A DNA stretch of 54,194 nucleotides, filler included, from Stramenopiles sp. TOSAG23-6 (lineage: Eukaryota): NCBI GenBank assembly GCA_900128565.1. It is 2 parts of 2 records of this genome, joined end to end, with 100 filler letters (N's around TTAATTAATTAA, not from the genome) between each part and the next. Parts side by side here need not be neighbours in the genome. Positions count along the whole stretch, not along the records: positions 1 to 27,236 come from LT635982.1; positions 27,337 to 54,194 come from LT635983.1. The stretch is one strand, 5' to 3'. Every line of letters begins with the position of its first letter. The stretch's first letter is position 1. Below, piece after piece: positions 1 to 54,194 of the stretch. The position numbers and the translations under genes were made by a program. The notes beneath the pieces are model-generated. The model worked only from the letters and a program-made list of their open reading frames with translations, did no database searches and was not told the origin of the DNA.

Positions 1-2
1 AT

Positions 3-101
3 GTATGTTTTATTTTTTTTCAAATTCGAATTTTTTTTTTATAAAAATTTTGTACTTAACAAATTTAAGTTTTTTTTTTCAAATATTTTTCCAAAATACA
101 T
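3..101 (+). other. Family intron at the contig start (GT..AT at 101, or GT..AG at 105)
   Basis: at|gtatgtttt...tgtacttaac...aaatatttttccaaaatac at. The upstream exon is outside the window, so the acceptor is ambiguous. Confidence 0.7.
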
Positions 102-2064
102 ACAGGATCGCGATTATTTATTTGGTGCGTTGTCGCCGTATTTAGCTTTATTTTTGAAACGATCGTTACTGAGTTTGAATGAATTGCAAGTTAGAATTTG
201 GCCAAAACCATTTGAACATAATAAAAGTCCACAGAAGCGTACAAGAATAGTTGATGGAAATGCATGTAGTGAAAAAGCTATTTTGTATTATTCCGATAAA
301 ATGCCAAAAAATGATGATATTAATGCATATGTATTACGTATTATTCAGGAATTACGTAATGTATTTCGTGATAGAGGATTACTACTCGCTGTTGGCAGAG
401 GAATCACTACATCACTAAAATTTTTCACACGTTCTGCTCAAAAGATAATTATATCTACACCTGCAACATTTGAATTAAAGTTAGGTCAGTACAATGATAA
501 TATTAATGTCGATGTGGATGCTTCGCCAAAATTGACTACACAAAAAACACCAAAATTATCACCCGCTAAATATCATAATATTAGTGTTTATAAATCCTTG
601 TATATTGTCTGGAAATCTCTTGATTCATTTTTACTGTCTAAATCAGCACATTCACAACTAAACGATAATTATACTGTATTGCGCAGTTGTATATTACCTG
701 GAATTTTAGCTATTGAAGATCTTATGCGATCAATTCTAAGTCCATATTTTTCCTCGGCCTGTCACGATTTTCGTGGCATACTTTCACAAATGCATTTCGA
801 AAATTTTGGAAAAGGGTCTGGTAAAAAAGTATCGACTTATATGCACAAACTTCAATGGCGATTGGAACAATTTACAAAAATGTATTTGAATCCATTAGTT
901 TTACAGGATTTATTTGTAAAAAGCTCTGTTGGTGGTGGACAGTATGATGATGAAATATTGGGAGTTATGACACAACAATTATGTCAGCGTGTTGTTGTAG
1001 ACTTTATTAGAAATATTTCCTTGATTAGACCTTTATCTGAAGAAGGCAGGCTAAAATTGACTTGTGATTTAGCACAAATGGAACTGTCTCTTGGTCCATT
1101 AGTTGCAATATTATGTCATACTGGTATTCATAAAGGCAATAATTGTACTACAACTACTACACGGACAAATAATAACATGGAAAATCTTCAAACTCGAACA
1201 AATAATCAAAAAAAACATTCAATTAATGAAATTCTTGGTTCAGATATTTATGAAGAATTACGTGCATTTAGACCGTTATTGTTTCTAGATTCAAAAGATA
1301 TATCAAAAAATAATACAGAATTGTACAAATTACGCCCGAGTGTTTTTTGGCATCATCTTTTGGCTCGTTCTCCACCACAGCTTCAATTTCCATTTGAGTT
1401 TGATGTACGTTTTCTTTCTTTGTTTTTTCTGTTTTCTTTTATTTCTTTTATTTTTTCTCTTTCTTTTTTTTTACTTTTTCGTTTTGTCAAAAGGTTTTTT
1501 TTTTGTTTTGTCAAAAGATTTTTATTATAACATTTTTTTTTTCTTCAATATTTTCTCAAAATACATAATTCTACACAAGCAGCTTACATTAATTGGATGG
1601 AACAAGAAGGTAGAACACGGGCGTTGTCACTAGAAAATGGAAAAGCAGCAAATTTACATAGAAAAATCACTACTATTTCAACTGATTGTCATCAAATGAA
1701 ATCTGAAACTAAAAATTTATGTCATTTTGAAATGGCTCATTTGATTGCAGTTAAACCAATGAGTGTAGAATCTAGAGAACTTGTACGTTTTCATCATGAA
1801 TTTNATTTTTTTTTNTNTTTTTGTATGAAAATTTCGTACCTAACGAATTTCAATGTTTTGAAATATTTTTTCATAATACTTGAAGCGATTGTTAATGCAA
1901 AATTGAAACAGTGTCTCGATACGTATGCTAATAGAGTAAGTGCATCTCCAACTGATTCATTATGCGAAGAATATCAAATACTTTTGAAAGTAGGAAGAGA
2001 AATCTATGAAACATTTTACAGAACAATTTCTCTAAGAATGAAAAGAAGAATGAAAGATTTGTAA
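102..2064 (+). CDS. COG5: Conserved oligomeric Golgi complex subunit 5, 5'-truncated; exons ~102-1404, 1567-1782, 1882-2064
   Basis: COG5-like C-terminal motifs FIRNISLIRPLSEEGRLKLTCDLAQMEL, YEELRAFRPLLF and PPQLQFP. Removing the introns joins ...FEFD|NSTQAAYINWME and ...SREL|EAIVNAKL in frame. Confidence 0.85.
1405..1566 (+). other. Non-canonical intron GT..AT (162 nt, T-rich expanded)
   Basis: gat|gtacgtttt...aatattttctcaaaatacat|aat. Contains an in-frame stop; the nearby downstream AGs are out of frame. Confidence 0.8.
1783..1881 (+). other. Non-canonical intron GT..TT (99 nt, in frame)
   Basis: ctt|gtacgttttcatcatg...tcgtacctaac...aaatattttttcataatactt|gaa. Confidence 0.8.
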
Positions 2065-2333
2065 ATGTTTTTTTCTTAAGAATGAAAAGGGTGGCGAGAA
2101 TAGAAAGGAGGATGATCTGAAGAATAGTAAGGACATCTGTTTTTATATTTTCTGTGTTTCTCTTTTTATATTTTCTGTGTTTGAAGAATATAAAAAAATA
2201 AGTAAAGAATAACCAAAGAAGTCTTTCAAATCTTTCAACTTTTTCAATTATGTAACAAAATTGTACGCAAAATAGAGTATGACCCTAGTACTGTAGTAGG
2301 CATTGTGAGTTTTCAGACTTGATGATGAAATCA

Positions 2334-2894
2334 TTACATCAAAATCATCTTGAAGAACCACAAACTTAAAAGTAACAAAGTGAAGACAAATATAGGATAA
2401 CCAAGTATTTGAAAGTGTCCATCAAAATTTGGCTTCAACGATTCTGGCCTGAGAAGTTGTTTAACCTTAGTAGAGAGTCCATCGTCCGTTGGTTGAAGTA
2501 TCTTTGAATCATCAGTGCTGGGTTTTGAAACATTAGTGCTAGGTTTTGAAACATTAGTGTTGGATTTTGAATCATTAGTGTTGCTAGGTTCCAAGGCCAA
2601 TTTTCCAACATTGGATGACTCATCTGAATCATGGACAACCATTGGACCTGTAAACGTTGGCGAGGTATCTGGATCGTTTATATGTAAAGCCTTTTTTATT
2701 TTAAGTAATGAATCCGTCGTGTGACGATGTTTTGGCCATACAGATGTTTGATTTTTCTTTTTTGCCTTTTTGTTTGTTACCTTTTTCCTCCGTCTTCTCC
2801 TCCGCCTTGTCCTTGCTCTTTTCCCCATCATTCCCATAGAAACATTTACCATCGAAAACAATAACAATGATAGTATAACAAAACGTAGTACCAT
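2334..2894 (-). CDS. Hypothetical membrane protein with signal peptide, basic patch, S/T repeats and C-terminal TM helix
   Basis: 186-aa ATG ORF with hydrophobic N- and C-termini and SKPSTNV repeats. Confidence 0.65.
   Translation of the reverse strand: MVLRFVILSLLLFSMVNVSMGMMGKRARTRRRRRRRKKVTNKKAKKKNQTSVWPKHRHTTDSLLKIKKALHINDPDTSPTFTGPMVVHDSDESSNVGKLALEPSNTNDSKSNTNVSKPSTNVSKPSTDDSKILQPTDDGLSTKVKQLLRPESLKPNFDGHFQILGYPIFVFTLLLLSLWFFKMILM
2513..2580. repeat. About 3 x 21-bp coding tandem repeat
   Basis: cattagtgctaggttttgaaa-like units encoding SKPSTNV/SKSNTNV on the minus strand. Confidence 0.7.
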
Positions 2895-3098
2895 TTTTCA
2901 CGTATTGGGTTGTTCAATAAATAAAATAGATAAATGAGAGATGGAGGTGGACCTACCGTAGCTACTACGTAAAGTATTCGCAAAAAATAGCAAATAAATT
3001 TTCGAAATTTTGGCCAAATGTCAAATGTTAAGTCAAATTTTGAGTAGGACTACCTCTTGAGCTCTCTTGTCCTCGATAACAAAAAAGAAAAAAGAAGA

Positions 3099-3943
3099 AT
3101 GAAAAATACAATGGATCTTCAAAGTGTTAAAAAAGTAGATAAAACAATAAGTCGTGCAAAATATGATGGACTTATTTTTGGAGCATTTATAATTGTAGCA
3201 CTCGCTAGTGTCGTTTCATACCTTATATTTTCGAAAGATAATCGACGAGAAACAACTTCTTTTGCTGACTGCCACTTCATTTCTTATACTGATGTGTCTA
3301 CTGGACGCGTGTCTCCTGAAGACGTGAAACATTTTACTATCGCAAGAGATGAGTTCCGCAAGACGGCTAGCAGACCAGTTGTGGCAGTCGAATATTGCCA
3401 CTCTGCTCTTTTAGAAAGTCGTTACGAAGCTAAAAAGGAAGAGTTGAAAAGAGATCATCAGTCAACTGAAGAAGAATGGGTTTGGCACGGAACCTCAACA
3501 AAAGAAAACATCTCGTCAATATTTACAAATGGATTTAGGGAACCAAAAAGTCGCTTTCGTGACAAGAATGGAGATGGAAAAGATCAAACATTAAAATACG
3601 GTGCAGCAATGTACGTTTTTTTTTTCAAACTCGATTTATTTTTTCGTACGAAATTTTGTACCTAACGAAAAAAATTTCAAATATTTTTCCAAAATACATA
3701 TACTTTACAACGCATACACTGAGAGCCATTGAGAAATATAGCGGAACAAATAGCCTTATTTTATCAAAATTACTTTTTGGGAATCGTGGGTACAATACCT
3801 ATGGTACAACTCAGGATGACAAGGAATATGATACATGGCTAGCAGAACCTACAGAAATTCCATTGGAGTTTGAATTTCGACGATTTTTCAGAATGGTAAA
3901 GTACAAAGATTTAGTATTGCCAGTGTATGTGGTTCATTATTAA
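3099..3943 (+). CDS. Membrane-anchored PARP/ART catalytic-domain protein; exons 3099-3610, 3700-3943 (251 aa)
   Basis: N-terminal TM helix. WHGT...IFTNGF motif, spliced YGAA|IYFT (cf. PARP YGxGIYF), and C-terminal VLPVYVVHY. Confidence 0.8.
3611..3699 (+). other. Non-canonical intron GT..AT (89 nt)
   Basis: gcaat|gtacgtttt...cgtacgaaattttgtacctaac...atatttttccaaaatacat|atac. This junction restores the IYF motif; the in-frame AG 24 nt further on would delete it. Confidence 0.85.
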
Positions 3944-4207
3944 AGATTTATTTTTTGCGAAATTACCAATCTCACTGATAGAGTTCCAGATGTATTATTA
4001 TGATTCAAAAATAAATTCATAAGCTGTGTCAAATAACCTATCTCAGTGAATTAATATTATGTCCTTCTGAGTTCTGACTTTGTTAAAATTTGGTTGTTCA
4101 GAGTTACCCGGTACACCTACCTCCGCGCGAAAATTTCACAGGAACCTTTCGCAATTTAATTGAAAAATTCACTCGAAATCTATCAAGTTTGAACAACTTT
4201 TTTCAAA

Positions 4208-4840
4208 ATGTCCAATTTATCATACGACGACCTGAACGCACAGCTGGAAAAGACCACGGATGCAGAAGAAATTACAAGAATTATGCAGCTAATGAAGCCT
4301 CTGAGGGAGGATTACTACGCTAAGCTTAAAGAAAGTGCGAATCGGGAGCCGACGTTAGGGCCAGAATTGACTGCGATGCACGCGAAAGCCGATGAAATTA
4401 CTGCTGCTGGTGAGGTCTTACGTCCGGTATTGAAAGTAAAACACGCGAAATTGAATGAGCTCGAAGCAGAAATGAAGAAGCAATACGTTCTCATATTTGA
4501 TTATCATAACCAGTTTAGAAATCTACTGTTCACAGGGAAAGGGCTTATTATGGAAACTGCTAACCAAATTCCTGAAACCCCAGATGATTCGAAATTGACG
4601 ACGAAAGCAGAGGAACTTGAGGCGTGGAGAAAGTTCGGTGAAGAAATGGAGGAGACGGAGGCAGGTTTTAAAAAAGCTGTCTCCTCACTGGATGCTATAA
4701 AAAACTCACCTGAATGGATTTCACTAGAGGAAAAAATGAAAGCAGCAAAGAAAATAAAAAATGAATGTCATGCAGAGGCAATGAAGGTACATGCTGAAAT
4801 CACTGCAGCGTATGGGAATTTTGGTGATGTTCTCAACTAG
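4208..4840 (+). CDS. Hypothetical coiled-coil protein (210 aa)
   Basis: Intronless ATG ORF, helical and E/K/A-rich. Confidence 0.7.
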   Translation: MSNLSYDDLNAQLEKTTDAEEITRIMQLMKPLREDYYAKLKESANREPTLGPELTAMHAKADEITAAGEVLRPVLKVKHAKLNELEAEMKKQYVLIFDYHNQFRNLLFTGKGLIMETANQIPETPDDSKLTTKAEELEAWRKFGEEMEETEAGFKKAVSSLDAIKNSPEWISLEEKMKAAKKIKNECHAEAMKVHAEITAAYGNFGDVLN

Positions 4841-4890
4841 ATAATAGTAGTATTGTAGATTTCTAAGTTCTAAGTAGTGTTGTGTGGAAA

Positions 4891-4993
4891 GATGACGTGA
4901 AATATTCAAAAATTTGAATTTTCTTAGGTACAAAATTTCGTACGAAATGAAATAAATTCGAAATTCAACGTTGAGGTGAAACGATGACGTGAA
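4891..4993 (-). repeat. Intergenic degenerate copy of the intron-family element, bounded by 11-bp direct repeats
   Basis: Minus strand reads ttcgtacgaaattttgtacctaag...aatattt. gatgacgtgaa occurs at 4891-4901 and 4983-4993. Confidence 0.7.
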
Positions 4994-5147
4994 TTGCTTT
5001 TTCGACGTTGATATGAAAGATGATGTGAAATGATTTTTTATAAAAATAAAAACTACACCAAAAACTACATTATTTGTTATCATCTTTATCAAAAAAATAA
5101 TATTTTACCGGGTAACCATTGTTATAAAAGAATCAAAAAGAATCGAA

Positions 5148-5172
5148 CGCCGCGAACCGGGATCGAACCAGT

Positions 5173-5219
<47 letters not shown>

Positions 5220-5220
5220 T
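5148..5220 (-). tRNA. tRNA-Phe(GAA)
   Basis: Minus strand ACCGCGATAGCTCAGTTGGGAGAGCGTCAGACTGAAGATCTGAAGGTCACTGGTTCGATCCCGGTTCGCGGCG folds as a cloverleaf with a GAA anticodon (73 nt). Confidence 0.93.
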
Positions 5221-5371
5221 TGTGGCACGTCTCGCAACAAACATTAATAAACATCACCTTAAACTCCAAAAAAGAGATTGGTGTTTTCGATGACTTTTCT
5301 AAAAATTAAGAAAAATTCAAAAATATCAACAATTTCTGTCAAAATTTCCATTTTAGAAAACTAGAAAATGT

Positions 5372-7218
5372 TTAATTACGTTTTTTATTGTGTAATGTCT
5401 TCATTCCAAATAAATTTGGTTTCAAATCTTTAGTTTTTTTCAAAAGTGTAAGTTGAATAAATGAATGAGTTGCATCAATTGTTTGTTGTATTACTTGAAG
5501 GGGATCTGCATAGCCTGCTTGTTTTGTTATTTTAGATAATATGTGAGGAAACCACAAAGGAACATCGCATATCAAAATTTTGTATAATATGTCAAAATTA
5601 AAAAAATATTAGCATTGCATATCCAAATGAAAAATATAAAAAAAAAAAAATATTACAAAAAAAAAGTATTACAAAAGATTAAAAAAAAAAATTAAAATGT
5701 AAAAATATTAAAAAAATACCCACGCATGTTGTGTACCCGGTAATACAGAGAGAATCGTATTTGTGCTATTATTCATTAGACGAAGAGTACATTCTTTATA
5801 AAAACGCAAATCAGGCCATGGTTCTGATAGTACAATAAATGTTGCTTTATCCTTCATCCCAGTATCAAGAATTGAAGTTTTCAGACATTCTGTCCCTATA
5901 ATTTGTGAAAGTTTTTTCGTAAAAAAATCGTTAGGTACAAAATTTGGTACGAAAAAAAAAATTTGAAATTCAAAAAAATTAAAACATACATGGATCATAA
6001 AGCACACAAGCAGAAAATATAGATTGTAGTTCTTGTGTTGCACATATAGCTGTAGCAGCACCAAAACTATGCCCACACATGATTAATTTTGAACTATCGA
6101 TACTCTGTAACAGATTATTAAGAAAAAACTTTTCTTTATTGAATTCATCCTCAATTTCATCTCCATTATTGTCTACAACGCCGACTGTATTTGTGAAAAA
6201 ATATTTTGTCTTGGTCCATTGAAAAAAACATTAGCTAGTACTAGGTGTGAAATTTCATACTAAAAAAAAATCATACTAAAAACAAAAATCATTGGATTAA
6301 ATGTAAAATTTGAAAAGAAAACAAAGAAAACAAAGAAAACAAAAATCAAAAATCAAAAAGAAAAGAAAACAAGAAAAACAAAATAAAAAAAAAATTAAAA
6401 AAAAAAAATAAAAAAAAAAACATACCTCTTGATGAATCTTTTTCTTGAAGAATTTCGCAAATACGGCTTATTTCTTTCACTCTATGTTGAAGCATTTTAC
6501 CTCGAAACTCTCTTAAAATGGAGAGATATTTTGGATATCCTTTTTTTTTTTTCATTTGGTGTTAGTTCTCTTGGAGGTTGATAGCCATGTATTGTGGAAA
6601 AATATTTTTTTTTGTACAATTTGTTAGGTACAAAATTTCGTACGAAAAAAAAACTAAATTCGAAATTCAAAACATAAAACATACATGGACGACACCATTT
6701 TCAGTTTTACAATAAGAAGCGGAGCCACACTCATGCTCTAGAATGATTGCAATATACCCCTTCTTTACAAAGTAGCTTGCCATAACAGAATGGATGTCGC
6801 AGTTTCCGTATAAACCATGTGAAAATACAACGACTGGGTATTTTTCATTTTCTGGTGGTTGGAGAATTGGTGGAGAATGATTGGAATCTTTTTTTGTAGT
6901 AAAACATGGACTTACAGCTTTACCAAGTCCGAAAAAACGAAATATATACTGAGACTTACCAACTGACTTTGCTAAATGCTCTAGTACGCCATTGCGCATG
7001 TAAGGGTAAGAGGTATACTCGTCGGAAGAATGTCTTGCGATAGGATAATAAATTTGCGCACAACATGACTTTGTAAATCGAACGCGAACAGCTCCAGTCT
7101 CTACCCCACTTTCCGTTGTCAACGATGTCGACAACCTTGGATATCGGTTATAAATACCAAGACCTAGGACTCCAATGCCAAGAGCCGTCATTCCTTTCAC
7201 CATTGATCCATTATTCAT
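5372..7218 (-). CDS. PAF-acetylhydrolase-like alpha/beta hydrolase; exons 7218-6685, 6586-6426, 6184-5990, 5895-5720, 5572-5372; one extra A in the 6541-6552 run
   Basis: YPVVVFSHGL, GHSFGAAT nucleophile motif, LYDP|W and PGTQHAW. Spliced length is 1267 nt (422 codons + 1). Confidence 0.85.
5573..5719 (-). other. Probable non-canonical intron GT..TG (147 nt, degenerate)
   Basis: tgg|gtatttttt...atacaaaattttg|ata gives HAW|ICDVP. There is no nearby AG; the exact acceptor is uncertain by multiples of 3. Confidence 0.55.
5896..5989 (-). other. Family intron GT..AG (94 nt)
   Basis: ccat|gtatg...gtacctaac...ttcacaaattatag|gg restores D-P-W. Confidence 0.85.
6185..6425 (-). other. Family intron GT..AG (241 nt)
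   Basis: agag|gtatgtttt...cacctag...aaaatattttttcacaaatacag|tc; the frame continues to GHSFG. Confidence 0.85.
6587..6684 (-). other. Non-canonical intron GT..AT (98 nt)
   Basis: cat|gtatgtttt...cgtacgaaattttgtacctaac...atatttttccacaatacat|ggc gives VVH|GYQ. Confidence 0.85.
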
Positions 7219-7444
7219 TTGAGGAGAAGAAAGATGAGAAGAAGGAAGATAAGAAAATTCTTTCGTAGGAACACAACAGCGAAGCAGAGATTAATTTTAA
7301 GAAATACGAAAAAGCGAAACACGAAAACAACCCGAAAACTTTTTTACAGCCGTTACAAGTCTAGGAGTCAAAAAACAAGTCAAAAAGATTTCATTAAAAA
7401 AACAAGAAGCTTGATAATAATAATCAAAAAAAAACAAAATTGTA

Positions 7445-8777
7445 ATGACATCAACGTATACTGGTTATCAAGGATTTACACCAAATGCATATCGAAGAAC
7501 AGAAACTGAAAAGATAGCAAGCACTCAAGATCAGCGTGATAAAAAGTTTCGGCAAAATGGTGCCAAGGTTCTTGAGACAACAGCAGGATTTCAGACAACA
7601 ACAGCAAACTCTCAAAGCAATGTCAAACGTGAGCACTATGTTGCTGCTCTGGCTCGACCTTTGAACCCGCTCAAGGCAAAGGATCGCAAAGGGTTTTCAA
7701 CTAAAGAGTTTGTTCATAGTTCTTCGTATTCATCAACGTTTCCGAATTTTGTGCAGCAGTTGCTTGACTTAGAAGGTCCATCTGAACAAGAATATCGAGC
7801 AGCTTTTAAAAAGGTTGATGCAGATAATAGCGGCACAATCTGTGCAAAGGAGGTGTCCCTTCTCATTCGGCATTGTACAGGAAAAGTTCCAAATCCTCGA
7901 GTTGTAGATACATTTATGGTATTTTTTGATCGAAACGGTGACGGTAAAATTTCTTGGGATGAATTTGTTGACGCTCTTGGTCGCGTGGAAGCTCATATGA
8001 AACGTGAATTATCGTCAAAAAAAGACGGTACACTTTTCGGTAAAGATCCCCCGCGTAGTAATAAAGTTTTACCAACTCCATTACCAAAAACAAGCAATCA
8101 AACTGATTTGGGTTGTGCTGGAGAAGACCCAAGAAGTCGCTCAAAAGCTACAGGTTCGTTTCACTATGAATTTCTAAGATTGATTAGTCATATACTATTT
8201 ATAATTCTATATTTAACAAATTCAAAATTATACAACATATTTTCACAAAATCCAGGGAGTGATCTCTCTCAAGGGACTACAAAAGTAACCAACCATATTG
8301 CTGGGTATAGTGGACACATATCAACATATACACCTAATATTGGAGAAAATGTACGAGGTAACAAAAACGATCAAATGATTGTTGAGACATATAATGTGTA
8401 AGTTTTTATTATATATATGTCTGAGTGTTTGTATAACAAAGAAACGGCCGAATTGGTGCATTGGTGTATTTTTGTATCATCTACGTTTCATCGTGAATTT
8501 GAATTGTATTGTTCAAATATATTCATTTTTACTAGAAAATTCTGTACCTAATAAATTTCAAACGAAATATATTTTTCAACAATACATGAATCCTCCAGGC
8601 TATTCAGGAATTAAAAATTCAAATCCTCAAGGTATGGGTAATTTATCTACTGATAAGTCAAGAATTGATCGTTTAGTCGAAGACATGTGGAGAGAGCGAA
8701 ATGCTGGTAAAGGTAGTGTGCTCTCCGAAACTACACAAATGCTGAAACCATTCGTACCAAATTTTGAAGATCAATAA
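7445..8777 (+). CDS. EF-hand protein with (P)GYxG repeats, resembling ciliary microtubule-inner proteins; exons 7445-8153, 8256-8397, 8588-8777 (346 aa)
   Basis: EF loops DADNSGTI and DRNGDGKI; YTGYQGF, IAGYSGH and PPGYSG motifs. Confidence 0.75.
8154..8255 (+). other. Family intron GT..AG (102 nt, in frame)
   Basis: acag|gttcgtttcactatgaattt...tttaac...atattttcacaaaatccag|gg. Confidence 0.75.
8398..8587 (+). other. Non-canonical intron GT..AT (190 nt) with an internal decayed donor at 8481
   Basis: gt|gtaagttt...tctgtacctaat...atatatttttcaacaatacat|g gives YNV|NPPGY. Confidence 0.7.
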
Positions 8778-9105
8778 CCAAATTTTAAAATCAATCAATA
8801 ACCAAAATTTGAAAAAAAACAATACCAAAAACAACACTAATAACCAAACTATACTTTTACATTTCAAAATAAACATCAAAATGATAACAAAGTTTTTTTT
8901 ATTTGTCACTTGCTACTTTATTTTTAAGCGAACACGAAATCGTAATCCGCTATATTTGTGGTGATATTTTTTAACAGCAAGTTTTTGACACGGCTTTCAA
9001 AATACTACCGTATTATACTATAAAGAATTTCCGAATTCCTTGTGGTAATTACTAATTATATGCGTTTACTCTCTATATAGATATTATACATATTTTGAGT
9101 ATAGA

Positions 9106-10506
9106 ATGCGTACACCCACAATGTATCTATTATTGTTACTCGCATATCTTTGTCGTGGATCAAGCATGATGCTATATTGGGCACATACATTTTCGGCCAG
9201 CCAACACACAACAAGGGAAGCATTTAGATTCAGAAGTAACTTATTTATCTATTGCTGTAAAAACAACTGCACGATTCCAAAAGAAGAATACGATTCAATT
9301 ATTCGAAACAATGACCTGATAAAGCAAATAGTATCAAAGAATGGTGAGGTACTAAAATGTGTTAGCCCAAAACAAAAATCTAGTTTAAACCTTGTGCTAG
9401 CAGCAGTTCGTAATAATGGCTTATCACTTGAATTCGCTTCCAAAAATTTACAGAATAATACACGCGTAGTCAAAGAAGCAATACAACAGAACCCTGTTGC
9501 ACTACAATTTGCTTCGCTTACACAAAGGCTCAATCCTAGCATCATGCAATTTGTATTTGATAAGACGGGATGGAGTTCACTTGAATTTGCTCCTACCGAA
9601 TTGAGAGCCAATAAAGATTTTGTTCTTTTTGCGTTAACCAAAGACCCAACAAACATAGAATTTGCATCTTTTGAATTAAGAGACGATACAGAAGTTATTT
9701 TGACATTTCTTGCACAAGAAAAACCATACTCAAATAGTTTTATGTCTCCGTGGACCAACCAATTTTCACTTCGTCATGATGACAGTGCCGCGATATTTCA
9801 GTGCCTTGGTGCAGGTTACGAACATATTGACGACAATTTCGTCTACCAACTGCCATTTGAACGTGTATCCATTATAATACAACATAGGGCAGCTGAATTG
9901 CTTGACATGCTGAAAAGCAGTAACAAAGCAACGAAAAATACATTGTCTCTTGATGCAGTGCTCAAAAGTGGTATGAAACAAAAAAAATGGAAAGAGTCGC
10001 ATTGTAAAGAAAGTATAATCAAGACATTAATACGCGAGATCGAACTTGACATTCAGTTGGATGCTTCTTCACTACTTCGATTTTTGCAAGCCCCATCATC
10101 ATTAAAACCATATTCTTCATTCACTTTCGTATCCCCGTGGAACAGAAAGCCCTGGTTAGTGGATTGTGCTGTCTCACAGCATATTTATAAATGCTTAGGC
10201 ATCTCTGTTGAAACAAATCAAGGGATCGATGTTGATCCTGTTTACATAAACGCAAGTCCTGAAGCTATCTTGCGTATGGATAAAATAGTGCAGCAACGCT
10301 CAAGTGCTTTGCTAAAAGCGATTGAAACATGTCAAAATCAAATTTCTAGACAATCAAGAAATGAGAAAATAAGTATAAATGTCAAAAAGACTGATTTTAG
10401 AAGAAAACAAAGAGACGAAAATGCTGTAGATATGCAATTTGAGGAATGTAGTCGCTTAGAAATGTGGGAGACTTTGAATTGTTATGATAGTCCTATTCTT
10501 GAATAA
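9106..10506 (+). CDS. DUF4116-repeat protein
   Basis: Repeats such as VLAAVRNNGLSLEFASKNLQNN, VKEAIQQNPVALQFAS and SLEFAPTELRANKDFVL. Confidence 0.75.
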   Translation: MRTPTMYLLLLLAYLCRGSSMMLYWAHTFSASQHTTREAFRFRSNLFIYCCKNNCTIPKEEYDSIIRNNDLIKQIVSKNGEVLKCVSPKQKSSLNLVLAAVRNNGLSLEFASKNLQNNTRVVKEAIQQNPVALQFASLTQRLNPSIMQFVFDKTGWSSLEFAPTELRANKDFVLFALTKDPTNIEFASFELRDDTEVILTFLAQEKPYSNSFMSPWTNQFSLRHDDSAAIFQCLGAGYEHIDDNFVYQLPFERVSIIIQHRAAELLDMLKSSNKATKNTLSLDAVLKSGMKQKKWKESHCKESIIKTLIREIELDIQLDASSLLRFLQAPSSLKPYSSFTFVSPWNRKPWLVDCAVSQHIYKCLGISVETNQGIDVDPVYINASPEAILRMDKIVQQRSSALLKAIETCQNQISRQSRNEKISINVKKTDFRRKQRDENAVDMQFEECSRLEMWETLNCYDSPILE

Positions 10507-10876
10507 ATTAAATCTTGATTTTGATTTATTCACGAAATAACCCAATTTGAAATTTTATATTGGACATGAAAAAATTTAAAAAATCAATCGAATGGTAAAC
10601 ATTTCCATTCCCTTACATTCTCTAAGTGCTGTTGGGTGCTCTTGCTGTTTTATTTCATGCATTAAAATCACGTTTCTCGTAAAACAGCAGAAAAATTTTA
10701 AATGAAACAAACCTGCTTCAAAATTATAGTCAGAGAGAGAGAGTCAGCTGAGAGTTTTTCAAATAGTCAATTCGATGGGATTCGATGGTCAGAATTCATT
10801 CGTGTTTAAAAAAAAAAAAAAAAAAGAGAGCATTGATACCATTGATACGCTTCTTTTATACTTAACCATACATAAA

Positions 10877-12760
10877 ATGATGATGAAACTACTTGTGTCA
10901 TTGGTGGTATTGTGTACTTATTTCACTAAAGGTAAAGCCGGACTTGATGAAGAAAAGAAAGCTTTAGAAGACTTCTATGACGCAACTAACGGAACACAAT
11001 GGAAAAGTAATGAAGATTGGAAGACAGATGTACATGTTTGCGCTTGGTATGGCGTAAAATGTAATGTAAATAATGAAGCGGTTATTGGGTTACAGTTGAA
11101 CAACAATCAGCTATCTGGTCCAGGACTAACCAAAATAATTGGTCAACTAAAAAGTCTTGAATATTTGAACTTGGGAAACAATGATCTATCTGGTCCGATT
11201 CCAAAAGAAATTGGTCAACTAAGGAAGGTTAAAGTTTTACTCTTGTCAAACAACAAACTATCTGGATCAATTCCAAAGGAAATTGGTCAACTAAATCTCA
11301 AACGACTGGAATTGTATAAAAATCAACTATCTGGTGAAATACCAAAAGAAATTGGTCAACTAAAAAAGCTCAAGCGTTTTTCTTTGGGAGACAACAAACT
11401 ATCTGGTCCGATTCCAACGGAAGTTGGTCAACTAACAAATCTCAAAGATTTGACATTGTCAAACAACAAACTGTTTGGTGAAATACCTGGTGAAATTGGT
11501 CAGTTATCAAAGCTTGAAAATTTGGACTTGAAAGAAAACAACCTATCTGGTGAAATTCCTTCTAAAATTCGTAATCTTGTAAAGCTTAATACTTTGGATT
11601 TGTCCTGTAACAAGCTTTGTTCCTCACTAACTCACCACCAACTTTGTGAAAATGTATTGTCGTTGTCATCCAGCAAAAAAGTATTGTCGTTGTCATGTCT
11701 TGTAGCTGCCGAGCCTGGTGATTCTACAAATACATATCCAAAGTGTGAAAAAGATGCTTTAATTAAGCTGTACGACGCAACTGGTGGAGACAAATGGGAA
11801 AATCACGAAAATTGGAAGGAAACGGACGATGTTTGCGAATGGTATGGTGTAACTTGTGATGATGAAGGCTCTGTTGTGAAGTTAGAATTGTCATTCAACA
11901 ATGTATCTGGTGAAATACCAACAGAAATTGGTCAACTAACAAGTCTCGATGGGTTGTACTTGGACAATAACGAACTATCTGGTGAAATTCCTGATACAAT
12001 TTGTCGATTAACTAATCTCGATGAATTGAATTTGAAAGACAACAAACTATCTGGTCCAATATGTTCTGAAATTCTTGATTTACCAGAGCTCCAAGATGTT
12101 AATTTACATTTGGATGACAAAAACAAACCTCGTAAAATTACAGTTGTTGCTGTTGTCAGCAGCTCAGCTAAAAGTGTTGGTGAAGAATCTGGAAAAAAGA
12201 AAGAAGGCAAAGCTGAAGCAAAAGAAGAAAAGAAAGAAGGCAAAGCTGATGCAAAAGAAGAAAAGAAAGGTGTTGAAATTGTTCCTGCCTTGACGTGTAA
12301 TAATTTTCTACGTATCAATGATGACGCCACTAACAAAGAATGGCTCTCAACTTTAAGTGATGAGTTTCGCGTGTCTCCACATGATGAAAAAGAATGTGAC
12401 CATGGCAAGAAGTGTATCACCGAGTTCTCTTTGGTCGACTTTAAAGGAGAACAATATAAAATAATGTTTGGGCGTTGTGAACCTGGTGATTATGGTGTTT
12501 CAGATTGTAATGGTTCAATGGGCAATTTTGAGAAAGTAACACTCACACATCAAAAAGAAGAAGAATGGAAAATGTATCTCAAGGAAAGGAATCTGAGTTT
12601 AGTAAAACCAGCAGAACATTATTGTGCTGCGTGTGAGACAAATAATTGTAATATCTTTATGAGCTGGGGTGGTCTCCGAGGTTTGCCTTCAACGTCATCA
12701 ACAGCTACACCAATATTATTATTGGGTGTATTTGGGTTAGTATCTGTTTTGACGGTATGA
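10877..12760 (+). CDS. Secreted or GPI-type LRR protein with two capped LRR blocks and a Cys-rich C-terminal domain
   Basis: Signal peptide, two ALxxxYDATxGxxW...CxWYGVxC caps, LxLxxNxLSGxIPxEIGQL repeats, and a hydrophobic tail. Confidence 0.9.
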   Translation: MMMKLLVSLVVLCTYFTKGKAGLDEEKKALEDFYDATNGTQWKSNEDWKTDVHVCAWYGVKCNVNNEAVIGLQLNNNQLSGPGLTKIIGQLKSLEYLNLGNNDLSGPIPKEIGQLRKVKVLLLSNNKLSGSIPKEIGQLNLKRLELYKNQLSGEIPKEIGQLKKLKRFSLGDNKLSGPIPTEVGQLTNLKDLTLSNNKLFGEIPGEIGQLSKLENLDLKENNLSGEIPSKIRNLVKLNTLDLSCNKLCSSLTHHQLCENVLSLSSSKKVLSLSCLVAAEPGDSTNTYPKCEKDALIKLYDATGGDKWENHENWKETDDVCEWYGVTCDDEGSVVKLELSFNNVSGEIPTEIGQLTSLDGLYLDNNELSGEIPDTICRLTNLDELNLKDNKLSGPICSEILDLPELQDVNLHLDDKNKPRKITVVAVVSSSAKSVGEESGKKKEGKAEAKEEKKEGKADAKEEKKGVEIVPALTCNNFLRINDDATNKEWLSTLSDEFRVSPHDEKECDHGKKCITEFSLVDFKGEQYKIMFGRCEPGDYGVSDCNGSMGNFEKVTLTHQKEEEWKMYLKERNLSLVKPAEHYCAACETNNCNIFMSWGGLRGLPSTSSTATPILLLGVFGLVSVLTV

Positions 12761-13351
12761 ATTGAAGTAAAATATTTCAATTTTTTTTTAATTTTTCTTG
12801 TGAAGTAATAAATTTAACATGAAATATATATATATTATATTATATTATATAGTATTGCATATTGCGTGTCCAAGAAGACTTGATCGTGCTAAATATATTA
12901 TCTAGATACTCAGAGTTGACATTTTTTTGCATAATATATGGGTACTTCTGTGCGTGGGTTTTTTTCTTCTATGTTAATAAGACTATTGAATATTCATACA
13001 AAACACTGGAACAGTTTGAAATGGTTGGTTGTGATAAATGTGTCTTGTGCAGCAGCTGTGGCTTGTTTCATTGTTTTATATTATCATTGGAGTGAAAAAA
13101 ATCATAAGAAATAACTCAATAGAATAGCATTTATACGACACGGAATATTGCCAAAAAACAAAAAAAGAAAATCGAATTTTTCAAATGCATTTCGATTTAT
13201 TTTCAAACCGTAACGTAAAAATATATATCAAACGAGGAACAATTGTTCCTACACTTAATTAAGCGCCGCTCAGAGAGGAGACACACACACAACAAGACTT
13301 TAGTACATTTTGAGGGTTCTTGAATTATAACCATAGAGAATCACCCGAATA

Positions 13352-14749
13352 ATGGAGCAAGATCAAACCAGTACTCCTTTGTTGATGGCAATGTCTATCT
13401 TTTCTGGTCTTAATAATGGTTTCAACTGTTCCGTAATGAATGGTTTGATACCACGTATGAAGTTTCTCCTCAGGCTAGGCGACGTTGAAGAAGGATTTCT
13501 TACCAGTATTTTATTTGTTGGTGTTCTTTTCGGTATTTCATTTGCTGGGCTATACTCAAACGACAATATTGGTAGAAAGCGCACAACAGTAGCAGGCGAG
13601 TCTGTGATAATCATTGGAAGCATTGGTCAGCTAATTTATCTCAACTTTTGGACAATTTTATCTTTTCGCCTTCTTACTGGAGTTGGTCTTGGTATTTGTG
13701 CTGTTACGAAACCTTTATATGTGTCAGAGTTATCTGATCGAAATGTGAGAGGACGGGTTGTAGCTTGTTTTTCCGTTGCATTTTCGATTGGAATGATTAG
13801 TGTTTTCATAATGGAAGCAGTTCTTCCTGATGCAGAAAGTACAGAAAATACTTTCATGGCAAAGGAGGCCTGGCGCTTCGAAGTAGCTTTTGGCCTGATA
13901 CCTGCTCTAATTTTATGTGTTCTTGTATATTATTATATTCCAGAGTCACCAGTCTATCTTCAATTACTCAATCGAAATGAGCCACAAGTGCAGCGAGTAG
14001 ACAACAAACAAAAAAATGCTACAATTGTAAAACGAGCCATAGTGTTAACCTTCATACTATCGATTGGTCATCAATTTTCATTGATGTCTATTTTTATGGG
14101 TAGAACTCGTGAAATTATTGAACGCATGGGATGTCCACATACTTCATCTAATCATTGGTCCACTTTCTTATCTTTATTTCATTTGATCGGTATTTTGATC
14201 AGTCTTCCTATCATTGATCAGATTGGTAGGCGTGCATTGCTTCTTTGTTCGTATACTTTAGGAATTATTCTCTCATCCTTCCTATGCATCATATTATTAT
14301 TCTCTAATGAGAATTTTGTTGAATTGAAGATTATCCTATTATGCTTATATTGTGGTGCATATCAACTTGGAATATCATCAACTTTTTATGTTATTATTAA
14401 TGAAACCTGGCCTCTTCACCTCAGAGCAAAAGGAATGGGATTAGGTGCTTTTATTGTTTTCTTCGAAGTGACTGTTATTACTGGATTTTATCCAATATAT
14501 CGAGAATCAATTCATATCGGGACCTTCTTTGGCATTGCTGCTACATCTCTAATTATTTGTATGAGTCTTGTCTGGAATTATTTACCAGAAACTCGAGGTG
14601 TCAAAATTGAAGAAGTTGAACATATGTGGGAAAAGTATATTAGTAAAAAACAAATTAAGAATGAAAATAATGTGATAACACATCAAAAATGTCAAAACAA
14701 GAGTGTCGAAATTGGTATTAATACGCTAACAACGTCAAAAGTTACATAA
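13352..14749 (+). CDS. MFS sugar-porter family transporter
   Basis: IGRKR, PLYVSELS..RG, PESP, DQIGRR and PETRG motifs with many TM segments. Confidence 0.92.
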   Translation: MEQDQTSTPLLMAMSIFSGLNNGFNCSVMNGLIPRMKFLLRLGDVEEGFLTSILFVGVLFGISFAGLYSNDNIGRKRTTVAGESVIIIGSIGQLIYLNFWTILSFRLLTGVGLGICAVTKPLYVSELSDRNVRGRVVACFSVAFSIGMISVFIMEAVLPDAESTENTFMAKEAWRFEVAFGLIPALILCVLVYYYIPESPVYLQLLNRNEPQVQRVDNKQKNATIVKRAIVLTFILSIGHQFSLMSIFMGRTREIIERMGCPHTSSNHWSTFLSLFHLIGILISLPIIDQIGRRALLLCSYTLGIILSSFLCIILLFSNENFVELKIILLCLYCGAYQLGISSTFYVIINETWPLHLRAKGMGLGAFIVFFEVTVITGFYPIYRESIHIGTFFGIAATSLIICMSLVWNYLPETRGVKIEEVEHMWEKYISKKQIKNENNVITHQKCQNKSVEIGINTLTTSKVT

Positions 14750-14822
14750 ATAAATAAAACCCTCTAATCAATAATGTTCAACTATTCACTCAAAAAATCT
14801 CTATTGTAAATATCTCAAATCT

Positions 14823-14850
14823 AAACCCTAACCCTAATCGATGACGTCAT
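14823..14850 (+). promoter_or_regulatory. Telo-box-like AAACCCTAACCCTAA next to the ATGACGTCAT palindrome
   Basis: About 200 bp upstream of the ATG at 15043. Confidence 0.45.
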
Positions 14851-15042
14851 ACTTTTACGTTATAACAGAAATTTGTGTAACCGTTCATTTATGCATGTTC
14901 TCGAAACAGTGCAACCAAGGTCTTACAACGGTTGTTTTTTTCTCGTGTTCGCCGAACATATAGATAGTTAATTTATATACCACACACGCCATCAATCTAG
15001 CCAATCGTGTAGTGTTGTATCGTTGTTAGTTGTGTTAGGTTT

Positions 15043-17608
15043 ATGAAGGTTCTTTTAGTTGATGCGTTCTCTAAAAGTGCAAAGGGACGATCACAGTTCA
15101 AGCAATTTTATGAAATTACTCGACAGTGCTTTGAACGAGCTTCCGAGGGAGTTCAACCGAATTATGTGGTTCGTTCATTTAGAAATTTAAAGGATTACAT
15201 ATATGAAGCCGATACCGAGTTTATGAACCCTCGTGCGTATCGTAATTTCGACTCCGTTGATTTTATAATTGTTGACGGGAATGCAAATTTAAGACCATGG
15301 ACACGTCAGGTCCGACAGTTATTGTTGCTATTCAAAATGGCAGTAATGACCCAAAAATGTTGTTTCCTTGCATCAGTAGGTTTTCAAACTCTTGTCCATT
15401 TATTCGCGACATCAGGAGTTAAATTAGAAATTCTCAATGGACCTGTCGGCGGACGCACAGAGGACCTGTCGTTTACAAAACCAGTGGTACGTGATAAAAA
15501 CGCTGTCATGTCACAGCCACTCCCTGTTTTTCTCGATAATAAAACTGGGGATTTGTTTTTTTATAGACCAAATAAGAAAGCATGGTGTGCTTGTTCTAAT
15601 GTTGGTATGCGTCTTGAAAGTGCTGCTGAAAGAAAGCGTGCGTTTTCATCATGAATTTCAAGTTTATTTTAAATTTATTTTTTGTACCAAATTTTGTACC
15701 TAACAATTTTTTGTAAGGAAAAAAAAATATTTTTCACAATATATGTGTGTATAGACCACAGTACCAGGTACACAAGGAAGTAGACGGACCTTACATGTCC
15801 AAGCCCACGTCTGAAACCGTTTGTATTATTCATATGAAATATGTACAACATTTCATATTCCGAAATATTCGAACTCATCGATTTGTTATTCCTCAACAAA
15901 ATAAATGGGTTGTTAATGAATCGGTTAACTCGCTGTCTTTTGCAAATTATAAACTTCTTGCAGATAATTCTAGGGAACCTCAAATTATCGAATATCAAAA
16001 CATACTTGGGATACAACCAAATATTCAAAATAGAAGTAAATATCCAGAAGTAGCACAGATGCTTGAAAACTATATTAATCATCTATATACACAGATGCGT
16101 CATAAGGATCATATTGATTCGCGTATAACGTCAACCAGTTGGGAATCTTTTGTAAATCAATTTTCAAGAAATCGAAACAAAGGAAAAATGAAAAGACCAG
16201 AAAGTAAAAGTATGTTTAATCAAATTCCGAAGCTAAATCAAAAGGAATTATCACCATCCATTGACACAATTGACGATGAAGATAGCTTTACGTTGTCAGG
16301 TTTGTCTTGTAGCAGTTCATTTGTAGATGCAAAGGAAAGAAATGTTAGACGAACTCAAAGCGCAACAGTTCGTTCGACACCAACAAATCGAAATTCTTCT
16401 AATCTACATAGTGGCCGCATCAATTATAAACAAAAATCAAATCTTAGCAGGAGACCTGAATCTGCTATGCCTCGGAGTTCTGGGTTTAGATCATCTCTAA
16501 AGGCCAAGGATCGACTTTTTAAACGTCGAAATTCTTTCAGTGTTGGAATTAGTAAAAAACAAGCTGTTGCGACATCTAATAATGGAATACGGAAAAGGTC
16601 AGCTGCAGAGGAAGAAAAAAAGAGGCTTGCAATTCAAGATCGAAGAAACATGCTTGGCGATTCGTTTACAATGACACCAGCAACTATACCAAAACTAGTA
16701 CCCTCCACAATTCCATCATCGCCAATGAGGGGATCAGGAATGGCAGCTGCAAAACGGCGTGTGAAAACAGCATCATTGGTCCGTCCAAAAGTTCAAGGAA
16801 ATAGATTTACACGCCGTGTCAATAGTGCTCGCCCTAGGAGTCGTTCTACTATATCGATTGCCTCCAATAAAGAGGCATTGAAACTAAATGAGACGCTTGA
16901 AGAAGAAACAAACAAAAAAGTGGTAACTAATAGATCTGATGTGTCTAAGCAATTTGTTGACTCCACCGGATCTGAACCTCTCTCCTCCAATACCAACTCC
17001 CAATCAAACAATTTTGATTCAAATAATAACGATTCAAAAATGAAAACTAAGGTCAAAGTAAAAGTACAAAAGAGAAGAACAAATCAACACGATACTCACC
17101 CTAAAAAACAATGGATGAATAAAATAGAAAATGATCGAAATAAAAGAGCAGGCAAAGTCAAAGTTGTGCGTACCAAAAAAAAAGTACCATTTTGTGCATT
17201 TGCTAAGCATTCGCGCAGAGAGAAAAGAGATCGACTTATTCCCGGATATGGCAATGGATGCGTCGTAACAGCATCAGGGCCTTATATGTCATATCATGAT
17301 CGAAAGATGCATGTATGTGTTCGTCCTTTTAATTTTAGTTTTTGTTTTCCAAAACATTTTGCGCACCTAACAGAATCATTAATTTTTTAAAATATTTTTT
17401 CATAATACAGGAGAGTAAAATTAGTAAAACTAAATGGATAGGAACCCGTAACTTTACTGCAGTAGTGGGTAAAGCTACAACAAACGATATTCCATGGTCT
17501 GGTTTTGTACGATGCAGTGGTCCTTATCGAGATGGAGTTGTGCAATTTAGAGATTTTTCAGGAGAAAAACTTAAAGCTGATCCATTGAAAAGACGCGGTT
17601 GGCAGTGA
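15043..17608 (+). CDS. Hypothetical protein with an N-terminal class-I-glutamine-amidotransferase-like fold and a low-complexity basic C-terminus; exons 15043-15637, 15745-17312, 17411-17608 (786 aa)
   Basis: MKVLLVDAF start, DFIIVDG and FLASVGFQTL; spliced length 2361 nt is divisible by 3. Confidence 0.7.
15638..15744 (+). other. Non-canonical intron GT..AT (107 nt)
   Basis: aagc|gtgcgttttcatcatg...gtaccaaattttgtacctaac...aatatttttcacaatatat|gt; the first downstream AGs are out of frame. Confidence 0.75.
17313..17410 (+). other. Family intron GT..AG (98 nt)
   Basis: cat|gtatgtg...cacctaac...aatattttttcataatacag|gag. Confidence 0.85.
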
Positions 17609-17718
17609 ATTCTTTATGAAAGAAATATAATATAATTTGGATAAAATGAAATAAAAGTGAATTCTTTTACTTATGAAAAACATTCGTTTAAATCTTTATA
17701 TGTACAACAACAAAGGTA

Positions 17719-18649
17719 TTAAATACGGCTCAGGGAGGCATCATTTGACCGATGTACAGTATATGTATACGATTGATCAAGTTGCTCAAATCGAATAGGA
17801 GTACTGCATATAAGACAAATAGGTTTTTTATTTCCCGTCTCATCAGCTGCTCTCATTAAAGTCTTTTTGCAGTCCATATGCATCCCATGTCCACAAGCAA
17901 CAAAACAAACGATCTGACCGGGTGGATGAAACATATATTCATTACATAGAGGACATACAATATTTGTTGGTTTATCTTCAACAATTAAAGGTTGCGAAAC
18001 AATGCTTTCGTTTGGTCGTAACCATTTTGGTAATGAGCTTTGATCTTTGCTCCAGTCTGTATAAATTTTACGTAAATCATTTGGTAAAATAGATTTTTTA
18101 CTTCCCACTAGAGTAGAAGTTAAGTTTGCCTTTCGTATAGCTTCTTCTTCTCGATCTCGTTTAACAGTTTCGACATAATTGTCCATAATATTGTGATATG
18201 CTTTATCCTTTGGTTCAAGTTTATCATCTAGTTGCTTTGGCTTAGGTTTTTTTGCCTCCAAAATGGCTTCTGCTTCTGCATTTTGCTCATCTACATATCT
18301 TAACATTCTTATAGCATCTCGACGTACGTCCAACTCCTCCTCCGTTTTGTGATCTCTAATCAGTTTTCTATTGCGAAAACGATCTGCGAGGGTTTTGGCC
18401 ACCTTAGCTTGTAGTCTAACTGAGTTACTCAGCACATTCAAATCGTCAGTGTGATTCACTTTTTTTCTAAGTTCTTCTATTCTATCTTCCTCTTTTTTTT
18501 TTCCAAGCAATCTCTTCATCCGTAAGCTTCGCTTCACCAGATTTCCTATCTTTTTTATCACTCTTATTGCTTGAAGAAAAAATTTCTTCTTTAGGTGCTA
18601 ACCAAGGATTAACTTCAGCTGACCGATATACTTCATCGTCAAACGACAT
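17719..18649 (-). CDS. Coiled-coil protein with a C-terminal RING-type zinc finger; one extra A in the 18493-18502 run
   Basis: CPLC...ACGHGMHMDC...CLIC. The ATG at 18649 (MSFDDEV...IAWKKK) joins the downstream frame if A10 is read as A9. Confidence 0.75.
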
Positions 18650-19120
18650 TTTAGGAAAGGTAAAGAGATGGACTTGAAATCAGAGTTATATAACTTCCGT
18701 TGTTGTTATATAATTCATTAAAAAAAAGGCAAAAAGTGTTTGATTAAGTTAAGGCTTAATCCGGAAAACAACATTTTGATTTTGATTATTATCCCGCCAC
18801 TGCTTTAAATTTAGTTTTGTAGTAAATACTATTTATAGTAGTTTCTTACAAATACCACCTTTCGTAGTAGGCGGTAGAATCCAATCTTTTTTGGAAAATG
18901 AAACGGACCGGTTTAACGCCAAAGTTTTCGTATCTTTGTATAAAAAAGGTAAATATAAGGAAGGACTAGCCCCGATTCGAAATTCCTTCTCTAGTTAGAT
19001 TTTCATCGTCATTGCTATATATTGATGAAATATACGAATTGCTTTGAAGCAAGTCTATATGAAAAAAAGCCAATGAAGTTCCATTAATTGGTTCCTCGCT
19101 ATATAGAAAATAAACGTACC

Positions 19121-21511
19121 ATGGGGGCGGCAGCGTCGATTCCTCAATATTTAGATGAAACAACTTGTCGTCGGTTTGCTGGAGCTGCATTCGATCAACA
19201 AAAGTTCAATTCTACACAACGTTCTGGTCGGGTATCTAAATATGAGTTCTTGGCGTTTGCGAAAGAAAAACAACAACCACTTGAAAGACTACAGCCGACA
19301 CAAATGGTATACAAACAGGACGTTCCAAGACAATCGCAACAGAGCAGCATTGTAACAGGACAATCGCAACAGAGCAGCATTGTAACAGGACTTAATGGTT
19401 CAGCCATTGAACCAGGAAAGGTTTACTATCACCATTCATCTACTAATTCGCAGAAATTAAACAATACTTTGGGCCAACCTTTCACAAGTAATATTCAACA
19501 AAATTTTTCGCAAAAATATCCCCAGAAAAATATTATTCCAAGACAACCAAATATTGCAAACAGTGATGCAGAGTATAAAACTATGACTTCAATAAATCAG
19601 CAATTTTACAAAAACCACCAAATGCAGTCATTTGAAAATGTTTCTCGTCCAATACAACAAAGTAATTTTGGTTCGAGTAGTTTTAAAGTTGGGTCTGGTA
19701 AAATGCGAAATATTCCAATTTTTAATAGTACGCAAAATATTGGGGCATCATATGCTTCGGGTTTCCCGAACAATTTACCAAATGTATCATCTAATTTTGG
19801 TACAAATAGAAATGATAATTTTAATGCAAATAGAAATGATAATTTTAATGTAAATAGAAATGATAATTTTAATGTAAATAGAAATCTTAGCACTACTGAT
19901 GTCGCAAAAACAAATAGAAATGATAATTTTCGTGCAAATAGAAATGACAACACGAATACCAGAGAAACACATGCTGTTAATTATACAAATGGAAGGTCAT
20001 CGACAAGTAGTAAAGGCGTAGCAATGGCTCTGCGATATAATGCAGTTGATGATAGTATTCAACGACAAAGTCAACAAAAGAATAAAACGAATGATCATAA
20101 TATTAGTCACACTCAAAATATAGAACATAATGCTGGCAAAGGAGTAGCGATGGCATTACGGGGCAGCACGATTACACCAAACGTACAATTACGAGTTACA
20201 AAAAGTGCGGGAGATCTCTTAAACAACCCAAATTCTACTGCTATTGGTTCTCATAGAGTAAGAAATGCCCCTCTGACTTTGTCTAATTTAAATCCCACAT
20301 TTCCATCACCACTAACTGTGAATGCACTAGTTCAAATTACGTATAGCGTTGCTTTTGCACGTGAAAATCCTCTGGACCCAACGCAATATTATGGGCGAGT
20401 CGTGAAAAATGATGGGCATGAATGTCACATTGATTTTGGGGAGGATGGAACATTTAGATTTTATCTAATTCATAATAATGACGTACAAACACAATATAAT
20501 AGTACAGTCGTAAAAGATGCGGATGGTTTTAATGTAACAGTCCGTCGACTGAATGCAAATAGAAATGGATTCCAAGACACAAACAATTTAAGTTATATCA
20601 AACAACAAAAGCATCAACAATTTCATAACTTAAATTCATCTGAGTTTAATGCATCCTCTTCGCCGAATACAAACGATGCATTGTTAGGTAAAACACAAGC
20701 AATTGTAGATTGCAATGTAAATGGATCAAATCTAAATGTATCAACTACTTTAGAATCAGAACCTGAACCTGATCCAATCATTGATCTTCAACTCTGGATT
20801 CATCATGATAACTCAGCACATGCTAATCGTACAACTGGGCAAGTTATATTGATTGAAGGAAAGACACCATCAGGTGCATATATTATTATTAGAGGTGTTA
20901 TTGAAAAATCAGGAGAAATTTCAAGTTTTGACTTTGAAGATGATTCAAAATCTGCTGGTACTAAAGAAGCGCATAAAGGATCATATTGTATATTAGTAAA
21001 AGATATCAAAGGATTCATTTATGGGTGTAATAAAAGTACTACTGATAATACTAAAGATAAAAATGACACCAATGTAACAAGTAATGTATTATATAGTAAA
21101 AATATCACAAAAATGCCAAACAAATATTTAAACAAACGCCAAGAAATTGAAGAACGATCAAATCCTCGTACATTCGATACAGATATTCGACTTGATGACA
21201 AAGCTGCAGCAACTAACAGAGAGGTTATTCTTGCCTTGAACTCATGCACAGGACCAATTGACGTAATTTTTGATCCCCAGCGACAGGGAGGGAAGCAAGG
21301 TTGGTATCCACGTAAAAAAGATATGCGTGGTAACGGTAAAACAGTGACAATACCAGCATCTTTTAGGTCAAATAATGTAGGATATATGAAATTGGGAGAT
21401 GATATGAGTGCTTTTGGTAATCAATTTCTATCGCTTGACGGTGGTTGTACTTTTATGAATCAAAAAGAAGCAGAAATATTACAGAGTTTAGGATTTCGTG
21501 TACGTGTGTAG
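19121..21511 (+). CDS. Hypothetical N/Q-rich protein with a predicted N-myristoylation start (MGAAAS)
   Basis: Long intronless ORF with internal NRNDNFN and QSQQSSIVTG repeats. Confidence 0.7.
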   Translation: MGAAASIPQYLDETTCRRFAGAAFDQQKFNSTQRSGRVSKYEFLAFAKEKQQPLERLQPTQMVYKQDVPRQSQQSSIVTGQSQQSSIVTGLNGSAIEPGKVYYHHSSTNSQKLNNTLGQPFTSNIQQNFSQKYPQKNIIPRQPNIANSDAEYKTMTSINQQFYKNHQMQSFENVSRPIQQSNFGSSSFKVGSGKMRNIPIFNSTQNIGASYASGFPNNLPNVSSNFGTNRNDNFNANRNDNFNVNRNDNFNVNRNLSTTDVAKTNRNDNFRANRNDNTNTRETHAVNYTNGRSSTSSKGVAMALRYNAVDDSIQRQSQQKNKTNDHNISHTQNIEHNAGKGVAMALRGSTITPNVQLRVTKSAGDLLNNPNSTAIGSHRVRNAPLTLSNLNPTFPSPLTVNALVQITYSVAFARENPLDPTQYYGRVVKNDGHECHIDFGEDGTFRFYLIHNNDVQTQYNSTVVKDADGFNVTVRRLNANRNGFQDTNNLSYIKQQKHQQFHNLNSSEFNASSSPNTNDALLGKTQAIVDCNVNGSNLNVSTTLESEPEPDPIIDLQLWIHHDNSAHANRTTGQVILIEGKTPSGAYIIIRGVIEKSGEISSFDFEDDSKSAGTKEAHKGSYCILVKDIKGFIYGCNKSTTDNTKDKNDTNVTSNVLYSKNITKMPNKYLNKRQEIEERSNPRTFDTDIRLDDKAAATNREVILALNSCTGPIDVIFDPQRQGGKQGWYPRKKDMRGNGKTVTIPASFRSNNVGYMKLGDDMSAFGNQFLSLDGGCTFMNQKEAEILQSLGFRVRV
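19803..19948 (+). repeat. 21-bp coding repeats (NRNDNFN)
   Basis: aaatagaaatgataattttaatg units. Confidence 0.75.
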
Positions 21512-21779
21512 AAAAGTATTTAGTGTTCAGTTATTTTAGTTTTGGCATTATCAATAAAAATTGGGCATTGTTTGCTCCAATAGAATATATATTCTTGGCT
21601 TGGTTTGCTTAGTTTTTTTTTGTAATTTTTTTTGTAATTTGTTTTTAGTTTCGTACGAAAAAACGGCAAAAGGACTTCGTATAGCAATATTTCGATTTCC
21701 TTTTATCGGTTACGGTTCTTCCCTTTTTTTTGGGTATCACAAAAGCTAGTAGTGATCTCAGATACTATCATCTTTACTG

Positions 21780-22319
21780 ATGGCGGCTCATATTGAAACA
21801 TTTCAAGGCGAAAGTGACACATTTTGTGGCACAACAGATGAAAGAGAGTTTTATAAATGCTGTGATAGTGGTCGACTTGATAGGGCGAAATTCCTTCTTG
21901 ACGAAGGAAGAGTTGGAAATATTGACTGCACAAATGAGTTTGATTTTACACCACTGATCAACGTTTCGAGAAAAAAGAAAGACGACACTGGATTGTTTCC
22001 TCGTTGGATATTTGAAACTGCTCAAATGCTTCTTGAGCTAGGGGCGAATGCAAGCTGTGTGACATGCGACGAAGAGTCGCCCTTACATTGGGCTTGTAAA
22101 CGAAATAACTTAGAGTTAGTGAAACTGTTACTTGGTAAGCATCCAGAATGCCCAATCGGCACAAAAGGATTTCTAGAGCCATCTAATGTCTATCTTGTGG
22201 ATAAAAAAGGCGAAACTGCACGAAAAGAAGCGGAAAAGAAACGTTTTACAAATGTACTAAATATGATAAAGCAAGCAGAGATTGATCAAAAGAAAAGTAA
22301 AACTTGTATTATATTATAG
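21780..22319 (+). CDS. Ankyrin-repeat protein with a C-terminal CaaX box (CIIL)
   Basis: TPLI...LLELGAN and SPLHWACKRNNLELVKLLL; ends KKSKTCIIL. Confidence 0.85.
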   Translation: MAAHIETFQGESDTFCGTTDEREFYKCCDSGRLDRAKFLLDEGRVGNIDCTNEFDFTPLINVSRKKKDDTGLFPRWIFETAQMLLELGANASCVTCDEESPLHWACKRNNLELVKLLLGKHPECPIGTKGFLEPSNVYLVDKKGETARKEAEKKRFTNVLNMIKQAEIDQKKSKTCIIL

Positions 22320-22361
22320 AAGGGAAAAAAGAAGTTTAGCTAGAATAAGTAAATGAAATTC

Positions 22362-23881
22362 TTAAATATGTTTTTTTATTACTTTAATTAGTCGTTTAGC
22401 TCCTATCATAATATTTTCCCGTGATAACCAAGCAAAACTCAGTCTTATATATATCAAGGGAGTACCAATTGGAAATTCGTTAGGTGCTACATTTGGTAAA
22501 CATTTAACATTCCTTTTCAAACAACTCTTTATTGAACACTCTTGTGCAGTAAGTAGACTAATATTATTTTTCTCTAACGACTCCTTGAAAATCTTTTCAA
22601 TATCATTCTCTTTGCAGAGTTTTAGTCCCACCCACAAAAAGTAACCACCACGAGGTGGAGTAAATGTGATAACGTGTTCAGGTATTTCAGCTTGAACTGC
22701 TTCATTTTTCAAGGTATCGCATAAAGTATCGCAATTACGCTGAAGATATTGGCTGACAAAAGTAATGTGCCGCCTAATATCACCATTAGAAAGGGCAATT
22801 TCACATAAAGATGATATAAACCCACACATTAAACCACCAGAAGCCTCATAACCAATTTCCCCACTTTTTCCGCTCTGAAAGCACATGTATTGTGAAAAAA
22901 ATATTGAAGAAAAAAATCGTTAGATACAAAATTTCGTACAAAAAAATAAATAAATTTAAAATTCATGGTGAAAAAAACGCACATTTCTGATGATTTCGTT
23001 TGAATCCAGCCGAGCCGAATTCCAGGACTTAATATCTTGGAAAACGATCCCAAACTAAATACAGAATAAGGTTCATAATCAAGTAGAGCAAATGGTGGAG
23101 GTATTTCTTTACATGTTTTGTTTTCTGTATAGTTTTTTTCTACTTGAAAAAAAGAGTCAAATGAGAGAAATTGATAAACCTCATCTGCAATAATGGAAAA
23201 CTTAAAACGCTTTGAGAGATGAATAAGTTTCTTTCTACGATATATGGACATGGTTACACCAGTTGGGTTATGATGTATTGGAATGGTATAAATGCATTGT
23301 ACGCAATTATTTTCTCCCAATTCGAGCAACCTTTTCTCCAATAATTCAACACACACACCTTCATTGTCACATTCAATGCTTTCAATTCTAATTCCTGGAA
23401 AATTCCTAAGAATTTTTTCCACTAAAAAATAAGTTGGATCTTCGACAAATACAATTGGACATAATTCTGATGTGTGGGAATTCAAACCACCACCTACTTT
23501 TGGAGATGTATTAGTTGGAAATACGAAAGTCTTCACAGCAAATCGTAAAAGAAAATCGATGCCAAAAGACGCTCCTGGGATAATATACAGTTCATCTGGA
23601 GCAACTTGTTCATCACACTCATGAAAGTTAAAACTATTGATGAACTTTGAAAGAGCTATACGGAAACCTGCCTTATCCGTTTTCTTTAGGTATGAAGAGT
23701 ATCCAAGAATAGTAGTGGCAGCATCAGGAGTTTCAAGATTTATTTGACTTGTTAACGCAGAAACAGCAGATTTATTGATAATTTGAAGAGCCATTGCTAA
23801 GTGATTTGGAGCAGGTGAACCCTTTTTGAAATTAATTGTGTTATCAAGGTGTGCTTTGCGTATTTCTGGGATTGAAGCCAT
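22362..23881 (-). CDS. PLP-dependent class I/II aminotransferase (Aro8/2-aminoadipate type); exons 23881-22983, 22884-22362 (473 aa)
   Basis: VEDPTYF, HHNPTG, IIADEVY, GSFSKILSPGIRLGW, PRGGYFLW and IRLSFA. Confidence 0.92.
22885..22982 (-). other. Non-canonical intron GT..AT (98 nt)
   Basis: gaaat|gtgcgtttt...gtacgaaattttgtatctaac...atattttttcacaatacat|gtgc. An in-frame AG exists 12 nt downstream but would skip a nearer CAG. Confidence 0.75.
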
Positions 23882-24419
23882 ATTGCTTGTGAATATATGA
23901 AATTTGGTGTTGCATGTTTATCCATTAGGAAAATAAAAATTTCAAATTTTGCAAAAAAAAATCGAAAGCAAACAACGAAACAAATCGAAATCGAAATCGG
24001 GTGTTTTTTTAATTTACCGATCGATATCATATGGACTTTCGGCTTAGAAACTTTTGCTGAAAGAAGACGGTAAAAACGCCGTTTTAGATGCATTACTTTA
24101 TGGAGTAAACAATATACGCACAACGAAGTACCAGAGAGGCATGACTAAGCTAAATACATTTGAGCGGTTGCTCTCAGTCGAACAGCTCACAAAACCCAGC
24201 AGCAATGAGATTTCAAAGCAGATTCGGTGGATTGCAGCTCGTACACATGCGAAAAGACAGAGAATTAAAAGAAATGGTAAATACATGGTGTGTTGTAGAT
24301 AGTCTAATATGAAACAGTCACTATAAAAAAACTCTGCAAAGATAAATTGTACATATTAATTTAAATTGATTGACATGAAGTTTTTATTTCAGTGATCAAT
24401 TAATGGAAAGACTTCAACT

Positions 24420-24920
24420 TTATTTCAAGTTTTTCAAAATATTTTTATATACCTTTTTTAAGGCATTATCATCGGGGCTCGACCCACTAAAAAAACCCAT
24501 GAACTTGTCCCAAAGACTTTTATCGCCACCTTTTGTCGCAACTTTCTTTAATGTAACTTTTGACACAACCCATGCAGGTTTTTGACCCGGACGGTGAAAC
24601 TTTTTTCGTACAGATGCTGTTGCTTGTTTGCGCAACCTGGCCCTGATATGAGAAGCCTGCTTACGACTGTCGAGTTTAACTTTTGCTGCTTGTGCTATTG
24701 ACAAGATTGTGACTCGTTCATCCTTTGCTGATGTTTTTGGACGTTTCTTCGTTGTCGTTTTCCTTGAAGTTTTCGCCTTCATCTTTTTTGTTGTCTTCCT
24801 CTTTGTAATCTTTTTCTTCGTTTTTGTCTTTCTCTTTGTTGAAGTCACCTTTCGTTTTTTCTTTGCTTGATTGCTTGGCTTTCGCTGCGTTGCCACCTTA
24901 CGTTTTCGAGTCTTTGGCAT
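24420..24920 (-). CDS. Small, very basic K/R/T-rich protein
   Basis: ATG at 24920 (MPKTRKRK...); the N-terminal half is dominated by K/R/T. Confidence 0.65.
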   Translation of the reverse strand: MPKTRKRKVATQRKPSNQAKKKRKVTSTKRKTKTKKKITKRKTTKKMKAKTSRKTTTKKRPKTSAKDERVTILSIAQAAKVKLDSRKQASHIRARLRKQATASVRKKFHRPGQKPAWVVSKVTLKKVATKGGDKSLWDKFMGFFSGSSPDDNALKKVYKNILKNLK

Positions 24921-25272
24921 TTGTACTGGATGAAGCAAACTTCGAAGGATGGAAAAAGTGCAAGATACCGTACTATTTAATCAGAAGTCCGGATCCAAAG
25001 GGGGAATAAGCGTAAACGGTAGGAAATGTTTTAAAATTTAACGGATGGATTTTTTTGATTTTTTTTTATAATTTATTTTTCTCTTAATTGTCTTGATTTG
25101 ATTTTGAAGGGGAAGATATTTTTATTTCTCCAATAAACTTCATTTTTTCTAGTAGTCGTACAAAAACATAAAAGTCCGATTTGTTTTGACTGAAAAGATT
25201 ATTATTTATTTTTTTGGTGCTCATAATTTAATAACTACTGAAACCATATTTTGTTCAAAGATTATTAGGTGT

Positions 25273-27190
25273 TTACCAATTTCTAATGAAAGTTTTAAGA
25301 TTTTCTATCCGCCGCCACCACGCACTCATTTCTTCAAGCGCATCATGTTGATATTTCTTGATTCTATACTCGTGGTTTGTTTTTCGTTTTGCGTTTTCTT
25401 GTGTCCATTGTAAAATTAATTCTTCCCATTGTAATGCCCTTTTTCTCGTTCTAGTAGATGATGACGGATCACGATATTGTTCTTCTAATAATCCAGTTGC
25501 AGCTTTTGCTTCGGCCGGCGGATAATGACCCACAACAAAACCCATCCCTTGCTTTCCATCAGGTTTTGTGCACTCATCTTTGCACATATAATACCGAAAG
25601 TCTTCTTGCAAATATTGCCACATTGAAATCGAAAGTGAAAATACTCGCTTCTTTGTCCAACCTTGGAAAGAATCTTTTACTGCTTCTCCATCATTTGGGT
25701 CAAATCTTGAAGGACATGAAATAGATGGAATCACAAGTTTATGACTAATCAAAGAAAAATTACATTCCAAAATACAAGCATTGATAGCATCCTCCTCATC
25801 AAATACTTCATCTTTGTACATATCAGCTATAAAATGAGCATCCCAAGCATTATACTCTTTCACCCAATCAGGGGAAAGACCATAATCTTCACATGAATCC
25901 TCATTTAACCTGAATCGTAAGCCCCCTGACCTGGTTTCCCCCCCCATTAAAGCCTGGTTATCAGACTTTATTTTACGAATATCTCTTGATCGTATTTTAT
26001 TCGATTTTCCACCTAGGGACCAATATTTTAAATCTTTTACAAGGCGCTCCCCAACTAAATAATTTCTACGATCATTTTGTTTTGTCCGTTTATCAAGCCA
26101 ACGCTTTTCAAGCTTTATTGCCCATTGCATATTTGCGGTAAATTCTTCAACTGCACCAGTGAGAAAGCTTTCGGCTGTGCATGTTTCCTCGTGATGTCTT
26201 TCCTCGAAAAGCATCCAAGACCCATTCCGTACTAATATATGTTTTTCATACATAATCTGGTGTTTTACGTTATTGACCACATCAGTAAAACAACCTTGTA
26301 CTGCAGCTCTGAAACGACCGGAGCATCCAGTACCTCTTCCTTTAGGAACACCAGCGACAAATTTGCCCTTCCACTGAGGAAAGTTTTGGCGTGTTACATC
26401 ACTAGGATCGTCAATATCCTTTGGAATTCCCAGAAGAAGAAGTAGTTCGCGTGCAAGTGGTCCGTGTTTCCGTATAAAGCTTGTAAGTTTATTCATCCAA
26501 ACAAAATAACCTAATACTTTATCGACACTTGGAATTGCGACACGGCGACCTTCAAATTCAGTTGGATTAACACCCCAGTATATGTTATTGTCAAGACAGT
26601 TAAATGCAGTATTTAACATTGCTGTCACGTCAACAGGTTTGCTCATGAGTTCTTCCCAAACTACTCTTAGTCTTAAAGTTTCTCTTTCCTTATGCACTAG
26701 TTCTGTATCAAACGCTGTTGTAGTTGTGTGTTTGGTAAGTATTTCTAATATTTCGTTTGTTTTTGGCATATTTCTAAAGGTAACAGGGTTTGTAAAAATT
26801 CGCTTTGATGGAAAATATTTGATGACACAACGAAGTGTTTCAATGGCTGTCAAGCTTCGCTCTTTAGTCGTCCATCGAAAGAAAGGCTTTTTATTGTCAC
26901 CTTTACCACTAAATCTTTGTACCTTTTTTATGCATTTGACTGGATAATTCATTAGAATTTCAGAGACAACGTAAAAATGAACATCTGGATCAAGCACCTC
27001 GTCGTCATATACAATACCGTTTCTCCACCCAACAACTGTAGATGTTTCAAAAAGCACTTCACTGTTGTCTTTATTTGTGAGACTTTCTTTTTTTAGTAGC
27101 AAAAGATTGGCTGGGTTGAATTGTTTTGTAGGAAATCTTTCAGATAAAATTTTGGTAATAGCAGCCTTTGCACTAGATACTAATGGTGTA
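25273..27190 (-). CDS. Hypothetical protein (>609 aa), 5'-truncated near the contig end
   Basis: Long intronless ORF with no recognised motif. Confidence 0.65.
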
Positions 27191-27236
27191 GACGACGAGG
27201 TGCTTGATCCAGATGTTCATTTTTACGTTGTCTCTG

Positions 27237-27336
27237 NNNNNNNNNNNNNNNNNNNNNNNNNNNNNNNNNNNNNNNNNNNNTTAATTAATTAANNNNNNNN
27301 NNNNNNNNNNNNNNNNNNNNNNNNNNNNNNNNNNNN
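27237..27336. other. Artificial contig spacer (Ns plus TTAATTAATTAA)
   Basis: N runs flanking an all-frame stop linker at 27281-27292. Confidence 0.97.
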
Positions 27337-27391
27337 AAAGTAAAGTAAAGTAAAGTAAAGTAAAGTAAAGTAAAGTAAAGTAAAGTAAAGT
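27337..27391. repeat. (AAAGT)n microsatellite inside a helicase intron at the contig end; mirrored at 54140-54194
   Basis: 11 pentamer units starting a few bases downstream of the donor ctt|gtatg at 27402 (minus strand). Confidence 0.9.
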
Positions 27392-27402
27392 GGACAACAT
27401 AC

Positions 27403-28626
27403 AAGGTTAAAAATGTTTCTATTCATAAGGTCTAAAAGTCTTCCAGGTGTAGCTATAACTATCTAAGTTGGTAGAAAATATGTAAAATAACAAAACATGT
27501 GAGTATTTGTACTATTTTCGAAAAAGTAGATAATGAGATGATTTCAAAGAAAGAAGAATAATAATAGTACGGAATGTGGTGAAAAAAAAATAATAAAATT
27601 TTGAATCTCAGAAGTAGAAAATGACGTCATCTTAGGGATACCAACACTGACATGGTTTTGCATCCCAAACTATAATCAGACATACGCTCGTCAAAGTGTG
27701 TTCAAATTTCCTCATAGATTTTACAAAATTATTATATTTTCAGTCGCAGAGTGACAAATGACAAATTCGAAATTGAAAATGTTTTTGCACCCATTTTATA
27801 CCTAAAGAAATAAAAAAAATAAAAAAAAATAAAAAAAATAAAAAACATAAAAATGAAATTCAAAATCTATAACACTTACCTCTGCACCACGTTGCATACT
27901 TCGAATCTGAGGTGCTTTATTTGCACCACCATATAATAGACAAGACCGCAAAGAGTGAACATATTTTTTTGGTGTCAACTTCATCGCTTCTTCTTTAATT
28001 TGCACGGCTAATTCTCTAGTAGGAACTAAGATCAAAGCTATGGGCCCAGTGTCTCCTTGTTTTGATGATTTGACTTTCATTTGTGCCTGGACATGTATCA
28101 TTGCTGGCAATAGAAATGCGGCTGTCTTACCAGATCCAGTCTGAGCTAAACCTACTACATTTTTGCCTTGTAGAGTAACTGGCCAAGACTGACTTTGAAT
28201 TGACGTCGGTGCTTTATACCCAAGGCTCAATAATTTCTCGACATATACACGAGGTAATGAACTACGTTTAAATCCCTTTACCGGGGCAGGTACACAACCA
28301 CTCACCCAAGCTTTGCTATTTGGAAACGGAGAGCCGTGCTCTGTTACTGTGAGATTCATTTTTGCTCGGAGAGAAGTGACCTCAGACTCACTGAGTTTAG
28401 CAACTTTACTATGTTCTGTATAAAAATCCCGGCGAAAGTCAGTCAAGGTTCGTTTTGACCAATCGATAGCAGGAAGTTCGATGGTACCACCACCTTTTCT
28501 TTGTTGCAAACAACCCGTGGAACTATAATTCACAAAACCCTTTTGTTTTAAGTCCGCGAGGCGACATTTTTTAGACGAACCTGAACCAGTCTCAGACGAA
28601 TACTTCCTTTTCGTAGCATTGGTCAT
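27403..28626 (-). CDS. DEAD-box RNA helicase, DBP2/DDX5-like, 3'-truncated; exons 28626-27880, 27462-27403
   Basis: PTSIQSQSWP, AQTGSGKT, PTRELA, and spliced GAE|IVIATPGRLLD across a canonical 417-nt GT..AG intron (27879-27463). Confidence 0.9.
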
Positions 28627-28955
28627 TTTCTACAATGAAAGAAAAGAAATATAGCAATAATGTGCCTTACTTGATACAGTGCTATGTAATCAAATGTCTA
28701 ACACAGTTCTCTAGGAAAGTGTCCGTAATCAAGTGGCTAGCTACAATATTACCTGTAGTAAAAAGTAGGAAGAAGTAAAGAACTCAAGTCAATTGTCAAA
28801 GACGCGCTGAATTTCTGCGATACGTACCCGGTACCCTATAAGAGCCAGCGAAAAAATTGAATACTTGACCATCAAACAATCTAATTCCGAAGGATTAGGT
28901 ATCTCCTGAACGAGCTTCTTCTCTTATCATTTGTAGATCCGGGAAAATATTTAGG

Positions 28956-31900
28956 ATGGACCCAACTTTTCAGACTCTTCTTACAGGTTTATGTAGCCCA
29001 GATAATGTTACGCGTGGTCAAGCAGAGAAGCAATATTTTAATTCTGTCTCTACGAACTCAACAGAAGTGCTTCAGCAGCTTTTGCTTGGACTTCAGTGTC
29101 CATCACCACAAGCTCGCGCTTTTTGTTCTGTTCTTGTGCGCCAAATGGTAAAAAAGGCATGGATATCGTTAGATGATGGCGCACGTGCTTTCACGAAAAA
29201 TGCCCTATTGGTTGCAATGGAATCAGAGGCTACTGAGCATATTCAAACCAAGTTAAGCCACGCCATTGCAGCTGTTGCATCTTTTGCACTTGAGGGTTGG
29301 CCAGAGCTTATTCCTCGAGTGCTTAACATGACATGTTCAGAATCTATCGGTGCCAGACGTAGTGCTATAAATCTATGTAGTGCATTAGCACTATCTTGTG
29401 AAAGTGCAGCAATATTACCTCATTATGAAAAATTTTGTTCAATGCTGGGGGCAAGGCTGAGTGATCCGGATGCTAAAGTTCGTAGCTACACTGTTCAAAC
29501 ATTTGCTTCATTGATACTTGCATTGGAAAAGGAACAATGGGTACCACTTCAACAAATGTTTCCTGCTTTATTGAGTGCGATACAGTTTACCCTTGTTGCT
29601 GGAGAAGAGCAAGTGGCAACAAGTGCGTTGGAGTCCCTGGCAGACACATGTGAAAATGCGCCAGCTTTTTTTAGACTTCCAACAATCTCCCTCCCTCTGT
29701 GCAACTCAATGCTTTCTATACTAAATCATCCTGATCCAGACCATTTCGAAGCAGCTACAAGGTCATCTGCATTAGAGATGTTAGTTGCATTTTGTACGGA
29801 ATGCAGTTCAACAGTTGTACGTTTCCATCATTTCAATTTCGAATTTATTTTTTTTTTCATAGAAAATTTTGTACCTAACGATTTTTTTTACTAACAAAAA
29901 AAAAAAAAAAATATTTTTCACAATACTTCGTCGTTTAGATTCGAATGGTGCCAAAGGAATTTCTGGTTTGAGCTTAATTGACGAAATAATTTTTTCTGGT
30001 TTAAAAATGCTCTGTCGTGTAAGTGAAGACGATGACGAGGAATGGGGTTCTTCTATTGACCGGTCACCATTTGGTTGTGCAGAAACCGATAATGAGGCCT
30101 GGGTTGCTGGAAGTGCTCTTGAACGATTATCCGAAAATCTCGGTGGTGCCGCAGTTGTTCCTAGGTTAATGCCTCATATTTCTTCAATGTTGAATAGTAA
30201 TAGATGGCAAGAAAAATGGGCAGGGACTATGGGACTTGCAGTATGCTGTGCATCGCCAATGTGGTCCTCAATTAGTTCAATATTTGATGTTTTATTGCCT
30301 CTTCTTGAGCAATCCCAACCTGAAGGTTCTCCTGGAGAGCGCGTTCGTTTTGCAATTGCATACTTGATTGGTATTTTTTGTGAATATTTCACTGGAACAG
30401 AAGTGGACAACACTGGCCACGGACGTGTGGCAAATCAACAACTAAAGGCACAGATTGCTATGGGTGGTCCAAAACCTGGAGAAAGTTTTCAAGTTGTGCA
30501 TGGTAAACGCGTTTTATCAATATTGGCAAAAGTTTTGGATATAAAAGAATCCACTTCTCGAGTACAAGCTGAAGCTGCATATACATTATGTGTATTTTGC
30601 ACTGCTCAACAAGCATTACCTGTCGGAGCAGTACAAATTATTTCATCTGTGGCACCTCGAGTACTTAGCGCCTTACATGATTTACTCCGTATGAGCTCTT
30701 GTATTGCAGCTCAACAATATGCAATCACGGCGGTTGCAAGCATTGCCCAGGTACTTGGTGAAGATTTTGGTCACTTTTATAGTACATTTATGCCCCTAAT
30801 GAAATTTGTACTTAAAGGAGCTACGGGAAAAGAGCAAAGATTACTGCGCGGCAAGGCTATGGAATGCGTTGGTATTTTGGGATCCTGTGTTGGTGCTGAA
30901 GTGTGTACGTTTTCGTCGTTTATTTCAAATTTATTTTTTTTTCATACGAAATTTTGTACTTAACAAAATCTCCATTTTTTTTTACATTTCTTTTCACGAT
31001 ACATTTGCCATTGATGCAAAAGAGGTGATGGATATTTTACTCGCAACTCTTCAACATGGTATTGCTCCTGATGACCCTCAGGCATCGTATATAGCACAAA
31101 CATGTTGTCGTATAGGAAAGACGATGGGATCACAATTTGTACCGTATTTACCTCTTGTTTTACCGTCTTTGCTAAATGCTGCTGCCAATGCAGATAAAGA
31201 TGTATTAGTTCACCAAGACAGTACAGAAGAACTTGATAAAGAACTATTTGAAGGTCGCGAGATTATGGAAGTTATTGTTCGTGGGGCAGGTAAACAGAGA
31301 ATAGGTATTAACACTGCTGCAATTCAAGAAAAGTCATTAGCTTGTAATATGTTGTATGAATATGCGATGGCAATGGGTGGGTTATATGCTCCATGGGTTG
31401 AAAAAACTGTTGGTGTCTTGCTGCCTTTGGTGTCGTTTCAATTCTCTGGACATGTTCGCGTCGCTGCAGCGATGTCTTTACCAAAACTTCTTTTATCCCT
31501 TTTGGAAAATCCTTCGACAAAAACGTCAAATGGTCCTCAACAATTGTTTATAGTTGCTGTGAATGCTATAGTGAACCAATTAAAGGTTGAACAAGAAGTC
31601 GAATTAATTGTTTGTCTCCATGAGAGCCTTGATGAAATGTTACAACATGCTGCCAATGAAAATGGAGTACAATTGTTTCTCACAGATGCAGTAATACTCA
31701 TGATATTTGAAGTAATTTCAACTAATTGTATTGCAAGTATAAAACGACGAATCAATGCATGTCGTGCTTTGCGAATGGGTGATGCTGAAGCTGATGATGT
31801 TGCATTTATACAGTTAGAAGAGGAAGAAGAATTAGAGGGTGATTTACTTAATACTACAATTGATGTAATCGGTGCGTTAGCTAAGTTGATGAAGGGGAAG

Positions 31901-32790
31901 ATTTTTAATGCATTTAGTCAACATTTTGGACAATTACTTATGGCAATGCTTCATATGATAGATCACAATTCTACGGACACGTTTTTTGCTACTGATGCCT
32001 CGACAGTTGCTAGCGATTCAATTCGTTCTGGATTAGCTACTGCGGCTCTTTGCATTGCTGATGATATTATTGAATATTGCATGCCTGGGGCTGCTGTTTT
32101 AGTTCCATCTGTAGTCCCTTATATGTTGAATGGTGCTAATAGTCCTGATCCAGAATTACGCCAATCAGCTGTTTATGGTTTAGGTGTTTGCGCAGAACGT
32201 GGAGGTTCTGCATTTACACCTGCACAAGCTACCGAGGCATCTTCTAGACTTGTCGCTGTTGTGACTGCCCCAAATGCTCGAGAGGGTGACAATGCATGTG
32301 CATCGGACAATGCAATCACTGCGGTTGCAAAACTGTTCTTACATCGTGGTACTACGGTACGTTTTCATCATCAATCTCAAATTATTTTTTTTTATAACAA
32401 AGTTTTAACCTAACAATTTATTTTTGAAAATATTTTCCTACAATGTATGCCGGAGGAGACGGGTCGATAAATACTGAACAATTATTCAAATGCTGGATGA
32501 ATTACCTTCCTGTGAGGGACGACATTGAAGAAGGCGAAAAGATGCATTCTTTACTTGTTTCTTTAGCATTGAAAGGAGATGGTCGTGTTCTTGGTACAAA
32601 TATGTGTAATTTATCTCGGTTTTGTGAAATTCTTGCGGAGGCCGTACAAGCTGAACTTATCGATGAGGTCACTCATGTTCGTATTTCAGCTTTATTTACT
32701 AATTTACAATCCACTCCATCTACCAGTGCATGTTTTAGCAAGGCATGGGCTAGTGTCAATCCAGTTCACCAGAAATTGTTAATGAATTAA
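28956..32790 (+). CDS. IPO5: Importin-5 (karyopherin beta-3/Kap121); exons 28956-29816, 29929-30904, 31005-32356, 32449-32790 (1176 aa)
   Basis: RLLRGKAMECV, DDPQASY, FVPYLPLVLP, GINTAAIQEKSLAC and RQSAVYGLG motifs; spliced length 3531 nt is in frame. Confidence 0.92.
29817..29928 (+). other. Non-canonical intron GT..TT (112 nt); duplicate at 51603-51714 (-)
   Basis: gtt|gtacgtttccatc...gtacctaac...atatttttcacaatactt|cgt gives CSSTV|RRL; nearby AGs are out of frame. Confidence 0.85.
30905..31004 (+). other. Non-canonical intron GT..AT (100 nt); duplicate at 50527-50626 (-)
   Basis: gtgt|gtacgtttt...gtacttaac...ttttcacgatacat|ttgcc gives GAEVFAIDAKEVM; the first downstream AG would create TAG. 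Confidence 0.85.
32357..32448 (+). other. Non-canonical intron GT..AT (92 nt)
   Basis: acg|gtacgttttcatc...aacctaac...aaaatattttcctacaatgtat|gcc; nearby AGs are out of frame. Confidence 0.75.
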
Positions 32791-32979
32791 TAATAATAAA
32801 ACAAAATTGTATAAAACATTGATTATTATTATTTTGGTACAAACAGATCGCTCAACGAAATGGCCACACCCAAGGTATTCGACTGGAACAAAAAGGACAA
32901 AAGACATAATTAGTACGTATTATTATTACCTATTGCTTACTAGCTTTGGCGACTATATAAAATATTTTATTATTACCAT

Positions 32980-34461
32980 TTATTTACTTTCTCGGCGTCT
33001 CCACTTAAAAAGAGTTCTACCTAATGCTTTAACTTTTGCCAAAGAAGACTTACGTTTCTCGCGCAAAATGTGTCTTTTCCTTTGCAATTCTTCATGTTTT
33101 TCACTAGCAATGTCTTTCTTCATTATATTAAGTACTTGTGAAGACTTTATAGACGAACAAGTTATATTTGAACATTCATCATCTGCATCAACACTGCTAC
33201 TACTCATAAGATCATTATTGAATTCACTAGGACGTTCATCTTTTAGTACGACATCTAACTTAATTCCCTTCCCATTTTTCTTAAATGAAGTATACTTGAT
33301 AAATTCAGATGGAACTTCACCTCGTAACAAATCATACACAAAATCATCATTTTCTACATAATCAGACACTTGTTTTTTCTCTATTTTAGTCCCCTTGGTC
33401 GGCACAAAAGCTTCCCTGAATGAGTTATTATTAATTCGAAATCCATTTTGATACAATGAAACTGTGAATTTATAATTACTACTTGCTCGGATTTCATCAG
33501 AACTATTCGAAATAGTTTTTTTTGTAGTATTTCTTTGGTATTGATCACCTTTAGTTTCATCTGGAATTTCTATATATTGACTAGTTTTTATCGGGGAGAA
33601 GGTAGGGTTCAAATAATGTTGATTCCACCAGTTACCCCATGCATCTCTCAAAGCAGACGATATTGTCGTTTTTTCTCTTCTAAGTTGTTTCCAAACTTTA
33701 AGGAATTCTATACTAAGACATGCAGGTTTATCCAAATACTCAGTTTCAACGCTTTCTAAAGTGTGATGTCGTCTACCACCAATTTTTAGTTCATTCAGAA
33801 AACCTACGAGGTAATGAAAACAATTATGAAGACATGAATGATATTGAAAACCTGCGTCTAAATGATGTAAATTGTACTGGTACAAAGCAGTGTCTATGAC
33901 ATCTACTAAATTTTCAGAAAGACAGCCATCTTTGGACTTTATAGAAGTGAGTGTCTCTGGGAGTAAATGTTGAAATGGTACACAAATACTCTCAGGCCAA
34001 TCTTCATCAATGTGATGACCATATTCATCGAAGTTATAAACTCGTCCACGCGAGTCAGATATTCCGGCATGAAGTAAACATTTATCATTATACTTCTTGA
34101 AAGAACCCGCAGTCATCTTGATGCAAAGAGAAAAAGGTTTACTTCGGGTAATAAGGGCCGGGCGCCTTGTGACTGTTGTAGAGGATGGAGGTGTGAACTC
34201 AACGTCTGCTAAGCGATATGAAATTCCACCATATTTTGTCCGCAACTCAAGCAAATCAGGAAAAGGAGGAAATCGCCCACGGGAATCTGTCGTTGGCCAC
34301 ATACTTTGAGGTGCAGCCCGTTCTACAATGGCTTGACGTACACGCTGTTTCCTTGAGGTTTGATTTTCGGAAGTCGAAGCCCTCCAATTGAGTTTCCTTT
34401 TATTTTTTTCCACAGCTTCCGGATTAGAGCACTCTCGCCTTCTTAAGGCTGGATATTGCAT
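32980..34461 (-). CDS. MKRN2OS/DUF4796-like domain plus SEP domain protein
   Basis: LLHAGISDSRGRVYNFD...HNCFHYLVGFLN, followed by VSLYQNGFRIN...FVYDLLRGEVPSEF...VVLKDER. Confidence 0.7.
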   Translation of the reverse strand: MQYPALRRRECSNPEAVEKNKRKLNWRASTSENQTSRKQRVRQAIVERAAPQSMWPTTDSRGRFPPFPDLLELRTKYGGISYRLADVEFTPPSSTTVTRRPALITRSKPFSLCIKMTAGSFKKYNDKCLLHAGISDSRGRVYNFDEYGHHIDEDWPESICVPFQHLLPETLTSIKSKDGCLSENLVDVIDTALYQYNLHHLDAGFQYHSCLHNCFHYLVGFLNELKIGGRRHHTLESVETEYLDKPACLSIEFLKVWKQLRREKTTISSALRDAWGNWWNQHYLNPTFSPIKTSQYIEIPDETKGDQYQRNTTKKTISNSSDEIRASSNYKFTVSLYQNGFRINNNSFREAFVPTKGTKIEKKQVSDYVENDDFVYDLLRGEVPSEFIKYTSFKKNGKGIKLDVVLKDERPSEFNNDLMSSSSVDADDECSNITCSSIKSSQVLNIMKKDIASEKHEELQRKRHILREKRKSSLAKVKALGRTLFKWRRRESK

Positions 34462-34799
34462 TGGCTCGTCCCTTAATTTCCTTTATTCGAGCGGCCAATG
34501 CCCAATAAATACTTTGAACAATAAACTCGCTCAACACCGGATGGAACTTCTGCTGGAGTTGTATACGACGTCGTATAGTCAGTGTCACCAAATTTGTAAC
34601 TGCCGAACCGGCACAAATCAAATGGACTTCATGAAAATCTCGGTTTGGGTATAAAAGCTGTTTAACTTGTTACAATACTACAGAGAACAAGACCAAAGAA
34701 TTGAAGACCTAAGCGATATTAGAAAGCTGGATCAAAATGCAGGGAATTCCTTTCCCTTTGAGTTTTGTCAAACGTAGAACTTTACGTTAAAAACTTTCC

Positions 34800-36524
34800 A
34801 TGGGGGGGAACATGGATAAGATGGCAGGTAAAAGCATCCGTCAGACGAAAGAAAAAGCTGCAAGACACTTGGTAAAAGTTAAGAAAGGTATCGCATGTGC
34901 AGTTACTCTTGGTATGTATGACCCAGCACATGTAATTATATGTGGTTCTTATGGTGTTGGAAAAAGCACATTTGTTCAACACATCACTGGTGAGAAAAAG
35001 TTTAAGAGGCACTGGCCAACATTAGGAGTCCAAATCCGTCAAGTTTATTACAAAAATAGGTGTGTTCATCTATGGGAGCTCGGTGGCGAAGAAAATATAT
35101 CCCGTAATTGGTCCCCATATGTCAAAGGTGTTAGTGTTATCATATTTATTGTTGATTCCTCTGATCACAAGTCAATACGTCCGGCAGGGAAAAAGTTGAA
35201 AAGATTATTAAAGGAAAATTTTGAAACAACAGGAGTTCCTGTATTAATTTTAGCCAACAAGCAAGATGCTCACAATGCACTTCATCCAAATACGATCACC
35301 CTGATGATGAATCTCCCACAAACTTTAGGTGAACCGGGTGTGAGACGCGCGTGGAGAATAGAAGGCTGCTCATGCCGCAAAGGAATTGGCGTAGAAGAGG
35401 GCTTCGAGTGGTGCATTGGCGACCAGCTTGAGGCTGACATGGAAGCGTTGATGCCATCTGTTGGTAGTCGCCTCAGAAATTTTCGTAACGACGCCAGAGA
35501 AAAACAAAGATTTTTGAAAGACTGGATTATCAATGAAGTTGATAAGGATGGAGATGGGAAAATTAGTCTTAAAGAGTTAAAAGAGGCAATGGCAAAGGCG
35601 CGAAAGGATTGGATTATAAAAGCTAAAGCAAAAAAGGAACAAAAGAAAAAAGAATTAGAAGATCTAAAGCGTATGTTAGACACTGATGGAGATGGAAAAA
35701 TTAGCCGAGCAGAACTGTTTGCTGGGATGCGCAAATTGAGAGATAAGAAGATGAAAGAGCTTCATGAATTGAAATTATTGGCTATATCCCTCGCAGATGA
35801 AAATGGTGATGGAAAAATTAGTGCTTCGGAAATGGCCCATGCAATGAAGCGAGCAACTGCAATCATGAAAGCTAAAGCTGATAAGGCACGCGCGAAAGCA
35901 AAAGCCTTACGTGAAGAAATGATGCGCGAACTAGATACTGATGGTGATGGTAGGGTTACTGTGGCAGAAATGAAGGCTTGGAAAAAGCGGAGAAATGAGG
36001 CCAATAAAAAAGCAGCAAAAAAAGAAGCTGCAAAGCAGAGGGATATTGCTAGAAGACTCAGGGAAAAGCGATTAGCGAAGCGTAGATTGAAGCACCCAAA
36101 TGATACGAGTAGTGCTAGCGATGAGTCGGAAATGTCTGACGTGGAACTTACTGCAAGTGATGCATCTGAAGATGAGGTAAACAATGATAGCGGGGATGAA
36201 GGATACTCAGATGAAGATGATGACGAGGATGAAGATGATGACGAGGATGATGATGATGACGAGGATGATGATGATGAAGATAGAGATATTGATGAGGGTG
36301 TTGATGAAGATTATACAAGTCAAATAAGCGAGACAAAAGATGGAGGCTACAGCGATGAAAATTCTAATCATTCAGAGAGTGAGACAAAAGATGGAAACTA
36401 TAGCGATTCTGAAAACTCAGAAAGTGATGAAAACTCAGAAAGTGAGACAAAAAATGGAGACTATAGCGATTCTGATCATTCGGAAAACTCAGCTACTTCC
36501 AGTGTCTTAGATAGTGATAGCTAA
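34800..36524 (+). CDS. ARF/ARL-like GTPase fused to EF-hands, coiled coil and an acidic tail
   Basis: GSYGVGKST, PTLG, WELGG, IFIVDSSD and LANKQD; four DxDGDGxI-type loops; D/E/S-rich tail. Confidence 0.85.
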   Translation: MGGNMDKMAGKSIRQTKEKAARHLVKVKKGIACAVTLGMYDPAHVIICGSYGVGKSTFVQHITGEKKFKRHWPTLGVQIRQVYYKNRCVHLWELGGEENISRNWSPYVKGVSVIIFIVDSSDHKSIRPAGKKLKRLLKENFETTGVPVLILANKQDAHNALHPNTITLMMNLPQTLGEPGVRRAWRIEGCSCRKGIGVEEGFEWCIGDQLEADMEALMPSVGSRLRNFRNDAREKQRFLKDWIINEVDKDGDGKISLKELKEAMAKARKDWIIKAKAKKEQKKKELEDLKRMLDTDGDGKISRAELFAGMRKLRDKKMKELHELKLLAISLADENGDGKISASEMAHAMKRATAIMKAKADKARAKAKALREEMMRELDTDGDGRVTVAEMKAWKKRRNEANKKAAKKEAAKQRDIARRLREKRLAKRRLKHPNDTSSASDESEMSDVELTASDASEDEVNNDSGDEGYSDEDDDEDEDDDEDDDDDEDDDDEDRDIDEGVDEDYTSQISETKDGGYSDENSNHSESETKDGNYSDSENSESDENSESETKNGDYSDSDHSENSATSSVLDSDS

Positions 36525-36667
36525 CAATAAACAAAGATATAATTTTATTTCTTGGTATTTGAAAAGTGATGACGTGTGCGTTCAAGTGTTGTATTGTATT
36601 GATACTTTAAGAGTAAAAACAGAAGTGAATTTGGATTCAGTATTTGGTGTTTCTTGCTTTTACTATA

Positions 36668-36742
36668 TCACTTCTATAAAGTCCAAAGATGGCTGTCTTT
36701 CTGAAAATTTAGTAGATGTCATAGACTGCTTTGTACCAGTAC
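36668..36742. repeat. 75-bp inverted copy of coding sequence 33874-33950
   Basis: Reverse-complement match with one 2-nt deletion. Confidence 0.9.
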
Positions 36743-36821
36743 CCGGTATCGGAACGTTTTTTTTGTACGCGTAACTGTTTAATTTACGATATAACCCAGT
36801 TTAGATATTGATATCATCAAA

Positions 36822-37280
36822 ATGGTAAGCGTAGAGGATACAGAATTACTTTGGGCCGAAGTTACCCAGATTGTCCAACGTAGTATCCAGCAATCATTAA
36901 ATTCAGTCGTGTATAGTCAAAATAATTTAGATGCATACACAAACAAGTGTATAGAAGGAATATTGACAGATTTACGCGAAGAAAAAAAGCCATTTAAATT
37001 TGCCGTCACAGTAATTCTTTCGCAAAAAGTGGGTGCTGGTCTAGTAACTTCAGGAACGTTTTATTGGGATCCTGAAACAGATGGGTGTTGTAAGATTACA
37101 TGGGAAAACGCAGAGCTCCAAGCTGTTATCACCGTATTTGCAATTTGTACTGAGCCTTTTGCAGAACATAGACCATCACGTAAAGATGTTTTGAAAATAT
37201 CTCTAAACCGTGACAATCCTGAAATAGCAAATAATTTTAGTAGTACGAATGAAACCAGCGATACAAGATTAAATCTATAA
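36822..37280 (+). CDS. Tctex-1 family dynein light chain
   Basis: KPFKFAVTVILSQKVGAGL...FYWDPETDG...WEN...VITVFAI. Confidence 0.9.
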   Translation: MVSVEDTELLWAEVTQIVQRSIQQSLNSVVYSQNNLDAYTNKCIEGILTDLREEKKPFKFAVTVILSQKVGAGLVTSGTFYWDPETDGCCKITWENAELQAVITVFAICTEPFAEHRPSRKDVLKISLNRDNPEIANNFSSTNETSDTRLNL

Positions 37281-37317
37281 TAAATTTGAAAAAGAAAGAT
37301 TTTTAGAATTATTTATA

Positions 37318-40300
37318 TTAACGTCTTCGCGTTCCCATGTGCATCGAACCTCCTTCGCCATCTTTTTTTTTCACTACTATTTTTGAAGCTTCCGTTCCAT
37401 TAGTTATTGTATGCCGTTCTTTTGTTTCTTCTTCAAGTAGATATTCTTCTTCTTGAGTCTGAGACATGAAATCGAAATGTGGCATTTGGCTGCCTATAGA
37501 TATTTTTTCTCGTAAATCTTTATGCGTCACGGGAAATATTTGAAAGTAAACATCTCCGCTTGCTTTTGCTGCAAGTTCTTCTTCTTCCATATCTAGCGAT
37601 TCATTATTCTTCAAAACAGTTTTTAGCATATCACCTGCTTGCTTCAATGTCTTATGGTATAAAACTTTCGGTACATCTTTTCGTATATTCATACACAATG
37701 TAAATAGAACATAAATAGCAGTAGATCCGTGTGGGTGAATTTCGAGAAGGTTTCGAAATGTGTCGATGGCATTAGACGGTTTTTTGACGAGAAATTCATT
37801 AGCAGTTGAAAATATTTTCAATTTTGGTGCAATACGCTTTCGAAAAAATCGATTATCTTCAGTAACAAAAACAGTTATTAGTTTCTTTAGTCTATCCGCG
37901 TCCCGTTTGACTTTGTCGAGGTCAGCAGGCATCATGTAAAATCGCTTAAATATGGACATTGTTGGCGCGTATAATGCACGAAAATATTTAATAGCAAATC
38001 TCTGAACAGCAATCGCAATTAATTTTTTAAAAAAGTAATCACAGAGCCACCGTTGGTATTCAGTAAATTTTTCATGTAAAGTTTCACAAATCAAATCAAT
38101 GTGATCATCGTTGGTTTCAGTATTTTCATCACGATGACTTCCCCATGACATGAACGTTTCCTTAAATACAGGACTGAGGAATGCGAAGGAGGAATCTAAC
38201 ATAGTAGAAATAGCAATAAGACCGCCCTCAAGAAATAAATGCGTCAAATCATGAAAATCAACTTCAAATTTCAACATAATAGGTTTGAGCGCTGATTGAA
38301 GACTATCTAATTCTTCCATACAAGAAAAACAATCGTTTGCATGAGCTGCTGCAAATCTCTCATCTGTGTTTGGACCCAATATTCTTATTTTTGATGATAT
38401 TGAGCTTTGATATTTATGTAATGTAGAAATGGCTATATGGAGCATTTCAGCAACCAGAGATTCAACTTGTGTCTCTTGTACGACTTTAACGTATTCATAT
38501 ATCAAATTAAATACATCTACAGGTGCCATCGTAAAAATTTGTCCCATTTCATTTGATCTATAAAATTCAGTATTATCCTGATTATCAGTATCTAATAACC
38601 CTTCAACTATTCGCGAAAAAAAATCATCAATCTCAGGCTTGGAGATTGAAGCATAACGAGTAATTAAATTATGGTAATCATCCTCAAGTTCCTCGGGTTG
38701 AATATGTAGCCTCTGTAATATATCAGTTCCACTAACAACATGGTTGAGCACAACATTATATTGTGACATGAAATGTATTAAAGCAATACACTCATCTTGA
38801 TCTAATTGATCTGGTTTTGAACATAAACATTGTATTTGATTCACTAATTGCATGTGGTAATAATTCAAGTAAAACATAAGAACATCAGTACGAGGCTGAC
38901 GTTTGGTATTTGTTTTTCCATCATTATTTCCTTTTACCAGTTTACACTCTCGAGATATCTCATCTAGATCTTCTAACAAACGACCACCAGCAGTTACAAG
39001 CCCAAATACATCTGGTGGTTTTTCTTTTGTAGATATTACTCCTGAAAATATATGTTCAAAACTTTTAAATACTGCCTCAAGTCTTTCTGCAGATGTACTG
39101 ATATCAAATCGCTCAATCCAAGAAATATGTGCTTTTGGACTGTCTAATGATGTTGGACTGTCTAATTTTGGCGGTGTTATTGAAGATTTATTACTTTGTC
39201 GTCCAGTATCTATCTCTAAATGTGTAGAAGGATTCATTGATATTTTCCTTGCCTTTTTTAGTGATTTCAACCATGCTTCCATTTCATGTCGGGTGTGTCC
39301 TTGAAGCCTGAATCCCCATTCGTAACCAAACACATCAATTTGTTTACACCCATCATAACTTTGCGCCCATTTTATCCACCTTACATGCTTTAAATATATC
39401 ATTTTTTGGTATGTTGTATCTGTCGCTGTTTTATATATATATAGAATGGAACCAGTAAGGCGAATAAATCTAATTAACCATTTATGTCCCTTGAAAGTAT
39501 CTTCTGCCCACAATTCAAGATATCCTTCATTAGTATGTTCAATATAATCACCATCTTCATTATTCCCATCGAATTTATCTAAATGTCCTGACGTAGCAAA
39601 TTCCTCACTAACGTTTGCTATAGTTCCATCCTCTGAAAGTTCGGTGCAACCTCGGGACACTAAAGATTTTATCCACTCTTCATACTCAACTTCATTTCTA
39701 GCTTGTGCTTCATATACATGATGATGAGATGAGCCCGATATTTCAAAGGAATTACGCGTAATTCCTATCGCAATCTTAACTTTCATTTCATCCTCTGACT
39801 CGTACATGTTATTATTTAATCGCCATACCAGAGAATTCTTCAATGAGATGCCTGTATTGATACTTTCAGTAGGATCGGGCATAAGTGGATACGAAATTCT
39901 TCGCCCAGCTTTGATATCTGGTCTATTTACAATACTGCTAATACTAGATTCAATATGACCTAAAAACGTCCTTCCGTGCAATGAATTTGAATCCCAAACT
40001 ACCACGTGAAGTACGGCATTAGCAATTTCATATACATCAAATTCAAATTCTTCATTACGCCATACTCCAAGTCCATTTTGAGACACAGTTGTGATATGCG
40101 TAGTTTGTTTTTCAAACTTTTGGTGATGATCGGTATTATTTTCTTCGATGTATTGTGAAAAAATATTTCAAAAAAAAATCGTTAGGTACGAAATTTCGTA
40201 TGAAAAAACAATTAAATTATAAATTCATATAAAACGTACATGAATACTTCAGCAAATACTCTTGGTGGACGATTTGCGTCTAAATGAAGCAATTCTTTAA

Positions 40301-42287
40301 TATCCATGATACACACTACAACTGTAGCATCACCTTGTTGATTATTACTCGTGTGGCCGTCTGAAATTTTGGGATTACCTGAGCCACTAGGACTTGACCA
40401 TCCACCCTCACGCGGGACGATTTGACAGCTAATCCCCAATTGGCCCGACACCCCATATTTTCTATGTTCGTCTCCTCTCTTGGGGAAAATCTGAAAGAAG
40501 GATTTTTTAAAAACACCCCATACATCTTTCCATTCACCAATGTGTGATTCTAAACCTTTTCGTCGGAAGCGAAGGTGGCCTTTAACCCGCATCCCATCAA
40601 GACCATAACAAGGTTCGGGTATAAACTCACAACCACTCTCTGCTAGTGCCTCTGTCCATTCTTCTAATTCTTTCATTTTGGGTGCTTGTAATGTATACAA
40701 CGCATCATTATAATCCGTTTGAATAACCCATGCGTTAGGTCTATTTTCTTCTTCTTCTAGATCTGGGCGAACATATTGTGAAGCACCAGATTCCAGAGAA
40801 ATATCAGTAATTTGTGCACTATAATCAGGTCCTAGTTTGCGATGTACTGTTATGAACTCCAGACCAACCATGCTTGATAAGCGAAATCTGCATTGTCCAA
40901 GAAAATCATCGTGTCCTATTTGGTCATAGTCATATACTGCAGCAAATAATACTGTGTTTGAAATATCTTGTACATGAAATCTAAAGTTTGCTTTGCCTTC
41001 TTTCCATCTTGGATGAATCGTCTTTCGAAGGGGTATAGACGATTGAACTCGAGATTTAGTACCATTTTCATCAACTGTCCAAAATTTTACATATGGGTCA
41101 GACGATCCATCTAAATCGGCAGCGATTAGATTGTTACATCCAATTAAATTAACTATTACATTCGCAGCAACTTTATCATTACTAGATATCTCATTTTCAC
41201 TATTATTTTTAATTATCTCTACATGTGTACGCAGAGTGATCCGCCCCTTTCCAGGTCTATTACGTTTGACATCATCTCGGGATGAATAAAAATGAAGTGC
41301 TTTGTGTTCTAATGTTACCCAATATCTTCTCCAACACGAAGTTACATTCTTTCTTTTCGAACGCATTGCAATATACCCTGAAGATCTCCAAGCGCTACAT
41401 GCCTGTAAAGATTCTGCAATAATATCTAAACCACTAATACGTTTTCGTAGTAGATCTGCCCACATTTCAGCTTCATCAGAGCTTTGAGCTTTTAATTTGA
41501 GATTACCTTGAGTTGCATGTTTTTCTCTTTTTTCATTTCTAATTTCTTCTTTCAATTTTCGTTTCTGTTCTTGGAATTCTTTTTTACGTTTTTTTTTCAA
41601 TTCTTTATCGGAGATTTTCGTTTCTATTGTAGACCCTGTTTTACCCACATCATCCGAGTAATTGTATTCCTTTGTAACAGCAACAGCTGTATTCTTCATT
41701 GCCGAGGCACCTTTCTGTCGAGCACAGGTAGCTGTTTTTTTGTCGAGGATGAGGGTTATTTCTTTTTTCGTTCTTTCGACTCGAAGAACTGCTCGAAGGT
41801 CTATTGTACCACATAGTTTTTTTTCGTCTACTTTTTGGTAATATGCCAAATAAAAGTTAACCGACTTGAACCATCTCTTTTGCCACCAACCCTTTGAACT
41901 TTGTTTTTTTAAATATCCTTCAACATTCAGCTCTTCAACTCGGTCTATAGTCAATTTTGAAACTCTTTTTTTTACTTGACTCTTCATCTTATCAGCTATT
42001 CTTGAAGCCGAAGCTATTCCCGATACGCTATTTGAGGTTGTAGATTCATGCAATCCTGAATTTGCTTTAGGTCTAGTTTGTGTTGAACTCAATAATATTT
42101 TGGAAAGTTTTGAAGCTTTACTGTTTAATTCAGGCGTTTTAACCTCGGGATTGATCGTCACAGTGTTCCATGTACCTCTCTCTTTAGCACTTTCACCGTA
42201 GTTTTGCCCATCTTTGATAGACAATTCAGCCTCCTTCCACTCATGTGGTCTATTACCTCTACTTCTAGGCTGATAAAACTTTGCCAT
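37318..42287 (-). CDS. Multi-PH/C2 protein with a C-terminal Sec6/EXOC3-like helical region; exons 42287-40240, 40147-37318 (1625 aa)
   Basis: PH motif EGYLKKQ..WWQKRWF; C2 motif LIAADLDGSSDPYV...VYDYDQIGHDDFLG; TMAPVDVFNLI resembles Sec6. Confidence 0.8.
40148..40239 (-). other. Non-canonical intron GT..AT (92 nt)
   Basis: ttcat|gtacgtttt...catacgaaatttcgtacctaac...aatattttttcacaatacat|cgaa fuses the 692-aa and 922-aa ORFs. Confidence 0.88.
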
Positions 42288-42404
42288 CACAATTGAATCA
42301 CAGAAATGTGTCCAACTGTGAGATACACGATCTCGATTAGATCTACGTACCTATACTCGTGAGTATGAGGATATAACGGTTGAAACAAGTTTTACCGGAT
42401 CGTT

Positions 42405-42418
42405 AAACCCTAACCCTA
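42405..42418 (+). promoter_or_regulatory. Telo-box-like AAACCCTAACCCTA
   Basis: In the divergent promoter region about 135 bp upstream of the rRNA methyltransferase ATG. Confidence 0.5.
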
Positions 42419-42548
42419 GGCTAGCCGGCCTCGCTAGAAAATGAAAAACGAAATTCACAAAATTCACATCTTCTCACACTGACTATATAAATATATAGTA
42501 CACAACTCCGTTGCAAGAATAAAACTAGTATTATTAACAAAGGCAACT

Positions 42549-44498
42549 ATGGGCAAGAAAAGTCGATTGCACTGTCGCGAAACGCGCAAAATGCGTTATG
42601 GCTCAGCTGGTCGAAAGTCTACACAAATGGTTACTTCATCTACCCTTAAGGAGCTTACAGTTGGTCGTCGAAGTCTTGCACTTGCTGCTCTTTCACGGAG
42701 TGTCGTTAATCCAAAGGCAATTGGTAAGACTTCTTGTACAAATTCAGCGATTGAATCAGCTAATCTTTATACAGATAAACAACGCATATTAACAGTTGGT
42801 GATGGGGATTTGACCTTTTCTCTTTCACTTGCATCTGTATTGGGTGGGCGTCGAATAACTGCTACAACTTACGATAGTCGGGCTGAAGTGTCATCAAAAT
42901 ACAAAGGTGTTGCAAGTACTATTCAGCAACTTTATGTAACCGGGGCCAGTGTTATCCATCGAGTTGATGCAATGTCGCTTGGTACATATTTTGAATCGAA
43001 AGATATTCAATTTGATCGTATTATCTTTAACTTTCCACATGTCGGAGGTTCTCAAGAAGAAGACATTGCACAAAATCAGTCGGTTTTACTCGGTTTCTTT
43101 AAATCTTGCCAAGATATCTTAGAACCTGTATCTGGCGAAATTCATTTATCTATGCGTCAAACACCGTTTTATGATTCATGGGAATACGATAAATTAGCAA
43201 GACTTTCAGGATTAATGAAATTACGTAGTTGTCCGTTCATTGCCAATCAATACGCTGGATACACTGCTGTAAGAACTCATCCGAAAGAGCGAAAAGCTCC
43301 AAGTACACAAGATGCTCTTGTACATATTTACCAAACGAATATCGATATTGGAGAAATGAACGGGTTAGATGAAAGCAATGATGAAGGAGTTAGTAATATG
43401 GTGAAAGCCGATGATTCTTCCCTTTCACCAAAGAAACAAATAAAACCAATCTCTAGAAAAAAGAAGTCGCATGTAAGTAAAGCAAAAAGTAAAAAAGAAA
43501 AGAAGCTAAGAAAAAAAGCTCTTGCTGCAGCAGCTGAAGCTGCTCGTCTTCCATTGATAAAAGTTCGTGCAGGCAGAAAAGACACTGTTGATATTAATAT
43601 GGCTGAAGATATTTGTGAAGAGGTTTTGAGTAATGTGAGTAATGTTGTTGATGATGAAGCTGAATCTATGTTTTCAAAATTAGATGATCAAGAAAATTAC
43701 CGGAAAAGTTCTGCAACTAAATATACAAAGCCCAAGAATGATATCATATCTGATGATATGACTATGAAAGACAAAATATCTGATGATACGACTATGAAAG
43801 ACAAAATCCATACATCGATCAAATTGAAGACAAACGAAATTTCTGAAATTGATTTAATAGATGCTCAAATAAAAGCTCTTAAAAAAACACGTGATGCATT
43901 GAAACGTTGTGCAAATATTTCAGATCCAGAGAAATCTAAATTTGATATTTGTGTTTTTAATAATAGAAAATCAAACTCTCAAAATGAATCAGAAGATAAA
44001 AATAGAAAATCAAACTCTCAAAATGTTTCGGAAGAGAAAAGTATACGAAATGCTAAAGAATTTCAACCTAACCAAAAAAAAAAGAGAGGCAATCGTATAA
44101 ATGAGATAACTACTCTCCAAGATGACATTATTCCTTTGACCGCAGAAGAGTTAGTTTCAGAAATTTATACGTCTAGTACTTCCGATATAACCCAAGAAGA
44201 TATTGACGAAGATGTAGCAGCAGAAGCTGCACTGGCAGCTGCTCTTGCTGCTGCTTCGAATAGAAAAAAAGTTGAATCAAAAAAACTTAAAAAATCAAAA
44301 AGGAAGAGAAGTGGTGTAATGCAAATTCACTCAGGTGTATTAAAATTACAACAACCTCCGAAGAGAAAAAAAAGAGTCCGTATAAGACATAAAAACGTCC
44401 AGGATAAAAAAGAAGAAATGAAAGTACAACATTCTTCTAAAACAAAACGCAGAGTTTCTGCTTGGATTTCTAAAGCTTCGAAAGGAACATTTAGTTAA
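42549..44498 (+). CDS. 25S rRNA uridine-N3 methyltransferase, Bmt5-like (DUF2431), with a long charged tail
   Basis: ILTVGDGDLTFSLSL, ATTYDS, VDA and FDRIIFNFPHVGG. Confidence 0.85.
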   Translation: MGKKSRLHCRETRKMRYGSAGRKSTQMVTSSTLKELTVGRRSLALAALSRSVVNPKAIGKTSCTNSAIESANLYTDKQRILTVGDGDLTFSLSLASVLGGRRITATTYDSRAEVSSKYKGVASTIQQLYVTGASVIHRVDAMSLGTYFESKDIQFDRIIFNFPHVGGSQEEDIAQNQSVLLGFFKSCQDILEPVSGEIHLSMRQTPFYDSWEYDKLARLSGLMKLRSCPFIANQYAGYTAVRTHPKERKAPSTQDALVHIYQTNIDIGEMNGLDESNDEGVSNMVKADDSSLSPKKQIKPISRKKKSHVSKAKSKKEKKLRKKALAAAAEAARLPLIKVRAGRKDTVDINMAEDICEEVLSNVSNVVDDEAESMFSKLDDQENYRKSSATKYTKPKNDIISDDMTMKDKISDDTTMKDKIHTSIKLKTNEISEIDLIDAQIKALKKTRDALKRCANISDPEKSKFDICVFNNRKSNSQNESEDKNRKSNSQNVSEEKSIRNAKEFQPNQKKKRGNRINEITTLQDDIIPLTAEELVSEIYTSSTSDITQEDIDEDVAAEAALAAALAAASNRKKVESKKLKKSKRKRSGVMQIHSGVLKLQQPPKRKKRVRIRHKNVQDKKEEMKVQHSSKTKRRVSAWISKASKGTFS

Positions 44499-44638
44499 TA
44501 AAAAAGTACAACAAAAATCAATTTTACCTTTTTGTTGAAATTATAAAATAAAAAATCATGGAATTATCTTTGTTTTTATTTTTTTTACTGTATAAACTTT
44601 TAGATACATACTTTGTGATAATATCATTCAATCATATC

Positions 44639-47600
44639 TCATTCGGATTGGACTTTACAACAATGTGCGCTATATTTTTTAGGTATTTCCATGTCCATGT
44701 TCAATTTACCTTCATCACAAACTGTGATGCCACTTGCTACACCTTTGCAGCCTCGTATATTTTGACTGACCATCTCTACAAGTACTCCATTTGCGCCTAC
44801 AATTGAATCAGTCCATCCACAGGGACACACATTCCTCCCTTCTAGGAAGAGTTGTACCATGTGTTCATGAGAACAAATTCGATGACCAATTGCTATACAT
44901 TCTGCATTTGCCTCAGAATATGTAAAATTACCGCGAACAGTTTCAATGTGTAAACCAGTAATATTGTCAAATTGTTTAGATAAATTTACAATTTTAGAAA
45001 TTTCAATAGATTTCAGATCGTCTACCTTTTCTTTCATGGATTTCATACCCGTTCTATATGCCCAAGTTTTAAGATCTGCATTAGCCGATAGGATGCGTGT
45101 AGAATTCATTTGATTTTCCTGCAGCAGTAACATTTCCAATGTCTTATTTCGTTTTACGCTTGCTTTCATTTCCTCAGCAGCTCTTGCATTTTCCATGGAA
45201 GCTTGTTTTGCTGCATTAGATATGAACATTTGATGTCCACTTCGACGCGATTTGAGCCTCATTTCATCATTTTCGGATAATCCAATTTCTGTATCATATA
45301 TATTCTGTTTAAAGGCTTCAATCTGTCTCAGTAAACTTTTCATTTTGTCAAAGTAATATTCAAGTACCTTTGAATCTAATATTGTTTCTGGAGTTTCACC
45401 CCCCTGAACAAGTATCCCTTCTCTCTCAAATCTTTTGACTTTCTGCTTTTCTTTGTCGCTTTTGATTTTTTGTCTTTTGAATCTCATGAGACTTGCTGTG
45501 GGGAAAAAATTCGTTTGGTTTTTAAAACTGTCTGAATTGATATTTAATGTAATTTTGGAAAAGGTATTTGATTTTCTTATACTTGAAACATGCTTGTTCA
45601 ATTCTTTGTGTAATAATTCATGATACTTAAAACCATTTCTTTCAAAATAAAAATCCATTTTTTGTCCAATAGATAAAAGCATGTCTTTAAATTTATCCTC
45701 TACATCCTTTGATTTCTTATACGCTTCTCTTAATGAAATGAGCGTTTCTTGATTTATCGTTGATATTTCTTTCCATTTATTGACTTCCATAATTTGAAAA
45801 TCTTCCAATAAACTTACAGCTTTTATTGCAGTATCAATAGTATCAACTACATTATTTTTTTTCTTTTGGTTCAAGTTTACTGTCAATAATTGACCAAACA
45901 AACTTCTGGCTCGTTCTGCGCTTACTTTCATTGCAATTATCCTAGTTTGAAAGTCAGCATCTATACGACGTATTATCTCCATAATTCTTTCATATGATTT
46001 TATTGTTATACGATTCATTTGATTTTTTTGAACATTGTAATCAAATAACACGGTCATTTTGAGCTGCTTTTTTAAGAGCACATCCTTTTCGTGCGCAGAC
46101 ATCATGCTATTTATTGTATGAAATAATTTGGTATCTGTGAAAGTTTCATTTACAACCACAAAATTATGCTTTATCTGCTCTGAAAAATCTTTTAGAATTT
46201 TGAACTTTTCCATTCTTGTTGTTGTTGTATTGGTATACAGCTGATTCAAACGCAAGTCATCATTCCATATTATAGTGTTTTGTATTAGAGAGTCAAGTTC
46301 CGACAGCAATGTTTCTTTGTAATATTTGAACTTTTTAGATACTTGGGAACGACGAAGTGCGAAAGCAGCTATTTCTACTATTCGAGATAGTTTGTCAAAT
46401 TTTACCTTCAAATTGGAAAGGTTTTGCGTACAATTTGTAAACTTATTTTCACTTTCTTTTACACGAGCTATAGCAACATTCATACTTACCTTTGCAAATT
46501 TTAAATTTGAAGCATTCGAAGATTTTTTTTCTTCATCTCTTACAATATTTTTTAATATCTCTTTATCAGCTTTTAATTGATCTGATACATCATGAACTTC
46601 TTTTTCCGCTTGAAGTATAGCCTGTCTTATCTTAACCCTTTTATCGTAAGTTTCGATGTATTTATGATTTAACACTTTTGTCGCTGCAGAAAATTTATTT
46701 GCTATTTCTTCAATTCGATCATGAAGAATTATTTTGTGTGACTTCTCTGCTTTAATAGCGTTAAATGACTGATGTTGAAGTTCTGTAATTAAATTTTGTT
46801 TCAATAGATAAATTTCAGATATGGCATTTGCAAGATCTTCATTAAATAAATTATAAATGCGAATTCCAGAATTTTGGAATGAATTCTCCATGAGCAATAA
46901 ACTATGCGTTTGATTGACCATGTTCATGTGATACTTTTTATAAAACTTTACTTGTTTTTCGTGTTTTTTCATACGATTTTCAATTTCGTCATTAAGATTA
47001 TCTGTTAATGTAGACATTGTTTTTAATAATTGAATGTGTAAATTTGGCAAAGACTCAACATTATTTGCCCATTCATTAATGTCTGCTTCCAATATGGGAA
47101 ATGATTCATACAAATAATCTACCAACTTTCTTTCCTCACCAATATTTTCGAATGCATCATCAACAGCATTCTTAATCAATGTGTGCAACGCCTGAGCACT
47201 GGTATAAACAGAAAGTGTACCTGTATGTTTGCTTGACTGTTTATTTCGTGCACTTGATTGTAATCTCGACAGCACTTTTCGAAAGCGAAACTTTTCAGAT
47301 TTTCCTGTTTCAGATGTAGACATTTTTTTCATTTCATTATTTAAGACATTAGAAACATGTTCATCGTGCTTCATAGTCTGTGATATTTGATTAAAAAAAT
47401 TCTTTTCATCACGAGCAAAGTTTAATAATTGCTGAATAGAATCGTATGTTCCAGATCGAACATTTTTATCATATACTTCCCACTTTTTTGATCGATTTAT
47501 AGCTTCATATAAGTCACTAGAAAACTTTACAACTTTTTTCTTTAAATTGATGAGATTATCTAGAATAGGAATATCCATGTCAGTAATCACCCTTTCAATA

Positions 47601-49108
47601 TCAGTAGTTCGAGTAAATATGTCTTTGACTTTTACACCACCTCCAATAAACAGATTTTTCATGATTTCCGTAAACTCTCGAGTACAATTAAATAAAGACA
47701 ATTTTGTCTTTTCTTTGCGAAGCTGTGCGTTCAGATATATCGATGACCATTTATTCTTAATATTTTGAATACGATGCATAGCTCGATCAATAAGTCCTAC
47801 GGATTCAGAGATTACTCTTAAAATATGACTTTGCTGTGGAGTTTTTCCTTGCATTTCTTCATTCGAAATTTCATTACTAACCATTTTTTTATATTTTTTC
47901 AGGGTTTCTTTAATCTCAGCAAATGTAGAGTTTTCTGAGATGTGTAGCTGATCCAATGACGTTGATTTTGATCGTGTGGTTTGCAAAGTGTGATTATCTG
48001 TAAAGTTGTTTGTGATATTTTTATGGGTTTCTACTATTTTAGTATTAAATGCAAAAAACATTTTGTTATTATGAGCGAATGGAAATTTCTCCAAATTTTC
48101 TTGAATAGTTTCCCTGAGAGGAGATGAAACATTCTCTGGATCTATATTCTCATTACTTCTATCCTCATGAAGCTTCTCATTACTCCTATCCTCATGAAGC
48201 TTCTCATTACTCCTATCTTCATGAAGCTTGCCTATTTCAATCTGAACTTTCTTAATTTTATCGTTAATGCCACTAAGAAAATCGTCACCCTTTTCAATAA
48301 ACGACGTTATATTCCTATTTAAATAATCCATTTTCGTTTGAAGTTCACTTGGATTATCAAGCAAGATAATATTTGGTTTTGGAGCAAATACATCAATTGG
48401 TTTTACATTATTTACCTCGTCTTTCAACTTCAAATATTTCGTGATATTTGCCGAAGTTGCCTTTAACTGACTCGCTTGACACTGAAAAAGCGATGAAACG
48501 TTTCTATTTTCTATGTGACGGTTTTCTAAAGAAAATGTAGTATTATTCAACAATCCAGCAGTTCTAGTAAGTGTTTCGTCAAATGTTTTGGTCACTTTCT
48601 CAATTTCAGCTGCTCGCGTGATAGATTTGTTATAATATTCGATCATTTCACCTACTTTGATGACTTCTTTAAACTTTTCAAGCAAAGTAAAATCTTTTTC
48701 ATCCTTATGTAGATTTTGACTACTACTCAATGATATAATGCGTTTCCCAGAGAAAATATTTGACTTTATTTGTCCAATGCTATCCACTACATTCTGAATA
48801 ATATCAATTGCACTTTGAAGAGACTTTACTCTTTGAGTCACGGCGTCAATTTCATATTTCTTTATTTTACCAGGATTTCCCCCATGTGGGTATTTGATTT
48901 CATGAGTAGTAATACCATCCACCAAAACACTATCACCATTCACTAGACTGCGTTCACATTGGGATAATTCTAACGCTCTATTGAGTCCACTCAACGTATT
49001 CGTAGCCGCAAGACTTATATGATTCGACCAATCTGTTCTGAGATTTGTTAATTTCCGTTCAACTTCTATTTTACGCTGTTCTATATATCGGCCACTTGGA
49101 ATGTTTTG
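44639..49108 (-). CDS. Very large coiled-coil protein with a C-terminal Link-module-like domain; 5'-truncated at the inversion junction
   Basis: The frame stays open to the junction at 49109. C-terminus reads FTYSEANAEC...VCPCGW...C...YSAHCC. Confidence 0.75.
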   Translation of the reverse strand, partial: QNIPSGRYIEQRKIEVERKLTNLRTDWSNHISLAATNTLSGLNRALELSQCERSLVNGDSVLVDGITTHEIKYPHGGNPGKIKKYEIDAVTQRVKSLQSAIDIIQNVVDSIGQIKSNIFSGKRIISLSSSQNLHKDEKDFTLLEKFKEVIKVGEMIEYYNKSITRAAEIEKVTKTFDETLTRTAGLLNNTTFSLENRHIENRNVSSLFQCQASQLKATSANITKYLKLKDEVNNVKPIDVFAPKPNIILLDNPSELQTKMDYLNRNITSFIEKGDDFLSGINDKIKKVQIEIGKLHEDRSNEKLHEDRSNEKLHEDRSNENIDPENVSSPLRETIQENLEKFPFAHNNKMFFAFNTKIVETHKNITNNFTDNHTLQTTRSKSTSLDQLHISENSTFAEIKETLKKYKKMVSNEISNEEMQGKTPQQSHILRVISESVGLIDRAMHRIQNIKNKWSSIYLNAQLRKEKTKLSLFNCTREFTEIMKNLFIGGGVKVKDIFTRTTDIERVITDMDIPILDNLINLKKKVVKFSSDLYEAINRSKKWEVYDKNVRSGTYDSIQQLLNFARDEKNFFNQISQTMKHDEHVSNVLNNEMKKMSTSETGKSEKFRFRKVLSRLQSSARNKQSSKHTGTLSVYTSAQALHTLIKNAVDDAFENIGEERKLVDYLYESFPILEADINEWANNVESLPNLHIQLLKTMSTLTDNLNDEIENRMKKHEKQVKFYKKYHMNMVNQTHSLLLMENSFQNSGIRIYNLFNEDLANAISEIYLLKQNLITELQHQSFNAIKAEKSHKIILHDRIEEIANKFSAATKVLNHKYIETYDKRVKIRQAILQAEKEVHDVSDQLKADKEILKNIVRDEEKKSSNASNLKFAKVSMNVAIARVKESENKFTNCTQNLSNLKVKFDKLSRIVEIAAFALRRSQVSKKFKYYKETLLSELDSLIQNTIIWNDDLRLNQLYTNTTTTRMEKFKILKDFSEQIKHNFVVVNETFTDTKLFHTINSMMSAHEKDVLLKKQLKMTVLFDYNVQKNQMNRITIKSYERIMEIIRRIDADFQTRIIAMKVSAERARSLFGQLLTVNLNQKKKNNVVDTIDTAIKAVSLLEDFQIMEVNKWKEISTINQETLISLREAYKKSKDVEDKFKDMLLSIGQKMDFYFERNGFKYHELLHKELNKHVSSIRKSNTFSKITLNINSDSFKNQTNFFPTASLMRFKRQKIKSDKEKQKVKRFEREGILVQGGETPETILDSKVLEYYFDKMKSLLRQIEAFKQNIYDTEIGLSENDEMRLKSRRSGHQMFISNAAKQASMENARAAEEMKASVKRNKTLEMLLLQENQMNSTRILSANADLKTWAYRTGMKSMKEKVDDLKSIEISKIVNLSKQFDNITGLHIETVRGNFTYSEANAECIAIGHRICSHEHMVQLFLEGRNVCPCGWTDSIVGANGVLVEMVSQNIRGCKGVASGITVCDEGKLNMDMEIPKKYSAHCCKVQSE
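48147..48229. repeat. 3 x 27-bp coding tandem repeat (KLHEDRSNE)
   Basis: ttctcattactcctatcctcatgaagc units. Confidence 0.85.
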
Positions 49109-49174
49109 AATAAATTGTTAGGTTAAAACTTTGTTATAAAAAAAAATAATTTGAGATTGATGATGAAAACGTAC

Positions 49175-52100
49175 CGTAGTACCACGATGTAAGAACAGTT
49201 TTGCAACCGCAGTGATTGCATTGTCCGATGCACATGCATTGTCACCCTCTCGAGCATTTGGGGCAGTCACAACAGCGACAAGTCTAGAAGATGCCTCGGT
49301 AGCTTGTGCAGGTGTAAATGCAGAACCTCCACGTTCTGCGCAAACACCTAAACCATAAACAGCTGATTGGCGTAATTCTGGATCAGGACTATTAGCACCA
49401 TTCAACATATAAGGGACTACAGATGGAACTAAAACAGCAGCCCCAGGCATGCAATATTCAATAATATCATCAGCAATGCAAAGAGCCGCAGTAGCTAATC
49501 CAGAACGAATTGAATCGCTAGCAACTGTCGAGGCATCAGTAGCAAAAAACGTGTCCGTAGAATTGTGATCTATCATATGAAGCATTGCCATAAGTAATTG
49601 TCCAAAATGTTGACTAAATGCATTAAAAATCTTCCCCTTCATCAACTTAGCTAACGCACCGATTACATCAATTGTAGTATTAAGTAAATCACCCTCTAAT
49701 TCTTCTTCCTCTTCTAACTGTATAAATGCAACATCATCAGCTTCAGCATCACCCATTCGCAAAGCACGACATGCATTGATTCGTCGTTTTATACTTGCAA
49801 TACAATTAGTTGAAATTACTTCAAATATCATGAGTATTACTGCATCTGTGAGAAACAATTGTACTCCATTTTCATTGGCAGCATGTTGTAACATTTCATC
49901 AAGGCTCTCATGGAGACAAACAATTAATTCGACTTCTTGTTCAACCTTTAATTGGTTCACTATAGCATTCACAGCAACTATAAACAATTGTTGAGGACCA
50001 TTTGACGTTTTTGTCGAAGGATTTTCCAAAAGGGATAAAAGAAGTTTTGGTAAAGACATCGCTGCAGCGACGCGAACATGTCCAGAGAATTGAAACGACA
50101 CCAAAGGCAGCAAGACACCAACAGTTTTTTCAACCCATGGAGCATATAACCCACCCATTGCCATCGCATATTCATACAACATATTACAAGCTAATGACTT
50201 TTCTTGAATTGCAGCAGTGTTAATACCTATTCTCTGTTTACCTGCCCCACGAACAATAACTTCCATAATCTCGCGACCTTCAAATAGTTCTTTATCAAGT
50301 TCTTCTGTACTGTCTTGGTGAACTAATACATCTTTATCTGCATTGGCAGCAGCATTTAGCAAAGACGGTAAAACAAGAGGTAAATACGGTACAAATTGTG
50401 ATCCCATCGTCTTTCCTATACGACAACATGTTTGTGCTATATACGATGCCTGAGGGTCATCAGGAGCAATACCATGTTGAAGAGTTGCGAGTAAAATATC
50501 CATCACCTCTTTTGCATCAATGGCAAATGTATCGTGAAAAGAAATGTAAAAAAAAATGGAGATTTTGTTAAGTACAAAATTTCGTATGAAAAAAAAATAA
50601 ATTTGAAATAAACGACGAAAACGTACACACTTCAGCACCAACACAGGATCCCAAAATACCAACGCATTCCATAGCCTTGCCGCGCAGTAATCTTTGCTCT
50701 TTTCCCGTAGCTCCTTTAAGTACAAATTTCATTAGGGGCATAAATGTACTATAAAAGTGACCAAAATCTTCACCAAGTACCTGGGCAATGCTTGCAACCG
50801 CCGTGATTGCATATTGTTGAGCTGCAATACAAGAGCTCATACGGAGTAAATCATGTAAGGCGCTAAGTACTCGAGGTGCCACAGATGAAATAATTTGTAC
50901 TGCTCCGACAGGTAATGCTTGTTGAGCAGTGCAAAATACACATAATGTATATGCAGCTTCAGCTTGTACTCGAGAAGTGGATTCTTTTATATCCAAAACT
51001 TTTGCCAATATTGATAAAACGCGTTTACCATGCACAACTTGAAAACTTTCTCCAGGTTTTGGACCACCCATAGCAATCTGTGCCTTTAGTTGTTGATTTG
51101 CCACACGTCCGTGGCCAGTGTTGTCCACTTCTGTTCCAGTGAAATATTCACAAAAAATACCAATCAAGTATGCAATTGCAAAACGAACGCGCTCTCCAGG
51201 AGAACCTTCAGGTTGGGATTGCTCAAGAAGAGGCAATAAAACATCAAATATTGAACTAATTGAGGACCACATTGGCGATGCACAGCATACTGCAAGTCCC
51301 ATAGTCCCTGCCCATTTTTCTTGCCATCTATTACTATTCAACATTGAAGAAATATGAGGCATTAACCTAGGAACAACTGCGGCACCACCGAGATTTTCGG
51401 ATAATCGTTCAAGAGCACTTCCAGCAACCCAGGCCTCATTATCGGTTTCTGCACAACCAAATGGTGACCGGTCAATAGAAGAACCCCATTCCTCGTCATC
51501 GTCTTCACTTACACGACAGAGCATTTTTAAACCAGAAAAAATTATTTCGTCAATTAAGCTCAAACCAGAAATTCCTTTGGCACCATTCGAATCTAAACGA
51601 CGAAGTATTGTGAAAAATATTTTTTTTTTTTTTTTGTTAGTAAAAAAAATCGTTAGGTACAAAATTTTCTATGAAAAAAAAAATAAATTCGAAATTGAAA
51701 TGATGGAAACGTACAACTGTTGAACTGCATTCCGTACAAAATGCAACTAACATCTCTAATGCAGATGACCTTGTAGCTGCTTCGAAATGGTCTGGATCAG
51801 GATGATTTAGTATAGAAAGCATTGAGTTGCACAGAGGGAGGGAGATTGTTGGAAGTCTAAAAAAAGCTGGCGCATTTTCACATGTGTCTGCCAGGGACTC
51901 CAACGCACTTGTTGCCACTTGCTCTTCTCCAGCAACAAGGGTAAACTGTATCGCACTCAATAAAGCAGGAAACATTTGTTGAAGTGGTACCCATTGTTCC
52001 TTTTCCAATGCAAGTATCAATGAAGCAAATGTTTGAACAGTGTAGCTACGAACTTTAGCATCCGGATCACTCAGCCTTGCCCCCAGCATTGAACAAAATT

Positions 52101-52575
52101 TTTCATAATGAGGTAATATTGCTGCACTTTCACAAGATAGTGCTAATGCACTACATAGATTTATAGCACTACGTCTGGCACCGATAGATTCTGAACATGT
52201 CATGTTAAGCACTCGAGGAATAAGCTCTGGCCAACCCTCAAGTGCAAAAGATGCAACAGCTGCAATGGCGTGGCTTAACTTGGTTTGAATATGCTCAGTA
52301 GCCTCTGATTCCATTGCAACCAATAGGGCATTTTTCGTGAAAGCACGTGCGCCATCATCTAACGATATCCATGCCTTTTTTACCATTTGGCGCACAAGAA
52401 CAGAACAAAAAGCGCGAGCTTGTGGTGATGGACACTGAAGTCCAAGCAAAAGCTGCTGAAGCACTTCTGTTGAGTTCGTAGAGACAGAATTAAAATATTG
52501 CTTCTCTGCTTGACCACGCGTAACATTATCTGGGCTACATAAACCTGTAAGAAGAGTCTGAAAAGTTGGGTCCAT
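49175..52575 (-). CDS. IPO5: Duplicate importin-5 lacking the last exon
   Basis: Mirror of 28956-32356; breaks inside intron 3. Confidence 0.7.
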
Positions 52576-52904
52576 CCTAAATATTTTCCCGGATCTACAA
52601 ATGATAAGAGAAGAAGCTCGTTCAGGAGATACCTAATCCTTCGGAATTAGATTGTTTGATGGTCAAGTATTCAATTTTTTCGCTGGCTCTTATAGGGTAC
52701 CGGGTACGTATCGCAGAAATTCAGCGCGTCTTTGACAATTGACTTGAGTTCTTTACTTCTTCCTACTTTTTACTACAGGTAATATTGTAGCTAGCCACTT
52801 GATTACGGACACTTTCCTAGAGAACTGTGTTAGACATTTGATTACATAGCACTGTATCAAGTAAGGCACATTATTGCTATATTTCTTTTCTTTCATTGTA
52901 GAAA

Positions 52905-54128
52905 ATGACCAATGCTACGAAAAGGAAGTATTCGTCTGAGACTGGTTCAGGTTCGTCTAAAAAATGTCGCCTCGCGGACTTAAAACAAAAGGGTTTTGTG
53001 AATTATAGTTCCACGGGTTGTTTGCAACAAAGAAAAGGTGGTGGTACCATCGAACTTCCTGCTATCGATTGGTCAAAACGAACCTTGACTGACTTTCGCC
53101 GGGATTTTTATACAGAACATAGTAAAGTTGCTAAACTCAGTGAGTCTGAGGTCACTTCTCTCCGAGCAAAAATGAATCTCACAGTAACAGAGCACGGCTC
53201 TCCGTTTCCAAATAGCAAAGCTTGGGTGAGTGGTTGTGTACCTGCCCCGGTAAAGGGATTTAAACGTAGTTCATTACCTCGTGTATATGTCGAGAAATTA
53301 TTGAGCCTTGGGTATAAAGCACCGACGTCAATTCAAAGTCAGTCTTGGCCAGTTACTCTACAAGGCAAAAATGTAGTAGGTTTAGCTCAGACTGGATCTG
53401 GTAAGACAGCCGCATTTCTATTGCCAGCAATGATACATGTCCAGGCACAAATGAAAGTCAAATCATCAAAACAAGGAGACACTGGGCCCATAGCTTTGAT
53501 CTTAGTTCCTACTAGAGAATTAGCCGTGCAAATTAAAGAAGAAGCGATGAAGTTGACACCAAAAAAATATGTTCACTCTTTGCGGTCTTGTCTATTATAT
53601 GGTGGTGCAAATAAAGCACCTCAGATTCGAAGTATGCAACGTGGTGCAGAGGTAAGTGTTATAGATTTTGAATTTCATTTTTATGTTTTTTATTTTTTTT
53701 ATTTTTTTTTATTTTTTTTATTTCTTTAGGTATAAAATGGGTGCAAAAACATTTTCAATTTCGAATTTGTCATTTGTCACTCTGCGACTGAAAATATAAT
53801 AATTTTGTAAAATCTATGAGGAAATTTGAACACACTTTGACGAGCGTATGTCTGATTATAGTTTGGGATGCAAAACCATGTCAGTGTTGGTATCCCTAAG
53901 ATGACGTCATTTTCTACTTCTGAGATTCAAAATTTTATTATTTTTTTTTCACCACATTCCGTACTATTATTATTCTTCTTTCTTTGAAATCATCTCATTA
54001 TCTACTTTTTCGAAAATAGTACAAATACTCACATGTTTTGTTATTTTACATATTTTCTACCAACTTAGATAGTTATAGCTACACCTGGAAGACTTTTAGA
54101 CCTTATGAATAGAAACATTTTTAACCTT
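52905..54128 (+). CDS. Duplicate partial DBP2-like DEAD-box helicase; exons 52905-53651, 54069-54128
   Basis: Mirror of 27403-28626. Confidence 0.75.
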
Positions 54129-54194
54129 GTATGTTGTCCACTTTACTTTACTTTACTTTACTTTACTTTACTTTACTTTACTTTACTTTACTTT

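Follow-up and report, generated by a model that had tools for sequence, protein, structure and literature searches.

Can introns that end in AT or TT be removed precisely from ordinary genes, and where would such introns have come from? The question arises in an uncultured marine protist, a MAST-3 stramenopile, of whose DNA we examined one window (the whole stretch analysed, 54,194 nucleotides including filler). We observed 17 intron-like inserts in eight genes confirmed to be unrelated to one another (Table 1). All 17 had been recognised in a sequence-only reading of this DNA, which placed their 3' ends as we do; the 5' ends it gave have been corrected. GT forms the first two bases in 17/17 inserts, within a common 5' end GTAYGTTTT, and each insert carries a branch-like YTAAY motif 25-46 nt from its 3' end (usually 34-46, and 25 in the divergent 5719-5573 intron), followed at the 3' end by a block, ATATTTT..AATAC, at a fixed distance from the cut, and two variable bases. 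These last two bases are AT in ten inserts, TT in two, AG in four and TG in one, and are directly preceded by ATAC in 13/17. The earlier end classes (nine AT, two TT, four AG, one TG) stand, and the intron at 3-101, formerly called ambiguous, is now counted as AT; its upstream exon falls beyond the window, which leaves the cut ambiguous, and an AG is found 4 nt past the end of this intron. The pattern ATATTTTN{2,7}AATAC has 12 matches in the window where 0.19 would be expected (100 shuffles), and all 12 fall at intron 3' ends, one of them being an assembly duplicate. The inverted duplicate at 49109-54194 ends at the window end, while its other copy starts at the N gap, and since the importin introns within it recur through the duplication they are not independent evidence.

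Table 1. Introns and related features of the window (flank, last two exon bases upstream; "in frame", join in frame)
Feature	Position	Strand	Ends	Flank	Remarks
COG5-like, family	3..101	+	..AAAATAC+AT	AT	alignment + nhmmer
COG5-like	1405..1566	+	GT..AT	AT	in frame
COG5-like, family	1783..1881	+	GT..TT	TT	in frame
PARP-like, family	3611..3699	+	GT..AT	AT	in frame
Degenerate partial element, intergenic	4902..4968	-			nhmmer E 8.6e-09, model positions 14-82
PAF-acetylhydrolase-like (esterase), divergent	5573..5719	-	GTATTT..TG		in frame
Esterase, family	5896..5989	-	GT..AG	AT	nhmmer E 3.5e-13; in frame
Esterase, long	6185..6425	-	GT..ATAC+AG	AG	in frame
Esterase, family	6587..6684	-	GT..AT	AT	nhmmer E 9e-18
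EF-hand, family	8154..8255	+	GTTCGT..AG	AG	
EF-hand	8398..8587	+	GTAAGT..ATAC+AT	GT	
Gene of unknown family, family	15638..15744	+	GTGCGT..ATAT+AT	GC	in frame
Same gene, second intron, family	17313..17410	+	GT..ATAC+AG	AT	nhmmer E 1.7e-10; in frame
Class I/II aminotransferase, family	22885..22982	-	GTGCGT..AT	AT	in frame
IPO5-like importin, family	29817..29928	+	GT..TT	TT	in frame
Importin, family	30905..31004	+	GT..AT	GT	in frame
Importin, family	32357..32448	+	GT..AATGT+AT	CG	in frame
C2/PH/Sec6 protein, family	40148..40239	-	GT..AT	AT	in frame, 703/943 codons open
Inverted duplicate of 27337-32422	49109..54194	-			100% identity over 5086 bp

As copies, the inserts belong to a single, introner-like repeat family, an origin that the sequence-only reading had missed. 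The 13 short introns align end to end, and the profile made from that alignment picks out, in addition, the 3' portions of two longer introns (at 6185-6425 with E 0.0012) and one degenerate copy between genes, which is without the GTAYGT and ATAC ends; matches within genes are all in the sense orientation of the host gene (16/16). Nearly all introns in the window are copies of this small mobile element, the intron at 1405-1566 having only terminal motifs in common with the family and the one at 5573-5719 giving no match to the profile. Outside the assembly we observed one further full copy, in an unrelated public marine contig (L042, the only case among 54 metagenome and 130 viral-collection pattern matches), where it lies inside an open reading frame and has the layout of the window elements, AT/GTATGT..CACAATAC/AT (here and below a slash marks a junction). 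The only terminal inverted repeat of the elements is GTAY/RTAC, and no transposase was found within the window.

Also overlooked earlier was a repeat across the insert borders. In 10 of 17 cases the upstream exon ends in the same two bases as the intron, against 5.4 expected (permutation P = 0.003), with TT/TT and AG/AG occurring twice each; the statistic rests on 17 cases with AT dominant. The repeated dinucleotide looks like a 2-bp target-site duplication, which would account for the variability of the last two intron bases.

One rule, a 5' cut at GT and a 3' cut 2 nt past the block, brings together the long reading frames on either side of the insert in all 16 testable introns, just as a cut two bases after ATAC had been claimed to restore frame, and with cuts shifted by +-1 or +-2 the long frames do not join. 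Comparison of the spliced proteins with orthologues gives ungapped joints in the COG5, importin-5 and EF-hand genes. At 1566 the joint is ungapped within +-8 columns in 102 of the 109 COG5 homologue alignments that span it. The joints at 29928, where the intron splits an Importin_rep_4 domain, and 31004 (VGAEV/FAIDAKEVMD, which contains the GAEVFAID named earlier) are ungapped against homologue P0003, as is that at 32448 against P0004, only 26% identical. The 8255 joint is ungapped against its closest orthologue, P0006 (57% identity), with gaps in the P0007 and P0008 alignments 4 to 14 residues upstream, in a variable stretch; at 8587 three of three orthologues align without gaps. For the aminotransferase, PDB chain coordinates are roughly continuous over the joint, within 5-11 residues. 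The intron at 40148-40239 splits a C2 domain, of which profile positions 33-94 begin at residue 13 of the downstream exon, and the rejoined domain aligns to its sister C2 domain. For the YGAAIYF proposed earlier in the PARP-like protein, whose exon 1 weakly matches PARP15/14/10, no alignment gave confirmation, the 3699 joint being covered by none of those made. At 1881 the joint falls within a variable linker and only 1 of the 15 alignments that span it is ungapped, so that homology does not confirm the exact joint. The weak case is the TG intron at 5573, whose exact 3' cut is uncertain; its flanking exons, queried singly, had no PDB match.

Could ordinary AG acceptors serve instead? We considered the first AG after the branch motif in the 11 AT/TT introns whose upstream exon is known: it is out of frame in 8/11, in line with the earlier claim that nearby AGs mostly are, and out of frame or stop-making in 9/11. 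At 31004 the first AG, at +18, would indeed create TAG, and both AGs that follow the end at 1566 (+13 and +16) are out of frame. The element at 3611-3699 has no AG inside, and the first one beyond it, at +24, is in frame and would remove 8 codons. At 15744 an in-frame AG 27 nt upstream, 14 nt past the branch A, is a possible ordinary acceptor. It is supported that most of these introns are without a usable AG, and the frames and alignments support the view that intact, orthologue-like proteins from eight ordinary genes would require removal exactly as GT ... block + 2 nt. The earlier interpretation is partly supported, its idea that 3' sites are defined by motif and position rather than by AG being a reasonable inference.

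The explanation to which we give about half of our confidence is an introner-like mobile element with a 2-bp duplication, removed by the spliceosome at GU and 2 nt past AUAC. The introns would descend from one small non-autonomous element of about 90-110 bp that inserted in sense orientation into coding exons of the MAST-3 host, leaving a 2-bp target-site duplication, usually AT. The element would bring its own splicing signals, namely a 5' splice site GUAYGUUUU, a branch site YUAAY, a U-rich tract and the terminal block AUAUUUUUUCACAAUAC, and the pre-mRNA would be restored by removing the element together with one copy of the duplication. Most likely the spliceosome would cut ahead of GU and then at a constant spacing, 2 nt beyond the terminal AUAC, so that the intron end would be the duplicated dinucleotide: AU in most introns, UU in some, and AG where the element had met an AG target. 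The repeat family, the repeat of flank and end, and the fit of frames and orthologues to removal of the element plus 2 nt are observed; that the elements leave the RNA, that the cuts fall in the GU..AU register and that the block serves as a ruler we infer. In favour of the explanation, the public gene model P0002 fails exactly at these introns. Against this explanation count the near-identical public protein P0005, which reads through the introns, the joints at 1881, 3699 and 5573, to which homology gives no confirmation, the ordinary AG candidate at 15744, a frame change in an A12 run of the exon after 6587 (in frame for 29 codons before it), the failure to find a transposase in the window, the single outside contig, the inverted repeat limited to GTAY/RTAC, and element folds no better than those of shuffled sequence.

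The same elements may also be read in another register, the intron beginning two bases earlier (AU/GUAYGU..) and ending ..AUAC, so that the majority would be AT-AC introns; this is unlikely, although it survives best among the alternatives. AT-AC is the best-known non-GT-AG intron pair, ATAC stands before the last two bases in most elements, and wherever flank and end agree (10/17) GT..AT and AT..AC cuts yield identical mRNA. Cutting as GT..AT at 8398/8587 yields Val and cutting as GT..AC yields Met; M, H and S occupy this position in the orthologues, Met being the residue of the closest one, P0006. In another stramenopile, Blastocystis, hundreds of minor introns are reported, 77% of them AT-AC (PMC10639083). 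However, this register would give disparate 5' ends (AT, TT, AG, GT, GC, CG, GG), would turn four plain GT-AG members into AT-AC, AT-AT, AG-AC and AG-CC introns, and would leave GUAYGU, which is standard for a 5' splice site, two bases in from the intron's start; nor does ATGTAYGT match the U12-type ATATCCTT. The seven cases in which flank and end differ also favour the GT..AT register: the 3' copy is AT (4), AG (2) or TG (1), and the 5' copy is GT, GT, GC, CG, AT, AT or GG, so that the 3' copy behaves as if constrained, as a splice signal would be, and the 5' copy as coding sequence would.

Less probable again is a transformed minor (U12-like) spliceosome, a machinery in which the distance from a motif places the 3' cut and ends other than AG are tolerated. 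In Physarum the U12-type class has expanded and its branch motif changed together with the U12 snRNA; these introns, like ours, include GT-AT boundaries, a 5' motif that is extended and rich in T, and a 3' cut whose place depends on how far it is from a motif (10.1101/2020.10.12.336362). By our own comparison GTAYGTTTT agrees with GTATCCTTT at 7/9 positions, and the fixed distance of the 3' block from the cut would fit. Yet position +5, in the ATCC core, is G and not C, so this core of the U12-type 5' motif is absent, the only clear branch-like motif lies at 25-46 nt from the end and not at about 10-20 nt, or at about 10 nt in the comparison with U12-type introns such as those of Physarum, and the snRNA inspection called for earlier, confined to the window, found no minor snRNA there.

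Imprecise removal, in which elements are kept or nearby AGs used, the copies being damaged or pseudogenes or the short annotated models being right, we regard as very improbable. The only near-identical public protein found, P0005, reads through the introns (straight through 8154-8255), and the public gene model P0002 fails exactly at them, running into the 32357-32448 intron and stopping inside; the in-frame AG alternatives at 3699 and 15744 and the frame change in one exon point the same way. But such removal would break eight unrelated genes, COG5 and importin-5 included, in which frames are long and open on both sides and orthologues fit without gaps, and most first AGs would not restore them. 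Most improbable of all is non-spliceosomal removal, by 2-nt staggered cutting and ligation of a terminal helix AU-GUAY/RUAC-AU or by ciliate-like DNA excision: the minimum-energy fold pairs the two ends, AT repeat included, in 3 of 7 whole elements, the excised piece would have a 2-nt 3' overhang and end-pairing hairpins have been proposed for Amoebophrya introners (PMC7789003), but the helix has just 5-6 bp, whole-element folds are not better than shuffles (z-scores -2.05 to +0.68 in the seven), the spliceosomal GUAYGU and YUAAY motifs are kept in all copies, and elements still present in L042 and in the Logan contig behind P0005, which from its length is presumably of DNA origin, argue against removal from DNA, although P0005 could derive from the very sample that yielded the window.

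To our knowledge, the introner families described so far splice at GT/GC-AG, and the duplication often provides one of the two sites. Transposon-derived introns of this canonical kind are reported from algae, fungi, dinoflagellates and others, and share with ours many similar introns in unrelated genes, a target-site duplication, element-carried signals and retention in sense orientation (PMC12130899, PMC9860276). The available text of PMC12130899, a study that retained families with unfamiliar splice sites only on transcript support, does not describe for introners a 2-bp duplication that doubles as a non-AG 3' end. Intron systems of a comparable kind, non-canonical and derived from transposons, have nevertheless been described (PMC7789003, PMC13326754), the closest being the introner elements of Amoebophrya (Syndiniales) and the non-canonical introns of Fritillaria borealis and related tunicates. 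As PMC7789003 presents them, Amoebophrya introners are likewise repeated introns, spread like non-autonomous transposons, with short direct repeats over exon/intron borders, complementary termini and non-GT-AG ends on which ordinary gene predictors fail. Their direct repeats are of 3-5 nt versus 2 nt here, their inverted repeats of 8-20 nt versus GTAY/RTAC alone, and in that account neither end has a clear dinucleotide signature, whereas our introns all begin with GT in a full GUAYGU motif, carry a branch motif and are odd at the 3' end only. Amoebophrya is moreover an alveolate and its introners are RNA-supported, while the introns described here are known from DNA. In Fritillaria both intron ends are non-canonical, in contrast to the canonical 5' end here, and duplicated U2AF subunits are shown to bind the new 3' ends, according to PMC13326754.

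AG-independent splicing in this MAST-3 host is thus well motivated as a hypothesis by the frames, the orthologue fit and the scarcity of usable AGs, and if most of its introns do end at AT or TT and not at AG, the organism would follow an unusual splicing rule.

All 17 inserts reported by the sequence-only reading were found in the window, some of them with revised 5' ends, and the host genes, which had been taken to be unrelated, could be identified as eight genes that are indeed so: a COG5-like gene (whose homologues carry COG5_N and COG5_C), a weakly PARP-like gene, a PAF-acetylhydrolase-like esterase, an EF-hand protein, a gene of unknown family, a class I/II aminotransferase, an IPO5-like importin and a C2/PH/Sec6 protein. 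Since no introns outside this 17-member class were found in the window, the class is dominant there. The window itself is AT-rich (about 30-42% G+C in 2-kb windows), gene-dense and eukaryotic. The best protein match of an importin exon, at 96% identity, is a public importin model (P0002) whose source is named as a MAST-3 stramenopile single-cell assembly, and the DNA runs matching the window are from seawater metagenomes. GT starts every one of the 17 introns in a GTRNGT-like 5' motif of the U2 type, which reads GTAYGT in 11 cases and GTGCGT (twice), GTTCGT, GTAAGT, GTATTT or GTATGTG in the remainder. A branch-like [CT]TAA[CT] lies 25-46 nt from the intron end in 16 of them, in keeping with the U2-type YTRAY plus pyrimidine tract, and is replaced by TATAAC in intron 1566 (introns are named here by their 3' end). 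The terminal dinucleotide is AT in ten introns, TT in two, AG in four and TG in one, so that as a class they depart from the AG end of U2-type introns. Immediately before these two variable bases stands a 3' block, ATATTTT..AATAC; its pattern, ATATTTTN{2,7}AATAC, has 12 matches in the window against 0.19 expected from shuffles, and all 12 are intron 3' ends, one of them an assembly duplicate. The 17-insert pattern is real and goes well beyond chance.

Coordinates of the introns and of other features in the window (tilde, approximate)
Feature	Position	Strand	Host gene or remark
Family intron	3-101	+	
Intron	1405-1566	+	COG5-like
Family intron	1783-1881	+	
Family intron	3611-3699	+	PARP-like
Family intron	8154-8255	+	EF-hand
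Family intron	8398-8587	+	EF-hand
Family intron	15638-15744	+	
Family intron	17313-17410	+	
Family intron	29817-29928	+	importin
Family intron	30905-31004	+	importin
Family intron	32357-32448	+	importin
Intron	5719-5573	-	esterase
Family intron	5989-5896	-	
Family intron	6425-6185	-	
Family intron	6684-6587	-	esterase
Family intron	22982-22885	-	aminotransferase
Family intron	40239-40148	-	C2/PH/Sec6
Degenerate element copy	4902-4968	-	intergenic
Gene next to degenerate copy	4208-4840		
tRNA-Phe (GAA) gene	5148-5220	-	
Tandem repeats, ~21 nt	2500-2590		
Open frame around tandem repeats	2334-2897	-	
Element palindromes (examples)	3645-3665, 6620-6660		
Run of 12 A	~6541-6552	-	esterase exon 2
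Stretch covered by P0002	31004-32410		importin
45-nt piece removed in P0002	~31917-31961		importin
Inverted duplication, copy 1	27337-32422		begins at N gap 27237-27336
Inverted duplication, copy 2	49109-54194		ends at window end

The inserts are recognisable, by their alignment, as copies of one repeat, a relationship that the earlier reading had overlooked. Thirteen short inserts align over their full length, with a consensus of approximately GTAYGTTTTCATCATGAATTTCRAATTT-Tn-CGTACGAAATTTTGTACCTAAC-GA-Tn-GAAATATTTTTTCACAATAC followed by NN, and the profile built from them also recovers the 3' portion of each of two longer introns, thereby matching 15 of the 17 (including the 13 used to build it); introns 1566 and 5573 share only their ends with the family. 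Copies of this one profile occur across the eight unrelated genes, as is required of introners, and all genic copies are in the sense orientation relative to the host gene. Their termini have GTAY..RTAC alone in common, plus a loose similarity of the arms, and no transposase was found in the window. When a metagenome collection was scanned with the element core, 54 loci were obtained, of which a single public marine contig (L042) contains a true copy, laid out as AT/GTATGT..CACAATAC/AT/GG inside an open frame; two scans of viral collections with the element yielded 130 loci and no elements. The two bases at the end of the intron are identical to the last two bases of the upstream exon in 10 of the 17 introns, versus 5.4 expected (permutation P = 0.003, in a small sample), including both TT introns and two of the four AG introns, and the copy in L042 likewise has AT at both places. 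Such a repeat, also overlooked before, is what a 2-bp target-site duplication leaves behind, and it accounts for the variation at the intron end.

Several further features of the element and its surroundings were noted. A profile search revealed a degenerate copy between a gene and the tRNA-Phe (GAA) gene, the sole RNA gene found in the window, and several TTTCACRTCATC-like repeats flank this copy. Three short palindromes are present inside the element, namely AAATTCGAATTT, GTACGAAATTTCGTAC (directly before the branch motif) and AAAAATATTTTT, and a transposase might bind at these places. Bulge-helix-bulge and IRE1-type motifs were also considered for the element and rejected, as judged by eye. 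Elsewhere in the window, an open frame contains GGTTTTGAAACATTAGTGCTA-like units of about 21 nt repeated in tandem. L042 additionally harbours telomere-like repeats of the CCCTAA/TTAGGG type, as well as three tandem copies of a unit of about 58 nt downstream of the interrupted gene (at ~2260-2330 and 1880-2040, minus-strand numbering).

The earlier claim that cutting two bases past the ATAC restores the frame is borne out: a fixed rule, with one cut before the GT and the other two bases past the block, connects long upstream and downstream frames in 16 of 16 testable introns, and these frames fail to connect if the 3' cut is moved by one or two bases. Several of the resulting exon-exon joints also agree with homologues, as had been proposed for conserved residues in COG5 and the importin. 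At the COG5 joint 1566, 102 of 109 spanning homologue alignments have no gap within eight columns, over the conserved ..ELQxPxxF/xxxxxxYIxW.. segment, while importin joints 29928 and 31004 are ungapped against one importin homologue (P0003) and joint 32448 against another of only 26% identity (P0004). In the EF-hand gene, joint 8587 is ungapped against three orthologues and joint 8255 against the closest one (P0006), two more distant orthologues having gaps a few residues upstream. Joint 40148 restores a C2 domain, and across joint 22885 the coordinates of solved aminotransferase structures continue to within 5-11 residues. Other joints are not confirmed by homology: joint 1881 falls in a variable linker and is ungapped in just one of 15 spanning alignments, no alignment covers the PARP joint 3699, which a solved-structure search with PARP exon 2 failed to validate, and the two exons that flank TG intron 5573 (esterase exons 4 and 5) match nothing alone among solved structures. 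In esterase exon 2, after intron 6587, a run of 12 A shifts the frame between ..GYQPPRELTPNEKKK and ..GYPKYLSILREFRGKMLQHRV.., the frame being kept with one A fewer; the length of the homopolymer may be in error, or the defect may be genuine.

The nearby AGs are mostly unusable, as had been maintained. The first AG past the branch motif is out of frame in 8 of the 11 AT or TT introns with a known upstream exon; in intron 31004 it creates a TAG, and in intron 3699 its use would remove eight codons. Intron 15744 has an in-frame AG 27 nt upstream, just 14 nt past the branch A, which is a real alternative acceptor for that one intron alone. AG-independent splicing, the central proposal of the sequence-only reading, is thus plausible and partly upheld by the fit of the non-AG cuts to reading frames and orthologues.

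We suggest that the class consists of an introner-like element equipped with a 5' splice site, a branch site, a U-tract and a terminal block, and that exons may tolerate it because it would be removed exactly, together with one copy of the duplication. Since the flank repeats the end in ten introns, GT..AT and AT..AC cuts give the same mRNA there, and one may consider a register ending in ..AC, under which the majority class would be AT-AC introns; passages of PMC10639083 describe many AT-AC minor introns in Blastocystis, also a stramenopile. The GU..NN register appears preferable, because GT opens 17 of 17 copies within the standard GUAYGU motif, because the four AG members then become ordinary GT-AG introns, and because at the seven sites where flank and end differ the 3' copy (AT, AG or TG) looks like a constrained signal, whereas the 5' copy wanders (GT, GT, GC, CG, AT, AT and GG) and looks like coding sequence. 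In the GU..NN register, we would infer that the conserved block could act as a ruler for the second splicing step.

A transformed minor, U12-like spliceosome might also remove the class, and GT-AT ends are known, according to parts of 10.1101/2020.10.12.336362, for U12-type introns of Physarum. Against this, the ATCC core is absent, the consensus GTAYGTTTT having G at +5 and T at +6 where the U12-type 5' motif is RTATCCTT, and the branch-like motif is too distant from the intron end: the U12-type TCCTTRAC lies about 8-20 nt from the 3' end, none is found in the last 20 nt, and TACCTAAC-like motifs sit 25-46 nt away. No snRNA genes, minor snRNAs included, were found in the window. Removal might otherwise occur from RNA without the spliceosome, as an AU-GUAY/RUAC-AU pairing of the ends in three of seven whole-element folds could suggest, but this pairing is just 5-6 bp and the element folds no better than shuffles; for removal from DNA, in the manner of ciliate-type eliminated sequences, the public contigs of L042 and of P0005, a near-identical public protein for the EF-hand gene, still contain elements. 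That the elements are not precisely removed, and the genes simply broken, is unlikely, since in eight genes the frames stay open both before and after each insert, even though P0005, perhaps derived from the same source sample as the window, continues through the first EF-hand intron to a stop in the second.

When spliced forms were sought among proteins, importin exon 3 yielded only the public model, unspliced or truncated, and EF-hand exon 1 only the read-through protein and distant orthologues; a combined two-exon query in which esterase and PARP were aligned together gave none among 267 candidates, a blank that means little for so unorthodox a query. P0002 begins at a Met just past intron 31004, runs into intron 32448 to a stop and lacks a 45-nt GT..AG piece of an otherwise open, conserved exon, which is probably a spurious intron. 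The importin genes lie partly in an inverted duplication of 5086 bp, 100% identical, that breaks off within the third importin intron; it has the appearance of an amplification or of a chimeric assembly, and its genes and introns should therefore not be counted as independent copies.

The systems closest to this class are, from the portions of the literature consulted, the non-canonical introner elements of Amoebophrya, which are supported by RNA, follow no dinucleotide rule and combine complementary ends with direct repeats at their borders (PMC7789003), and the non-canonical introns of Fritillaria, whose non-AG ends are recognised by duplicated U2AF subunits (PMC13326754). As described in those portions, the ends of Amoebophrya elements are brought together by inverted repeats of 8-20 nt, and their border direct repeats measure 3-5 nt, whereas here the direct repeat measures 2 nt and the ends pair over 5-6 bp, that repeat included. 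In contrast to both systems as so described, the present class retains a branch motif and a 5' site that is canonical throughout, has a 2-bp repeat only with almost no inverted repeat, and possesses a single conserved 3' block at a constant offset from the cut. We rate it as a variant within the known transposon-derived non-canonical introns. Literature searches turned up no account of non-canonical introns for MAST-3, and term look-ups in the MAST-assembly source paper and in later MAST papers met with no mention of unusual introns.

One consequence holds already: public gene models of this uncultured MAST-3 lineage break at these introns, as P0002 exemplifies, and so protein sets from MAST-3 single cells, completeness estimates and phylogenomic matrices are likely truncated at such introns. 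More tentatively, and as something that falls short of probable, MAST-3, a globally distributed marine grazer, may have retooled its choice of 3' splice sites genome-wide, with nearly all introns derived from one introner, GU-AU as the standard type, and a spliceosome (or a transformed minor-type one) that cuts at a measured position past a conserved AUAC block, irrespective of the two terminal bases. Should RNA data bear out AG-independent splicing of the present class, nature would here provide a case in which the 5' splice site is canonical but position determines a 3' end other than AG, bearing directly on site choice in the second splicing step, and the class would illustrate how a transposon with only a 2-bp duplication can make spliceable introns anywhere.

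What the first reader, a model, noticed from the sequence alone, without database searches (positions are those of the whole stretch)
1403..40241. 2-bp direct repeat plus 4-bp terminal inverted repeat around the introns: introner/MITE-like origin
Seen: the last two intron bases equal the last two upstream-exon bases in 10 family introns. These are AT/AT (3, 1405, 3611, 6684, 22982, 40239), TT/TT (1783, 29817) and AG/AG (6425, 8154). Both TT-ending introns follow a TT exon end. The core runs GTAY...ATAC, and GTAT is the reverse complement of ATAC. Established: introner elements are non-autonomous transposons that can use their target-site duplication as a splice site. Inference: here the duplicated target dinucleotide, whatever it is, becomes the acceptor, so the insertion is removed scarlessly. 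An alternative is that splicing itself favours matching dinucleotides.
Basis: partly seen in the sequence, partly recalled or inferred. Interest (0 to 1): 0.82.

Follow-up and report, generated by a model that had tools for sequence, protein, structure and literature searches.

The report
Repeated intron family lacking AG ends
A marine protist contig carries a family of look-alike short introns that mostly seem to end in AT or TT instead of the near-universal AG, and the idea that this end is a copied insertion-site dinucleotide is suggestive but unproven.

Summary
They are a selection. I count 16 introns of this architecture, and 6 of them do not show the repeat.

The introns are an introner-like family. 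The layout is GTAYGTTTT, then CGTACGAAATTTTGTACCTAAC, then ATATTTTTCACAATAC plus 2 nt. Fourteen are detected by a family profile. Mean pairwise identity of 13 copies is 71%, against 45% for shuffled controls.

Reading frames place the 3' boundary 2 nt after ATAC. For intron 30905, 45 of 45 homologs confirm this at residue level, and GT-AG alternatives lose 27.7-69.9 bits. So non-AG 3' ends are real.

In that same intron the exon ends GT and the intron ends AT. Four of four exon ends other than AT, TT or AG sit beside an AT intron end. This argues against "whatever the target is becomes the acceptor".

The match is 10 of 16 against 5.75 expected (P=0.006). All locus-specific signal comes from the two TT/TT introns; without them P=0.17. 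Intron 22982 probably uses an AG 12 nt downstream.

There are no terminal inverted repeats. No RNA reads could be laid. A 2-bp target duplication is plausible but not shown.

The parts
3..101 (+). Family intron i3, AT|GTATG...ATACAT|. An alternative AG end lies at 105. The upstream exon is off the window.
1405..1566 (+). Intron i1405, AT/AT, 162 nt. Its ends are family-like but its interior is T-rich, and the family profile does not detect it.
   Evidence: With this donor there is no in-frame AG within 200 nt.
1783..1881 (+). Family intron i1783, TT/TT. It contains 3 N.
   Evidence: An in-frame AG alternative lies at +30.
3611..3699 (+). Family intron i3611, AT/AT, in a PARP-like gene.
   Evidence: An in-frame AG alternative lies at +24.
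4885..4985 (-). Intergenic family-like core copy. It lacks the GTAYG and ATAC ends, lies inside a 36-nt tandem repeat, and is flanked by TTGAA on both sides.
   Evidence: (E=8e-9, profile positions 13-86)
5896..5989 (-). Family intron i5989, exon end AT, canonical ...TTATAG end.
6185..6425 (-). Family intron i6425, AG/AG, ends ...ATACAG, 241 nt.
6587..6684 (-). Family intron i6684, AT/AT, in a PAF-acetylhydrolase-like gene.
   Evidence: There is no in-frame AG within 75 nt.
8154..8255 (+). Intron i8154, AG/AG, GTTCG...ATCCAG. Its 102 nt are stop-free in frame. It is the most diverged member (54-65% identity).
8398..8587 (+). Intron i8398, GT|GTAAGT...ATACAT|. The family unit starts about 90 nt inside it, at ...AT|CTACGTTTCATCG.
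15638..15744 (+). Family intron i15638, GC|GTGCG...ATATAT|.
   Evidence: In-frame AG alternatives lie at -27 and +36.
17313..17410 (+). Family intron i17313, exon end AT, ends ...ATACAG.
22873..22982 (-). Family intron i22982. The ATACAT box ends at 22885, but homologs favour the AG acceptor at 22873.
29817..29928 (+). Family intron i29817, TT/TT, in an importin-5-like gene.
30905..31004 (+). Family intron i30905, GT|GTACG...ATACAT|. The junction is confirmed at residue level. Its end is not AG.
32357..32448 (+). Family intron i32357, CG|GTACG...ATGTAT|. The boundary is not resolved by homology.
40148..40239 (-). Family intron i40239, AT/AT. It joins ORFs of 703 and 943 codons and splits a C2 domain.
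49109..54194 (-). Exact inverted copy of 27337-32422. It re-lists i29817 (at 51714), i30905 (at 50626) and a truncated i32357 (at 49174). These are not counted as independent introns.

Best explanation
The window is gene-dense DNA of an uncultured marine protist. A public source names two of its proteins GSMAST32..., a marine-stramenopile label.

What is there. Nearly all introns in the window belong to one introner-like family of about 90-110 nt. Each copy carries:
- its own 5' splice site, GTAYGTTTT;
- a branch-site-like CGTACGAAATTTTGTACCTAAC;
- a T-run;
- a conserved 3' box, ATATTTTTCACAATAC.

How it is removed. Excision runs from the GT to 2 nt beyond ATAC. Most copies therefore end in AT (8-10 of 16) or TT (2 of 16), not AG. 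AG is used where a mutation (ATACAG) or a nearby downstream AG offers one.

Shown:
- family homology;
- a 3' boundary at ATAC+2 modulo 3, by reading frame;
- one non-AG junction fixed by homology.

Inferred:
- The family spread by insertion into coding DNA, mostly just after AT, with a 2-bp duplication that lets excision be scarless. Later substitutions eroded the match.
- This organism's spliceosome defines the 3' site by the ATAC box rather than by AG.

The acceptor is not free. Only AT, TT and AG are seen.
For: Family.
- A profile built from 7 copies finds 17 places at E<1e-3. These are 14 distinct introns, 2 duplicates and 1 intergenic copy.
- The core pattern occurs 9 times against 0 in 100 shuffles.
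- 13 copies are 54-85% identical, mean 71%, against 45% for shuffled controls.

Boundary.
- With the donor at the conserved GT, joining at ATAC+2 keeps both long ORFs open. This holds in 8 of 8 testable non-AG introns with an intact ATAC, or 9 of 9 with i8398, whose donor I chose by frame.
- 7 of 11 non-AG introns have no in-frame AG within 75 nt that keeps the downstream ORF.
- i30905: 45 of 45 importin homologs show no indel within 10 columns of the junction. The split codon gives F, which is F in 43 of 45. Shifts of 3 or 6 nt lose 6.8-10.6 bits. GT-AG alternatives lose 27.7-69.9 bits.

Repeat.
- 10 of 16 matches against 5.75 expected, P=0.006.
- Both TT-ending introns follow TT. They are not each other's nearest relatives: 74% to each other, against 81-82% to other copies.
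- Exon-end AT is found in 8 of 16, against 9.6-11% background.
- Two mismatches (GT/AT) are one A-to-G change from AT. In i30905 that change is a synonymous third position (sequence).

Mobility. One core copy lies outside any gene.

Precedent. Introner families that carry the 5' site and take the 3' site from a duplication are described (PMC9860276, passages).
Against: - No RNA evidence. Read laying gave nothing.
- All locus-specific signal is two introns. Without them P=0.17.
- 4 of 4 exon ends other than AT, TT or AG pair with AT. Two of them (GC, CG) need two substitutions each.
- i22982, counted as AT/AT, probably ends at an AG 12 nt further on.
- i29817 (TT/TT) is not fixed by homology. 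Some GT/GC-AG alternatives score +1 to +4.3 bits.
- There are no terminal inverted repeats, and no transposase in the window.
- Copies are 15-46% diverged, so this was not a recent burst.
- The family was not found in any collection scanned, so no empty sites are available.
- A further T-rich intervening sequence (about 5560-5715, minus strand) has no AG and is not in frame at ATAC+2.
Confidence: 0.5

Rival explanations
1. There is no target duplication. ATACAT is the family's own 3' end and is inherited with each copy, for example through reverse splicing of an excised intron or another route that leaves no duplication. Exon ends are AT because insertion or retention favours ...AT|GTAYGT, for instance through pairing with this organism's U1. 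That would parallel the ordinary AG|GT exon-end consensus. The two TT/TT pairs are coincidence.
For: - The intron ends AT in 4 of 4 cases where the exon ends GT, GT, GC or CG.
- Among AT-ending introns alone the match carries no information: 6 of 10 against 6.0 expected.
- There are no terminal inverted repeats.
- The direct repeat does not extend beyond 2 nt. Position -3 gives 5 of 16 against 5.25, and intron position +1 gives 9 of 16 against 9.0.
Against: - Both TT-ending introns follow a TT exon end. Given the margins the chance is 1 in 120, or about 0.01 from the TT background of 9-11% (my arithmetic).
- The two TT copies are not sister copies. The TT end would therefore have arisen twice, each time beside TT.
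Confidence: 0.28
2. This is not a mobile family. An intron-poor genome holds its few introns to near-consensus splicing signals, as yeasts and some parasites do. The shared sequence is constraint, not descent by copying.
For: - The best-conserved blocks are the 5' site, the CTAAC block and the 3' box.
- Copies are as much as 46% diverged.
- Introns 1405 and 8154 share mainly their ends.
Against: - Blocks with no known splicing role are also shared, such as ...CATCATGAATTTCGAATTTATTTTTTTTT... and CGTACGAAATTTTG. Lengths cluster at 89-112 nt in 13 of 16 introns.
- One core copy lies in intergenic DNA without any splice signals.
Confidence: 0.1
3. Splicing is ordinary GT/GC-AG at other donors or downstream AGs. 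On this view the ATAC+2 register is a by-product of frame-based boundary calling.
For: - Every one of the 11 non-AG introns has 6-43 frame-keeping GT/GC-AG pairs within -60..+90 nt.
- i22982 is best explained this way.
- For i32357 and i29817 some such pairs score slightly better, by +6.1 and +4.3 bits.
- The public gene models use only GT-AG.
Against: - For i30905 all such pairs lose 27.7-69.9 bits.
- The alternatives use weak donors such as GTTTTC or GTATTC beside a conserved GTAYGT.
- The public models achieve GT-AG only by splitting the importin gene and reading 54 nt into intron 32357 to a stop.
- 8 of 8 in-frame joins at one fixed register is not expected by chance.
Confidence: 0.07
4. 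The family is processed by a minor-spliceosome-like (U12-type) system, which tolerates varied 3' terminal dinucleotides, GT-AT included.
For: - The 5' block and the TAAC branch block are long and highly conserved, while the 3' dinucleotide is flexible.
- GT-AT is reported among non-canonical U12-type introns and as competent for U12-type splicing (PMC1557818, passages).
Against: - The 5' block is GTAYGTTTT, not [AG]TATCCTT (consensus recalled).
- The TAAC block lies 33-50 nt from the 3' end, not about 10-20 nt (recalled range).
- A T-rich tract follows the TAAC block.
- No snRNA gene lies in the window to test this.
Confidence: 0.05

Closest known systems
Introner elements that carry one splice site and take the other from a target-site duplication. 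Examples are Micromonas pusilla IE1 (3-nt duplication) and Chrysochromulina sp. (4-bp duplication, no inverted repeats, carries the 5' site and co-opts the 3' site). Sources: PMC11282704 and PMC9860276, passages read.
   Same: - Many sequence-similar short introns sit at unrelated gene positions.
- The element brings its own 5' site.
- A short direct repeat spans the exon end and the intron end, so removal is scarless.
- A family without inverted repeats has precedent.
   Different: - In those families the co-opted 3' site is AG. Here it is mostly AT or TT.
- The putative duplication here is only 2 nt and is seen in 10 of 16 introns.
- No presence/absence data or genome-wide counts exist here.
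Amoebophrya introner elements and non-canonical introns (PMC7789003, passages).
   Same: - A marine protist with repeated introns and non-GT-AG borders.
- Direct repeats overlap the exon/intron boundary, so the exact cut is ambiguous.
   Different: - Amoebophrya elements have 8-20 nt inverted repeats that form a hairpin, 3-5 nt direct repeats, and no fixed terminal dinucleotides. U1 snRNA was not detected there.
- Here the 5' site is a textbook GTAYGT, no pairing of the ends is predicted, and only the last two bases deviate.
Fritillaria borealis non-canonical introns (as summarised in PMC11282704, passages).
   Same: - Transposon-derived introns whose 3' site comes from a duplicated exon motif ending in ...AC or ...AT.
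- The host spliceosome is tolerant of non-AG ends.
   Different: - Fritillaria introns are mostly AG-AC or AG-AT, follow exonic TAC, and have inverted repeats.
- Here the 5' end is GT and there are no inverted repeats.
Rare GT-AT introns of animals, both U2-type and U12-type (PMC1557818, passages).
   Same: The same terminal dinucleotide pair, with an otherwise good 5' site.
   Different: Those are a handful per genome. Here GT-AT would be the main class in the window (8-10 of 16).
Nonconventional introns of euglenids and hemistasiid diplonemids (PMC12621601 and PMC11282704, passages).
   Same: Non-canonical borders, with short direct repeats at the junctions.
   Different: Those lack U1-type 5' sites and pair their two ends. 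Here neither is the case.

Membership tests
Introner / introner-like elements | Many introns with mutual sequence similarity at non-homologous positions of unrelated genes | tested here: met
   14 introns in at least 8 different genes are detected by one profile. Mean identity is 71% against 45% shuffled. Host genes include PARP-like, PAF-AH-like, EF-hand, aminotransferase, importin-5-like and C2/PH/Sec6.
Introner / introner-like elements | Evidence of recent mobility: presence/absence between strains or relatives, or near-identical copies | not testable with these tools
   No genome is held. The family is absent from the scanned collections. The closest pair of copies is 85% identical.
Introner / introner-like elements | Target-site duplication with a locus-specific match | tested here: inconclusive
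   10 of 16 against 5.75 expected, P=0.006. The signal is carried by two TT/TT introns, and P=0.17 without them.
MITE (non-autonomous inverted-repeat DNA transposon) | Terminal inverted repeats | tested here: not met
   The consensus fold has 0 pairs. Only internal palindromes and A/T runs are found in 4 of 4 copies scanned. GTAT/ATAC is a perfect 4-mer in 4 of 16 introns.
MITE (non-autonomous inverted-repeat DNA transposon) | A cognate autonomous element with the same ends | not testable with these tools
   No transposase domain was found among the ORFs and exons that I scanned against Pfam (26 queries, covering 24 of the 27 ORFs of 200 aa or more). The rest of the genome is not available.
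U2-type GT-AG spliceosomal introns | 5' GT with a U1-type extended site, and a CTAAC-type branch site | tested here: met
   GT is present in 16 of 16. GTAYG is present in 12 of 16. TAAC is invariant in the 13 aligned copies. This is sequence only; no RNA was examined.
U2-type GT-AG spliceosomal introns | 3' terminal AG | tested here: not met
   4 of 16 end in AG at the family position, and at most 6 of 16 if i3 and i22982 use nearby AGs. i30905 is fixed as non-AG by homology.
U12-type introns | 5' [AG]TATCCTT, and a TCCTTAAC branch site close to the 3' end (consensus recalled) | tested here: not met
   The 5' block is GTAYGTTTT. The TAAC block lies 33-50 nt from the end.
Nonconventional introns (euglenid, diplonemid, Amoebophrya type) | Base pairing that brings the two intron ends together, with variable borders at both ends | tested here: not met
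   No consensus structure is predicted. The 5' border is constant.

The most novel reading that the evidence does not exclude
In this marine stramenopile lineage the spliceosome sets the 3' splice site by a conserved ATAC box plus two bases, largely regardless of what those bases are. A mobile intron family exploits this by making a 2-bp target duplication, usually AT. Every insertion into coding DNA is then removed without a scar. GT-AT, not GT-AG, becomes the main intron class of the genome.
Probability: 0.25. Interest if true: 0.82.

Novelty: new variant of a known kind. Interest (0 to 1): 0.62.

Why it matters
If transcripts confirm it, this would be a free-living protist in which an otherwise textbook intron, with a yeast-like 5' site and branch site, routinely ends without AG. 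That would make it a natural system for asking how the second step of splicing picks its site.

It would also be a further independent case of intron gain by a spreading element.

There is a practical consequence already. Public gene models for this organism assume GT-AG. They therefore split or truncate genes at these introns: the importin-5-like gene is cut into pieces, and one model reads into an intron. Proteomes used for marine reference databases are affected.

Tried and rejected
- RNA and DNA reads. Runs that hold the window exist, including 5 RNA metatranscriptome runs with small shares. Read laying returned nothing. So there is no junction evidence and no test of intron-free alleles.
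- Whole genome. None is held.
- Earlier findings.
- Collection scans with the family core pattern. They returned 68 stretches from metagenomes, 3 from viral contigs and 31 from prokaryote genomes. None is a family member. The best nhmmer E-value was 0.01 among the 68 and 0.076 among the other 34. One inspected by eye (L019) was unrelated.
- PARP junction (3611). Exon 1 matches PARP15 and Pfam PARP. Exon 2 alone matches nothing. A homolog search with exon 1 found nothing. So the argument that ATACAT| keeps a G-x-G-x-Y-F motif rests on recall only.
- C2 domain across intron 40239. Only the downstream half is detected, so there is no junction test.
- Public annotated proteins P0121 and P0241. They use GT-AG only and are not evidence for or against.
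- Rfam. Only tRNA-Phe is found, and no snRNA.
- Literature searches. They found no description of this family or of GT-AT introns in marine stramenopiles. Supplementary tables of the introner surveys were not available and may list this genome.


Full report
**Setting.** The window is AT-rich, 30-42% G+C in 2-kb bins, and densely packed with genes on both strands. It carries one tRNA-Phe.

Pfam finds these domains:
- DUF4116
- plant-type LRR
- a sugar porter
- an Arf plus EF-hand protein
- BMT5-like methyltransferase
- C2/PH/Sec6
- PARP
- PAF-acetylhydrolase
- an importin-5-like HEAT protein
- a DEAD helicase fragment

The best relatives of the sugar porter are only 36-40% identical. Two proteins of the window are found letter for letter in a public eukaryote proteome, under names beginning GSMAST32. 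This points to an uncultured marine stramenopile. DNA of the window is also held by seawater metagenome runs.

**The introns.** A regular expression for the branch-like core, and then a profile built from seven copies, find 17 places at E<1e-3. These are 14 distinct introns, 2 exact duplicates and 1 intergenic copy. Two more introns (1405, 8154) share the family's ends. That makes 16 introns, tabulated.

The consensus is GTACGTTTTCATCnTGAATTTCAAATTTAnTTTTTTTTTTnTACnAAATTTTGTACCTAACAAATTTTT...TTAAAATATTTTTTCACAATACAT.
- The core pattern occurs 9 times, against none in 100 shuffles.
- Thirteen aligned copies are 54-85% identical, mean 71%. Shuffled controls aligned the same way give 45%.
- The host genes are unrelated, so this is an introner-like family.
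- Long stretches of the window (9-15, 18-22, 24-29, 33-37 and 42-49 kb) hold single-ORF genes and no family 3' box.

**Where the 3' boundary lies.** With the donor at the conserved GT, joining the exons 2 nt after ATAC keeps the long upstream and downstream ORFs in one frame. This holds in 8 of 8 testable non-AG introns with an intact ATAC, or 9 of 9 with 8398, whose donor I chose by frame. By my arithmetic a fixed register in eight introns has a chance of about (1/3)^8.

- With that donor, 7 of 11 non-AG introns have no in-frame AG within 75 nt that keeps the downstream ORF. These are 1405, 6684, 8398, 29817, 30905, 32357 and 40239.
- Four do have one: 1783 at +30, 3611 at +24, 15638 at -27 and +36, and 22982 at +12.
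- If other GT or GC donors within 60 nt are allowed, every intron has some frame-keeping GT/GC-AG pair, 6 to 43 of them. So frames alone do not exclude canonical splicing.

**Homology tests: importin-5-like gene.** I built a profile from 45 full-length homologs (1,000-1,200 aa) taken from the 150 listed. I scored alternative spliced models made inside scripts.

- Intron 30905. The ATAC+2 junction aligns with no relative indel within 10 columns in 45 of 45 homologs. The split codon encodes F, which is F in 43 of 45. Moving the acceptor by 3 or 6 nt loses 6.8-10.6 bits. The GT-AG alternatives lose 27.7-69.9 bits. This intron therefore ends without AG. Its cut is either GT...ATACAT| or, shifted by 2 nt, GTGTACG...ATAC|. 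Both give the same protein.
- Intron 29817 (TT/TT). The rule beats its 3- and 6-nt neighbours by 2-4.9 bits, and R-R after the junction matches R/K in 43 of 45. But a 10-residue insertion follows, and some GT/GC-AG alternatives score +1 to +4.3 bits. It is unresolved.
- Intron 32357. Alternatives score up to +6.1 bits in a length-variable region. It is unresolved.

**Homology tests: aminotransferase.** All 40 homologs aligned, out of 120 listed, lack the four residues that an ATACAT| acceptor at 22982 would add. The AG 12 nt downstream is the optimum, at +6.6 bits.

**The dinucleotide repeat.** Six family introns do not match:
- AT/AG at 5989 and 17313
- GT/AT at 8398 and 30905
- GC/AT at 15638
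- CG/AT at 32357

Permuting intron ends among introns gives these results:
- 10 of 16 matches against 5.75 expected, P=0.006.
- 9 of 16, P=0.02, if 22982 ends in AG.
- P=0.03 if intron 3 is also dropped.
- P=0.17 without the two TT introns.
- No information among AT-ending introns alone (6 of 10 against 6.0 expected).

By position, only -2 departs from expectation, at 12 of 16 against 9.0 (P=0.009). Positions -3 and -4, and intron starts against downstream exon starts, do not. So the repeat is at most 2 nt.

Separately, exon ends are enriched for AT, 8 of 16 against 9.6-11% of dinucleotides in 32 kb of coding sequence (P about 5e-5 to 1e-4).

- The two TT introns are not each other's nearest relatives (74% to each other, against 81-82% to others). 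This argues against one inherited TT variant.
- Two mismatches (GT/AT) are one A-to-G change from AT. In 30905 that base is a synonymous third position.
- In 8398 the family unit begins about 90 nt inside the present intron, right after ...AT (sequence).
- The GC and CG exon ends need two changes each.

The intron end is AT, TT or AG and nothing else. It stays AT beside four different non-matching exon ends. So the acceptor is not 'whatever was duplicated'. The 3' site looks like a property of the ATAC box, with AT as its normal end.

A 2-bp duplication remains the simplest account of the TT/TT pairs and of scarless removal, and it has precedent. Introner families that carry the 5' site and co-opt the 3' site from a duplication, with or without inverted repeats, are described in PMC9860276 (passages) and PMC11282704 (passages). 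But it rests on two introns seen post hoc.

The alternative is an inherent ATACAT end plus a preference for ...AT| insertion or retention sites. That is analogous to the usual AG|GT exon consensus, and it fits the mismatches better and the TT pairs worse.

**No MITE hallmarks.** The consensus fold of 13 copies predicts no pairs. In 4 of 4 copies scanned, only internal palindromes around CGTACG and complementary A/T runs appear, with no terminal arms. GTAT/ATAC is a perfect 4-mer in 4 of 16 introns. I found no transposase domain among the ORFs and exons that I scanned against Pfam, which cover 24 of the 27 ORFs of 200 aa or more.

One family-like core lies in intergenic DNA at 4885-4985 (minus strand, E=8e-9, profile positions 13-86). 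It has no GTAYG or ATAC ends, sits inside a 36-nt tandem repeat, and is flanked by TTGAA on both sides. It hints that the core exists apart from the splice signals.

**Comparison with known systems.** Passages were read in each paper named.
- Amoebophrya introners have hairpin-forming inverted repeats, 3-5 nt direct repeats and no fixed termini (PMC7789003).
- Fritillaria introns are mostly AG-AC or AG-AT after exonic TAC (PMC11282704).
- Euglenid and hemistasiid nonconventional introns pair their ends (PMC12621601).
- GT-AT occurs as a rarity in animals, both U2- and U12-type (PMC1557818).
- The present family differs from all of these. It keeps a textbook 5' site and branch block and deviates only in its last two bases.
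- A paper on single-cell genomes of marine stramenopiles does not mention splice sites ('splice' and 'canonical' each occur 0 times). It describes gene models combined from protein, transcript and ab initio evidence (PMC5778133). I did not establish that the window comes from that work.
- The public models I recovered use GT-AG only. One (P0241) starts 24 nt after intron 30905 and reads 54 nt into intron 32357 to a stop. The other (P0121) uses the AG at 22873 and removes a further 66-nt in-frame piece that lacks any family feature.

**Limits.**
- No transcript evidence could be obtained.
- No genome is held.
- The family was not found elsewhere.
- The sample is 16 introns from one 54-kb window. 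About 5 kb of that window is an exact inverted duplicate, and I excluded it from all counts.
- Supplementary tables of the introner surveys, which I could not see, may already list this genome.

Noticed in passing
window 27337-32422 and 49109-54194: The two stretches are exact reverse complements of each other: 5086 bp, 100% identity, no gaps. One breakpoint falls inside intron 32357. The other abuts the N run at 27237-27336 and an (ACTTT)n tract. This looks like an assembly or amplification chimera rather than biology.
   Followed up: partly
window 4885-5038, minus strand: A 36-nt tandem repeat of 2.1 copies, with a further partial unit at 4885-4905. One unit is interrupted by a family-like intron core of about 60 nt, flanked by TTGAA on both sides. 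The repeat unit contains a TGACGTG motif.
   Followed up: partly
window about 5560-5715, minus strand: A T-rich intervening sequence of about 150 nt in the PAF-acetylhydrolase-like gene (GTATTT...ATTATAC). It has no AG at all before the next exon. Joining at ATAC+2 is out of frame, while joining right after ATAC is in frame.
   Followed up: partly
window about 6499-6562, minus strand: The exon between introns 6684 and 6425 changes frame across a run of 13 T (plus strand, about 6541-6553). This is probably a homopolymer length error in the assembly.
   Followed up: no
window 28956-32790 and 22365-23881: The public gene models are wrong at the family introns. The importin-5-like gene is split, and one model (P0241) reads 54 nt into an intron. 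The aminotransferase model (P0121) removes an extra in-frame 66-nt piece (22512-22577) with no intron features.
   Followed up: yes
window 33874-33950 and 36668-36742: A 77-bp inverted repeat, 97% identical. One copy lies inside the coding ORF 32980-34461 (minus strand). The other lies in the spacer after the Arf/EF-hand gene.
   Followed up: no
window 22873-22982, minus strand: The 12 nt between the ATACAT box and the AG acceptor (GTGCTTTCAGAG) resemble the intron's own start (GTGCGTTTTTTTCAC). It looks as if a second, truncated copy start follows the first.
   Followed up: no
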